DNA of 59,563 bases, the filler included, from Rhizaria sp. SCN 62-66 (lineage: Eukaryota), in assembly GCA_001724265.1 (NCBI GenBank). It is 2 parts of 2 records of this genome, joined end to end, with 100 filler letters (N's around TTAATTAATTAA, not from the genome) between each part and the next. Parts side by side here need not be neighbours in the genome. Positions count along the whole stretch, not along the records: positions 29,946 to 59,563 come from MEDY01000378.1; 1 more part is not named here. One strand, written 5' to 3'. The notes beneath the pieces are model-generated. The model was not told the DNA's origin. It made no database searches and saw only the letters and a program-made list of their open reading frames with translations. Position 1 is the stretch's first letter. Each line of letters begins with the position of its first letter. Of this stretch, positions 1 to 59,563 are shown piece by piece. The translations under genes were made by a program, and so were the position numbers.

Positions 1-1
1 C

Positions 2-142
2 CTCGGCTACCACCTGGTCGAGATCAAGCCCCAGATGATGGGCCACTACCTCGGCGAGTTCTCCCTCACCTACACCCCCGTCCGCCACGGTGGCAAGGCT
101 GCCTCGTCCACCGCTGTCCAGAAGTTCATCGACCTCAAGTAA
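2..142 (+). CDS. RPS15: 40S ribosomal protein S15 (uS19), 3' end only
   Basis: Frame from nt 2 reads [46 protein letters not shown] then TAA (140-142). This matches the eukaryotic uS19 C-terminal motif [25 protein letters not shown]. Strong C-ending codon bias. Not in the ORF track. Confidence 0.95.
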
Positions 143-809
143 GTGCGATGCTCTTTCTCTAACACAGCAAAAGCAACAACTACAAGCCATGCTGCGTTTT
201 GCCGCTGCTGCTGTTGTCGTCGCTTTAACGATGACGATGACGGCGGGCGAGGTGCCGTGTGGTTTGGGATCAACTTCTACAGCTAACGTCTAATACAATC
301 AAAACCCTTCAAAACCTTCCTTCATGTTACTAGCCTCCCGGCACTGCGCTGAGTGCCACATTGAACACGCTTCGTTGTGAAACCTAGTTCTATAGTGAAA
401 TTAAGATATAATTAAGGCATATATCATGTTATTACGTCGTCTGCCCATAAATAGAGTGACGAACAGAGCTATTACGAGTGACGCTGCGCGATATGAGAGC
501 CATTCCACCACAAACGCTTTTTGTTGTCGAGTGTTGTGTTCGAGAGATTCGTGCGGCAGCCGAAGCAGGTCTGTATCGCCACGGTCGAATCGTCATTCGG
601 TGTGATTTCTTGTTATACTACTGCTTTCGTGTATTTCTGTAAAATATATTCTTTACGCGCCTTGAGGAACACTCTATCCTCGCTTTTTTTCTCGCACTCG
701 GATTCTGGGAACCTCTCACTTTGTCCGAACTCCGCTCTCTTTTCGCCCTCTTGCTATGCCTATGTCTCTAGTCAAACTCGTTCCAAGGGTCTATCTCGAT
801 TACGCCTTT

Positions 810-3800
810 ATGTCATCTGACGGCCCCCAAGGCGCCGCGGGCTCTTCCAGCACTTCCAAGGCTCCTCTCGCGGCCTCCTCGTTCCCTCCCGGGCTCGTTC
901 AAGCCACTTTGCTGCCTTATGTGCCTGCGATCACCCACAGCTCAACCGTAATCACCTCTCCAGCAAATGCTACATCTGCAGCAGCGCCGGCTGTGACAGT
1001 AACAGCTGTGCCTGTTGTCGCACTTGCTTCTGCACCTGCGACAGCTCCTTCGACCACTGCCCTCGTCAAAAGCGCAGTCGCTGCTGTAAGCAACACCGCC
1101 ACTCCCGCCGATGCCGCAATTGCTGCTGCGGCAACGGCTGCAACCAAAGGCAACAACAGTACGAGCGCCCCCGCGGGATCTAGCGGCAGCGCGGCCCCTG
1201 CGAAGCCCAAAAAGCGCAATACTCGCGGTAAAGAAGACTTCATCGCTGGCTCGTTCGCAGGCGCCGTGGCACGCTTCATCGTTTCCCCGCTCGATATGCT
1301 CAAAATCCGCTTTCAACTGCAGACGACGACGGGCGACACGCGCAAGTATCGCTCCCTGCGCTCCGCCGCGGCCACCGTGCTGCGGGAAGAAGGCCTCCGC
1401 GCGTTCTGGAAGGGCAACCTGCTCGCAACGTGCATGATTGCGCCGTACTCTGCGACAACGTTCATGGTGAACCAGCAGATCAAGGCTATGTTCCTCGAAT
1501 CGAACCGCACGCCGCACCCCGTGTTCTCACTTTTCTCAGGCGGCGCGGCCGGTGCCGCGGGCGTTGCAGTGACATATCCTCTCGATTTGCTCCGTACTCG
1601 TTTCGCAGCGCAGCACGGCTCTAAGGTACTTGTATGACATGTTTGAATATAATCACTGTATTGACGCGAAATGTGATGGTAGAACTTGAAAAATACGTAA
1701 GATTGTGCAATTATTGAGATAGTATTTGTTAATTTGTGATTAAACTCTTGCACCCTGCCACTGATCGAACTTTTTCTTTTTCTCCTGAACTTCGATCTCA
1801 AACGCAATATGTAGGGCTATGAGAGTATATTCGCTGCAGTACGGTCCATTCTCCGCCAGAGCGGCGTCAAGGGCTTTTACGACGGCCTCCGCCCCGCTCT
1901 TGTCGGTATCGTGCCGTATATGGGAGTGCAGTTCGCCCTTTTCGACGCCACGAAGAAGTTCCTCCAGGCCAACCACGACACGCTCGTCGACGCTCTCGCG
2001 CGCACACGTCTGCGCGGCGACTCTGCGCGCGTGCTGGCCTTCGTCTCTGAGCAAACCAAGGAGCTCACTGTTGCCGCCCGCGCGCGCATCGAGGCGGAAG
2101 GGCGGAAGATCCGTGAAGCCGAGGTTTTGCATGACGCGGAGAAGCACAATGCGGCCGCGGCGGCGCGCGCGAAACAGGACGACGAGGCAGCCGAGCGCGA
2201 GGCTGCGGCGGAGCGCGCGCGCAGCAAGAAGGCTGAGATCATCGCGTTTGGCCGCAACACCAAGAGCGGTGCTGCTGAGACGGATGACCCTGCTGATGTG
2301 TTCGGTACCTTCAACGACACAGCCGCCGACTCTGCAACTGCTACTGCGAGTGGGAGTGTGAGTGAGGATGGGAAGAAGAGGAAGAAGACGCGCAAGTGGC
2401 TCCGTCTTAGCGCTGAGGAGGACGCCGACGCTTCGAAGACTGCGTCTGGTTCCAGCTCGAGTTTCGAAGACAAGCCGCCTCTCAGCCGCTTAGATCGCGT
2501 GCTTGCCGAGGCCCGTGACGCCGCCGCGCTTGCTGCGATGCAAGAGCGTGAGGGCGAGGGCGAGTTTTCCACATCTCTCATCTCTAGCAGTCCAACCGGC
2601 ACCAGCAGCAACAGCAGTGCTTCAAGTGGCACTCACATTGCTGATTTCACGTTGTCCCCTTTCGACGGCAACAGGGACAACACCTCTGCATCGACGGCGT
2701 CGTCGACAAGAATCGTGACTGACTTCAACAACAACAACCCCGACGCTGATGTCGCGCTCGACGGCAGCACGGGCGACGAAGAGGCCGCGTTGCTGCAGCA
2801 GCTCACCGACGCCGACGCCGCCCTGCGTGCGCGCGGGATTCAGACTGGCGAGACGCCGCGCTCCCTCCGCCGGCGCGCGCGCGAAGTGATCGCCGGCACG
2901 CGCATCCAGGTGCGGCGCGCGCTCGCGGGCGACGTGGGCCGCGCCGGTGAGGGCGAGGACGTCGAGCTCGCCAATGTCGACCGGTCGGAGGCAGGGAACG
3001 TCGTGCCCAATGCGGCCGGGTTGGCGCTCGAGGGCAAGGGTGCTGCGGTGGAAAAGTTCACGCGTGTGTTCCGCGACGGATACGGCCGCGATGACACCTC
3101 TGGCTCTGCCACGACTGCTGAAAACAACAATAACAACAAGAACAACAACAGCAGTGGTAGCATTGACAGTGGCAAGAACAACAGCGCAGACAACAGTACT
3201 GATATCCTGAGCGACCGGGGGAGCGCTGTTACGGAAGCGCTCACGTCGGTCGACGCCGGGCTTGCCAAGGCGACAAGCAAGGCCAAACTGTTGGCGAGCG
3301 AGGCTGCTGCCAAGGCCGGCGACAAGGTCAGTGACAAGGTTGCACAGCTTCAGTCCAAGAAAGAGCAGCTCGACGCTGCCGCGAAGGAGCAGAAGGAGCG
3401 CCAAGTTAAGCCGCCCGGTTTCCTTGCGCGCCGCTACGATGCCTTTATCGAGGGCCTGCGCGGCAGTACTGGTTACATGACTGCAGTTGCCGGTCTCGTT
3501 GCAGGCGCCGGTGGCAAGTTCGTAACTTTCCCGTTCGATGTCATCAAGAAGCGCTTCCAAGTTGCCACGTTTGAGCACGCAAACGCGCATTTCGTCGCCG
3601 GCAACAGCGGCGCCAATGCGACCAACGCGACCGCGAGCGCGGGCGCCGGTGCCGGTGCCGCTGCTGCCGCTGCTGCGAGCGAGAAGATGACGATTGCGAG
3701 CTGTGCGCGCCGTATTGTACGTGCGGAAGGTATTCGCGGCCTGTTCAAGGGCATTGTGCCTGCCGTGCTTAAGAGCGGGCCCAGCGCTGCGATTACCTTC

Positions 3801-3887
3801 AGTATCTACGAGATTAGCATCCACTTCCTCACGAAGGATACGATTGGTGGCAAGGGCAAGGGCGTTGCTGACTCGAAGCTGCACTAA
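810..3887 (+). CDS. Mitochondrial carrier (SLC25), thiamine pyrophosphate carrier-like; exons 810-1625 and 1815-3887, ~962 aa
   Basis: Three carrier signatures: PLDMLKIRFQ, PLDLLRTRF, PFDVIKKRFQ. FIAGSFAGAVARFIVSPLDMLKIRFQLQ resembles TPC1/SLC25A19. Phase-0 intron 1626-1814 (GTACTT...TAG) joins the two ORFs. Stop TAA. The start could be ATG 756. Confidence 0.9.
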
Positions 3888-4565
3888 GCAGTTTCTCATT
3901 CAAGTTTGTTTGCCTACGTTAAGGATAAGATCAGTGGCAATTGTGAGTGTGCGAGTGAGCACAGAAGAGCTGAGTATGTTTTCATCAGATGTGTGATATG
4001 TTGTAACAACGATGATGTGAACTTATGTGGCACTAGTGTTGCGTATTTATGAGTGCTGTAAACGGTGGTCTTTTTATTGAACTCTCGGACTTATACTGAA
4101 GTCGTGCCCAAATAGCGTGATCTCAACTTGTTATCGTTTTGCCATTTTGTACCTCCTTATTTATGTGAGACACGCACAACAATACAAACAAAAGCGTGTA
4201 TTTTTCTCATCGCGAAAGTTCCACTTTGATTGCATCGCTTGAGGTGGGTTGAAAAAGAATATTAGGAAGCCAATCCGTTGAAGCTTAACAGATTTTCGTA
4301 GATATAACTCATTCTTCGCAAGAATGACAACGTTATGCAACTTTCTTTGTTGCTTAGTTTGAGTACCTTTTTGAGAGACATCTGTGTCTGCGTAAAACAA
4401 TTAGTAACCAGTCGCGTGACGAAAGTACCGTCGCATCTCATGACAGCGGCCAGTGCAGAATAATAAGCGCATACTACTGCACAGCACAACAAACATCATG
4501 TGCAAAAAGGATCTCAAACACAAACACAACAAAAAGTGGGAAACGCGGCGGCAGCAGAGTCGGAG

Positions 4566-4592
4566 CATCATCATCATCATCATCATCATCAT
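4566..4592. repeat. (CAT)9 microsatellite, intergenic
   Basis: Nine perfect CAT units read directly. Confidence 0.9.
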
Positions 4593-5012
4593 CCCAAGGA
4601 TGACTCGCAGCGACGCATTGCATCAGCAACACAACATAGCACCGTTATTCTAGACGTGTTGTTGACTAATGCAGCGATGCTAAGAGGCTTCCCAAGAGAT
4701 GAAGAGGCAGCGACGTGGTTCCTGCTGAAACAAACATGAATGGATAAAATGACTCAGAGCAAACACAATCAACCAAACAAAGACAAAAGAAAAATTAAAA
4801 AAAAATATATTAAAATAGTCCGAAAGGAAGAGCTTTAAACACAGAAAGCATGCATGCTAAACAGCAAGAGCACTTCGCACTGTCATAGACGATGACACAG
4901 CTTCTTAGATATCCAAGCTCGTTCGAGAAATTTGTTTCCGCCTCGACAAAACAGTTCAGTTCTTCCTGAGCCGTCGTTTTCGCTGGCGTGACCGCGCTAG
5001 CGAGCGCGCGCC

Positions 5013-6527
5013 TTAGTTGAACTGTCCGGGGGGCAGAATCGGGTAGTTGCTCGTGATATGCTTGCGGTAAAAGTCAATCTGGAAGGCGAGATACTGCATC
5101 GTCGACGAGCGCTCGGACGGCGTAAGAAATGGCACCGTCGTCAGCTTCAACGTATCGTCCTTGACGCCAACATCCTTCAACGGCGGCAGCTCGCCCGCGC
5201 CGCGGCGCGCTGTGAGGTTGGGGAGTTCGCTGCCAGTGGCAGTGGGACGGTAGTGCAGTGTGTCGAGGCGGACGCGCGCCCAGTGGACCGCGCCGGCGGC
5301 CGGGATCGGCGCGTAGGCCGTCACGGTGGCGTTGAGGTGCGCCAGTCCGTCGGGCTCGACCGTGGGCGTGATGCGCGTGCCAAACTGCTGCGCTGTGGTG
5401 TAAAGCTTGTTGTTCTCGCTCAGGATGCCGGAGCGGGTCTTGGCCTGCCACTCGGGCTCCGCGACCTCAGACTTGCGGTACTGGCCCGCCGTGGGGGACA
5501 GACGATGAAAGCCGGAGAGGTAGCGCATGCGGCGCATGATGGCGCCGTCCTCGGCGCCGAGCCCCCACAGCGTGTTAGGGTAACCCTGGGTCTTGAAGAA
5601 GACGGAGATGTTTGCGGCGAACGCGCCGCCGAAGCAGTGGCCCTGCGGGAGGTAGTAGGTGTTGGACTTGCCGAGCTGCGGCTCGCCCTTGGGCACCGCG
5701 CCAGCGTCGGCCACGTAGTAGTGGACGGGCACGCCGCCGGGGCCGAGGTCGTAGGTGTTGAGGTCCGAGGCAGGGAGGTAACGCGGGTCGTGGATGACGA
5801 TGTAGTCGTAGCCCCAGTCAGCGGCGAGTTTGGCGCCGGCGTTGGCGAGCGCGCCGCGGTTGATGGCGACGTCGTAGCTGTCCTGTTGCACGGCCAAAAT
5901 GGCGAAATCGCGCCCGCGGAGCTTGCCGGCCTTAGTGAGATGCGCGTCGAGCTGCTTGAGGAACGGGGAAATGACTGTGGTGAGCTCGGTTGTGTCCGTG
6001 TCGCTGGCTTCAGCGTAGGGAACAATAACGAGCATCTTGCCGTTGGGCGCCTGAGCGTTGTAGGCCTTATGCGCGAGCGTGACGGCGGGGTGCTGCGGCG
6101 ACAACGATGCGGCGACGTCGAGGGGTAGCGTGAGAGCCTTGGGGGAGAAGTCGAGCTTGCGGGACTTCTCAGCCGTGGCGCTGGAACCAACGTCGGTCAT
6201 GCGGGTAAGCAGCTCGGTCGCGGCAGGGGCCAGCTAGACATTGTGCGTGGCCGCCATCGCGGGGGACATTTTGAACGCGGCAGGAGTGAGGAGGGTGGAG
6301 TAGCGCTCGAGGGCCTCAGCGCTGGGCTTCTGGTTCTCGCGGATCCTCTGCGCGTCCTGCGCGCGTGCCTCTGCGGCGATGAGGACGAGATCGGCGGAAG
6401 GAAGTTTCTTGGCAAGATTGCTCGCCTGGGCGTGAACGGTGCAGTCGGGGAACTGGGCTGCGAGAGCGGCCAGCAGTAAGCACACTACCGACACACGGAG
6501 CGACGGGAAAGCGCGGAATACGAACAT
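5013..6527 (-). CDS. Glycosyltransferase family 7 (B4GALT-like), type II membrane protein, 504 aa, with one in-frame TAG (6234-6236)
   Basis: GT7 motifs VIVPY, NRGALAN, YDYIVIHD, FGGAFA, GYPNTLWGLGAEDG. Upstream ORF 6234-6527 carries the N-terminal hydrophobic anchor (SVVCLLLAALAA) and is in the same frame, separated only by TAG (..HNV*LAPAATELLTRMTDV..). Stop TAA. Confidence 0.85.
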
Positions 6528-6960
6528 TATACTTCAAGGGGGTGGCAAAATTAAAACGCAAACGCAATATGCGCTCAGTCTTAAATTGGGTTTGCTGTTC
6601 CACAAAGTTAGTTGCGACACAATTGCGGAGAAAATCAACCTGCAATGAGGTCCTTCGAACAGGCAAAGTTAAACGGACTAATTGGTTGCTCACGGTCACT
6701 ATGACCGTGGGCCGAGAGCGGGTTGAGACTGGGACTGACGGAAGATGAACGAGGGCGATGTTTCGCAAGCTAAATACGGGCGCTGCATGCGCGTGTTTTA
6801 GCGCATGATTTTTGTAATAGAGTGCCAGTGTGTATTTGTATTGCGGATAATCTTTACTTTTGCTGTTAACGTCGGGCATCCGTGCGAACAAGCCCTGTGA
6901 CTTGCCCTCACCTCACCTCGCCCACCATCCTTGTGTCTCTCTCCCTGCGCGCCTCAGAAG

Positions 6961-7729
6961 ATGAGCTTGGTTGCTAAGGCTCTTGGCAGTGTCGGTGCCC
7001 TTGCCGTCGGTGGCCCCATCATCCACACCATCACCCAGGACGTACGTCTCTCCCTCCTAATGCCCCCTGCAGGCCTTGAACAATTGCCTCTTTGCTAGAC
7101 TCCAACGCCTTGCTTGTGTCTTGCTCCCGCCACACTCTCCTGCTCTACAACTACGCTCTCTTGCTCTGCAACCGTGCAATCACATTACTACATATGCTAA
7201 ATATGCCATCCTCTGTTTTCCCATGCTACCTTTGCGTTTTCGTCACTAACTGTAGGTTGCCGCGCGCGCCTTCCACAAGGACATCCCCGCGGCCGGCGAC
7301 CCCTACCCCAACCCCGTCATGTCCATCCTCCGCGGCGCCCCCACCAACACGTCCCTTTTCGGCGTCATCGCCTTTGGCGCCGTCTTTGGTGCGGGCACGC
7401 TGTACGCGCGCGTCGGCCTCCTCAGCGGTCTGCACCGCCAGCTCAAGCACGTCGAGCTGTGGCAGGGCCGTGCCGAGCCCCCCAAGATCACCACCTTCAA
7501 GGGCCTGCTCGTCGACTTCACCCCCACCGTCACCGTGTGGGCGCTCGCTGCGCTCGCCGCCGTGGCGCCCGCGTCTATCGCGAAGGCGTACGTCGACGGC
7601 CCCGGCCGCTTCGCCAACTTCGCCTCGTACAAGGGCAACCCCTACCGCGCGCAGCTCGCGGCCGCCAAGGAGATGGAGGCGGCCAAGGCGGCCGGTGCCG
7701 CTGCCGCCGCGGCGTCCTCGCACCACTAA
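6961..7729 (+). CDS. Uncharacterised small membrane protein, 184 aa; exons 6961-7041 and 7256-7729
   Basis: ATG 6961 starts MSLVAKALGSVGALAVGGPIIHTITQD. Intron 7042-7255 (GTACGT...TAG), phase 0, joins ORF 7319-7729. Ribosomal-protein-like codon bias, hydrophobic segments, stop TAA. Confidence 0.8.
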
Positions 7730-8659
7730 GCGCCAGGACGGCCTGCAGTGACGCGAGAATGCTCGAGGTTGTGAGCGTGATGGCGCGTTCACTCTCTGCT
7801 CTGGCTATGAAAAGCTCGTGACATGAGAGTTATTTTACGACGATAATATAGGCGACGATTAGTGGATGCGTGCTTTTGCTGAGAGTATGGCAGCAAGGGC
7901 ACTTACATAACATATTTTATTGATTGTTTGCGCCTGTGTGTGAGAGCTGACTGATTATAGATCGGCACATATGAGCCTTGCTGTGAACATGTTTCGTGAG
8001 AAGAACACACTTGAAACAGTGGGGACTATCGTGCCTTGTTTCCATCAGCAACGAACGCATACGCAAGCAAGCAAACAACTACATCAAGCAAACAAACAAA
8101 ACCCCAACAAAAAAGAAAAACTTATTTCAATATGAGCGCCCAGGACCGGCGGCGTAGACAGGACTCGTTTTCCGCTGTGCTGTTGCGGGGTTGGGCGTTT
8201 CAGTGTATCTGTACGACTTATTATTACATGACAACACGTTACAATACAACATTTTATTTTGTAATCACAGCCTTCCTGTGTAACTTGATTTCAGTCTGTC
8301 GCGTGTGCTCTTTGGTACTTAATAGCAAGCTTTTCACGTGAAATCCGTCACCCGTTGGCAAGTTGTGGTGCAGCTGTTGTACGAGTCGCGTGTTGAGACT
8401 TTGACGATGCATATGTCACTATTCTGATCGACAGCTCTTCTGTAATACGACCCTATGCTGTATTTAAACAGCGTTAACTGTGTGTGTTTATTAAATTCAA
8501 AGTTGACTCTTTAGAAGCAGGCATTGCCTCTTTCCTCACAGACTGCCTATTGCATTCAACGAACACTTTCTCTTTGTGTAGCCACCCTGCTCGTCAGCGT
8601 CCATTTCTTCACCAGCTGTCCGTCGATCCTGCCTTTTACGTGCTCTTTACTGGGCGGCG

Positions 8660-11600
8660 ATGCTCGCCAACAGTTGCAACAACAACTATAGCAGCAGCGA
8701 TGACAATGAGGATGACGAGGGCGACTGGACGGAGGATCAGTCCCCCACTGCACTCGCGCTCTCACCGTCACAGCGCTCGCCACAATCACGTTCATCGCCG
8801 GTATCATCTCGGCGGTCACTGACGTCGCTGCTCCGCCACTGGCACGGGCGGCGTTTGCTGGTCCTGGCGGTTGCGCTCTGCGTTGTCACTGCTGGGTGTG
8901 TCACGATCGCGCCTGCCGCCACTCGCTCAGTCGCGACTGCCGTCTCTGAGTCGTCCGCGTCGTTGTTGTCACTGTTGCCGCTCGCGTCGGCAGTAGATAG
9001 GAGCAAACTCGTCGTGCTGCGCGCGATCACGCCGCCGATTGGCAGTGACTCGGAGAACAGCGGCAGCGACGCTGGCGACAGCGGCAGTGACCGCGACCGA
9101 AACGGCAGTGCCTCTCCCGGACCACCCTCGTCAAAGCAGTCGAGACAAGGGCAGCACCAAGTCCAAGAGCATGAACCTCTAGCAAAACCTCGCATCCGCA
9201 CGTCACTAAGCTCTGACTCTGACGCCGCAGAGACTGGCAGTGCGCTTGTTACGGTCGCAGACCTGGCTGAGTACCGCCACGTCCCAGCCTCATTCTTCCA
9301 CCACGGCTCTGCTGGCGCCGCGAGCTCTGGCGCTGTTAGCAGTAAGACGCAGACCATCCCTTTCGTATCTTCAAAGTCACCGTTTGTGGTGCTCTTGGGT
9401 CCTTTGGAAACCTGCGGCCTCTGCGATGCAATCCCCATTGACTCCTCTGACACAAACGTAAACGCCAACTCTAAAAGCACTGGTCGCGGGCGTAGCTCTG
9501 GGTTTCATGTGCCGAAAGATGGCAACGGGTGCTTTGCGCCCCCGCAGCCTCGTTCAAACCCTTACATCATCCTGCCCCCTCCGTCTGCTGATGCTTTTGC
9601 GGGAACACAAGGAACACCTGGATCACGCACTCCTACGGGTGACCGTGAGCAGCTATTGGAGCACGGCTTGCCGCTATACTGGCATTCGCACGACGGCGTT
9701 TCCCGCTACCGTCCATATACTCTGCAGCAGCATCAAAGCACGAACATTTACATGACCACAAACACTGGAACTGAATCTGACTCGGATAACGAGAGCGACA
9801 GTGTGCAAACGCCAGCCGCCGTTGCCACAGGAGCTCTTGGTAGCGCGGTTGCCGCCACCAGCCCTGGTGCGGAAAGCAGCTCGAGTAGCAGCCACACGTT
9901 CGCGCCGCCGAGCGCGCCGCTGCCGCCGTTTCACTGCCGGCACTGCCTCGGCGGCCCGGTCTGCGCCCCCACGGCCGCCGAGGCCGCCGCACACGCAGCG
10001 AAAGCGACGCTCTTGTCGAAACCCACCCCGCACGGCCGCCGTCCCTCGGCCCGCCTTGCGCGCGTCCAAGCCATGGCCGCACAGGCACAGGAATTACTGC
10101 AATCACAGTCAACATCAGGTGCTATGCAGCCATCACGGCCGTTGCGGTCACCATGGCAGTCAATCACGGGTCTCCGCTACCCCGTCGCTGACTGCGTGGA
10201 GCCCATTGACGCCGTGTACACCTGGGTCAACGGTTCCGATGCCACAGTCGCCGCGGCTAAAGAGCGCGCACTTCATGCCTTAGAGTCCTGGGTCGCCCCG
10301 GTGGCTGGAGCGGCGGCGCCGGCGCCTGACCTGCACTCGCTGGAAGACAACCGGTTCCGTGACTTGGGTGAGCTGCGGTACTCGATGCGCTCTCTGCTCA
10401 AGAACGCACCCTGGTTTCGCCACATCTACTTGGTGACAAGTGGCGAAACGCCCACGTGGCTTAACTTATCGCACCCGGCAATCAGGGTGATTCCGCATAA
10501 AGATATATTCCTGCGGCCAGAGAGCAATGCACCTTCTTTCTCGTCAAGCGCGATCGAGTCGGCGCTGCACCGCATTCCGGGCCTTTCTGACAACTTCGTT
10601 TACGTCAACGACGACGTGTTTTTTGCTTTGCCGACGAAGCAAGGCGAGTTCTGGTCCCCTCGCCACGGCCTCCGCGTCGAGCGTACGCACGCCGAGCTCA
10701 CGCAGTGCGCGGCAGGCTGTGATACCGCATTCATTGGCGACGGTATCTGTCAGCCAGCGTGCATGGCCGAGGCGTGTGAGTGGGATCTTGGCGACTGCGA
10801 GCGCAACTACCTCCGCGCGCCCGCTCCCTGGGAGGTGTATGACATGTTGCTGGCGCTCGCCACGCCGGACGCAGGCGTGATTGCATCCCACGCACCGTCA
10901 ACCTCGAGCGTTAATGCAAAGGGTGCTGGCTCTAGCTCCGGTGTCACTGGTAACGCTAATGTTGCTGCTGCTGTTGCTGCTACTCTTGCTGCTTTTGGTG
11001 CGAATGGGATGAAGCGTTGGACGCGCATTAGTGACCGGCCGCGGCTGCCGCTGGCTCCCGTCAGCAGCGCTGAGCTCCAGTGGTCGACACTTCCGCTAGA
11101 CAGCGCAAACTCTACCACTTACACTCTCAGCGGCAGACCGATTAGTAACGGCAAAAACGGCACGAGTGGCGGTAACTCCAGTCTATTGCTGGAGGCTGTT
11201 ACGGGAAGCTATGCCCCGTTTTACAGTGCGACAGGCTTTCTCCGCGGCAGTTTCCCGCATCACAACAAGCTCAGGCGCTCTGCTGCTGCAAAGAACAACA
11301 ATGATAACTCTCAGAACGGCAAGGTCCACACAAGCGGTCTCCCTCATGTTTCGGACGATACCCGCGATAGCTCACCGCCTCGCACTGCGGCGCAGACACG
11401 GCATCGCGCGCATCCGCTGCTGCGGCGGCTAGCGTTTGCGGGCGCGCGCGAGATCGCTCTGCTGTTGAACGCACCGCCGGCGTCGTTTGCGGCGCATTGG
11501 GCGGCGGGGTACTTAGACCCTATGTCCATGCCTTTACATCTGCGCAAGCAGTATATGGAGCTGGAAATGAACGAGGCCGATGAGGCGTCGAAGGAATACT

Positions 11601-14377
11601 TAGATTCGAAGTCTAAGTATCTTGACACGGTCTCTAAGTATCTTAACAACAGCCTCTACAATGCCTACAATAGCAGTCACAGCGACACGAACAACACCCG
11701 TTCTAACGTCGCGAGGGTCAATGCTCATAGCTTTGTCGACATCACTGTCGGTGCCAGTGCGGCCTACTGCGCGCCCGGGTGCCCCGTCGCTTGGATCGGT
11801 GACGGCGTCTGCGACAGCGTGTGCGACTGTGAGAGCTGCGGGTACGACCGGGGTGACTGTGACGTCACGCTTGCGCAACTTGCGAAAACGCCCGTTAAAC
11901 TTGCTAAATCCCAGTCAAAGGCCACTGAAGCTAAGGACGAGACGGCATCACAGTCGAGTTCTGAGGCATCACCGCAGGCACAGTCAGAGTCTGTGACAGA
12001 GCCCAATTCTGCGACGTTGTTGGTGGAGGCAAAGCTCAAGCTACTGCTTGATAAACAGACCGCACTGCATCACAGGATCCGGCTGTTATTGCGCGATCTG
12101 AGCAGCTGGGGCGGTGCTGTGAACGTAGAGGAGGCGTCATCTGACGACTCCGCCACTGGCGCGACTGCGAATGGCAGCATCGACAACAATGATCTGTCTG
12201 CCAGCGAAAGTGGCAGTGATATCTCTGGACTAGGTATCAAGCCGCAGTCGCTGCCCCAGTCGCCGACCCAGTCGCTGATCCAAACGATTGTCGATAGGCT
12301 CAACAAGAACCGTGCTGCGCACACAGTTACGTTTGCAGCGCCGCAGACCGTCGGCCGCTCCCGCTACTTTGCGTTCAACACAAACACCAACAACGCGACA
12401 ACGACGACGGCTAAGCCTAAAAAGATTTCCTCCTCCGCCGCTGCTGTCTTAGCGGCCGCAGAGCGGGACTTCGGCATTGACACCTCCCCGTGGCCTGCAG
12501 TCAAGCCCGGAATGCAGCTGTACGCGCAGCGGTCGCTGGATGCCGTGTCGGCGTGGATGGTGGGCGTGCTGGCGGCGTCGTTTCACAACAGGCCGCGCGG
12601 GCGCCGGCACGACCACGACGGCGCCAGTCGCAAACTCAACGAAATCAAGAACAAAAACAACCACAACAACAACGCTAGCTCAAGCGCAAGCTCTCCATCA
12701 AGCTCTAGTGCGAAAAGAAGCTCTGTTTCTGCTTCCGATGCGTCGTCTTCACTCGCTGCCTCTGTCTCCCGCGCCACCTCGGCCTCCACAGCTGTGCGTT
12801 CGCTTTCGTGGTGGCGGTGGCCGGTGACTCCCGCGTTCCCCGCCGTCAACGGACTCCACGAACCCGTGCCGCCCGTGCGCGCCGCGGACTGGTGGGCACG
12901 CGTACGGCCAGACTTTTTCGGTCCAACTCCGATCGCAACGTGGGAAAAAGAGCGCGACGCTAGTTATGCGTTTATTCTCTCCCGCAGCATGGCGCTGATG
13001 CGTAAACTCACCGTCTCTCCGTTCAAATCCGCGCTCCCGCACAAGCCCCAAGTCGGCAACAAGCACGTGTACGCGCGTCTGCAGGCGTTGCTACCCCATG
13101 AATATCGCCTCCTTGAGTCCCACCGATTCCGCGACCCTGGAGACATCCAGTTCGGCTACGCGCTCGCCGCCTTCACGCTCGGGGCTCGCCACCCGTCGCT
13201 GCTCTCGCTCGCGCGCGGGTTCCTCGCCGCGTTCGACGGGGACTGTGACGCGGCGGCGCGCAAGGGCGAGCTCAAGGCGCTGCTGCGAGCGTTGTTCACG
13301 CCGCCCAAAGTGGGGCTGATGGACTGGCAGAAGCACGCCGCGAGGGAGAGGGTTGCGCGGTGGCCCTTCAGGGCGCCGCTTGTGCCGCCACTTTGCGCTG
13401 ACGATAGCATGGACGAAGCTACGAGAGCGAGTGATGTGAACGACGGTGCTTTTGATCGTGAGATTGATGATCTTGATAGCGTCAACACTGCATTTGCGAC
13501 ACCAGGTGATGTCAACAGTGAGTATTCAACCGCAGCGGCTTCCGCGTACACTCTCGTGGATGATAATGGTGGTGAGGCAGGCACTGTTGCGACCGATGAG
13601 TGGCATTTTCCGTGTGTGCCCCGCCGCAACCTTCAAACCCACTTCTCTGCCTCTGCCTCTACCTCTGCTGCGTCTAGTACAAACAACGGTGCTGCGAACT
13701 CTGATTCGAGCTTTGCCGGTTATGACGATGACGCTGAGATAAGCGACAATGCTGCGTTTGCCACTGTTGCGCAGCCGTCTGTGTGGCATGCGACACTGGC
13801 GTCGGCTCCCGCGCTGCCCGACGGACGACTTCTTGAGTCCCTCACCGATCGTGAGACGCTGAATAAGCTTGTTGACGCAGCTCCGTGGACTCTATACCGT
13901 CGCAAAACCCACCGTCGCAGCACTCGCGCCAACGGCAACAGCGGTGGTGACACTGAAAGTGGCACTGCCAGTGACAGCGATGGTGGCAGTGACAGTGAGC
14001 CGACGCTGCGGGTGAGCGACCTGTTGCGCTGGCCGCTGGCGCGCGCCGCTTTAGCACAGATCCACTGGGCTCATTTCCCGTTGTACCATTCAGAGTCTCC
14101 TGTGCACGCCGACACGACCGCGTATGTCGGACTCGTCGACAACGCGGTCACGCGCGACGACGGCGTCGCCGCCGCGGCCACGGTCACGCGGTTGCTCACG
14201 GGGCCCAAGCGGCGACGTGTGTTTGTCTGCGTCAATGACGCCGCGCATGTGCCTCTCACTGAAGCCTTTGTTAAGCGTGTCGGGGATGCGTTTAACGGAG
14301 CGTTTCCGGAGCCTGCGCCGTGGGAGCTTGACGGGGCGCAGGCAGCTGCTGCTGCTGCTGCTGCTGAGACGCTATGA
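8660..14377 (+). CDS. GNPTAB: Stealth-family GlcNAc-1-phosphotransferase alpha/beta-like protein with two LNR (Notch) repeats, 1905 aa
   Basis: Stealth CR1 PIDAVYTWVNGSD; CR2 ELRYSMRSLLKNAPWFRHIYLVT...AIESALHRIPGLSDNFVYVNDD; LNR repeats CAAGC..IGDGICQPAC..CEWDLGDC and CAPGC..WIGDGVCDSVC..CGYDRGDC; CR3 PHKP..HRFRDPGDIQF; CR4 FVCVND..FPEPAPWE; N-terminal TM segment. Stop TGA. Confidence 0.9.
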   Translation: MLANSCNNNYSSSDDNEDDEGDWTEDQSPTALALSPSQRSPQSRSSPVSSRRSLTSLLRHWHGRRLLVLAVALCVVTAGCVTIAPAATRSVATAVSESSASLLSLLPLASAVDRSKLVVLRAITPPIGSDSENSGSDAGDSGSDRDRNGSASPGPPSSKQSRQGQHQVQEHEPLAKPRIRTSLSSDSDAAETGSALVTVADLAEYRHVPASFFHHGSAGAASSGAVSSKTQTIPFVSSKSPFVVLLGPLETCGLCDAIPIDSSDTNVNANSKSTGRGRSSGFHVPKDGNGCFAPPQPRSNPYIILPPPSADAFAGTQGTPGSRTPTGDREQLLEHGLPLYWHSHDGVSRYRPYTLQQHQSTNIYMTTNTGTESDSDNESDSVQTPAAVATGALGSAVAATSPGAESSSSSSHTFAPPSAPLPPFHCRHCLGGPVCAPTAAEAAAHAAKATLLSKPTPHGRRPSARLARVQAMAAQAQELLQSQSTSGAMQPSRPLRSPWQSITGLRYPVADCVEPIDAVYTWVNGSDATVAAAKERALHALESWVAPVAGAAAPAPDLHSLEDNRFRDLGELRYSMRSLLKNAPWFRHIYLVTSGETPTWLNLSHPAIRVIPHKDIFLRPESNAPSFSSSAIESALHRIPGLSDNFVYVNDDVFFALPTKQGEFWSPRHGLRVERTHAELTQCAAGCDTAFIGDGICQPACMAEACEWDLGDCERNYLRAPAPWEVYDMLLALATPDAGVIASHAPSTSSVNAKGAGSSSGVTGNANVAAAVAATLAAFGANGMKRWTRISDRPRLPLAPVSSAELQWSTLPLDSANSTTYTLSGRPISNGKNGTSGGNSSLLLEAVTGSYAPFYSATGFLRGSFPHHNKLRRSAAAKNNNDNSQNGKVHTSGLPHVSDDTRDSSPPRTAAQTRHRAHPLLRRLAFAGAREIALLLNAPPASFAAHWAAGYLDPMSMPLHLRKQYMELEMNEADEASKEYLDSKSKYLDTVSKYLNNSLYNAYNSSHSDTNNTRSNVARVNAHSFVDITVGASAAYCAPGCPVAWIGDGVCDSVCDCESCGYDRGDCDVTLAQLAKTPVKLAKSQSKATEAKDETASQSSSEASPQAQSESVTEPNSATLLVEAKLKLLLDKQTALHHRIRLLLRDLSSWGGAVNVEEASSDDSATGATANGSIDNNDLSASESGSDISGLGIKPQSLPQSPTQSLIQTIVDRLNKNRAAHTVTFAAPQTVGRSRYFAFNTNTNNATTTTAKPKKISSSAAAVLAAAERDFGIDTSPWPAVKPGMQLYAQRSLDAVSAWMVGVLAASFHNRPRGRRHDHDGASRKLNEIKNKNNHNNNASSSASSPSSSSAKRSSVSASDASSSLAASVSRATSASTAVRSLSWWRWPVTPAFPAVNGLHEPVPPVRAADWWARVRPDFFGPTPIATWEKERDASYAFILSRSMALMRKLTVSPFKSALPHKPQVGNKHVYARLQALLPHEYRLLESHRFRDPGDIQFGYALAAFTLGARHPSLLSLARGFLAAFDGDCDAAARKGELKALLRALFTPPKVGLMDWQKHAARERVARWPFRAPLVPPLCADDSMDEATRASDVNDGAFDREIDDLDSVNTAFATPGDVNSEYSTAAASAYTLVDDNGGEAGTVATDEWHFPCVPRRNLQTHFSASASTSAASSTNNGAANSDSSFAGYDDDAEISDNAAFATVAQPSVWHATLASAPALPDGRLLESLTDRETLNKLVDAAPWTLYRRKTHRRSTRANGNSGGDTESGTASDSDGGSDSEPTLRVSDLLRWPLARAALAQIHWAHFPLYHSESPVHADTTAYVGLVDNAVTRDDGVAAAATVTRLLTGPKRRRVFVCVNDAAHVPLTEAFVKRVGDAFNGAFPEPAPWELDGAQAAAAAAAAETL

Positions 14378-15272
14378 GCGCGAAGTAAAGTGAATATGAG
14401 CCGTCACTGAAAACACGTACGAGCAAGGCATTGACATGTTGTACGTGGAGAAAATGTGCTTAGACAAGAATGAAAAGTCAGAAATCGTATTTTTAATATC
14501 TAAAATTTGATTGTTTACTTAGTTTTTACGATACATATTGACATACTTACGACCTACAATTGTTAAAGTTAGGACACCTGTCATTTGAGTTCGGGGTGAG
14601 TGAATTTGATAATTTTTCTACGTATGAGTTCATGCAAGGAGTTAACAAATGTATGATATTTATCTTGATAATTTTCAAATCCATATACCTCAATCTGATA
14701 TTCTTGTTGACTTGGATTGATATCTCATTCTAGAAATTACCTTCAAAATGTTTCTTAACATGCACACGCGTGTATAATCGACTTGTAGTGACTCGTTCAC
14801 AAAACAACCAAGCGCCGCACGCGCCGCCTCGGGAGCCAACCTGAGCGAGTTGTAATCTGCTCTTCGTTGATAATAAACGCCTTCGTGCTGAAGCGAAAGC
14901 GGAGTAAACGTGTTGATTTTAGAGGGATTTTTATTTTATAGTGGGCGTTGTCTTTATTTTTTTGGATCTCAGAGGGATTGGGGCGAAACTTTTTCGACAA
15001 AGTCGTACTTCAAGTCCTCGCCTGGACGGAACCTCGCAAGCGTCTCCTTAAGGCGAGAGTGTGCTGCGCGAGCAGCTTTAATCTTATCTTGTAAGGAAAT
15101 GAAACTGTATTGAAACTGTATCTGAAACTAGGTACTTTCGGTCGATTATAAGTCCAACAGCCGTGAATGTTGGTTGAGAACATATCAAATGCATGCTGCA
15201 AGATAACGTAGAGCGCGTAATAAAACATCTACATTTGGCGTTAGATTCGACAACAAGAAGGGCACATTGCAC

Positions 15273-17184
15273 TCACAGGTCGTCATCGTCGTCCACAGGC
15301 GCCGCAGCTGTCGTCGTCGCCGCAGCGGCCGCGGTCGCCGCCGTCGCCGCACTGCTCGCGCTCGCGGCGGCGGCGGCGGCGGCCTCGTTGCGCGCGACGA
15401 ATGCAGCCTCGACGTCGGGGCGGGTTGCGCGCAGGTAGGCCACGAAGTCGTCCACGCCGGTGTTCCAAGCGTCCGTCTCCTTGTGCTTGCTGTTGTGGGG
15501 CGCGTGTGTAAGAGATCAAAGAAGGGGGAAATTGTTAGAATAACGCTTGATATATATCTCGGCTGATATGATGTAGAAAAAATGTTCTTATAAATTCATA
15601 GTTAATGGAATGAAACATAATGAAATGCATGTCTTAAAGCAAAATGGCGTACGTGATATCGTTGCCGACGTGCTGCGCGAAGGCGTAGACGCTGAGCCAG
15701 AGGTCCGAGTTGACCTGGTTGAGCTTGGCGCGGGCAAAGGCGAGCCAGTCGTTGATGTAAGCCCAGGGCTTGGGGAAGGGGAAGCGGGGCATGACCTCGC
15801 GCCAGAATTCGACGGCCTCGGAGACCACTAAGCAGACAGAGCAAATGTAGCCAATGAATGAGAATAGCATGTGACGCAGGTGCGGACATATAGAAAGTGG
15901 AATCAGTGTTAGAAAATGTTGTTACATGTGCAAATCCTAGCGTAACAACGTAAATATGACGAAATTACATTATATTGTAGTTGATTATTGTGTAACGTTA
16001 TCTGAAAGATGATATTTGCGACGTACGGAGGACCTTGCGTCCGCTATCGGCCTTGGCGAACCCGAAGAGCCAGGCGTAGAGCTCGCGGAAGTTGGTCGGG
16101 CTGGCAAGGCGGGTACGCGTGGTCTCGAGTTGTGCCGTAATGTCGCGCATCGTGCGGCACTCCATGCCCGCAAAACCCTAGGCGTGGACAAGCACGCATA
16201 CAGAAAAACAATAACGAGAAGACGGCAAAATGAGCAAGAGAACAAATACAAAATGCGGTAGAAACAGTCACTGAAATTTAGTGTGCCTTTGATGTTTTAA
16301 TAATATTTAATACTACATTAGTGTGTTATATACTGATATAGTTGTGTTTCGCGCGCGTACATTGACGAACTCGTCGCGCGTGATCACAGCGGGCTCAGCG
16401 CACTTGAGCCTCCACGCGACCGCGAAAGGCATCACGGACTGGCGTGTGTCAGAAGGCACGCCGGCGTCGGCGAAAAAGCGCGCCAGGCCGTCGTCAACAA
16501 TTAGGTCCTCGTCCTCACCCTCGCCCTGGGGAGGGGACAGGGGCGGTGAACGACGCAGAGAGAGAGAGAATGGATTGGGGCGAAGTGAGTAAGTAAAGGG
16601 GATGTGTGTTAAAGGTCGGCGCGAAACGCCAATTGATACCTAAAGATGTACACGTAAAAAAGGAAAAACAGTACGCAATATTGACGCCATTGTACCGGTT
16701 TTATAGTTGATTGGTTGCTTTTCTGAGGACGTACGGCGTATTTGTCGAAGAGCTTGGTGAGGAGCTCGCTGCACTCGGCGAAGGTCTGCTTCTTGCGGCG
16801 AATCATCGGGTCGCTGTTGTACATGCTAATCGCGCGGTCCACGTCGTTCTGCGCCTGATTTAGGAAACGGGTGGCGACCTATGAGCAACAGTATCAAAGC
16901 AGCGGTATGGATAGAGAGCAGGGGGGAGAGTGAGAGTGATGGTGAGAGGGAAGGTGAACTAGATTAAGGCCAGTTGAAAGCGTTATCACCATTGCTAAGA
17001 AAATAATAGTACAAATTCGATAGAACCGTACCTCAAGTGTGTCGTTAGTCCTCTGCATGAAGCGAATCGCAAGCGGGTTAGACTGCAGAGGGGCAAAGAG
17101 AGACGAGAAGGATTGGATAGATGTGAGTCATCAGTCGTGTTTGGGGCGAGACAGATGCTGGCGCAAAGATCAAAGACGTACCAT
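15273..17184 (-). CDS. DCN1: DCN1-like neddylation E3 (UBA-like + PONY domain), 301 aa; exons 17184-17182, 17082-17032, 16878-16735, 16525-16361, 16177-16027, 15827-15653, 15489-15273
   Basis: Spliced product: MSNPLAIRFMQRTNDTLEVATRFLNQAQNDVDRAISMY...KLFDKYA...AVAWRLKC..ITRDEFVNGF...FRELYAWLFGFAK...DLWLSVYAFA...DAWNTGVDDFVAYL. All six introns are GTACG...YAG and phase-consistent. Stop TGA. Confidence 0.9.
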
Positions 17185-17487
17185 TTTGGAAAATGTGAAC
17201 CTATAAAAAATCAAGAAGGGTAAACGGAAGTACAAAGTTGGATCGTTAGACGGAGTCCTGAATGTTGCAAAGACAATTCATTTCAAACACTTATCGTCGC
17301 CTCTTCTTGCCCGCCGGCCATCGGTGGCACCAGTGGCTCACGGCTACGGAACTATTCCTTCACTCATGGGTCATGATGAAATCAAAACGCGACAAAAGTG
17401 GAAATACAGATAGTTCTTGTGTATTCAAATTATAATAACTCGCTTTGAATCGAATAATTGGTAGATACTCTGTAGCTATAGATCGCT

Positions 17488-20400
17488 TTACATGACGACG
17501 CACTCATCGGGCCCGGTTGCGCACATCCGGCTCGACTCCGCTTTTTCCCGCGCCGCCGCCGCCGCCGCCGCCGTAGCGCCGCTCCCGCCGACCGCGCCGC
17601 CCCTGCGCACGTGCCACGTCTCCCCGCCCTCGCCCTCGGCCTCGGCCTCGCTAGGCTCGCGCTCAGAGGCGTCCGCGTCAGTGCCAGCGCCACCACCACC
17701 ATCACCACCAGCGGCGGCAGCGGCAGCGGCAGCGGCAGCCTTTTCGCGGCGCCTAATCCGCTCAGCCGCCGCGGCCCGAGCCGCCTCCGCGCCGCCCGCG
17801 CCCGCGGGGTCGTCCTGCGTGTGCGCGTGTGTGTGCGAGTGCGAGGGCTCGGGTGCGTGCGCTGGCGAGAGGCCCAAAGCGGCGCGCAGAAAGGGCTCGT
17901 TCAAGATGAGCTCGCTGCACTCAGCCCACGGCAACAGCACCGCCTCCTGCTCTTGTTCGGTCTGCTCCTGCTTACCCTCGCCGTGCGCACCCGCGCTGCC
18001 GCTAGCGCTTGAGTTGCGGACGCTGGCGGCGGCGGGGAGCGGCAGCGGCGCGGGCAGCGGCTGGCCCAGCGCAACGGCCTGGATGAGCCCGACGAGCCTG
18101 CGCAGCTCAGCGTGGGTGAGCGCGCCGTCACCGTCGCCGTCGTGCAGTGCCAGACACAGAGCCACGCGCTGCGGTGCCGACGCAGTCACCAGCTGCAGCG
18201 CTGTCAAACACAGCAAGTCGCGCAGGTCGGCGAGGGGCAGCGGGGGCACGCGCAATGGCGCGGCAGCCGAAGACTTGCTACTGCGACTAGGCTTACCAGT
18301 CGGAGTCGCCACAGTTGCAGCGGCAGCAGCAGAAGTCCCCTCCGATGCGGTGCTATTCGCGCTAACGGAGGCGGCGGCGGCGGCGGCGGCGTCGGCGTTG
18401 TAGGAGTGGGTGAGCACGTTGCGGTCGAGCTGAGGCGCGTCAGGCATGCCCACAGTCAATTCCCGGCGAGACTTGCCCGCAGTGGTCACCGCATTCGCGG
18501 CTGCCGTCTGCTGCTGCTGTTGCTGCTGCTGTTGCTGCTGTTGTTGCTGTTGTTCGTCGCCACAGTCGCCGGCGCTGTCATACAGGAACTGGAGGTGCTC
18601 CGGCCGCAGCGCTGCGATGGCGAAGAGCCTCTCGAAGGGCGACACAGCGCTGGCGCCGCCAGCCCCCGCGCGCGCGGCATCGGTGGCGACGGCGGCGGCG
18701 CGGGCTTGGCCCCGGTGGCTCCGCATGGCGGCGCCCAAAAGCGCGGACAGCTGAGGCTGCGGCTGCGGACTCACAGTCGCAGTGGCAGTGGCAGTTCCAG
18801 GCGCAGGCGCAGACTCAGGATTGGTCGCAACACTGGAGCTGTCATTGGGGCTGCTGTGGCGCGACTTGGCGAGGGCCAACGCGCGGGACAACCGGACAGG
18901 CACGGTTCCTTCACTCGCACTCGTACTGATGCTGTTGGCGCCAGAGCGGGCCGCGTTGTTGGCGTCAGTCCACGCCTTGTGGATGGCGGCCGAGCGCGCG
19001 AGCAGGAGCGCGTCATGGGGCGCCAGCAGCAGCGCGGGGTCGATCCGGCTCAGAGTGCAGGCCAGGGCCAAGTCGACCGTAGACTGGAGAGAAACGGGGG
19101 GCAGGAACACGCACACGGCAGCGGCCGAGAGCTGTGACGACGCCGGAACCGACACCAAGCCAGAGCCAGAGCCAGAGCCAGGGCTGGCAGAGCGAGAGCC
19201 AGTCACAGAGACAGAAGCAGAGCATGTGTTGTTGCTGCTGTTGTTGTTGCTGAGAGTGGCAGCGAGGGTCGACACGGGGATGGCGCCCGCCCAGTGGCCG
19301 AGGCCAGCCGAGGACACCAGCTGCACCGGCCCCCAGACCACAGGCGGCGCACGCGCACGCGCACTCGCGCTTGGGGCACTAGAGCCAGAGGCCCTCGCAC
19401 GAGAGCTAGAACTTCCATTCCCATCAGTGTGAGCACTGGAGCCAAACTTCTTGTCTGAGTCCGCAGAGAGAGAGCTTGACAGTGCCAGCAGCGCCGGCGC
19501 GGCGAGAGCGCCAGTGCCACGGACCGTGCCAGCGGCGGGGTCGACGAACAGCGCAGACGCAGCCGCAGCCGCGGCCGCCGCCGGGTCCTGAGCAGCTCCG
19601 GCAGCGCTGGCCGCGGCGACCGCCAGCGGGGGCGGCTTAACTAACGGCGCGCCGCGGTGGGGCAGGACGTGGGCGGGGAAGCCAGCGCAGCGTAGCACGG
19701 CGATGAACTCAGCGCACGACACCAACCACGGGGCGCGGTGGCCGGGAGCGCGATCGCAGTCGCTAGAGTCTGCGTCCAGAGTCGAGCTGCTTTGACGGTC
19801 GGAGCCGCCAGTGCCAGTCTTTGCGGTCGTCGTGTTGCGCGTGTTGAAGAGAGAGCCCGCGCGCGCCAGGAAGTCTGTCATCCCCAGGGGCGCCCAGTGC
19901 GCGTGGTCGCAGTTGCTGTTCTGACTCTCACCGGCGCTGTTCGCACTTCCACTCGCACTCGCACTGGCCGCGTCATTGCTATTGTTATTGCTAGTGCTAT
20001 TGCCAGTGTGGGCGTTGTCCGTAACTGCAGAAAGACGCGCGACCAGCCCGCGCGCCTCTGCGACCCGGAAATCGCGCAGTTTGGCCTCCATGCCGCTGCT
20101 GCCCAGCCACTCAGCGCCAGCGGCGCCACCCGACGCGTTGCCAGTGCTCCCGCCCCGCGCGCTCCCGGAGTTGCAGCCGCTGCCACGGGACCCGCGCCAG
20201 AGCGCGTGCACAAACAGGGCCTCAGCCAACGCGTCGATGGGAAGCGCCCGCAGCGCCCGGAGCGCGCGCGCGACGCCGTTGGTGCCACGTAACGAGTGCA
20301 GATTGCGGCGGCGGCGCGCGCGGAGGGCGTCGACGTAGCTCAAAGCGGCACGCGAGCTGGGCATCAGCGGCGCTACCAGCAGACGCGGCAGCGCAGCCGC

Positions 20401-23400
20401 GCTCGCGGCAGGGGCAAGGGCACCGCCAGCCTTAGACTGAGACTGCGCCTGCGCCGGTGACCGGGAGTCGCTGCCGTTGCTGTGGTCGACGGCGGTGGCC
20501 GCGGTGGCCGCGGCGGTGGCGAGTGCGGCGCGCCACGTGCGGTCCGCAGAGTCCGGCGTGAGCGCGAGCGCGGGATGGTTCAGCGCGTATAGCAGCGCCG
20601 AGGCCGGAGTCGACGACAGAACCTCGGTCAGCACGGCCCACAGCACGCCCACGTCGACCTCGGCAGCAGCCGCGGAGCCAGGGGCGAAACGGGGGCGGGA
20701 GCGGGACCGAGAGCGGGCGCGGCCGTGGGCGTGGGCGTGACCGTGGCCGTGGCCGTGACCGCGAGAGTTGCGACTGCTGGAAGCAGAGCCGGCAGCACCT
20801 GTGGGAGAGCTCGAAGCAGCAGCGGAGGTGCGATCACTGAAGCTCGGCGCAGCACTCGCGCTCGCACTACCACTGCTGATGCTGTTGTTGCTCTTAAACA
20901 CCGAGTAGTGGTTATCGTTGGCGAGCGCGAGCGCCGTGGGCGCGGGACCCAAGCGTAGCACGTGCTCGTCGCCGTGGTCGATGATCTCATCAGTACCTGT
21001 GACTCCCGTGTTCGCAGTCGCCGTCGCCACCGCCTCGGCCGTCGCACTGGCGTCGGAGTCACCTCGGCGGGCATTGGCGAAGACAGTGCTCAGCGACGCT
21101 GCCACATCGTCAGTCTTGGTCGAGTCATGTGTTGTTGCTGTTGCAGCAGCAGCAGCAGCAGCGGCGGCGGCGGCGGTGGCAGCAGCCTTGGCCGAGGCCA
21201 GCGCCGCGGCAGTGGCAGCGGCGAGGACAGCAGGAGCCAACGCGCGCGCGCGGGCCAGCAACGGCGCCTCACCAGCAAAGGTGGCAGAGATAGCGCTGAG
21301 GGCGCCGGTAACACTGGCGTGGCGGGAGGCGGCAGCATGAGAAGCAGAATCAAGGTCATCAGGGAGCAGCACTTGCGACCACCGCGCTGTGAGATTAGCG
21401 TGGCGACGGCCAGAAGCACTCGCGTCCACACTTGCACTTCCACTCGCACTCGAGCTCGAGTTCGCGTGAGCGCGACGCTTGCGGGTCACGTCAGGGGTCT
21501 TGACATGAGTGATCCTGTCGCTGTCAGAGCCGCCCCCATTAGAGCCAGCAGAGTCATCACCTGAGCCAGAGCCGGAGTCATCGCCAGAGCGAGAGCTGGA
21601 ACTGGAGCTACGGCCTTCGACCTCAGCGGCCTCGGCAGCGGCGAGTTCCGCGCCCGCGGCCACGTCCCAAACGCTTGCGCTGTTGTTGACTGTCGGGGCC
21701 GAGACCGTCAGCCAGCGCCATAGGGCGGCGGCGGCGGCGGCGGCGGCGGCGGCCTCGCGCGCGCGGGCCAGGCCAGCCACCGTCGTCACCGTCGCGGGGC
21801 CGTCGGGCGCAAAGCCGCCGCTGCGAGAGCCGCCGTATTCGTGACTTACGGGGTCGTCGTCGTAGTAGTAGTAATCTTCGTCGTCAAAGTCGTCGTTGTC
21901 GTGAGCGGAAGCGTGCTTACTCTTGCTCTTGCTCTTGCTCTGAGAGCTGGTGTGGCCGATCCTAGTGCTCGTGTTGGTCTTGTTCTTGCTCTTGTTGGTA
22001 CGAGTGGTGTTGGTGTTGTCGCCGTCCCAGTCTGACCACTCGTCGCCGTAGCCCACATCCCCGCGGGCCAGCTGAGCGCGGCGGCGGGCGCGGGCGCGGC
22101 GCGCCTCGTCCCCGCCCGCCGCGCCCGCGTTAGCAGCGGAAGACGTGGAGCTAGAGCTAGAGCTGCTGCTGTTGGCAACTGCGGTGTTGCGCACACTGGT
22201 GACGTCGTCGTCGTCGTCGTTGTCGTCGGAGTTTGAGTTTGAGGAGAGGTAGTCGTGAATAGAGTCGTCGCCGTCTGAGCTGCTGTCGTAACGGCTGCTG
22301 CGGCTACTGCTACCGTCGTCGTCGTCGTCGTCGCTCGAGTCACCGCGCGCGCCTGCCGCAGCCAGAGCTGTCGCTGCAGGAGCGCTGCTTGCGTCGTTTT
22401 TGCCACTGACATCCTTGTTAGTGCTGTTGCTGTTATTGCTTGCACTGCCGCTTAGCTTGCTCGTGGCACGCTTGCCCTTCTTACTTTTGCTCTTATTCTT
22501 CCGGAAAGGCCGACGCTGCGAGCATGCCGTAAGGAAGAATAGCCCGCTCTTGTCAGCATCAGCCTCGCCAGCAGCGTCAGTCACGCCATTGTCACCATGT
22601 TCTGCTGTCGACGTCATCGTGTAGATGTGCGCGGCGGGCGCGGCGGCCGCCAGCGCGCGCAGGCGGCGCCGCGAACGCGGCAAAGCCACAGCGTACGCGC
22701 TCTCAGCCGCAGCAGAAGCAGCAGCAGCAGAAGCAGCAGCAGTCAGGAGAGAGCTAGAGCCAGCGCCAGCGCTATGAGAGCTATTGGAGCTGTCAGTGAC
22801 CGAACGGAGGCTGAGGGCAAGCGCCGCGCCGGGCTCGGGCCCTTCAGGAATCGAACTGTTACGAAGGGTATTGCTGCTGCTCGTGTTAGCAGATGCACTG
22901 GCGTTCTCTCCGTCGCCGTCGTCGTCGTCCTCGTAGTCGGGCATAACAACTGCAACAGGGGCGAATGGCTCGACACCATTACCGGTGCTCACCCTCTTCT
23001 GAGCACTAACAGTGCTTGACACGGCGTCGTCGTTGCCCGACGAGTTCTTGCGAGGCCGGGGAACCATGTTGCTCACAACGCCAGCGCCACGACTGCTCTT
23101 GCCCTGATCTCCATTACCACCATCAGCGTCCTCGTCGTCGTCGTCGTCGTCAGAGCCGTTGCGCTGTCGCCGCCGCTGCCTCTGTCCACCGGCGGCGGCG
23201 GCGGCGGCGGGCGGCGGCAGCAGCGGCAGACGCGGCGCGCCGTCGGCAGTAAAGCGCGCCTCGCCAGCGCAAACATCGGCCAGCGCCCGGCTCCGCACGC
23301 GCGCGCTCATCGCCACCGCCGCCGGCTCCGGCTCTGCCACGCCCACGCTCGCACTCGCGCTTGCGCCGGCGTTGTCGGTGGTGTCGTTAGGGTTCGCAAA

Positions 23401-23687
23401 CGAGGGCAGGAAGCCTGGTGCGCAGAGTCGCGAGGCCAGCGGCGCGCGCGCGCGGCGACGGCGGCGGGACGACACAGGCGCGGCGCCCGGCGCACGGTAG
23501 CTCGCGGGCGCGAAGGCCGCGACCAGCTCGGCCGCCGCCGCGGGGTCTTGGGCGAGGAACTAGGCCGCCGCGGCCTCGGCCATGACGACGGCGACGCTCG
23601 CGGTGTCGGAGTCAGTGCTGCCGGCGGCGACTGTCAGCGCACTGCCACTGCCACTGCTGCCGTTGGCGTTGCTGCTGCTGTTGCTGC

Positions 23688-23718
<31 letters not shown>

Positions 23719-24849
23719 TGGGTTTGAGGATGACGAGGCAGCGGATGCAATGGCGAGTGCAAGAGCGCGCGTGTACGTCTTGAGGTGCAGCGCAAGAAGC
23801 GCGAGTACGAGACGGAACAGCACAGTGTCCGCGTGGTGGCGGTCGAATAGGGGCGGCAGCGCTGAGGACGGCCCTTTGCCGCTGCCGCTGCCAGATGCGA
23901 TAAACACCGCAGTCGCGGCGTCGTTGACAAAGCCCTCGATTACCTCAGGCGCGTGCGCCTTCGCGTTGTTAGAACTAAAGCTAGAGCTAGAGCTAGAGCT
24001 AGAGCTAGAGCTAGAGCTAGAGCTAGAGCTAGAGCTAGAGCTAGAGCTTGAGCTAGAGCTTGAGCTAGAGCTTGATGTTGTAGGGGGAGGAGCAGTCGCA
24101 AGGCGGAACGTGGGAGCGGGGCTCGCGTGGGCGGCAACCGTGGGGTGTGAAAAGTACTGGTCCCAGACCACGAGCGTGGGCTCGATGGGTAGCAGCGGCA
24201 GCGAGAGCGAGATGAGACACTTCGGCGCGAGCAGCTGCAGCAGCACAGTGACACCTGCGCGGCCGTATGCGCGCCTGAGCTGCGGCAGCTTCGCGTCGAC
24301 AATATCGGTCAGCACGGCTGAGTCGACGAGCAGACCGGCGCACTGCGCGGGCTCGAAGAAGTCGGGCACCTTCATGTCGAGCGCGACTGTGGCGAGCGTC
24401 CAAAAGGCCTGCTCGGCGTCGAGAAACAGCAACAGGAAGTAGGCGATGAAGTTCATGCCCTGCGAGTACCCGGGATACGGGAACGCGTGGGCAAAGGTGC
24501 GCAGCAGATGGTCCAGGTCGCGGCACGACTGCTCGACCGTGCGCTCCTGCGCTGCGAGTGCGCCGAGCATGAACGCGCGCAGAGAAGGCTGTTCAGCGTA
24601 GACGTCGGGCAGCGAGCGCTCGAGGTCCATGAGGATCTGTGTCGGCAGCGGCAGCGCGAGCGCGGTGGTCAGGTGCTCGGCGTACGTCATGTGGCTGTTG
24701 ACCATGCGGTGCAGCGCGCCAGACTGCTTGAACCAGCGCTGGCCGCGCTCGTGCAGGGCCGCCAACGAATAGAGCGCAGGGTCACACGCCACGCCGGTGG
24801 CGAGATCGGCGACGGAAGCGGCGGCACAGGCCGAAGATTGGGAAGACAT
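17488..24849 (-). CDS. TBC-domain Rab GTPase-activating protein with C-terminal EF-hand, ~2453 aa, one in-frame TAG (23560-23562)
   Basis: TBC catalytic motifs QILMDLERS (IxxDxxR) and GYSQGMNFIA (YxQ), plus AEQAFWTL. The frame continues through TAG (..MAEAAAA*FLAQDPAAAAELVAAF..) into the 1995-aa ORF that contains the EF-hand LHDGDGDGALTHAEL. Stop TAA. Start ATG 24849 is tentative. Confidence 0.8.
18508..18552 (-). repeat. CAG/CAA tract encoding poly-Gln (Q15)
   Basis: Mixed CTG/TTG triplets on the + strand within the TBC/EF-hand CDS. Confidence 0.9.
23979..24074. repeat. (GAGCTA)n hexamer tandem repeat encoding poly-Ser in the TBC gene
   Basis: About 16 near-perfect units that read AGC-TCT (Ser-Ser) on the minus strand. 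Confidence 0.9.
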
Positions 24850-25753
24850 TAGGATGCCCTCGCGTCGCAAACGTGGGTCGCGGGCTATAGACAAACGTTC
24901 AGGTCGCGCAAGCAAGGCCTCTTGTGGCTGGGAAGGTCGGGTTTTGTTGAGCTTCAGATAGAACGATTCGGAGACCAAGCTCCTTTGAAACAGGGTCTCT
25001 AAAAGAAAGAAAATAGGGCTTGAATGTGAAGAAATATAATATATATTAGAAGTCGTGATTGTATATCTGTTATCTGTATACTAAGTCATGGTGACGTTTA
25101 CAATCCCGTTTAAATGTGATTTAAAGAAACTGGTCCTTTCGGGGTCGCTAGTCGCTCTTTACTTACACTTTTCTGTTTCTAACCGTGGGGCGGCTTCTCA
25201 GACGTCACTCGAGCGGGACGATGCGGTATGGAGAGCCCTCTTCAGAAAAGCTCAGCTTGGACTTATAGAGCCTGAAATGTAGGTCCTATTGTTTCGCATG
25301 AACAAAATACGTTGCATTCTATTGTTTCATAGTCTGAGATAATGTCTGAGCCGAGTTTATGAGTCGCTATATCGCGGTTGAAGAAAGGCTTGTTGAATCT
25401 GGAGTAATGCGAAAACCTGATCTATGAAGAAGACTTCTGCCAAAGTGAGAGACGGTTCTACGTAGTAGTGCTGTGCGCGGTACATCATTATGCATAAGCT
25501 TAGCTTTAATTGCACAGCGGGCCACGCTAGTCCTGCACGTCAGGGCTCGCTTGATGCTTTGTGTTTGAAGTGGAGGTCTCCTCAATACGGTAAAACAATC
25601 GTCCGCTGAGCTATTCCATGTGGATCAGAAACGTTTCGCACGCAAAATAACTAAATTATCGTCTGACTCACTTGCCTATTTCTTTTTCTATTTCATCGCG
25701 CACTTTTCTGTTGTAGGCTTTGGGACCTTTCGCGGTACCCCGTTGCCTGCTCA

Positions 25754-28700
25754 ATGTTGTTGAGCGCTCTCCTCTTCCCCAAGACAACAAGCCTCTCGCC
25801 ACAACGATGCTCACAACAACCGCAAGTTGTAGTGGCCTAGCACAGTGGCGATGCCGCTCTCAGTGGGCTCTCGCGCGCGCCGCACGCAATCGCGCGTCAC
25901 CGCTCGACTACGACCTCACCAAAAATCGCGGCTTAGGCCCGCCTTGCACCTGTTGCGTTACTGACATCATTGCTCCTTTGCATGTTGCTCTGCCTCATCA
26001 CCCCTGTCGTCGCTCTTATGTCCATGAACACTACAACTAATGTTACTAGTGCAAAGTTTTCAGGTTTAATCTGGTATAACATCACCTCGCTTAACTTCGG
26101 TTCCGGCGCCCAGGGCCTCATTAACTGCACAGAGCCGCCGGACACGATTATCGGCATCACAAGTGAGACATCGACAGATCTCATAGGCCAGTCAGCCACC
26201 TATCCGAAAACGGCCGGCAACACGTACTCCACTTCTCTTTTTGACATCGCCCCACTCATGTCATTTGTGTACCGAGTTGACAGCCTCACTCCGATCTCGT
26301 GCACCATCCTCGACATCCACGGTACAGCGCTCACCCTCGAGTGGACGGTCCCGCAGACGCCGCTGGCTCGCGCGGTGGTTTTTCACAGCTCAGTGGGCAC
26401 TGGCTCCGAGTCGACGACTATCACGTTTCCTGATTTGGTTGCGGCAGCCGTCATATTCTCGCTATTCTCACGGTCAGACTGGTATGAAATCACATTCCCG
26501 AGTGGGTTCACTTTGGAGCTTATCAGCGACACCGACCCCTCTCCTTTCGACTTCACAAAGATCCTGACAGGGTAGACCGTGACAGGGTACATTGTGAAGC
26601 CTAAAACGGGCCTTTATGAGTATGGAGCGTTTGCATCCCCCATGCTCCGCGGCTCGAGCTCGTTTCTTGGCGCCGACCTAAGCATCACTGTGCACGCCAG
26701 CGGCCGCAGCATCACGCTCAAGCCCACGAACCCAACATATTACGAATCAAAGGAGTTCATGGTCACCAGTTATTGGGGGCTAAATCTGCCGCTTTCAAGC
26801 GTCTCTGATGGCTACGTGTCTACGATGAGCATGAACAACGTCTTGCCGGTCGGTACAAACTCGTTCTCGATGCTGGTTCCGGGCCCAAACGTTTTCGAAT
26901 TTGTTGTGTTGAACGGCACCGTGCACACCGCCGCCGCAGCCGTGTGCAACGGTACTACATCTTGCACGTTTTCGTGGACTTTAGTCACCATTGTGAGCCC
27001 AAACGAGCTTGTGTACGCGCTGAGCCGCCAGGATAGCTACCTGACGGGCGCCAACCTCCCCCACATCCCTGCATCTCCAGACACCGACAAGGTCGGAAAT
27101 TTTTACCCAGTGACTTGGGGCTCGAGCGCTAAGCTCCTGCATGTGGAAGACACTGGGTTCATTGTTACGACGTCGCGCACTGCCAGCACGGGCGATCTCA
27201 CGTTCCGCGTCGCCGCGCGCGGGCCCTATTCGTATCTGTCCACGCTCGACCAATTCCGAGTCGAAAACACGGGATTTTCCAACTGTAGCGAGTCTGTTAC
27301 GATGGTTCCTCACAGTATTGCTGTGAATCCAACTACTGCGCTGTTTAAGTACACTTCAACCGAGGCTGATTTTGTGTACTTCACGTTTTCATGTTTGTTC
27401 AAGCCCAGCGAACATTTCTACAACGCACAATTTTTCTCTATCGTTGGAATCAACAACGCTACGCAGCGGAATGCGTACCTCAGCTCCACTGCCGCCTCTA
27501 CAGGGATTGCGTTCACATCGTTTGCCACGACTGCCGCCACATTCTCCTCGTCTTACACCACCGTTGGCTCGCTCCCTGTGTATCTGCGTTCCAACGACTT
27601 TACCGAATCGACGCTGCGCGTCATGTGTGCAACAAACCCCAGCACTAGCGCCTGGGTCCAATTTTCCGGCTCTGTCTCCGCCCCGCCCGTTGCGGTCGAG
27701 CACACGGAAGCGTGGACCGCGTGCACTGTGCTCGAGGCGTCGTGGTTTTGCTCGAAGTCTCCCGCTGCCGCAACAAATAGCGGCAACGTTATCATGGTAT
27801 TTCGCGGCTCGAGCTCTGTCACGTGCCGTTTCGCCGATAAGTACGGTCTTGCGCCGCACAACCCGGTGACAGTCGCGGCGACTGCGGCGGCGCCATTCCG
27901 CCTTACGGTGAAGCTCTCGGAGACCACGGCCGGCAATGTCGAGTTCTGGTTCGGCCCGCCGGCTACTCCGTCGGCAACGTATGTGATGGCGCCGCAAGAC
28001 GCGCTTGTGTTGGAGCGTGCGAATACGAACGACGCCGTTTGCGACGCATCAAACACTCTTGCGAGTTCAACTGTTGCGTACAACTCGGGGACGCTAAAGA
28101 CTTCGCTAGCGTCGACCGTGCCGCGCGTGGCAAGCAACGCCGCAAACTCGGTGCGCGCCGTGTGCACCATGACGATGACCGGCATTGCTAATTGGGTGAA
28201 GTTCTACTACAGCAGCAGCGCGCAGCTTGTTTCGGCTGGCAGCTCGACCGTTACGTCGTCCTTTACTTCTCCGGTTGCTGCTCTTGGTATAGTTTTTGAA
28301 CCAGCTGCAACTGCACTCACTACTGTGACAAATACTGTGGTCGCCACTGGTATTCCAACCATCACGCCTGCGTCAACATCCGAAAGCTATAACGGATTTG
28401 TGTGCTCTGAGGCCATTAACATTGTGCGTGTGAAGAACGTCACAGGTGCCAGTGGGACACTCACGAGCTCTGACATCGCAACGTTTCCGTCGCTGTCGTG
28501 GGGTAAACAGACATATTCCGACTACTATGTGCAGGCTAATGACCCCAACACAAAGCGGTCCGTTGCCTTGTTGCACCGTTCTGTTACTCTTGTCACCTGT
28601 GCCGTGTTTAACAGCCTTGGCATCCGCCGCTACACTGCGGGTGCTGTGTCTGCATCGCCGCTAGCACCGGCAAAACAGGCACTAACGATCACAATCACGC

Positions 28701-29845
28701 GCACGTTTGGTTCCTTTGAAATTAGTGTAACGCCTTCTGCGCAGACCTTTGCGTTCCTGGGCACCACGGACACCGTAAATCTAATCTCCACGACCGCCAT
28801 CCCAAGCATCTCGTCATGCTCGAGTAGCAACTCCGGCACATCTCTGACGTCGTCGCCCCTCTCCATCACGGGCCCCGTCTTCACACGCGTTGCCGGCACC
28901 TCGGTCTTCGCCCCCCTCGTCGTAAATTGTACGCTCTCCGACCGCGTTTCCCTGGCGGACTCGACTGTCAAAATTACACCAGGCGGCCAGTCAGCGTTCT
29001 CTTTGCCACTGTCAACGGGTGGAACTAATTTGATGACAGTCACACACTCGCCGCCGCTGATGACGTTCGTGAGTGTCTTCACGCCGGCCTACAATGCAGT
29101 TGACCTAAGTGCAATCTCGCCGCGGACTGCGCCTTTGTTTGGCTGCTCGGCTGCGCTTGACACATTCATGTTCACCAACGCCGCCAAGATTTCGAAGACC
29201 GCCTTCACGCCAACTTGGAGCGAACCCTCAGCCAAAAGCTTGGTCGCCGCAAGCGTCAGCAACCTGGCTGTGGACCCGTATGCCGTGCTGCTGTATCGCA
29301 AGGCCCTGTCGTCAACCCCCAACACGTGGTGCGAGATCTCGAGTGAACTGACCGGTAACCCTGTGGTTGTGTGGGGCAGCACAATTGCGCCCGCGCCGTT
29401 GCTCGCCACTGCAACTGCGCATCGCTATACCAGCGGTTCCGACACGTACCAGCTTATCAAGTTTGCGCCCGCGACGCCCACGGACACTGTGGCATATCTG
29501 TCTCCGACTGACAAGTTTAGCGTTACCGGCTTCACGATGTCTAACTGTGTGGCGGAGTCTCCCGCTGTGGCGACGACTGTGGCTGGCACCGGCGTTACTG
29601 CAGTCACTGCGGCAACCCGCCTCACTTTGCAAATCCGGTGTCGCGACACCTCTGCTTTGTTTGCTCCTGCAACAATGGCATTTAGTGCGACTGCAAATGG
29701 CGCAACGGGCACGGTCACTCGCGACGGCACTGCCACTGCGCACACACTTTCGTTCTCACCAACCTCGGAGCTTATCTACCGCGCAAGCCCAACGTGGTTC
29801 CCCGGCGCTAAGCCGATCGATGTAACGTTCTTTTCTACTTCACTC
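25754..29845 (+). CDS. Large Thr/Ser/Ala-rich putative surface or secreted protein with ~250-aa internal repeats, truncated by the assembly gap; in-frame TAG at 26573-26575 (also 25838 and 25934 if ATG 25754 is the start)
   Basis: ORFs 25970-26575 and 26579-gap are one frame joined by ..KILTG*TVTGYIVKP.. Hydrophobic segment VALLTSLLLCMLLCLITPVVAL and many N-x-S/T sequons. Start is ATG 25754 or ATG 25982. Confidence 0.75.
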
Positions 29846-29945
29846 NNNNNNNNNNNNNNNNNNNNNNNNNNNNNNNNNNNNNNNNNNNNTTAATTAATTA
29901 ANNNNNNNNNNNNNNNNNNNNNNNNNNNNNNNNNNNNNNNNNNNN
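29846..29945. other. Artificial contig linker N44-TTAATTAATTAA-N44
   Basis: Exactly 100 bp containing the six-frame-stop spacer TTAATTAATTAA. The flanking contigs may not be truly adjacent. Confidence 0.95.
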
Positions 29946-30459
29946 CCGTTTTTCTACATTAACATGAACAAGACTGTGGAAACTGTCGAGAGCAAGAACA
30001 TGAGCAAGACTGTGAAGCCTGTTTAGAGGACGTAATTGCAGTTGCTGAAGTTAGTCCTTAAACTTGTTGAAGACGTGATCCGGGACCTCACGGAAATGAC
30101 CAGGAATCACTCTCTTGCTCGTTACTACTCGCACATGCGCAATCAAGTCAAGGTCATCGGGCTGAGGGGTGAGATTACGTATCCCTCGGAGGATGTTTAT
30201 TATGCACTCGATAAAATGAATGTAGCTAACAAGGCTATTAAGGGGAATAATAACAACAATTCATGTAGTACAGTATATATAAAATAGTTTCATTATTAAT
30301 TACAACCGTTTTATTGAGATCGACATTTTTAAATCTGAAAATACAAAAATCAACCATTTCATGTATCTCTTAATTTTCGACCATAATCAGTACAATCGAC
30401 TGTACATTTGTTTTGTACCTGTGTACTCACATACGTACACATCATTACACGTGAGCCTC

Positions 30460-33400
30460 TTAGAACCTGCGCTTCTTGGCAGCATGTCCGTCGATCTCAA
30501 GCGTGACTACAGCATTAGCGCCCGCAGCACCAGCGTTGCCGGCGCCCGCAGTCGGCACGCCTCCACCGAAGGCACGGCCGAACGTACTGAAGCCAGCAGC
30601 GCCAGCAGCAGGCGCGGCGGCAGCGGCAAGAGCCGCGTTGCTGGCGCCCAGGCGCGCAGCCTCAGCGCTGACAACGGCGGCGATCAGCGCCGCGGTTGTG
30701 CCCGCCCCCGTCTGCGGGGGCACCACCTCGACCGTCACGGACGCCAGACTGTCCACATCGCCCTTGCCGGCCGCCGGAGCGGTGCTCGCGAGCGGGTTGG
30801 CGTTGGTGTCGGCGAGCATGTCGTAGGTGCCCGTGAGGCCCAGCAGTGCCATGACCGCGCCCTTGCCGCCCAGGTCGCCGCGGCCCGGCTGCCGCTGGCC
30901 GGCCACGGCAGCGGCAGCGGCGGCGGCGGTGGCGCCCGGCGCGGGCAGCAGCGGCAGGTTGTAGCGGCCGCGCGTGACCGCCCAGGCCGGGCCGGCCGCG
31001 AGGTGGCCCAGCTCGCCCGCGCCGGCGCCCAGGACGCCCGTGCCGAACACGTTCACGCTCGCGGTCACCGCCTCCGCCCCGGCGCCCGCGTCGGCGACGC
31101 CAACAGGGTTGACGGTGTGCGAGACAGGCACACTCGCGCCCGCCTCGGCCGCGGCCGCAGCAGTGACGATGCCGGCCGCGAGCCTGCCCGCGCCCGTCGC
31201 GGCCGCCGCGCCCGTGACGGGCCCCGCGCCCGTGCCCGCGCGGTCCAGCAGCCCGCCGTCGCGCAGCGCGCCCACTGTCATCGCCGGATTCGCGCCCCCC
31301 GCGCCGGCGCTACTAGACGCGCTGGCGTTGTGGTGGGCGAGGGTGTGCGCCAGCGCGAGATCGTTGGCGTCGGCGGTGACGGCGTGCGAGAGCAGCACGC
31401 CGCCCTCGACGAGCCCCGGGCCCGGCGTGACGGCGAACTCGAGCGAGCCCAGCCCGCCCGCCGCCGCCGCGGGCTCAGAGTCGGGCCGGTAGCCGGACCG
31501 CAGCCAGGCCGACAGCGCGGGAGCGCCGTTGGCCGCCGCAGCCACGGCGGCGGCCGCGGCGGCACCGGCGGCAGTCGCGGCGGCCGCCTTGCTGGTGGGG
31601 CCGCTACCGACCGTGGCCGCTGCAGCCGCCGCCGAGGCCGCCGCAGCGGCGGAAGCAGCGGCCGTAGCGGGGTCGGCGAGCGCAGTCGCAAGCGCGCGCG
31701 AGAGCGGCGGCGCGCGCGCGAGGAGGTCCGCGATGGCGCCGCGCGAGGGCGCGGGCTGCGGGTGGCCCGCGGCGGCGAGCGCGTGCGCGTGCATCAACAC
31801 CACGGCTGGGTCGACCTCGACCGCCACGGGCAGCGGCACGAAGTCGTCGCTGTCGCTGTCGTCCTCGTCCACGTCATCGTTGCTGTGGCTCTTGTCGGCG
31901 GCAGTGCCGCGGTGCTTGAGAGCGGTGCTGCTCTTCTTCCACACGGGCAGCAGCGGGGCGGCCGCGGCGGCTGCGGCAGCGGCGGCGGCGTTGATAAGGC
32001 TGTGGCTGTCGTCGTCCTCGTAGCCCGCGCGAGAGGGCTTGAGACCGCCGTTGCCCATGTGGCTCGCGCCGCTGTGCGAAGAGTGGCACTTGCACGAAGA
32101 CCGCTTGGCGTCACGCGCCAGCTCGCTCTTGAGCTCTTGCTTCACTTCCACGACGCCGTAGCCCCCGGCGCCGCCGCGATACAGCAGCGCGCCCTCGCCG
32201 TTGCTGGCGATGGACTCTTCGCTCTTGACCTTGCTGGGCGCCGGCGCGCGGCCCGCGGCGAGCACGCTGGTGGCGGTGACCGAAGTCAGCACCAGCGTCT
32301 GCGCGCAGGGTCCCGGCGCCGTGGACAGCGCGCTCGTGATGGCCTTCTCGGCGCGCGCCGCGGCCGCCGCAGCCGCCGCGGCCGCGGAGGCCGAGCCGCC
32401 GCCGAGGGGCGAGCCCAGCGCCGAGTGGTGGCCCGAGAGCAGCCCGTTGCTGTGGGCGCCAATCACGCTACCCGAGGGCAGCGGCGCGGCCTCAACGAGG
32501 TCGTACTCGTCCTCGCGCTCCACGTACGCCACGTTGTCGGTGAGCTCGAGGAAGTCGGGCGCGAAGGCGGACCACTTCTCCTTGGCGGGACGCGTCCACA
32601 GCAGCAGCAGCCCCGTTGCGGTGACCGAGGCGACGACGGGGCGCAGCGGGTGGCACGCCAGGTCCCACGCGCCCAGCGACGGGCCCGGTAGCGCGGGCGG
32701 CACCGCGAGCCGCGAGTACGGCGCGGGGAACGGGTATGCGTGCGCGGCCGAGACGGCGGCGGCGTGCTCGGCCGCGGCGCGGGCCGCGGCGCGGGCGGCC
32801 AGCGCGCGTGGGGACGGCGGCGGCGAGAGGGTTGCAGCAATGGCGGCGCTGGCGTCGGAGTCGGTGCTCACAGTGCTGGCAATGCTGTCGGAGCTGGGCA
32901 GAACACTTGCATTGGCACTGGCACTGCTGCTGTTGTTGGACTCATCGCACATGGCGGCAGCGGGTTCCTGCTTGATGATGTCAGAGGCGATCTCTGTCGC
33001 AGCAGCAACAGCAGTGGCGGCGTCCGCCTCAGCAGCGACAGTAGCGAGAGCATCCGCAGAGCGAGGAGCTTCGCTCGCGCTGACGTTACTGCTAGGCTCG
33101 GTCTTCGGCTCGACAGAAGCGGGGCCGTTGTCACTGCCAGCCGGTTTGCTTTCACAGCTGCTGCTAGCTGTGTCAGACTCAGCCTTCACGTCGCCGACTG
33201 GCACAGTCGCAGCCGGAGTCGCGCTTAGAGTGTCGGTGACGTCACTGTCAGTCATCGCCACTGCAGTGGACGGCACAGCGGCATCCACATCAGCTGCAGG
33301 AGCACTGTCGTCAGGAGCAGCAGCAGCAGCAGCGGCATTGGCAGCAGGAGCAGCATCTGCGTCAGCAATAGGAGCGGTAGCGTCGGCTACTAGAGCAGCA

Positions 33401-36400
33401 GCATCAGCATCAACTTCAGGAGCAGGAGCAACCGCAGCAGGAGCAGCAGGAGCAGCGTCGACAGCAGAGTTAAGAGCAGATGCAGATGCACTGCTCGAAC
33501 TGTCGTCGCTCATAGCCTTGCTCTCACCCTCGGTACTCACAGCCTCAACATTAGCCTCGGCTTCAGCCTCAGTATCAACTTCGGCCTCAGCCTTAGCCTC
33601 GTCCTCCGCCTCAGACTCAGCCTTGGCGGCCGCCTTGTCCTTGGCAGGAGTACCGCTCTTGGTACTGGACTTCGCAGCTCCAGACTTCGCATCGTCCTTG
33701 GCCTCGCTCGCATTCGCACTGCCGCTCTCGGCCGCATCGCCGGCAGCGTCAGCGTCAGCAGCGGAGTCGACGGACGAGGCCACAGAGGCTGACGCGGAGG
33801 TGATATGGGACGTGGCGGGGGCATCGCTGTCTGAGACATCAGCATCAGCCTTAGCCTTCGAGCCGGTCTCGGCTTTCGCCCTGGACTTCGCCCCAGCCTT
33901 GCCTGCAGGGTCGGCGCTCTCAGTCGCCGACGCCTCAGACTCCGACTCGCCCTCCTCCTTCTTACTTTCCTTCACTCTCCTCTTGTCTGCAGTAGCGGTA
34001 GCAGCGGCGGCGGCACCGGCGACAGAGACGTCGTACACCCTGCCCGTGATGGCCGTGACGGCGCCGAGCAGTTCCTTGGCGGCCTCGGTGACCGTCGCGG
34101 CCAACCCCATAAGCGTCCTGTTGCGCTCTGACGGGTCCACGGGCGGGGCGGTCGCGGCGCTGGTGGCGGCGGTGCGCCGCAGCGCGTCGGCCAGCGGCTC
34201 CGCGGCCTCGCGCACGACGGCCATGACCCTGACGCGGCTCTCGGGGGTCCTGGTCGACGCGAGCGACCGTAGCGCGGTGGCCACGGGGCCGGCCAGCTCG
34301 GCGGGCGCGCCGATCGCGCGCAGCAGCGAGCGCTCCAGCGAGCCGGGCTTGTTGCCCTTCTCCACGGCCGCCGCCGCCGCCGCGGTCCGCACGCGGGCCG
34401 CCGCGGCCGCGCCAGCCACGGCCGCGGCTTCGGCGCGAGTCCGCGTGTACTGCACAGGACAGTCGGCCGCGGCCTTGGCGTCAGCGTCCGAGTCGGCGGC
34501 CGAGGCGGAGCCGTCCTCGTCGTCGGCGCTCGCTGCAGTCGCCGCCGCCTTACCGCCGTTGGATTTGGCGGGGCTCGCCTTGGCGCTCGCAGTCGGCTTG
34601 TGCGCGGTCTTGACGGGACTGGCCTTGGCGCTCGCAGACGCCTTGCCCGCAGGGCGCACCGGGCTCTTGTCAGCGCTCTTCGCAGAGCTCTTGTTGTGAC
34701 TCTGCGTCTTGCTGTTGGCATTGTCGTCTTCGGTGTTATCGTCGTCGTCGCTGGATTGCGCGTCATCGCTGTCGCTGTCCTTGCTGGCCGCGGCCGCAGT
34801 TTTCTTGCTGCTCTTCTTCTTCTTGGCGTCGCTCTTGGCGCTCTTGTTACTCAGCTCGCGCGCGCTGGGCGTCTTAGCCCGGATTTCGCTGTAGTTGATC
34901 CCCGCGCCTCCCGCCGACTCGCGCCTGCGGCCGCGACGCTGTTCAGCAAGCTTGCCGTCAGCGTCATCGCCGTCGTCGCCATAGTCGTCCTCGTCGTCGT
35001 CTCCGTCGCTGCCGCTATAATCTTCATTGTCGTCGGTCATAGCGACCGTGGGCTTGAGCGCGGACTGTTCCTCAAGCTTGATTTTATCAGCGGTAGCAGT
35101 ATCGATGACGGGGATGCGGCGCTTGCGCATGATGCCCTTGTACTCGTTCACAGCGCTGGCACTCTCGCCGTCGTCGGTAACAGCCACACTGGCATTGGCA
35201 CTCGCAGAGGCACTGCTGTCGGCGTTGCCACTAGCGCTGCGGTCGTTATCGTCCATGCTGTGAGCAGCATTGCTAGCAACACTGACGTCATCCACAGCAC
35301 TCGCGCTCGCACTCCAACTCGCACTCGCGCTCGCGTTGGAGTCAGCGGAAGCGTGGTCGCCGCTCGCGTTGCCGTCAGCGGCAGCGTGGTCGCCGCCCGC
35401 GTTGGCGCTGTTGACGAGGCTGACGGATGTGGTCTCCGTGTCGACGACGGCGGTGGCGCGGCGCTCCCCGACGCCCAGACTGAGCATCAGCAGGTCGTGG
35501 CGCGCCGTGTCGGCCGCGACCGTGACGGCCGTGTCGCCCGTGCACGTGAAGGCCACTGTCTTCCACGTCACGCGCTCGATGATGTCGGAGAAAGACGACA
35601 GAGGCTGCGCCCACCGCAGCGGCGGCAGCGCGCGTACGCCCGGGACCTTGCGCGCGCGGGGCGCCACGGCCTGTGCAGGCGTCAGCAGCGGCACAGCGGC
35701 AGCGGGGGCGGCAACAGGAGCGTTGGCAGCATCGGCTGCGCTCGAGCTCGCACTCGCACTCGAACTTGAGCTTGCGTACAAGTTGTAGCTGTTGTCACCA
35801 TTGCCGTCGGCAGTAGCGGGGACCGCGACGGTGGAGCTGGTGAGCGTGTTGCCGTGGCAGTCTGCCTCGCTCTCGGTCACCGTCGCGGTCGTCTTGACCG
35901 AGGAGAGGACGAAGAACCGGATCGTGCGGTCGCTCGAGTTGACCGCCAGCGTGTAGCTCGGCCCTGGCTTGCGCACAGTCACACGCGTCCGCGTCCGCGA
36001 CACCGGTACCGCAGCAGCGGCCGCGGCAGCAGCGTCAGTGTCGAGGGCCAGGTCGCCGCTGTCGGCGTCGTCGCGGGGAAAGCTGAGGGGGTACTGGGAC
36101 TGCCAGAGCGCAAGCGCGGCGGCCCGGCTGAGGCCCGCGCAGGCGCCGGTGCACTCGCACTCACACTTGGTCTCGATGGTGCTGGCGCTGGCACTGGAGG
36201 CGCTAGAGCCGCTCTGGCTGCTGTCTTGCGCGCAGGTGCAGGGGCAGGAGCAGTAGCAGGCGCAGGCGCAGGCGCAGGCGAGGCACGTGGTGTGGCAGTC
36301 GCAACCGTGGCCGCAGTCGTAGAACGCGCCGACGCCGTCAGTGCCGTCGCTGGGATGGCGACTGCTCGCCGCCGCAGCAGCCACAGGGCCGGTGCGGAGG

Positions 36401-37229
36401 CCGGGGCCGAAGGTCGCGCTGGAGCCAGCGCTGGAGCCCTTCGCCGCCGCAGGAGCGAGAGCGAGAGCCGAGGTCGGGACCGCGGCAGGGCCAGCGGCAG
36501 AGGCAGCGGCGGGCGCAGCGGCGGCGGCGGCGGGGACCGGGACGCCGGGGGGCAGCGCGTATGGCGCCGGCGCGCGCTGCTTGAGCGTGAGAGTGTGGAT
36601 GGTGGTGACCGTAGGCAGCGACACCACCAGCGTGAGCACCAGCCCCAGCTGTGACAGCGGCAGCCGCAGCGGCAGCGGCTGGGGCTGCCGCTACGACGGC
36701 GGCGGTAGTAGATGTGAGCTACTCGAGCTGCCGCCGTCGCAGTCGCCATCCCTCATCTCGCCCCGCCAGGATTGACTCTGCCGCTGGCGCGCGGTGGGCG
36801 CGGTGAGCGCAGTGAGGGAGAAGACGAGGACGCGGCCGCGCGAGGTGCCGGCGACGAGCGCGTCGCCGTGGGGCGTCCACGCGGCCGCCGTCGCGCGCTC
36901 CGCCGCCGCCGCCACGCTCGAGCTCGTCGTAGCGTGCGGCGCCGGCGCCACCAGGAACGGCAGAGGTGCAGGTGCAGGCGCAGGCTGCGGCAGAGACTGG
37001 GGCAGGGCCGGCTCGAACTGCGACTGCGACTTGACAGCGGAACTACTGCTGCCGCTGCCGATGCCGTCGCCGCTGCTGTCGTTGCCGTCCTGGCTGTCAG
37101 AGTCCTGCAGCTGAACCTGCTGTAACAGCCGCTGCTGCTGCTGCTGCTGCTCTTGCAGCTGCTGCGCGACAAGCGCGGCCGGCGGCTCGTACCACTGCCG
37201 CAGCCCCAGCGCGCCACTCAGCAGCAGCA

Positions 37230-37260
<31 letters not shown>

Positions 37261-38226
37261 AGACTGCTGCTGAGACTGCTGCTGCTGCTGTTGCTCCACA
37301 CTGCGCTGCCGCAGCGTCGCGCCAATCACGGTGCCCGCGGACGGCGGCTGCAGCCAGAGCCGGCCCGGCAGCGTCTCCGGCGCTGACACGGCCGCCACGG
37401 CCAACGCGGCAGCAGCAGCAGCAGCAGCATCGTCAGCCGCGCACGAGCTCGAGCTCGAGCTGGAGCTGGAGCCTGAGGGCACAGTGGCGGCGGCGGCAGC
37501 GGCGGCAATGGCCGCGTCGGCCGCCGCCTCCCCCGGTTTGCCGCCGCCGGAGCTGCCGGCCGCGCTGCCGCTGCCGCCGCTGCTGTTGAGGTTCATGGCG
37601 GCGATGCGGCGCTTGGCGGCGCGGGCCGCAGTCTGCGCGGCGAAGGGGTCGATCCGCGCGGCCGTGCCCGAGGGGTCGGCGTCCAGGTCCACAACGAGCG
37701 CGCCGAGCCCCAGCGCGGCGGCGCCGGCCGCGGCGGCGCTCGCGGAGGCGGGGCCGGCGAGCGGGCAGAGCACGGCGAGGTGCGGCAGCGTCGGGTGCAG
37801 CTGCGACCAGCGCAGCGGGAAAGGAACCGACACCACGCGGTCCGCCGCGCCGCACGACACCACCGCGCCACACGACAGCGTTGCAGTGCGCGCGCCACCC
37901 GCCGCGTCTGCGTCGGCGTGCGAGCATGAAACAGGGCGCGGCGCGAGGTCGAAGCGGGCGGCGGTGCCGTCGCTGGAGGAGGCGAAGACGTAGCGACCGT
38001 CGCGCGTGCTCGAGACAGAGATGACGGGGCCCGTAAGCCCGCGCAGGCGCGCCGCAATGGTGTGCGCCGCGGTGTCCCACAGCACAACGTCGCCCGAGGC
38101 CGTGCCGACGAGCAACACAGAGCCCTTGCGCGTGAAGGCGCAACAGGTCGCGACGCCGACGTCGACCGTGGACTCGAGCACCGAGGGGAAGTCGGCCTCG
38201 AACGGGTCCGACAGCGCGAGGTCCAT
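30460..38226 (-). CDS. RBBP5: RBBP5/SWD1 COMPASS (H3K4 methyltransferase) WD40 subunit, ~2588 aa, one in-frame TAG (36691-36693)
   Basis: N-terminus MDLALSDPFEADFP...CAFTRKGSVLLVGTASGDVVLWD. After the TAG: LAVNSSDRTIRFF, DIIERVTWKTVAFT, WDLACHPLRPVVASV and the diagnostic EKWSAFAPDFLELTDNVAYVEREDEYD. Same frame throughout, stop TAA. Confidence 0.9.
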
Positions 38227-38883
38227 CGCGCGGGCGGAGCAGCGCTCGCGAAGCGCGGGGCGCGGGGACGCGGTGTGTAAGGCCCGGGTTGGGCGGGAGC
38301 GGTGGCGGGAGCGCGGGAAAAAAGAGGGCGAGGAAGGGGAAAAGTGCGAGAGCTGGGAAAGGAAAGAAAATGGAATGGAACAGTTAGAATTGAAAATCTT
38401 CGCATAATTGTAAATGTTCTTCCATGAAAAGGTAGTTATATCCCTATTAACGGAGGTCTCACAGAGAACATAACACTTTCGCAGGAGGGCCCCGTTTGGC
38501 GCTCTCCAGTGCATTGGCGCTGACTGGCAGCCTCGGTCAACTCGGTCGATCGGTCTGGTCGACCGAGCTTGGTTGGTCGAGCAAAGTCAAGCCGCCAAGT
38601 TGGTGATTGTGGTGGAAACAATTGAACTCTCTGGAAGGACCATTTCGACCGTCTATGCGTTTCTGCGCATCACAATCGCTATTTTCTTGTTGCGATCTTT
38701 CTATGCATATTTTCTCTGGCGCTGTACAAAACCGTCTTGGCACTGAGATCGCCCCTGATTTGGAGCTGAGTCGCGTCTGAATGAGACGTTGAGTGACCCC
38801 ACCTGTTATCGGCCTGAATTCTTCCCGTATACTCACTGATTTCTATCTGCCTTTTTACTGCACTGTACCCACGCTTGCAAAAG

Positions 38884-39980
38884 ATGTTCCCCACGTCGAA
38901 CGACTACGACCGCGGCATCAACACCTTCTCTCCTGAGGGTCGTTTGTTCCAGGTCGAGTATGCCATCGAGGCTGTCAAGGTTCGTCCCATCTCCCGTCTC
39001 ACCGCCTTCGTCTGAACCTGCCTACGTCTCACATCCTGTGCTCGCCCCTGCAGTGCCTTATCCCACACGCACACGTCTGTAGGCGCTGCCCTGCTTGATC
39101 CCTGCACTCGCACTGACCTCATGATGCCCTTCGTAAATCTCACAATGACAATCTTCCTTCTCTTTGCTTTCCTGTCTTTTTCTTGGTTCTCCTTCCCCCC
39201 TTAGCTCGGCTCTACTGCCGTGGGCGTGCAAGTTGCCGAGGGCGTTGTGCTGGCCGTTGAAAAGCGCTCGACGTCGAAGCTGCTGGTCTCGTCCTCGCTG
39301 CGCAAGATCGAGAAGCTGGACAACCACATTTACTGCGCCATGTCTGGCGTCGTCCCCGACGCGCGCACGCTTATCGAGCACGCGCGCGTCGAGACGCAGA
39401 CGCACTGGTTCAACTTCGACGAGCCGATCAAGGTGTCCCGCGCGGTGTCGGCGATGTGCGACATGGCGTCTGGCTTCGGCGAGGGCAACATGGCGCGTCC
39501 CTTCGGCGTCGCGCTGCTCGTCGGCGGCGTCGACGAGGACGGGCCCGCACTCTACCACCTCGACCCCTCCGGCACAAAGACCAGGTACGTGTGCACATAG
39601 CGCGACGACCGAACAAGATCATGTTCTTGCTTTCACTCTTACGATGTTGATTTATGTTACGCAATCTGTCCCCATGACTCAATCACTCACACATACTGCT
39701 TTCTCTCTCTCTCCTCTTTTGTTTTGCACAACACACTCTCCCTCTGGTATCTCTTCTTCTGTCTCTCTTGTTTGCTCTGCACCACAGGTTCACCGCCAAG
39801 GTGATCGGTGCCGGCGCCGAGGCGGCCCAGGCGACGCTCAAGGAGCAGTACAACAAGAGCATGTCGCTCGAGGATGCCAAGAAGCTCGCGCTCGACATCC
39901 TCAAGCAGGTCATGGAGGAGAAGATCACCGAGCACAACGTCGAGGTTGCGCTCATCCCTCTCGCCGTTGCCGCAGTCTAA
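38884..39980 (+). CDS. PSMA5: 20S proteasome subunit alpha-5; exons 38884-38979, 39205-39584, 39788-39980
   Basis: [39 protein letters not shown]...[17 protein letters not shown]...ARPFGVALL...LKQVMEEK. Introns GTTCGT..TAG and GTACGT..CAG. Stop TAA. Confidence 0.95.
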
Positions 39981-40428
39981 GTCGCAACGCAAACCAGATC
40001 AAAAACGTCTTGAAAACAACCTCTAAGTAAATTGCCCGAAAGCGGGAACGTCTAACTGCGTACGGCTGAATGAATGCTTTAGTTTTGCGCTCGGACGGGG
40101 GTGAAAATAATGTTTAAGTGTGATTGGTGTTGATGACAACAAGGAGAAAAACCAAAAGTAAGAAACTTGTGTTTATATTCTGAAGCTTGGCCCTCGCATT
40201 GCTGAAATGCATAACTTAAACAATGAATATTACGTAGTATTAGTATCATAACAAAGTCACTATAGCAACAAAAGAAACAAAAATACCAATAATAAGATAA
40301 AAACAACAAATAATAAACAATTTTCTTTGAAACCGACGCATCAAATCCCTTGACATGACTGACAATCTTTCATCTCACTGCTCACACTTGACCAACACTC
40401 TGCTCGTAGAACAGTCGCCCTTCGCGCT

Positions 40429-41543
40429 TCACTGTTCCTGGCAGTCGCTGAGCACGGCCTCGCAGCGCGCAGCCAGCGCGAACTCCTTTTCCAGCCCGGC
40501 CGCTGTGAGCGGCAGCACGCGCACGCGGCCCGCGCTCTTGGCCACAGCCGAGCTGTTATTGTCACTGCCGCTGCCACTGCTATTGCTATTGGCATTGCCA
40601 CCGCCGAGGAGGAGCGGGAGCTGGTCGATGGCCCGGCCGCGCGCAAACAGCATCACCGTGGGGACCTGCTTGGTGAACAGCGCAAGGTTGATGTTGTACC
40701 GCTGCGCCAGCGACGGGTCCGCGTCGACGTTCATCGCGTAGAAGCGCAGGTTTTCGGACGAGTAGCGCCGCGACAGTGCGTGGAACGACCGCAGGAACGC
40801 CTTTGACCGCGACGCTGCGGGCGAGTACAGCAACACGACCTGCTGAGGCGGCTGCGAGGGGTCCGCCAGCGTCTCAGCGGCGCCGGCGTCGCGCAGCACG
40901 GCGACGAGCGAGCGGGCGGGCACAAAGGGCGGCCGCTTCAGCAGGACCGCGAAGACGAAGAGCGCGATGCCGTACCAACCGGCCAGGCGCGGCCACGCGA
41001 AGTAGGCCAGCAGCAGCACGGCCACGCGGAGCGGCATCAGCAAATCGTAGAGGAAATGCTCGACGGTGATGGCGGTGCGCCAGCGGTAGCGGCCCCACAG
41101 GAAGAGAGTGATGTACACCTGGGCCTCCTGTTGTGATGCGACATGGAATAACACGAGGGATACAAATCTTGTTAGTGAGTTTGAATATAAAATTGTACAA
41201 TATAACATTGTGACAACATATCACATAATATATTTGAAATTTGGAAACATATGCCTTGATTTGGCCGAGAAGTGCGTACGCGCGTGAGCCCGAGCCAGTC
41301 CGCCTGGGGCAGAGAGCCCAGCTCCTTAAGCAGAAACAGCCGCACAGGGACCCAGGAGAGCACAACGATGTAGTTAAACGCAAACGCGGGCTCAAACAGG
41401 TAGCCCAGCACCATGTCGCGCAGCGTCTTGTCGTCGCGGTCGAGCGTGTGGCGCGGGCGCGCGCTCGCGGGGCTCGATGAGGCTTCAGACGGGGAAGACG
41501 ATAGCATGCTGGCTGAGCTGTTGCCACTGCGGCGGGGCGGCAT
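40429..41543 (-). CDS. TMX2: Thioredoxin-related transmembrane protein 2-like; exons 41543-41280 and 41127-40429
   Basis: REAQVYITLFLW..RTAITVEHFL..LLKRPP membrane region followed by a Cys-less thioredoxin fold (LSRRYSSENLRFYAMNV..LAQRYNI..TKQVPTVMLF). Intron 41128-41279 is GTACGC..CAG. Stop TGA. Confidence 0.8.
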
Positions 41544-42058
41544 GGACACTAGAGGTGGCGAAAGGAAGTGAAATACAAATATGTTACGTGAGAGTATATG
41601 GAGTTGTCGGGACGTAGGTATATCACATAGGTGCTTGATTTTAATGGCATGAGAAAGGTAAACATAAGTTGGCTAGTTCACTAACCGTTGGACGATCGAC
41701 CTTCAGAAATCCTATTGTAGCGCTAGAAGATTGACATAATATGACAATTAAAGGTCAGGTATGATAGAAACGCTATGCAGTAATAATGGTACACGCCGCC
41801 TGTCAGTATATGCGTTGATTAATGCAGCAAGCAGGCTTGTTTTGTGTGAGGATTGCGGATGCTCGGCTCGAGTCGGCGAAGCAATCGGCAAAAAAACAAT
41901 CTCGCACTTCATCGCCTGGCCGCTATCGTCCGTTAATAAGCGACGCGTATAGAGATCAAAGGTATTACACTCATTTACAGCCATTTACAAAATAATACTT
42001 TCCCAGAAGCTTATCTTAGGTTTGTCGTATCCTTTTTGTTCTCGTCAAAGTCAAACGC

Positions 42059-44200
42059 ATGGAGCCTGCTGCGCCCGCACTACACGCGGCCGCCGCGTCG
42101 GCTGCCACGGCCACCTGCGAGTCCCTGCGTGCCGCGCTCTAGGCCGAGTCTCTGAAGGTTTTGCGTCTGCGCCACGACTACGAGCAGGCCTCGCAGCGCC
42201 TGCTCGCGATCCGCGCCAAGCTTGACAGCGCAACCAGCGCTGCCGAGGCCGACGCCGACGCAACTTTGCTCTCGGCCTCGTCCTCGCTCGTGTCGCCGCA
42301 CCTGTCCACGGACTTGCGCGTGCATGTGACCGTTCCCAGCGCATTTTTACCACAAACCACATTTCCATCTGCTAATGAGAACAAGGATTGCGCGACCAGC
42401 AGCTCTAGCGCCAGCAGCTCGGACTCGAGCGCCAGTGCCAGCGCCAGCGCCAGCGCCACGCGCGCGGCCCCGACGGACCCGGGCTTCCTCCCGCGCGCGG
42501 CGAAGAAGGCGCGTGTGTTCTCGGTGGCGCGCCCGCGGCCCGACGGGCACCTGCTGTCTCAGCTCTGCGTCGTGCTCGTGCGCACCGAGGGCGGCGTCAA
42601 CCTGGGCCAGATCTGCCGCACCGCTGCCAACCTGGGCGTCACCGACGTGCGCCTTGTCGCGCCGGAGTGCGCGCCGCTGAGCGCCGACGCGCGCCGCTTT
42701 GCGCACCACGCGCTGCCGCTGCTGGCGCACCTGCCGACGTACGCGTCATTGTCGGCCGCGGTCCGCGACTGCGAGCTCATCGTCGGCACCTCAGGCAAGG
42801 ACTGCGCGGGCCAGTTGCGCGGCGTCGCCTGGCTTGCGCCGCACGAGGTCCCCGCTGCCTGCCACAAGGCCGGCGTCTGGACCGGCGCCGTCCCCGCCGC
42901 CGCCGGCGACTCGGGTAGCAACAGTGGCGCCGGGAGCGCGAAGGATAAGAACACTGTCATTGGTTCCCGCAAGAGTGCGGCGGCCTTCAACGGCGCCGCT
43001 GCTCTTGCTGCTGCCAACAACGCAAGCAACAGCAGTGGCGCGAATGCTGATCAGCTGGCGATGACGACGGGCAATGTCAACAACATTGCCAACGTCAACG
43101 ACTACAGCGACTGCGATGACAATGATAGCGACTGCGACAGCGACACGGACAACGACGAGGACAGCGACGGTCACGACGATGACGCCAAGGAGACTGCCGC
43201 CAAGCGACGCGGCACGGGCGCGGACGCCGCGTGCCGCGGGCTCGACGTCGTGGCGATGATCGAGCAGGCCCTCGCGCGCGGCGTGCCGACCCTGCGCTCG
43301 CGGCCGCGGCGGCGGTACCGCAGCCAGGGTCCGCGCGTGGCGCTCGTGTTCGGAAACGAGGCGGACGGCATGACGCTCGCGGAGCTGCGTCAGTGCTCCC
43401 ACATGGTCACCATCCCCATGCGCGGCGCGTACCCCAGCATGAACCTCGCGCACGCCGTCACCGCCTGCCTCTTCGCCATCGAACACGCAGGGTGGCCTGC
43501 GGCGATCGCGGCCGCCGCTGGCGCCGCTACCAACGCCGCTGCTGCGCCGACGGGCATGAACACGACGACGCAGGTGAGCGTCCGCGACGGCTCTGAGGAC
43601 GTCTGCCTGCCTCTCCCAGCAGCAGCGGCAGCGACGGTGGCCTCCTCAGCGGGCTCGGGCTCTGGCGCGGGTAACGGCGCTCCGCACACCGGCAGCGCGA
43701 CTGCAGCGCTGCGCACGGTCGCCGTGGGCGGCGGCCACGCGCGGTCCGGCGCCGTGGCGCGCGCGGCGCCGCGCAGCCTGCTGGAACGGCTGCGGACGAC
43801 GCTGGAGGCGACGCTGCACCGACTCGAGGCCGGCATGGCCGTCACAAAGCCCGCGCAGCTGCACGCAATCACACAGCGCCTGCTGCGCACCGCCGCCGCG
43901 AGCAGCAGCAACGGCAGCAGCGACAGTGGCAGTGGCAGTGGCAGCGGCAGTTGCGCCGCGAACGAGAGCGCGACCGCCACAGCCTGCAGCGCCAAGGGCG
44001 GCTTCAGCGAGGCCGACGCGGGGTTCTGCCTGGGCGCGCTGCTGACGCTGAATCAGCGGCTGGACGCGCTGGCCAACAAGAACTCCGGCGCTGCGGTGCC
44101 CCCTCTGGAGCTGGAGCGGTTCCAAGCGCTCGCGCTGGCCGCGGACGTCGGCGCGGAGCTGCGGGCCAAGCCCACGCGCAGCACGGACGCGTTCAAGTGA
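42059..44200 (+). CDS. SPOUT RNA 2'-O-methyltransferase, TrmJ/LasT-like, 713 aa, in-frame TAG at 42140-42142
   Basis: Motifs VVLVRTEGGVNLGQICRTAANLGVTDVRLVAP, LIVGTSG, VALVFGNEADGMT..ELRQC..VTIP..YPSMNLAHAV. The only in-frame ATG upstream of the first catalytic motif is 42059, which needs reading through ..SLRAAL*AESLKVLR.. Stop TGA. Confidence 0.85.
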
Positions 44201-44877
44201 GAGAACATCAAGCGCACTAGCTTCACTTTATTTCACACGGTTACCTGCGGGCCGCGTATAGGCAATTATATAGCAGCTGTACTTTAAAACGCTTGACAGT
44301 GTCTTCGGGTCGATCAAGAGACTTCAGTGCCATTGCCATCCAAAGGCCCATAAGCGAAAACGACTGCAACTTCAAGTGATATAGGAAATATGTTGGATCA
44401 ACAATACATTGTTAGCATGCGGCGTATCATTTTGAGTCCACCTATGTTTGTCTTGTTCTTGAAGCAAATAAATTCGTTGAGATATCATCGCCTTAACATT
44501 ACTGTACGTTCCGTGTCTCAAAAGCGACTCCACAGCTTGCTCGGTCTTGGTGGCGGACACCCACCACTCCGGCCAGTTTGCGTGTGTCAAAGCGCCATAA
44601 TAAGACCCGGGATTATTCGTCCAATCTTAATGCTGACGATGTAAAGCGAATGATTTCTTTGTTTTGTTTCAATTTTTCTTTTTATATTCTTCGAAGCCGC
44701 GATTATCTTGCTATCCTGGACACTCGATGCGCCGCACTGGCCCATGCTCGCAACCCAAACGTTGCGTGTCCGGTTTTCTGACATAACTCTCTGAAACAAA
44801 GTCCATTGTGGTGAATATATGCGTTAAACAGTTCTAACTACACTAAAACATGTAATTGTGCTTTTTTTCATGATTAG

Positions 44878-47155
44878 ATGAGTGACAGCGACTCTGATTA
44901 CGTTTCCGACGACGGTGAGCGCTGGGATGGTTGGGACGAGAACAACACCGAGTCCTCCGCCCCAATCCAGGACCTTGTTGCCCCTGAGAACACCCACGCC
45001 TCTGCGTCCGCCTTCTTTTCTGCCACCAAGGCCGCGTACGACATCGACATCCTGGCCTACTTTGCTGAGGAGAAGCTCGACTTGTATGACCGCATGCGCG
45101 CTATTAACACCCTGCGCCGCACAGCCGCCGGGGGCTCCGTGGCGCCCGCTGCGCTGCTGACCCACCTCAAGACGACCACTGCGGCGTGGCGCGGCACGGA
45201 TGACGCGCTGCTGCCCGCCGTGGAGGCGGACGCGCTCCTGCAGTGGCTCGTTGAGGTCGGCCACGGCGCCGACTACGACGACTCGGACGACGACGCCGAC
45301 GCCGACCCCGCCGACGGTGGCAACGCCTACGGCAAGGACACGACGACGGTGCCCGAGCCCGCGGAGGAGGAGCGCGCGGAGACGGTCCCCGCGGCGGCGC
45401 TGCGCGCGAGCGTGCACGAGTCGCGCGCGCTGCGGCAGCAGGTGGACGAGCTGCGTGAGGTGGTTGCGCGCATGACCGCCACGCTCCAGGACTTCGCGCA
45501 GCACGCCGCCGTCAACGCAGACGGCGCCGCGGCGGGCACTAGCGCTGCTGGCGCTGCTAGCGTGGCGTCACTGGGCGAGCGACTGCCGGGCGTGCCGCGC
45601 GACGACCTCAAGGCCAACGACGCGTCCTACTTCTCGGGCTACTCGCAGCGCGGCATCCACGAGGTGATGCTTAAGGACAAGATCCGCACCGAGAGTTACC
45701 GCGACGCGATGCTGGCGCGCGCTGAGGAGCTGTTCAAGGACAAGGTAGTGCTCGACGTCGGCTGCGGCTCGGGTATCCTGACCATGTTCGCCGCGCGCGC
45801 CGGTGCCAAGCTCTGCATCGGCGTCGACGCCGCCGACATCATCGACAAGACGCGCACGATTGTCGCCACCAACGGGCTGGCGGACCGCGTGAAGCTCGTC
45901 AAGGGCAAGGTCGAGGAGGTGACGCTGCCCGCGGGCGCCGAGGCCGTCGACATTATCGTCTCTGAATGGATGGGCTACTTCCTGCTCTACGAGTCGATGC
46001 TGCCCTCGGTGCTGTACGCCCGCGACAAGTGGCTGCGCCGTAAGGACGGCCGCTCCGCCTACCAGCACTGCCTCGACCGCGCCGGCGTCACGCCCGCGGC
46101 CTACGCCACCACGCCCGCGAGCGTCTACAGCGCCGCCGAAAGCTACACGAACGAGATTGAGTTCGCGACAGGCAGCTTCCTCTTCCCCGACTCGAGCCGC
46201 ATGTTCGTGGCCGGTGTCGACACGCGCGCGCTCCGCGCCGACCGCCAGTGCTTCTGGCGCGACGTCTACGGCTTTGACATGTCCGCGCTCATGACGCCCG
46301 ATGAGGCGTTTCCCGGCGAGTCGGTCGACGTGCTCGAGGCCGGCGACGCCTGCCGCGTCACCGACGAGTGCGGCCTCCAGGTACGGCGACATCATAAAGT
46401 TGACAACATGGAAATGAGGGAAGTCATCACAAGTGATGGACTGATATGATATATTCATGACACGTTCTATATTTTTGCGTATATTTTTATTCTATTTTAT
46501 TGCTTTTTTTCTGTTTCTCAATCGTATATGTTATTGAATCATGACTGAGTATTTCTATCTGACCCAAGTTGTTGCTTTCTACCGCTCTATTCTTTTCCTC
46601 ACTTTCTATTGCATATCTCCTTTCCTCCCTTCTCAGGCGTTCGACCTGCAGACCGTCGCGTCCGCGCAGCTTGACTTTGTGTCGCACGTGACGCTCACGG
46701 CGACCAAGGACGACGCCGTTGAGGCCTTCGCCGTCTGGTTCGACACCGTCTTCTCCTCGGCCGCGCGCCGCCCCTCCGGCGCGGCCCCTGCGTCGCCGGT
46801 GCACCGCGGGCCCGCACCCGGCGAGGGCGACTTTGCGTCCGCGGCGGCCGTACGCGCGCTCGACGGTTCCGTGGTGCTGGACACAGCCTTCAGCGAGCCG
46901 CCGACGCACTGGAAGCAGTCAGTCTTCCGCCTCTCGCGCGTGTGCAGCGTCAGGGCGGGCGACAAGATTGAGCTCGTTCTCAAGGCCACGCGCCGCAGCA
47001 CGAACCACCGCCACTACAACGTCGAGGTGTTCTACACGCTGCGGCCCGCGGCGGGCGGCGCGGCGGCGGCGAAGCCCGCGGGCAAGCCTGACCCTCTCAA
47101 CACTGAGTGGGCCGAGCCCAACGTCGAGTACCAGCAGATGTACTCGCTCCAGTAA
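44878..47155 (+). CDS. PRMT3: Protein arginine N-methyltransferase 3-like; exons 44878-46380 and 46637-47155
   Basis: YFSGYS..IHEVMLKDKIRTESYR, VLDVGCGSGIL, DIIVSEWMGYFLLYESML, THWKQ loop. PRMT3-type acidic N-terminus and LDLYDRMRAINTLR segment. Intron GTACGG..CAG. Stop TAA. Confidence 0.9.
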
Positions 47156-47875
47156 GCGGGCGAGGCCGTCGGCGATCAAACGAGGCAGTTCGCCTGCCAG
47201 CCAATGTGCTTGCAAACGAGTGAGCGAGTGGTGAGCGAGTTGGATAAGGTGTAACTGTCGCGCTCATGCTGTGCTGCTGCGCTTGTGTAATATGTAGTGA
47301 CAATTTTGTTTCTAACCTAGGATGAGTGCCTCGTTCTCTAATGACATTATATACGTACGTATGTAGTGAATAAATCTGTGTTTAGTTTTGGTATTGTAAG
47401 TTGAATAGTTGAAAAGATCTTAATACAAGTAAGTACCGATAGAAACCTTTAATTGACATCGCGCATGTTGCAAGGCATCAAAGGTTTACTCAAGATTTGG
47501 ATCAAATCACCTCAGTTTGTCAAATAGAATGGTTTCTAAAATGTTATTTCTCATTTTTGCAATCACAACTGGTCTGTATTTCAACCCATACTCAATGTTT
47601 GTGCTTTTGGTCATGCAGCTGTAGTGTGTTAGCTCAGCCTGCGCCGACGTGGTGCCTAAGAAATGAAGCAGACACTCCCGTGATAGCTTTATGGTTAAAG
47701 ATGGGTTAGCTAGGATAACCCAGTTTTCCAATCAACTATCTCTACCGTTCTAAAACGGAGACGATGATGCACTTTGTTTTCTACGAGTATTTGCATTCCA
47801 AATAATATCACTCCTCTCTCCCAACCCTCCTTTCGCGCACTCACTACATCATCTCATAACACGTGTAGAACGTGC

Positions 47876-50672
47876 ATGACAAGCAAAGCGTCAGTTTGCG
47901 CGTTTTGCAGCAAGAATATTCGGTCTCTTATTGGAGTCCGCTCCGCACGCATCTGTGAGGCTTGCTTGCAGGTACGGATCCAAACGCTCGCGCACAAGCA
48001 GCTTGCTTCACAACCTTTAAATCTTCTCAAACTCACCTTTATTCACCTCATTTGTCGTGTTTCAGCAATGCCACTTGCTTTTTGCAAACTCTTACCTAGT
48101 CCATGTCTGCTTCTGTGCGCGCTCGCCCCGATTACCAATGAAATGCAGGCTGAGAACGCAGTGCAAGGTTTCGCCTCGTCATCGTCATCATCGTTTTCGG
48201 CCACCCAAGCAGCGACTCCCGCGCTGCGTACCCCTCACGTACGTCCTTGTCTGTGACGTCGATATGTCACATTCGCTAGTAGATTTTAGCCGCCTGGTCA
48301 TATTGTTCTCATGCTACAGTCAACAGGCTACGTATACTCTTTGCCCCTCATCCTTTTCTTCGACTCCCCGATTTGTCCATGTGCAGTTCTGTCATAAGCA
48401 CGGCGAACCTGTACCAATTTCGTTCTGGTGCGAGACATGCGCCGTTGTGTTCTGTGGCCACTGTGCATTTCTCAACAGCTATCACACCGGACACTCGATC
48501 AACTCCGTGGCCAGCAAGCACGCAGAGCTGCGTGCGCACGCGGCCACGCTCACTCCGCGCATTGCCACGCTTGCGAAGCAACTGGAGGAAGAGACTGCGC
48601 TTACAGCCACGCTGCGCAAACGCGCCGAGGCGTTGCAAACTGAGTTGCAAGCTCGCGCTGCATCCTTTAGCGAGCTTGCAGTTGCGCCGTACACTGCCCA
48701 GCTTGAGCTACTGAAGACGTTCATGACACAAACGGCAGCGCGCGAGACCAAGGCGCTCGCGAACGCGCACAAAACGCTCGGATCTATTGACAACTTTAAG
48801 GATGCACTCAGTATCGCGCGCTTGCACCGCATTCTGTTCCGCCCACCTGGCCCAGAGCCCGGGGACGGTGCCGACGGCGCTAGCGAACCGCGCAGTCTGG
48901 CGTACACACCGTGGGCCACTGCGCGCGCCGCGTTTGAGGCAGCGCTGACGGACGCGGTGGAGACTGTGACGCCGCGCACTGCCGTCTGCGAGGTCGAGGT
49001 GCCCCTCTCCGCGCTGGCGTCGTCTGCTGCTGCGGTGGAGCTGGGCACGGCGGAGCTGTGCGGCGTGGCGTTCGTCTGCCGCGTCCGCCGCGGCTGCAGC
49101 TGCGGCGCCGCTCCTCTCGTGCTTGCTGTGGAAGGGTCAGACGCAAGTTGCGCGCTGGCGCCGTGTACGTGTGCGATTGTGGGTGAAGTCGAGGCGCGCA
49201 CCGCCTCTGACGCCCTTGCAGCGCGCTACAACGAGTGCGCGGCGCGTGCGAAAGCAGTTGCGGAACTAATTGACACCGAGGACGCTGACGACAATGATGA
49301 CGATGATGCTAGGGAAAATGGCGCTGCGGCCGTTGCGCGCAACGGCAGTGATTCCAAAGACACAGTGTTTGGCACTGTACACGTCGAGTTTGCGGTTGCT
49401 GGCGCTGCTGATCAAGCCACCTACAAGTGCAATGTGATGCTCACAGACCCAAACAAGCGCGTTACCTCTGTTGCGCTTGCGAAGCACGCTGAGCTCATGG
49501 GCGGCAGCATTGCGAACGTCCGCGTGCGCTGCACTGTCGCCTTTCCCGACCTTTTTCATCAGGCGCGCGCGCTGCAGCTGTCCACAGATGCGCTGTCACA
49601 TGACTTCGCCGCGGCACAGCGGGCGCTAGCGCAGGGCAGCGCCGCTGCGGCGGCGGAGCTCGCAAGCAGTGTGCAACAGGCTGATGAGCTGCGCCGAAAG
49701 TTTGACGCGTTCGTAGACTTGCAACGGTTTGCGAAATCGGACGATGTTTTCAACAAGGAGCTTCTTGACGCGTTCAACAAGCATGTTGCGCATGTTCTTG
49801 AGAGCGGAGGCTATCCTATCATATGCCGGAATGTGGAAAACGCCCGTCTTAGGGAATCACACTGCCGATTTAAATGTAAAACCCCTGCTCCTGCGTGGAC
49901 CAGCGGCGCACCTTCAACATCTTTGACAGCACTGCAAACCAAGGCACGTGAGCATATCCTTGCCTACGCAGGCACCGCTATTGGGCTGAAGCACATCACG
50001 TCAGATGTGGTGATGACGGCGTCCTATCACACTCAACACGCGGGTCTTCAGGAGTACACTATTGTCATTCGACTTGACGACAAAAAGACTCCGTGCAATG
50101 CTGCTCACTTTCGCATTGCAGCAAATGCCAAAATATTATGTGATGCAATCCACAAGTGCTTTGCCCCCCCAGACCAGCTGGGTACTGTGCTGCCATTTAT
50201 CACGATGTCCAGCTGCTGCGTTTCCGGTCCGATCACCGTGCCTCCGGGCGATATTCTCTACGGGGAGATCTCATCTCCTGTGGATGCTGGCGCTGACGAA
50301 CATATATACCCTTTGGGGACTGTAATGATGTGTGCTAATATTATTCTTGATCCTAAAAACACGGATCATTAGACCCTGTTTTGGAGGTGTAACTCACAAT
50401 CGCAAAAGTATGATCATTTAGGCTATGATGGCGTTTTTTCAGGCACGACCAGCATACCTTGGTTCATCATCACGGAGCCCTGTGCAGCGAACCTTCTCCC
50501 TGGTGGTGTTGTCCCCGTTGGACGCGTGCTGTCCTGTGTGTTGGGACAGACTCCGTCGACGGACGACTTCGGCGACGCGCTCTTTAAAGCTGACAATACT
50601 CAGTGGTTTAGCGAGTACTGCAAGCGTCCATGTCACCCCTCAGTTCATTTCAAGCTATTTTGGAAGCGATGA
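47876..50672 (+). CDS. C4 zinc finger + B-box + coiled-coil (TRIM-like) protein; exons 47876-47971, 48149-48238, 48387-50672; in-frame TAG at 50370-50372
   Basis: Exon 1 has CAFC-x15-CEAC. B-box CHKHGEPVPISFWCETCAVVFCGHCAFLNSYHTGH is followed by a coiled coil. Both introns are phase 0, GTACG..CAG. The frame continues 99 codons past TAG to TGA 50670-50672, and that tail is conserved in the neighbouring paralog. Confidence 0.75.
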
Positions 50673-50881
50673 GGTACTAGTACTTCAACATCCACATATA
50701 TTGCTTTCTCCACTAGTTTATGGGCCAAAACCACGCAGAAGGAGTTTCTGCGTGGTGACTATCACGCTTGTAATCAATTACAAGCGACTAGTCAGAGGAA
50801 TTTACACTCTTAATTGTAAAATTTATCTTGGTGTGCAACGCCGTTTGTACTTTTCAAGAATCAGAACCATTTTTTTCCAAA

Positions 50882-51244
50882 ATGATCTGTGTCGCATGCC
50901 ATCACGCGCGCGCATCGCTCACGTACCGGCTACATCGTCAAAGTCGACGGTACGCCCATCGCATGGCGTTGGTGTTCGAGTGGCTCGGTTGCAGGACCAG
51001 CGGCCCGGTGCGCGCGTCCACCGACAACCTGCCCACGGTGCCGTTGGGCGTGTTCGAAGGCAAGCCCGTCGTGCCCGGAGCCGAGGATCACACTGCCGTG
51101 GTCCGCCCCAATGCCAAGTTGCAGACTTGTGCCGAGGTCCGGCTCAAGCGCGCAGTCAAGGCTAGCACGACATCCGGCGTTGGTGCTGCCGGCGACGAGG
51201 GGCCGTGGCGTTAGCCTAACCGACGCGGGAAGGCCCGAACATAA
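50882..51244 (+). CDS. Possible small hypothetical protein (120 aa if TAG 51212-51214 is read)
   Basis: GC-rich island in an AT-richer intergenic region. ATG 50882 is open to TAA 51242-51244 apart from one TAG. No recognisable motif. Confidence 0.25.
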
Positions 51245-51717
51245 GCGTGTGCAGTTTCCGTTGTTTTGAAACCATGCGTTTCTATATGTCTTTTTAAATG
51301 GTGGTACTTCGCGCGTACGAATTGATCCAAGGCTCACGCGTGGGGGAGTGTTGAGCCACTCAGCAACTGGCTTGCTCGAGTGGCGACGGGCCTAAGGAGC
51401 GGCAGACATGATGCACTTGACATCGTATTTGGTGTCGAGATATTTGCGGCATTGTTGTTTCTCCCAAGGAACGCAATTGCACTATATTGTTGTCAATCTT
51501 TGTGGTCTACATGTATTATATCGTATCGTGTGTTTCGCCTTCTAACATAATAAACTCATCGAGATATTCGTGGCATTTTTACTTCTCTCCCTACTCTTCG
51601 GTCAGAGACCGTTACTGTGTGGTTGTTCTCCTGAAACTAACAAATCCCACTCCAAACACAACAAACCGGTTGTCCCTCTTTTTATGGATCACGTTCCCCA
51701 ACGCGTTTAGACCCCAA

Positions 51718-52318
51718 ACAACGAGCAAAACCTCGCTTTGCATGTTTTGTGACAAGTGTATTTGGATAGGTGGGAATCTCCGGGCACGCATCTGCGCAAC
51801 CTGTTTGCAGGTAAGTTAGCTCTTCGTCAGCACTATCATTGCTGTCACTCCACATCAGAAACCCTATCGACAAACGTGTAAATAACGAATCCGTTCTCAC
51901 ACGTGATGCCGTGTCTTTATCGTGACTTTTCTCTTTGCTTTCTTTGTCATGATTTGATCGTAGGCTGAGAACGAACTACAAGGATCATCACGTTCCAGCC
52001 TTTTGTCTGTCACTATTGTCCCGACCTCCGCTACTCCCGCACCAAAACCCTCAAACGTACGTTGCTCACTTGGTTATGATGATATATCTTGGTTCATCAT
52101 CACGGAGCCGTGTGCAACAAACCTTCTACCTGGCAGTGCTGTTCCTGCTGGTTACGTGAGGTCGTGGGTTCTGGGGATAGCCCCAGCGACTGAGGATTCC
52201 GGCGACACTCTTATTAACGCTGACAATACGCAGTGGTTTAGCAAGTAGTGCAAAGATAGATATCATAACTTCTTTCCTCATAAAATCTGTTTTTTTCACT
52301 TCGTCTTTGAAGCGGTGA
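51718..52318 (+). pseudogene. Internally deleted tandem duplicate of the B-box gene
   Basis: TSKTSLCMFCDKCIWIGGNLRARICATCLQ|GT matches exon 1 and AG|AENELQG...PSN|GTACGT matches exon 2. WFIITEPCATNLLPG...ADNTQWFS then follows almost directly and matches the parent's C-terminal tail. Start ATG is absent, ~2.1 kb is missing and the terminal TGA is out of frame. Confidence 0.75.
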
Positions 52319-52913
52319 TGTACATGTGTATTGTGGATTACTTTGTCAACTTTGCGGACACGCTTAATCAGTTTCAATTGCATCACTTCGCATGTCATGT
52401 CATGTCATGCCATGTCATTCATGTTAACGACGGCTGGTGAAAGCGGTACATTTTAGCACAGTTAAGACACTTACGTCTCACAAACATATTTCAACGTTTT
52501 ATAAGTCAGATACGTCAGGCAGGTGTGGTTATATTCTAAGAAAAGCGGTCGTGTATTATTCATTCTCTAAACGACTCTGTTGTCGTTTTCCCCCTTAACT
52601 CACACGCTCGATATCAAAGTTGATCTGACTTGACTCATGCTCTATCAAAGCCCAGTTTGCCAGATACGTGTGTTTTGTCTGTGTTTTTTTCTTTTGTCGA
52701 TAGCCTACACTTGTTGATTTCAAAAGCTTGCTGTGTGTTGCTCTGTCGTCGCTGCATTGCTACGCAGCGTTGCTCTTGCGTGTCTTTTTGCTTTAACAAG
52801 AGTCAAAGTCAAAGCGGAAGGCACGTCAGTACAGTCTGCTGCCGTCGCTCGCGCGCACGGTCAGTGCACGCTGTGTGCGTGCATGGAGCGCAAAGTAAGA
52901 GTTAGTCACTCAC

Positions 52914-53276
52914 TTAGAGCTGGGGAGTGGCCTGCGGAATGGCTTGCGGGATAGCCTGAGGAATAGCCTGGGGAATAGCTTGGGGAATTGCCACGCCCTG
53001 GTCCTGCAGCTGCGGCGCGAACTGGAGCTGGCCCTGGGCCTGAGGGAACTGCGCGATCTGCTGGACGGGGACCTGGCCCTGGACGCCGCCGCCGTAGCCG
53101 CCGTAGCCGCCACCGCCAGCGCCAAAGCCGCCGCCGAAGCCGCCACCGTAGCCGCCGTAGCCGCCGCCGCCAGCGCCAACAGGGGCCTGGAAGCCGCCAC
53201 CGAAGCTGGGGCCGCAGCCGTACTGCGCAAAGGCGGAGCCGGCCAGCGCGAGAAGAGACGCGATAACGATACGCAT
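52914..53276 (-). CDS. Secreted Gly/Tyr/Phe- and Gln-rich protein with (AIPQ)5 tail, 120 aa
   Basis: Signal peptide MRIVIASLLALAGSAFA, GGGYGGYGGG repeats, Gln-rich segment, AIPQ repeats with synonymous variation. Stop TAA. Confidence 0.85.
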   Translation of the reverse strand: MRIVIASLLALAGSAFAQYGCGPSFGGGFQAPVGAGGGGYGGYGGGFGGGFGAGGGGYGGYGGGVQGQVPVQQIAQFPQAQGQLQFAPQLQDQGVAIPQAIPQAIPQAIPQAIPQATPQL

Positions 53277-54840
53277 GAGTACTTCTGTGTGCGAAATAAC
53301 ACGCAAAAATAAAACACAAAGGAGATGAAACATTGCTCTGAGCACGGAGTTCTTAAAAGCGAGTCCGAAAATGGACATTGAACAACTTGAAGAAGAAAAA
53401 CGTCTCCTTGTCACAATTCGTTATCGATACCTGTTCTAGCTCTCAGTGCTCGGGACATCGCCTCTTTTTTTCGTTTTAGTTTGGGCATCGATTTGCCCTT
53501 TGCCGGCATTTCAACAAATTTCTTGCTGTTCATTCACTGTTGCATTGCTACCGCGGCTTACATTTTTTCAGATCCATAGTTCAGTGAAATTCGTATCAAT
53601 CAACTTAAAGTTTAAACGAAATTTGAAATATTTTTTAAATGTGATTCATGTTAAGATATTCAATTTATTAACGTTCTTTTTATGATACGTTGCTGTGGAA
53701 TATATTTGGAAATTCTTTGTGAATGATGGCGGCTTAAACTTTAAGTCGGTGAAGGCGAAACTCAATGGATGCATACTTCATGAAACATTGTTGAATCACG
53801 ACCTCGCTGCTTATTTTAAGTGATATTATGTCAATAATTTAGCTACGTCGAAAAATGTAACCGAACTCTTTTGTATCACTGTGCAGTATGTCGTGTGCTA
53901 CTCATGTTGAAGACAATCGCTGTGGCGTCATGCTGATTACCGACTCAGTTTATTAATTGCAAGTACACTCGACGTGCATACTCCCGCTAAACATAAATAT
54001 ATTACTTCTCTCAAACTAGTTTACGCGGCTGAAGCTAAAACTATAACCAAGCCCCTTCGTGCCACTCACAGTCGCTCTGCTCACAGTCACACTGCTAGTT
54101 TGCATCCAACCTCTTTTTGGTGGATATCTCTTTTCATACCAAGGATCGCGCTAATCTAACGTGTAACTTCATAATATAGTTATATGAAATGAAGAGTCTG
54201 GCGTGCTGCAATTTAAAGCCAAATGTCCTAGTAATCTCACCGCAGACCGCAAGCTTACTGTGCTTCAAGTCCATATCAGAAACCCTCAACGTCGTTAATA
54301 TGTAACTCAGTGATTTTTTTCGCGCCGCAAAGTCTTTGTAGTGTCATCGTCTCTCCGTTAAAATGATGTTTGAGTCACTCTTGCAAGCCGAATGAACTCT
54401 GGATGCACTCTGACGTCTCCCTGTGAACAGCAACAAACACGTGTAATACAGAAAATAGATCGCGTGCAAACGCACACCAGATGAAAGGAATGATAATAGT
54501 GGATGTATTTCATAATCTGCACCGTGTAACGCAAAAGCGAGCTTGATTGTCATATGGGTCTCTAAGAAACGTAAAGAACATTCGCTACATCGACACAGCA
54601 GATCAAACGTAGCGCAAACACTAGTGCGTTAGCAACTTCACAGTGGCGACGCACACCACACGCGTATCATCTCAAGTTTCATAACTAAAAGCGTGATCAC
54701 TTCGCGCAGCGCAGCACTGCAATGCCACACTGTGCTGGTTCCGGCGAGGAGACGTCAGCACCCAACCACCGAGTGCTTTGACAGCTAACCGTCAAGCTTC
54801 GTGTTCCACGCTTAATAAGAAACGCTTCGCGCTTGCGCGC

Positions 54841-55347
54841 TTAGCAGAGAGTGAGGCTCTTGGTGATGCAGATGCGGCACTCCTTGTTGGGGACAGCAAC
54901 TACGTTTCCGGGCGCAATCTGGATGTCGATCGTGGGCTTGCAGATGTGGCGGAACTTGGCAGCCAGATCGAGCGTGGTGCGGAAGTACTCGGTGACGCCC
55001 ATGCCGGTGCAGGAACCGTGCTTGTCCCACTCGTGCTTCCAGAAGGCGTCGTTGTTGCCGGCGCCCTTGCAGCTGAACCACTCCGTCTCCATCTCCTTGC
55101 GGAAGCCGGCGACGGCCGAGGGGGAGTAGGCCGCGCCACCGCACTCCATGCCCCACTGCGGCCAGAGCCCGTGGATGCCGTACTCCTGCTGCTTCTCCGT
55201 GCACTTGGACATGGACAGCAGCATCGTCTGGTTGTTGTTCTTGTACAGCTCCGCCGCGCGCAGCTCCTGCTGGTAGTCGAACGGCATCGCGCTCGCGCCG
55301 GACAGCACGGCGAGCACCAGGGCGGTGAGGGCCAGGATCAGCTTCAT
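54841..55347 (-). CDS. Secreted ribonuclease T2 family protein, 168 aa
   Basis: Signal peptide MKLILALTALVLAVLSGASA; CAS-I YGIHGLWP; CAS-II FWKHEWDKHGSC. Stop TAA. Confidence 0.92.
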   Translation of the reverse strand: MKLILALTALVLAVLSGASAMPFDYQQELRAAELYKNNNQTMLLSMSKCTEKQQEYGIHGLWPQWGMECGGAAYSPSAVAGFRKEMETEWFSCKGAGNNDAFWKHEWDKHGSCTGMGVTEYFRTTLDLAAKFRHICKPTIDIQIAPGNVVAVPNKECRICITKSLTLC

Positions 55348-56402
55348 GGGCGGACGGGGGGTCTGCGCGGCAGGCAGGGCGGTTGGAGAGTGCAAAAGGG
55401 AGATGGCAAGTAAGAGGGTGTGAGACGGGATACCTAGACCTCGCTGGGCTGCCGCAATCAACAAAAAAAGGCTCAAATGTGAGTAGCATGCGCTCATGCT
55501 TGTTGTTGTGTCGAGTTTGGGGAGCGTTTGGCACGCTTCTCAAGTCGGCAACGCTTAAAGGGAGTACGTTATGACGACAGAATGACGCGCGCAAGGCTCT
55601 ATGGGCGCGATAATTCACGTCGCATGTCACTGTAAGCGTGTGTAGCAGATATAATACAACGAGTTAATGAAGGGAGCCAAAGCGCGATTGTCAGCTGCGG
55701 GACAGGGAGCGTGACGCGCGCTGCCCCGAGGGCGAAAGTGGCTGGAGAGTCCAGTTGAATGGTCACAATTTTTACTGTCGACACATCGCAACAAGAACAA
55801 GCTCCACGGTGTTACAATTTAACAAATACTGTGAAAACTCCATATACATTCGTTGTACAGTGTTGCAGACAGTCTGACGGCCAATGTGGTTCACTCTACT
55901 CGTCGCAAAGTTACAAGGCCTCTGCGCGAGCGAGTGGAAGCTGAAAGCGAAAGCGACGTCGCCAGCTCACGGAAAATCACGCATACCAAGTGAAAAGTAC
56001 ACTTTCTGGAAACTACAAAGTAATATATCTTTGTCCGGGCGTAGGGTGTAATGGTAGTGTGTAAATTAACTCATTTAAACGTATATGTTCCACTTTACTG
56101 CCGGTTTTCGGCACTCTTGTGGTGTCGACTGTTTTTAGGAACCGTTTCCGTTGGCGTTGCTGGTTGGTCCCGCCAAGTTGAACTGAACTTACAAGTTGAA
56201 TATGTATGTGTCGTGACCGTTGCATGCAAAAACTCGGCGTTTTTGGCGTAAAACATGCTAAATTCTATATTAATCTTTACTAACACTTTTCCAAGTTGTC
56301 TTGTTTGTCCCTCATACGCACCCGCTCCACAGCCACACACCTCCTTATCGGACCTCCACAATCTGCTTGTTGCACATACCCAGTCTGCGAGTCGGCTGAC
56401 GC

Positions 56403-58241
56403 ATGCGCCGCTCTCTTGTCGTGCTAGCCCGGCGCAGCACCGCGGCCGCCGATCCCAGCTTTATGTCTGAGCTGCTCTAGCTCTCCAGTGCCATCCCAAA
56501 GCCCGTGCGCGCGAAGAAGCAGACCGCAACCACTGCGTCAGTCACACTAAACACGGTCCAAAGCAACGGAATTGTCTCTGACATGGCCGCGGTTGCTTTC
56601 GCAACTAGCCTTGGCGCTGACCCACAGGTTGTGAAGCCCGCGCGGAAGCCCCGCATGACCAAGGCCGCCAAAGCCGCCGCCGAGGCCGAGGCCGCAGCTG
56701 CGGCGCTGGCAGCCCAAGTACAGGATCCTGCAGTTACTGCGGCGGCGGCGCTGGCGGCGACCCACGCCGCCACCGAGGCCGCAGTGGCCGCGCACGCGGC
56801 GCGGGTGAACGCGGCGGCGCGGCGCATTGTGCTGGACGCGCGCGCGGACGCGCAGGCGAACGTCGACCTCCATAGCCGCGACAGGAGGCACAGCACCGTG
56901 AGCAAACTCGCGATGATGCAGCAACAGCAGCAGCAGCAAATGCGCGCGCCAGTAAAGCAACAGGGCGATGCGACCTTTGCCCTTAAGAGCGCTAGTGCTC
57001 GCAAAAGCAGCAAGACGGCACCTGTGAGTGCTAGTGAAAGTGAGACGACGAGTGAACGCACGCTTACAGCCAAGCCCGCGCTCACCTTCACCAAAATCGC
57101 GCCACACAGCCCCAGCTCCGGTCCTAACCCTGACTCTGCTCGTGGCGCGGTTTTGCGCCCGCTGCCGCCGCCCGCGCTGGACCCCGCGACCGGCGAGCCC
57201 GAGTTCCGCCCCGCCTCAGCGCTGGACCGCTGCGCGGACGGGCTGCCTCCGTACCTAATCGGCGTGCATGCCTCGGCCGCGGGCGGGCCCGCCGCGGCCG
57301 TGGCCAACGCTCACGCGCTGCGCTGCGACGTCTTCGCGCTCGACGTGCGCAACAAGCGCCGCTGGGAGTCGCCGCCGCTGGCACCCACCGACGCCGCGGC
57401 CTTCCGCGCCACGATGCGCCGGCTGGGGTACCCGCTGCACGGCGGCAGCGTGCTGCCGCATGGGTCCTACCTTTGCAACCCCGCCTCGCCGGACCCCGCG
57501 GTGGTGGCCAAGACGCGCGCCGCGCTGGCCGACGAGCTGCGCCGCTGCGCGCGGCTGGGCGTCGCGCTGTACAACATCCACCCCGGCTCGGCAGTCACGG
57601 TCGCGGGCCGCGAGGGCGCGCTCGCCAGGGTCGCGCGGGGGCTCAACGAGGCGCTCGCGGCCACCGACGCCGACACCACCGAGGCCTGCGCTGCTACCGC
57701 CGCCATCGAGCGCGTCACTGAGGGCTCGAGCTGCAGCGCTCGCAATGCTGACTCAGCTATTACTGTCCCTAAGAAAGTGACCATCGTGCTTGAGAATACG
57801 GCTGGTGGCGGCGAGACGCTGGGCCGGTCGTTTGAGCAGCTGGCGGACATCATCGCGCTGGTCGAGGATAAGTCGCGCGTGGGCGTGTGCCTCGACACGT
57901 GCCACCTCTTCGCGGCCGGCTACGACGTCGCCACCGCGCGCGGCTTCGAGGCCGTCATGGCGCTCTTCGACGACGTCGTCGGCGCGCGGTGGCTGCGCGC
58001 GTTGCACGTCAACGACAGCGAGGGCGCGTGCGGCAGCCGGCGCGACCGCCACGCGCAGCTGGGCGCGGGCGCCATCGGACTTGAGTGCTTTGAGTACCTC
58101 ATGAACACTGACCGCTTCAGGGGCCTCCCGCTCGTGCTCGAGACGCCCGTGACCGAGCTCAGCGGGGACCGCGAGCAGGTTGCGCTGCTGCGCAGTCTCA
58201 CCAGCAAGAAGCTCCCCATCGTCGGCACGCTCGACGAGTGA
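56403..58241 (+). CDS. APN1: AP endonuclease, endonuclease IV/APN1 family, 612 aa from ATG 56403, in-frame TAG at 56478-56480
   Basis: Endo IV motifs IGVHASAAGG, VLPHGSYLCN, YNIHPGS, IVLENTAG, RVGVCLDTCHLFAAGYD, HVNDS..RDRH, LVLETP. In-frame ATGs at 56403 and 56463 lie upstream of a TAG. Stop TGA. A later start (ATG 56583) is possible. Confidence 0.9.
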
Positions 58242-58437
58242 GTGACCACAAAATGACTAATGGATATGATGCTTGTTTATGGTGACGAAGGACTGAAATC
58301 TAGTGCGTTACATAGGGTGAATGTGAATAACTAAACAGTGATTGACTTTATTAAGTTTAAGAATAAACCATTTTGTACGATAAGTACTCTTTGTTCTCCT
58401 ATCAATTGGTAAAGTGCATTTAATTTCTTGTATGCGC

Positions 58438-59563
58438 TCACAGCGCCGCCTTCAGCGCTGAGTCGTCCTCTGCCACAGCCGCAGTCCCAGTCACAGCATC
58501 GCTACCGCGCGCGTACTGCCCTGCGTTAGCGACTGCGCGCGCAATCAGCCCGCGCGCGCGCACGAGAGCCCGCAGCGCGCTGAGCGCGTCGACCTGCGCG
58601 ACCAGCCCGGGGGGCAGCGCGCCCGCGGCCGCGGCGGCGCCCTCGGCGCGCGCGTCGCCCCGCGCAGCGGCCTGCGCGGCGGCCTCGGCCTCGGCGCCCG
58701 ACCCCGCGGCAGCCTCACCCGCAGCAGCCTCGGGCGCGGCCGTCAACGCGGCCGCGACGGCGCCCGCCACGGCGGCCGCGTGCGCCGCCGGGAACCCCGC
58801 GCGCAGCAGCGCGGCCGCGGCGGCCAAGTGGCAGCGCGCGGCGGCCGCGCGGGCATGGTCGCGCGCAGTCTGCTCCCACAACGCGAGCGGCGCGCGCCAG
58901 TGCGGCTTGACGTGGCCCGGCAGCGCGTGCGCATGCGGCAGTCGGCACAACAGCGAGCACAGCCACGTGCCCGGGTGCACGCTCGCGCCCTTGTCCTTGT
59001 CTTTGCCGTCTTTGCGCTTGCTCTGTTTCGCGTCCCTGTCCTTGCCGTGCTTCGGGGCGGCGTGCGCGCTGTCCGGGCTCGCGGGGTTGCCGTCGCTCTG
59101 GTTCACAACGCTGTTCCTGCGGCTGAGGCTGACGCTGCCGCGGCGCCCGCCAGTATTCCCCGCGCTCGCGCTCATGCCGTCGGCGTCGGCGTTGGCGTCG
59201 GCGTCGGCGTCGGTGTCGGTGTCGACACTGTAGAGCGGCGCCAGGGCCCGCGGGTCGAGTCCCAGCGCGGCGAGGCTCGCCTCGGCCGCGGCCAGTAGCG
59301 CCGTACACGCAGCGCCCAACCCCAGCTGCAGTTGCGGCGACGGGGGCGCGGCGCCGAGAGCGCTGCCCGCGCTGCTGGTGTCCAGCAGCAGCTCTGCGGC
59401 GTCGACGGCCCCGTCGGCAACGCTGACAGCAGCGGCGTCGGCCTCAGCGCTGGCGCGTGCGAGCCTGCCCGCGAGCGCGGCGGCGGCGGCGCGCGCGGCG
59501 GCGAGCGCCGCGAGCGTGGGCGCGTCCTCTGCGCCGCTGGCGGCCGCGGCGGCCGCGCACGCC
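58438..59563 (-). CDS. 3' part of an Ala-rich hypothetical protein, open to the window edge
   Basis: The frame stays open beyond the track's TTG start towards the window end. Coding-like GC-rich composition. TGA at 58438-58440 is followed by AT-rich sequence. Confidence 0.75.
   Translation of the reverse strand, partial: ACAAAAAASGAEDAPTLAALAAARAAAAALAGRLARASAEADAAAVSVADGAVDAAELLLDTSSAGSALGAAPPSPQLQLGLGAACTALLAAAEASLAALGLDPRALAPLYSVDTDTDADADANADADGMSASAGNTGGRRGSVSLSRRNSVVNQSDGNPASPDSAHAAPKHGKDRDAKQSKRKDGKDKDKGASVHPGTWLCSLLCRLPHAHALPGHVKPHWRAPLALWEQTARDHARAAAARCHLAAAAALLRAGFPAAHAAAVAGAVAAALTAAPEAAAGEAAAGSGAEAEAAAQAAARGDARAEGAAAAAGALPPGLVAQVDALSALRALVRARGLIARAVANAGQYARGSDAVTGTAAVAEDDSALKAAL

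Follow-up and report, generated by a model that had tools for sequence, protein, structure and literature searches.

An in-frame TAG in seven genes

This locus raises the question of whether UAG, a standard stop codon, is read as an amino acid in the protist from which the DNA derives. An earlier note on the window (the whole stretch of 59,563 nucleotides analysed here) had proposed that UAG is translated and that only UAA and UGA terminate, and this core claim survived all the tests that we ran. Since lone in-frame TAGs occur in seven otherwise intact genes and no gene ends in TAG, UAG is likely read as an amino acid; we regard it as probable that UAG is a sense codon in the source protist, with UAA and UGA as its terminators. 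The statistics are modest by themselves, and the case therefore rests on the biology of the individual genes. All seven of the reported TAGs were found, and are listed here together with the artificial linker that divides the window:

6234-6236, minus strand: TAG, codon 98 of a GT7-family glycosyltransferase gene (CDS 5013-6527); read-through ORF 507 codons; following codon CTG
23560-23562, minus strand: TAG, approximately codon 429 of a TBC RabGAP gene (CDS 17488-24846); read-through ORF 2557 codons; following codon TTC
26573-26575, plus strand: TAG, codon 198 of a gene for a Ser/Thr-rich secreted or surface protein (ATG 25982); read-through ORF 1409 codons; following codon ACC
29846-29945, no strand: artificial linker N44-TTAATTAATTAA-N44, joining two contigs
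36691-36693, minus strand: TAG, approximately codon 512 of an RBBP5/Swd1-like gene (CDS 30460-38226); read-through ORF 2709 codons; following codon CGG
42140-42142, plus strand: TAG, codon 28 of a SpoU/TrmJ-like methylase gene (CDS 42059-44200); read-through ORF 735 codons; following codon GCC
50370-50372, plus strand: TAG, within the cyclophilin-like C-terminal domain encoded by a B-box/coiled-coil gene (exon starting near 48378 and ending in TGA 50670-50672); read-through ORF 884 codons; following codon ACC
56478-56480, plus strand: TAG, codon 26 of an APN1/endonuclease IV-family gene (CDS 56403-58241); read-through ORF 614 codons; following codon CTC

The earlier description of these TAGs as rare and confined to poorly conserved segments is borne out: they make up 7 of 13,805 codons and occupy variable loops, low-complexity inserts or N-terminal regions, all seven at unconserved positions and five within the first fifth of the CDS. 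Two further TAGs, at 25838 and 25934, had also been taken as sense codons of the surface protein gene; neither is supported in that role, as they lie upstream of its likeliest start (ATG 25982) in sequence that is only weakly coding-like.

The TAGs lie within single genes

The TAGs are internal to single genes and flanked by parts of one protein. Two of the seven genes, those for the RBBP5-like and B-box proteins, show homology both before and after the TAG. In the RBBP5-like gene, the part of the ORF before TAG 36693 matches residues 3-96 of RBBP5/Swd1 structures in the PDB (E 2.6e-11 to 2.8e-13), and the part after it, in the same frame, matches residues 299-357 of RBBP5 (E 7e-14). For the B-box gene, a HMMER search of 1.84 billion representative sequences returned 82 homologs, many of which align across query position 665, the site of the TAG. 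In an alignment of 20 of these sequences (A1), residues G147, T148 and V149 are invariant before the TAG, as are C202, G209, V212-G215 and F236 after it. The AF2 model of this C-terminal domain (pTM 0.81) places the TAG at residue 165, within a loop spanning residues 164-189 that has confidently predicted strands on either side; its fold matches are to cyclophilin, and are weak (E 0.006-0.1).

The SpoU gene adds a start-codon argument for the same arrangement, in which parts of one conserved protein flank the in-frame TAG. An AT-rich leader gives way to GC-rich coding sequence at ATG 42059, the TAG follows 27 codons on, and the first ATG beyond the TAG falls between the two halves of the SpoU domain. 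In the GT7 gene, the Pfam domains Glyco_transf_7C/7N lie downstream of the TAG, and translation yields a hydrophobic N-terminal anchor upstream of it only; judged from their translations, the GT7 and APN1 proteins thus appear to carry a signal-anchor or presequence-like N-terminus exclusively upstream of the TAG. The APN1 TAG is nevertheless the weakest of the seven cases, as an ATG 36 codons downstream could be the start instead. The TBC domain of the RabGAP gene is encoded upstream of its TAG, which is followed by an open frame of 2023 codons at a GC content of 0.83, with no ATG for approximately 85 codons; the EF-hand that had been assigned to this gene is no more than a sub-threshold Pfam match (E 0.16-0.36). 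The surface protein gene has no Pfam family, and scores positively for coding potential in frame on both sides of TAG 26573, including under a model trained on TAG-free genes only. Its 3′ end runs off the first contig (contig A) at 29845.

Base composition was compared at the TAGs and at gene ends. GC content is 0.57-0.83 on either side of six of the seven TAGs, where GC3 is also high (in the GT7 gene, GC 0.66/0.67 and GC3 0.88/0.82 upstream and downstream); the exception is the B-box gene, at GC 0.42/0.47. Beyond TAA and TGA termini, GC and GC3 drop in nine of the nine tested, with GC falling to 0.32-0.54, and the next stop follows within 2-54 codons. An unbiased 50-codon scan of codon usage was also applied to every stop triplet flanked by open frame (19 TAA, 51 TAG and 101 TGA). 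It found coding sequence on both sides of no TAA, no TGA and three TAGs, one of which is the end of an intron at 39202; TAGs 23562, 36693 and 50370 were missed, and 42140 and 56478 could not be scored. The scan discriminates poorly in low-complexity genes.

Gene ends, codon counts and the possibility of readthrough

No gene in the window ends in TAG. The earlier note had counted 17 termini without TAG, which stands; its division into ten TAA and seven TGA does not, as our recount of 17 gives nine TAA and eight TGA. This recount leaves out the surface protein gene, whose apparent TAA end is artefactual since it is located in the stop linker that joins the two contigs. In this small sample of 17 termini, UAG is unused as a terminator and both UAA and UGA are used. 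If TAG is assumed to account for 20-25% of stops, zero of 17 has a probability of approximately 0.008-0.023, which is only moderately significant. One weakly coding-like ORF, at 30036-30287, does end in TAG, and is taken as non-coding because of its GC content of 0.42.

Within the CDS set (18 segments, 13,805 codons), the in-frame stop triplets comprise seven TAG, no TAA and no TGA, and no TAG-containing gene has a frameshift, which agrees with the earlier claim that the genes lack internal TAA, TGA or frameshifts. This count is partly circular because ORFs are delimited by stops. Moreover, 61% of the one-step nonsense mutations available to this gene set produce TAG, and the finding that all seven nonsense codons are TAG is therefore weak evidence alone (P = 0.612^7 = 0.03). 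TAG occurs seven times, at about the frequency of AGA (7) and ATA (12), which are the least used of the sense codons.

Such extreme rarity, combined with placement at unconstrained positions and mostly early in the CDS, also fits inefficient decoding, and speaks for the view that UAG is leaky or context-dependent here, with programmed or frequent readthrough giving it a dual role as stop and sense codon, short of full reassignment. We consider this improbable. None of the 17 termini is TAG; the sequences after the seven TAGs share no common context, and none carries a CARYYA-type signal, as found in the TMV-type UAG-CARYYA; and products truncated at the TAG would leave the RBBP5, SpoU (27 residues) and B-box proteins without their domains. 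As truncation would cost these proteins their domains, readthrough would need high efficiency, and UAG would in practice be a sense codon.

Introns and RNA editing

The proteasome alpha-5 gene provides two genuine introns against which the TAG sites can be compared:

38980-39204, plus strand: intron 1 of the proteasome alpha-5 gene, GTTCGT...TTAG, 225 nt
39585-39787, plus strand: intron 2 of the proteasome alpha-5 gene, GTACGT...ACAG, 203 nt

Both are CT-rich with lowered GC, and the in-frame TAG at 39202 is the 3′ splice site of intron 1. An intron of this type would combine a GT(A/T)CGT donor, a CT-rich body of approximately 200 nt with lower GC, and a YAG acceptor, and the TAG sites do not show this combination. 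GTNNGT in a plausible position was found at none of the seven, with no occurrence within 400 nt of the TBC gene TAG (23560-23562). The earlier statement that none of the TAGs lies in a GTACG-type intron is accordingly upheld, no such donor being in range and the sites being coding-like. The TAGs differ from the known intron type of this organism.

It could still be argued that the TAGs are removed before translation, as very short in-frame introns, as non-canonical intervening sequences or by RNA editing. Each TAG ends in AG and is formally a possible 3′ splice site, tiny introns occur in some rhizarian nucleomorphs, and the RNA contigs listed for one run (X5) cross none of the seven. Against this stand the length of the two verified introns (203-225 nt), their CT-rich composition and their GTTCGT or GTACGT donors, whereas the TAG sites are rich in GC and GC3, coding-like and without such a donor nearby. 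In the B-box gene, conserved residues continue to within eight codons of the TAG, and the interval contains no GTNNGT donor. Removal before translation is thus very unlikely to account for the TAGs.

Persistence of the TAGs and source of the DNA

Assembly error is not the origin of the TAGs, to judge by the four of the seven (36693, 42140, 50370 and 56478) whose persistence in independent assemblies was confirmed. TAG 36693 is present in contig L001, which agrees with the window at 99.986% of 7,386 nt and continues for 28 nt of real sequence where the window shows N. Runs from seven studies were listed as containing the stretch or part of it, and four runs from three of these studies were compared across region 36550-56549, which takes in the four TAGs of the second contig; TAG 36693 is not covered by the contig pieces listed in this comparison, and its confirmation comes through L001. 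Contigs from run X3 cross TAGs 42140, 50370 and 56478 with zero differences, the one across 42140 covering 41077-42457. Contigs from run X4, a strain with SNPs elsewhere, cross and keep TAGs 50370 and 56478. The comparison also returned many contig ‘joints’, which were disregarded as they have short sides and fall within GCN/CAG low-complexity repeats.

Extremely unlikely, too, is an origin of the TAGs as nonsense alleles, as consensus errors in the metagenome assembly or through nonsense mutation of pseudogenes: the mutational bias towards TAG described above, a decayed paralog fragment (52084-52253) with a TAC-to-TAG difference and indels, and the frameshifted form in which another assembly holds the B-box protein (P0002) would fit it, but 7 of approximately 18 genes would have to be dead and yet free of frameshifts, TAA and TGA, with open frames of up to 2,076 codons past the TAG, conserved domain residues downstream of it, and identical TAGs recurring in contigs of other samples and studies.

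The nuclear DNA in the window comes from a protist of wastewater and bioreactor communities that is uncultured, GC-rich and poor in introns. A metagenome scan returned an identical contig, and a 47% relative whose GC content is 46%, and scans of prokaryote genome contigs found no relatives beyond archaeal proteasomes. Rhizaria are the best named relatives of the window, which suggests that the organism is probably rhizarian (cercozoan). In a one-marker tree of 127 residues it falls with Cercozoa, though weakly (SH-aLRT 83-84) and on a long branch of 0.59. The window contains no rRNA, and no sainouroid sequence occurs among the named hits examined.

How UAG may be decoded, and what follows

If UAG is a sense codon, as we favor, it would no longer act as a terminator in this organism; it would be read by a tRNA that pairs with it, either a dedicated tRNA(CUA) or near-cognate tRNAs, and eRF1 would lack efficient recognition of UAG. 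No tRNA genes or other RNA families were found in the window (ARAGORN, Rfam), and eRF1 is absent among its genes. UAG is very rare (0.05% of codons) and would be tolerated chiefly at unconstrained positions, a combination in keeping with a reassignment that is recent or poorly decoded; a frequency of this order is the state expected just after capture of a stop codon or under inefficient decoding.

Candidates for the amino acid are Leu, which has a rhizarian precedent, Gln, which is the commonest outcome, and Tyr, which is hinted at by two weak paralogy matches pairing TAG with TAC, of which one is a local repeat of 15 nt at 26573 and the other the B-box paralog fragment at 52084-52253. It is conceivable, if rather unlikely, that UAG was captured only recently and carries a meaning not known from UAG-only nuclear codes, for example Tyr, or that it is decoded ambiguously by near-cognate tRNAs, without a dedicated tRNA(CUA), after eRF1 lost UAG recognition. 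Either would present a nuclear code caught mid-change, in a rhizarian lineage that is the second after the sainouroid exLh (see below) and independent of it.

The source organism is an abundant and recurrent member of engineered wastewater communities. A database entry, P0001, is its GT7 protein cut at the TAG, and was the only hit of a word-indexed search with this protein, which returned no relatives. Since standard-code gene callers truncate the proteins of this lineage, its metagenome annotation will be systematically wrong.

Comparison with known nuclear codes

Only a handful of lineages are known to have nuclear codes that give UAG a meaning different from that of UAA (PMC5304391, PMC11687900). 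Such codes bear on how stop codons are captured, given that UAA and UAG normally share release-factor determinants. In the literature, supplements aside, we came across no account of UAG being reassigned in a second rhizarian or cercozoan.

The first is exLh (Sainouroidea, Cercozoa), for which the account of Panek et al. (2017, PMC5304391) gives UAG as Leu with UAA and UGA as stops, 56 and 15 termini respectively, and 384 UAG codons in 71 genes, UAG being used more than any other Leu codon in proteasome genes and occurring at conserved Leu positions. On that account, exLh resembles the present case in that UAG alone is sense and genes end in UAA or UGA, with UAA the commoner (nine to eight here); the best named hits suggest that the supergroup, Rhizaria, may also be shared. 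The use of UAG differs: it is abundant in exLh as there described, whereas here it makes up 7 of 13,805 codons, none at a conserved position, and the proteasome alpha-5 exons contain no UAG against 21 Leu codons.

In Iotanema spirale (Fornicata), UAG is described as Gln, at approximately 8% of Gln codons, and UAA as a stop (PMC5304391). From this description it shares the reassignment of UAG alone, as a minority codon, but is an unrelated anaerobic metamonad, whereas the window has its best named hits in Rhizaria; were UAG to mean Gln here, it would make up 2% of Gln codons (7 vs 350). PMC11687900 further describes UAG-only reassignments in phyllopharyngean ciliates (Leu, Gln), Protocruzia (Gln) and the green alga Scotinosphaera (Ser). 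These are alike, as there described, in that UAG and UAA differ in meaning, but belong to other lineages. The spliceosomal introns of approximately 200 nt and coding sequence of 55-70% GC found in the window are unlike ciliate macronuclear DNA.

Condylostoma, karyorelicts and Blastocrithidia, as their codes are generally described, also have standard stops in frame within genes, but there the same codon terminates near the 3′ end and two to three stops are affected; in contrast to such ambiguous codes, TAG alone is in frame here and ends none of the 17 genes. In the nuclear code of Mesodinium (NCBI table 29), UAR is Tyr. Should the TAG/TAC hints indeed mean Tyr, this would be the nearest precedent, with the difference that UAA and UAG are both reassigned in Mesodinium, whereas TAA is the commonest terminator in the window.

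Organization and gene content of the two contigs

The window of 59,563 bases comprises two contigs joined artificially at 29846-29945 by a six-frame stop linker (N44-TTAATTAATTAA-N44), so a surface protein gene and the RBBP5-like gene are not true neighbours; the JGI metagenome contig L001 carries 28 nt of real sequence beyond 29946. This DNA derives from bioreactor and wastewater communities, and the stretch or part of it is listed in 11 of the 13 public runs listed (7 studies), of which one probably supplied the sequence. GC content is 55-70% in coding stretches versus about 35-48% in spacers, and gene orientation alternates along the window. The following genes were identified by Pfam, with in-frame TAGs in brackets:

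Two mitochondrial carriers
GT7 glycosyltransferase (TAG at 6234-6236, minus strand)
Stealth/LNR (GNPTAB-like) protein
17488-24846, TBC RabGAP (TAG at 23560-23562, minus strand)
30460-38226, RBBP5-like WD40 protein (TAG at 36691-36693, minus strand)
DCN1-like protein
Proteasome alpha-5
Thioredoxin-like protein
PRMT3-like enzyme
RNase T2
SpoU methylase (TAG at 42140, plus strand)
48378-50672, B-box protein (TAG at 50370, plus strand)
AP endonuclease 2, APN1-type (TAG at 56478, plus strand)

Very long Ala/Ser/Gln/Asn/Asp low-complexity inserts are common to many of these proteins. Such inserts expand two conserved proteins to an extreme degree, the TBC protein (about 2,450 codons) and the RBBP5-like protein (about 2,590 codons, versus 538 residues in the solved human chain). 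A small minus-strand gene with a TAA end (52914-53420) encodes a Gly/Tyr-rich product with a signal peptide and AIPQ repeats, to which no family was assigned.

Indications that the in-frame TAGs fall within single proteins

An earlier note had reported seven genes interrupted by TAG, namely the six marked in the list and the surface protein gene (26573, plus strand), and every one of these codons was found in place and in frame. Two further TAGs that it ascribed to the surface gene (25838 and 25934) lie 5' of the likeliest start (ATG 25982), in sequence without a clear coding signal, and its EF-hand in the TBC gene is a sub-threshold match. When TAG is read through, long frames fuse in the TBC (506 + 2023 codons), surface protein (212 + 1105 codons) and RBBP5-like (631 + 2076 codons) genes. 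The CDS set of 13,805 codons contains seven in-frame TAGs and no TAA or TGA, a count that is partly circular.

Homology flanks the TAG in the RBBP5-like gene, where the sequence 5' of TAG 36693 matches residues 3-96 of solved RBBP5/Swd1 structures and the sequence 3' of it matches residues 299-357, including a WSAFAPDF-type motif (E 7e-14), in one shared frame. The 8,063 nt metagenome contig L002, which belongs to another organism (46% GC), encodes a protein distantly related to RBBP5 (47% identical over 65 residues). For the B-box protein, HMMER was run in full against 1.84 billion cluster representatives and returned 82 homologues, in many of which the alignment spans the TAG position, and all nine family members looked up derive from metagenomes. 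In a 20-row alignment, G147, T148 and V149 are invariant before the TAG, as are C202, G209, V212-G215 and F236 after it. An AlphaFold model (39 sequences, pTM 0.81) places the TAG inside a low-confidence loop (164-189) flanked by confident strands. Besides a B-box zinc finger and a coiled coil, the gene encodes a C-terminal domain that weakly resembles cyclophilins (Foldseek E 0.006-0.1), an architecture reminiscent of TRIM-Cyp fusions. The database entry P0002, from another assembly, is the same protein up to 'LTALQ', followed by 16 divergent residues to its end, which indicates a 1-nt indel variant or assembly error at about 49940.

In the SpoU gene, ATG 42059 marks precisely the point at which an AT-rich leader gives way to GC-rich coding sequence; it stands 27 codons ahead of the TAG, and the next ATG comes only after the first half of the SpoU domain and before the second. 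A hydrophobic signal-anchor in GT7 and a presequence-like N-terminus in APN1 are each predicted only on the 5' side of the TAG. Of the seven genes, APN1 makes the weakest case, since an ATG downstream of its TAG could also serve as the start. Composition was compared across the TAGs and across gene ends. Both sides of six TAGs have a GC of 0.57-0.83 and a GC3 of 0.65-0.93, the B-box site being neutral on this test, and past all nine TAA/TGA termini tested GC drops to 0.32-0.54 and GC3 to 0.23-0.55, with another stop within 2-54 codons.

Gene ends and the reading of UAG

The claim that none of 17 termini is TAG stands, with an altered tally: one modelled TAA, that of the surface gene, is a linker artefact. 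This gene was left out of the count because it runs off the contig into the linker, and the 17 termini now comprise nine TAA and eight TGA. If TAG is assumed to make up 20-25% of stops, its absence has P of about 0.008-0.023. An ORF at 30036-30287 is weakly coding-like and ends in TAG, and was treated as non-coding because it has 42% GC and no family match. Under the codon usage of the window, 61% of one-step nonsense mutations yield TAG, so seven TAGs out of seven have P of about 0.03 under a pseudogene model. The terminus and nonsense-spectrum probabilities are supportive of a sense UAG but not decisive.

Together, the homology on both sides, the TAG-free termini and the recurrence of TAGs in independent assemblies support the interpretation that UAG is sense and UAA and UGA are stops, and we consider it likely that this organism reads UAG in this way. 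UAG would be decoded as an amino acid, presumably by a UAG-reading tRNA and with an eRF1 that no longer recognizes it, and UAA and UGA would terminate. The codon is rare, as the earlier note had observed: with 7 of 13,805 codons, it is about as frequent as the least used sense codons, AGA (7) and ATA (12); it avoids conserved positions and accounts for none of the 21 Leu codons in the alpha-5 exons. A young or inefficiently read codon fits these three features. A UAG that is leaky or carries a dual meaning is an unlikely alternative.

Removal or editing of the TAGs at the RNA level appears less probable still. The two verified introns, both in the alpha-5 gene (38980-39204 and 39585-39787; 225 and 203 nt), each have a donor of the form GTTCGT or GTACGT, a CT-rich body and a YAG acceptor. 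As previously proposed, the TAGs do not lie in introns of the GTACG type: their sites resemble neither verified intron, and no GTNNGT donor in a usable position was found near any of the seven. In the B-box gene, the last conserved residues stand 8 codons ahead of the TAG, with no GTNNGT-type donor in between. The RNA run X5 contains parts of the region, and among its contigs listed none crosses a TAG, so splicing and editing are argued against by sequence features only.

That the TAGs are errors or mark pseudogenes is the least probable reading, given their retention in independent assemblies. The assembly comparison covered the four TAGs of contig B (29946-59563); the other three (6236, 23562 and 26573) lie on contig A. 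L001 matches the window at 7,385 of 7,386 positions, TAG 36693 included; contigs of sequencing run X3, from a different study, cross 42140, 50370 and 56478 with zero differences; and those of run X4, a strain with a few SNPs elsewhere, keep the TAGs at 50370 and 56478. X4 also has two deletions relative to the window, one of 4 nt at 47352 and one of 1 nt at 55840, both outside CDS models, the latter being shared with X5. Its third-codon-position differences cluster at 39330-39372 in proteasome exon 2, and stem from a diverged copy or a relative.

Hints on the amino acid

All seven TAG sites are unconstrained, and so point to no particular amino acid. TAG 26573 lies in a 15-nt imperfect tandem repeat (26561-26590, 11/15 identical), in which a TAC of the second unit stands opposite the TAG of the first (LTG-TAG-T / VTG-Y-I), a pairing that may be due to chance. 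Moreover, a 171-nt fragment at 52084-52253 (ORF 51958-52440, plus strand) shares 78% identity with the B-box gene's 3' end, and where it has a TAG the intact gene has a TAC (Tyr). The fragment carries two 1-nt indels and has lost invariant residues; it is probably a decayed duplicate and a pseudogene. The two pairings are therefore only weak leads towards Tyr.

Affiliation of the organism

The best named matches of alpha-5 exon 2 are Euglypha rotunda (72%), Gymnochlora (66%), Paulinella (65%) and Lotharella (64%), followed by Spongospora and Lapot (60% each); those of the PRMT3-like domain are Nonionella (50%) and Chlorarachnion (48%). In a 28-row tree of a 127-residue marker, the window falls on a long branch in a cluster of Cercozoa with weak support (SH-aLRT 83-84). 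These matches and this tree point to a probable rhizarian, perhaps to a cercozoan. Closer relatives come from metagenomes only, and include a PRMT3 orthologue (P0217, 76% identity) on a 19-kb contig and a B-box orthologue (P0084, 58% identity) on an 86-kb contig.

Comparison with known UAG codes

A literature search, supplements apart, found no report of a second rhizarian UAG reassignment. The closest known case is exLh, a sainouroid rhizarian in which UAG is Leu and the termini are 56 UAA and 15 UGA (PMC5304391). In exLh, UAG is abundant (384 in 71 genes) and occupies conserved Leu positions (PMC5304391), whereas neither holds in the window. The UAG-only code of Iotanema, with UAG as Gln, is described there too (PMC5304391), and such codes also occur in several phyllopharyngean ciliates, Protocruzia and Scotinosphaera (PMC11687900). 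The window would represent a further example of a UAG-only nuclear code, and a distinct form of it if the amino acid differs or decoding is ambiguous.

Follow-up and report, generated by a model that had tools for sequence, protein, structure and literature searches.

In-frame UAG in an RBBP5/Swd1-like gene and other genes points to a probable rare sense codon in a GC-rich eukaryote

In the window studied here (the whole stretch of DNA that was analysed, 59,563 nucleotides including filler, from Rhizaria sp. SCN 62-66), a TAG lies in frame inside the WD40 propeller of an RBBP5/Swd1-like gene, and six other coding segments carry an in-frame TAG as well. Judging from the coding sequences read in this window, UAG is probably a rare sense codon genome-wide, with UAA and UGA as terminators. 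The organism would then be a GC-rich, intron-poor eukaryote in which UAG no longer terminates and genes end with UAA or UGA. The RBBP5/Swd1 gene would be intact: on reaching the UAG at 36693..36691, within the poorly conserved insert between blades 4 and 5, the ribosome would add an amino acid and continue through blades 5-7 and the C-terminal tail. Such decoding is expected to involve a UAG-reading tRNA (anticodon CUA or equivalent) and an eRF1 without UAG recognition; within the window, no tRNA genes, no Rfam matches and no eRF1 gene were found. Passage of the ribosome through the RBBP5 TAG, which the original prediction had inferred for this one gene, gains support from the six other TAG-bearing segments, from the absence of TAG among gene ends (0 of 12) and from a near-identical public record that ends at this position.

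The in-frame TAG of the RBBP5/Swd1-like gene

On the minus strand, a frame of 2708 codons at 30460..38586 is open when TAG is not counted as a stop, and it contains exactly one TAG. Under the standard code, the same frame gives two pieces, one of 631 aa at 36691..38586 and one of 2076 aa at 30460..36690. Within it, the CDS at 30460-38226 runs from an ATG at 38224-38226 to a TAA stop at 30460-30462 and comprises 2588 codons with one internal TAG. This ATG is likely to be the start codon; the protein read from it (MDLALSDPFEADFP...) aligns at residue 1 of human RBBP5. The translation of the whole frame (P0001) was compared with PDB sequences by phmmer, with RBBP5/Swd1 represented by the structures 5ov3, 6kiu, 6e29, 6chg and 6ven. 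RBBP5 chains were the top matches (whole-sequence E 1e-23), followed by Swd1 and SWD1-like chains (SWD1-like 6e29_D, E 7e-14).

The matched stretches are spread over the length of the gene, all on the minus strand. The N-terminus and blades 1-2 lie at 37945..38226 (P0001 121-214 versus human RBBP5 1-95, i-Evalue 4e-07), and a blade 4 strand (TAAAWTPHGDALVAGTSRGRVLVF) lies at 36820..36891, still upstream of the TAG (P0001 566-589 versus 6e29_D 177-200). Downstream of the TAG follow blade 5 (..SYTLAVNSSDRTIRFFVL..) at 35893..35979 (P0001 870-898 versus 6e29_D 220-248), blade 6 (..FSDIIERVTWKTVAFTCTGD..) at 35473..35649 (P0001 980-1038 versus 6e29_D 243-302 and RBBP5 240-284; i-Evalue 0.85 against 6e29_D), and blade 7 with the conserved tail (WDLACHPLRP...WSAFAPDFLELTDNVAYVEREDEYDL) at 32491..32667 (P0001 1974-2032 versus RBBP5 299-356; i-Evalue about 3e-12). 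Within the tail, P0001 2006-2030 is matched by the 27-residue RBBP5 peptide 5f6k_D as well. A second phmmer search with P0001 565-1045 placed blades 4, 5 and 6 in order on 6e29_D (whole-sequence E 0.0036). Taken alone, its matches of blade 4 (i-Evalue 180), blade 5 (..LAVNSSDRTIRFFVL..; i-Evalue 5100) and blade 6 (i-Evalue 0.85) are weak, but they are collinear with the other stretches, and both this order and the family-typical motifs agree with Swd1.

Collinearity with RBBP5/Swd1 extends from the N-terminus through blades 4 to 7 and into the WSAFAPDF...EREDE[FY]D tail, and by this homology the gene at 30460-38226 is identified as a member of the family. It differs from its relatives in size, with 2588 residues against 538 aa for the human PDB chain. 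The extra length consists of very large low-complexity inserts rich in Ala, Ser, Gln and Asp, with about 930 residues between blades 6 and 7.

Plus-strand positions 36691-36693 read CTA, i.e., TAG on the minus strand. This TAG is codon 512 of the CDS and residue 632 of P0001; its position, in the insert that separates blade 4 from blade 5, maps between Swd1 residues 200 and 220, within the propeller, with blades 1-2 and 4 matched upstream, and blades 5-7 and the tail downstream. The original prediction had placed a TAG inside the RBBP5 WD40 propeller, and the phmmer homology on both sides, in one frame, bears this out; its local reading (..HLLPPPS*RQPQPLPL..) was reproduced, and its estimate of 2000 open codons downstream became 2076 on counting. 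The C-terminal tail of RBBP5/Swd1 is needed by human and yeast COMPASS. Genes for SET1/MLL and ASH2L, the partners with which RBBP5/Swd1 stimulates H3K4 methylation, are absent from the window. The next ATG past the TAG is found 402 codons downstream, beyond blade 5, and a separately initiated C-terminal product would therefore not be sensible. The argument that termination at this codon would destroy a COMPASS subunit, and that the codon must be passed, is upheld by the homology on both sides together with this distant ATG. For the same reason it is hardly conceivable that the gene is split into two polypeptides, one with the N-terminal four blades and the other with the C-terminal part, which would have to reassemble. 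Public records do list the N-terminal ORF as a protein of 607 aa, although this is an automatic standard-code call, whereas initiation 402 codons past the TAG would lose blade 5 and most of blade 6, and the region (GC 0.72) holds no intergenic or promoter-like AT-rich spacer.

The public record concerned, P0003 (607 aa; MGnify and ENA), runs from the ATG at 38512-38514 up to the last codon ahead of the TAG and matches the window at 606 of 607 residues (99.8%), with a single substitution. Its label 'FL=1' is taken by us to mean 'full length'. A base-calling error, which had been named as a possible refutation, is unlikely in this assembly because this non-identical record also ends at the position of the TAG. 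Other relatives were sought as well: a search among proteins of near length returned only an unrelated WD40 kinase, and among shorter proteins the near-identical fragment P0003 was the only find, leaving no orthologue to align at the TAG. Within the window, tblastn found no second RBBP5 copy.

Intron candidates and coding signal around the TAG

Five real introns are present in the window. Two of them interrupt the proteasome alpha-5 gene (about 38980-39204 and 39587-39788), whereas the mitochondrial-carrier gene (1626-1814), the PRMT gene (46381-46636) and the B-box gene, in its 5' part (47972-48065), have one each. The five measure 94-256 nt with a GC content of 34-55%; the donor is GTAC in four and GTTC in one, and four of the five have at least 14 pyrimidines in the 20 bases before AG. 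Exons are GC-rich (about 53-77% GC in the segments scored, with a third-position GC of 0.66-0.92 in most), and non-coding DNA is AT-richer (GC 0.33-0.55). Few introns and very long low-complexity inserts within conserved proteins were also observed in the window.

An overlooked in-frame intron, or another excised element, within the insert separating blades 4 and 5 would remove the TAG from the mRNA. Over about 40 codons around the TAG the frame-0 codon signal is indeed weak, and the TAG itself, with a fairly pyrimidine-rich stretch ahead of it, could resemble an acceptor. Frame-keeping GT..AG pairs that enclose the TAG number 97, and the GC content of every one is at least 0.68, as compared with 34-55% in the real introns; the immediate surroundings of the TAG have a GC of 0.71-0.72. 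Only two of the 97 have a donor like those of the real introns, and these (588 and 600 nt) would delete blade 4. At the other six sites, where the coding signal is clear on both sides, consensus-like intron candidates were found only in the GT7 gene (three, 345-522 nt, GC 0.58-0.65). An intron is thus very unlikely, and the description of the region as GC-rich without intron signals holds, in that no credible intron encloses the TAG.

Coding potential was assessed with a codon-usage log-likelihood ratio (LLR) model trained on gene bodies, from which the segments upstream of the TAGs were left out. These upstream segments scored positive in frame 0 and negative in the other two frames, with frame-0 values per codon of 0.41 for RBBP5, 0.55 for TBC, 0.48 for GT7, 0.41 for the surface protein, 0.41 for SpoU and 0.43 for APN1; the part following the B-box TAG scored 0.12. 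Negative scores in all frames were obtained for the controls (two introns, a 5' UTR and two post-stop regions).

With RBBP5 withheld from training, 102 windows of 50 codons were scored, and frame 0 ranked top in 99. Both of the 50-codon windows that hold the RBBP5 TAG scored below zero in frame 0 (-0.16 and -0.05), the weakest local codon-usage signal among all TAG sites. In windows of 15 codons, another frame outscores frame 0 from about codon 501 to 530 (about 30 codons). This competing frame reads as an Ala run (..LTSTTAAVVAAAPAAAAAAAAVTAGAG...) and carries its own TAG 10 codons upstream, and frame 0 is Pro/Leu-rich here (CCG/CTG codons), which is penalised by the Ala-biased model. The weak local signal may thus reflect a low-constraint insert rather than a change of frame, though it is a real weakness. 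A double frameshift around the TAG was considered and rejected: the alternative frame has a TAG of its own 10 codons upstream, no slippery heptamer was seen by eye in the 25-nt interval, and the other TAG sites show no such pattern. No stimulatory RNA structure beyond chance was detected 3' of the RBBP5 TAG (z = -0.97; 28 of 200 shuffles fold as well or better). The original prediction called this TAG the strongest single case. That ranking is justified only in part, since the case from homology is strong but no other site has so weak a local codon signal, and the B-box family gene does equally well on homology.

In-frame TAGs and gene ends across the window

A gene survey was performed in which frames were bounded by TAA and TGA only and the larger genes were read. 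In the resulting 11 coding segments (10 genes; 12,228 codons), TAG occurs in frame seven times, and TAA and TGA do not occur, as against 26 and 23 occurrences expected from position-specific base composition. The frequency of in-frame TAG is 0.57 per 1000 codons, with one in 7 of the 11 segments, and its count resembles those of the rarest sense codons, e.g., AGA (6) and ATA (11).

Besides RBBP5, two of the TAG-bearing genes lie on the minus strand. In the TBC/RabGAP gene (CDS about 17488-24849), the TAG at 23560..23562 has the TBC domain upstream and 2023 open codons downstream, and in the GT7 galactosyltransferase-like gene (5013-6527), the TAG at 6234..6236 falls between an N-terminal hydrophobic anchor and the catalytic domain. 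The remaining genes are on the plus strand. The gene for a T/S-rich secreted or surface-like protein (about 25982-29845) has its TAG at 26573..26575, 197 codons past a signal-peptide-like start; an atlas search with this protein gave only sub-threshold matches (0.79 and 0.75). The SpoU methyltransferase gene (42059-44200) carries its TAG at 42140..42142, 27 codons past the only ATG that precedes the SpoU domain. The TAG of the B-box family gene (about 48264-50672), at 50370..50372, is followed by 99 codons that include a conserved C-terminal block. The case of the APN1/endonuclease IV gene is ambiguous, as its TAG (56478..56480) is located in an N-terminal extension and a later ATG at 56583 is a possible start. 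Public record P0004 (552 aa) is the window's own APN1 protein, beginning at the ATG after the TAG; beyond this protein, the domain search returned sequences 44-49% identical from Botryococcus, Symbiochloris, Rhodelphis, chytrids and other fungi, with no close relatives above 49% identity. A further TAG, at 52246..52248 on the plus strand, is found in a paralogue of the B-box C-terminal block (a 73-aa copy at 52069-52266), opposite a TAC (Tyr) codon of the first copy.

Random nonsense changes with this codon usage would yield TAG in 61-63% of cases, which gives P of about 0.03 for seven TAGs out of seven, a modest statistic from a sample of about 12 genes. A sequencing error, or a true nonsense mutation in a pseudogene that is decaying or specific to the strain, with a functional RBBP5 elsewhere, could draw on TAG being the commonest product of such changes. 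It is nonetheless very improbable, given that the 99.8% identical record ends at the same place, that the 2076 downstream codons are open with the conserved tail intact, that the window holds no second RBBP5 copy, and that the seven TAGs in 11 segments come without frameshift, TAA or TGA. Errors or decay are not expected to affect 7 of 11 segments without a frameshift in frames of more than 2000 codons.

The 12 gene ends checked comprise six TAA, six TGA and no TAG. If TAG made up 20-30% of terminators, the absence of TAG ends would have P = 0.02-0.09 (computed for 11 ends, a small sample). Only in the B-box gene does a late TAG come into question as the true end, and there homology runs past it. 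The base following the stop is a purine at all 12 terminators versus three of the eight in-frame TAGs (Fisher p = 0.0036); the +4 bases of the latter are C, T, C, A, G, C, A and T, and no common 3' context or motif was found among the eight. A pyrimidine at +4 is linked to weak termination. Its occurrence at 5 of 8 TAGs, unlike the purines at true terminators, might be read as leaky termination, in which UAG is still a stop and near-cognate tRNAs read through it with neither a dedicated tRNA nor a changed release factor. The rarity of TAG (0.57 per 1000 codons) and the location of all eight in segments of low conservation, which would tolerate a mixed or inefficient insertion, fit such leakiness too. 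It is still an unlikely explanation: TAG occurs in 7 of 11 segments, including an essential COMPASS subunit, one affected gene has its only usable ATG upstream of the TAG, TAG ends none of the 12 genes, neither a common readthrough context nor a downstream structure is present, and low-efficiency readthrough in half of all genes would be very costly.

The conserved block after the B-box TAG has a 60%-identical paralogue in the window at 52069-52266 (E 8e-20). Over 65 codons, most differences between the copies are synonymous (pS 0.55, pN 0.18, dN/dS about 0.21). The 301 residues around the B-box TAG, translated with table 15, were searched against 1.84 billion representative proteins, which gave 72 homologues at E <= 1e-3. 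A single BLASTP alignment spans the position of the TAG in 59 of these 72, and 36 cover conserved blocks on both sides. By this measure of homology, the parts before and after the B-box TAG are assigned to one protein. One further B-box record, P0140 (99.6% identical), was set aside, as its departure from the window after 49943 reads as a +1-frame translation of the window DNA and is silent on the TAG.

Which amino acid would be inserted is not readable from alignments, because all eight TAGs are in variable segments, i.e., outside Pfam-recognised domains or in variable linkers. The B-box family was tried for this purpose and proved uninformative at both positions: the TAG column of the larger gene is a gap-rich linker, and the Tyr/TAG column of the paralogue varies across the family (R, H, Y, Q, S, L). 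At the latter position, the paralogue's TAG aligns with TAC (Tyr) and similarity continues afterwards (WFSEYCKRPCH versus WFSK*CKDRYH), and this one paralogue site hints at Tyr. The same site bears on mRNA editing, by which TAG would be corrected in the transcript, e.g., by A-to-I conversion of UAG to UGG (Trp). A-to-I editing of premature UAG to UGG occurs in some filamentous fungi, with UAG as the favoured triplet, and all in-frame stops found here are TAG, in keeping with editing. The paralogue, however, aligns TAG with TAC rather than TGG, the density of 7 in 11 segments is far above the known fungal precedent, and editing does not predict the missing TAG terminators (0 of 12); we regard it as improbable, even more so than leaky termination.

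Relation to known codes and meaning of a rare sense UAG

Sense UAG, as favoured here, is comparable with several known systems. Programmed readthrough normally appends a C-terminal extension to an already complete protein. It has in common with the window that the ribosome passes an in-frame stop and a longer protein results, but in the window an essential part of RBBP5 lies downstream of the stop, and none of the gene ends checked is a TAG. Programmed stop-codon readthrough is known, for example, from Drosophila (PMC13278127).

Ciliates, as generally known, differ from the window, which has GC-rich exons, introns of 94-256 nt and TAA at 6 of 12 gene ends. The likeness to ciliate codes is that UAG has changed its meaning independently of UAA: UAG is reassigned alone in phyllopharyngean ciliates (PMC11687900) and in Oligohymenophorea sp. 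PL0344 (PMC10553269).

Known nuclear code changes outside ciliates are limited to a handful of lineages, and cases that involve UAG without UAA are rarer still (PMC5304391). UAG-only nuclear reassignment is described for Rhizaria sp. exLh (to Leu) and Iotanema spirale (to Gln) (Panek et al. 2017, PMC5304391). For exLh that paper gives 56 UAA and 15 UGA ends with no UAG, and 384 in-frame UAGs in 71 genes (PMC5304391). The window resembles exLh and Iotanema in having only UAG in frame, and UAA and UGA as terminators. It differs in codon frequency, as UAG is abundant in exLh (384 in 71 genes) whereas it is rare in the window (7 in 12,228 codons), and also in its GC-rich exons and huge low-complexity inserts. 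The pattern in the window is thus of the same kind as the known UAG-only reassignments and differs from them in the rarity of the codon and in genome style. For lineages other than ciliates, the literature searched yielded no GC-rich example in which UAG is a rare sense codon.

It is possible, and proposed here tentatively, that the window represents an undescribed nuclear code variant in a GC-rich eukaryote that branches deeply and is without a close relative in the protein collections. UAG would there have been captured as a rare sense codon, perhaps for Tyr, at an early stage of reassignment and confined to unconstrained segments, with UAA and UGA as the terminators. If UAG is sense, standard-code gene calls would be wrong for perhaps half of the organism's genes. 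The effect of such calling can be seen in the public records, where RBBP5 is entered as a 607-aa fragment and the APN1 record begins only past its TAG. A sense UAG at about 0.6 per 1000 codons would, if true, show in nature a reassignment caught while its codon remains scarce, and it would bear on the debate between codon capture and an ambiguous intermediate.

Base composition and stop context

Exons stand out very strongly from non-coding DNA in base composition across the window: third-position GC is 0.66-0.92 in most scored segments, whereas introns and intergenic DNA have a GC content of 0.33-0.55 (e.g., 0.74 at 36001-38000 vs 0.33 at 30160-30459). Throughout the window, low-complexity inserts of Ala, Ser, Gln, Asn, and Asp enlarge conserved proteins several-fold. 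At the 12 gene ends compared (3885, 5013, 14375, 15273, 17488, 30460, 39978, 40429, 44198, 47153, 50670, and 58239), the base after the stop is always a purine, namely, G at 10 of the 12 and A at the other two. This pattern makes a strong termination context, and the in-frame TAGs, i.e., TAG codons within coding frames, lack it. The gene for a Stealth-domain protein (CR1-CR4) with an LNR/Notch repeat (8660-14377, +), similar to GlcNAc-1-phosphotransferase, contains no in-frame TAG in its 1905 codons. Two runs of exactly 44 N each (29846-29889 and 29902-29945), separated by 12 bases, lie at the 3' end of a T/S-rich surface-like gene, and the end of this gene is therefore unreliable.

Reading frame and repeats in the RBBP5 gene

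In the RBBP5 gene (30460-38226, -), codon usage over roughly 30 codons flanking the in-frame TAG at 36691-36693 (36600-36730, -) is better in another frame than in the gene's own. This competing frame is an Ala-run reading and carries a TAG of its own (GAG TAG CTC). The translation of the low-complexity insert within the WD40 propeller includes CDCHTTCLACACACACYCSCPCTC (about 36100-36250, -), a stretch that looks like an in-frame TG/CA-type dinucleotide repeat. Similar runs, HGHGHGHAHAHG and SRSRSRS, are found in the TBC gene (about 17488-24849, -).

The B-box family and a partial paralogue

Proteins with a B-box and a coiled coil form a sizeable family, in which Pfam recognizes the B-box only; they share an unnamed C-terminal region of two conserved blocks with a variable linker between them. 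The family gene in the window (48264-50672, +) has homologues in 72 clusters (P0124-P0195). A partial paralogue of its C-terminal block (52069-52266, +; 60% identity) has a dN/dS of about 0.21 against that block and its own in-frame TAG, aligned opposite Tyr; the paralogue may be a mere fragment or the last exon of a separate gene.

Public protein records

A further public record of the B-box protein, P0140, is 99.6% identical to the window protein over 560 residues, and past about 49943 (+) it reads like the +1 frame of the window DNA, so that the two records differ by an indel. Two other public records are standard-code calls: P0003 is a truncated RBBP5 of 607 aa that ends at the TAG, and P0004 is an APN1 that starts only downstream of its TAG. 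As a result of such standard-code gene calls, the protein sets of this organism are probably systematically clipped.
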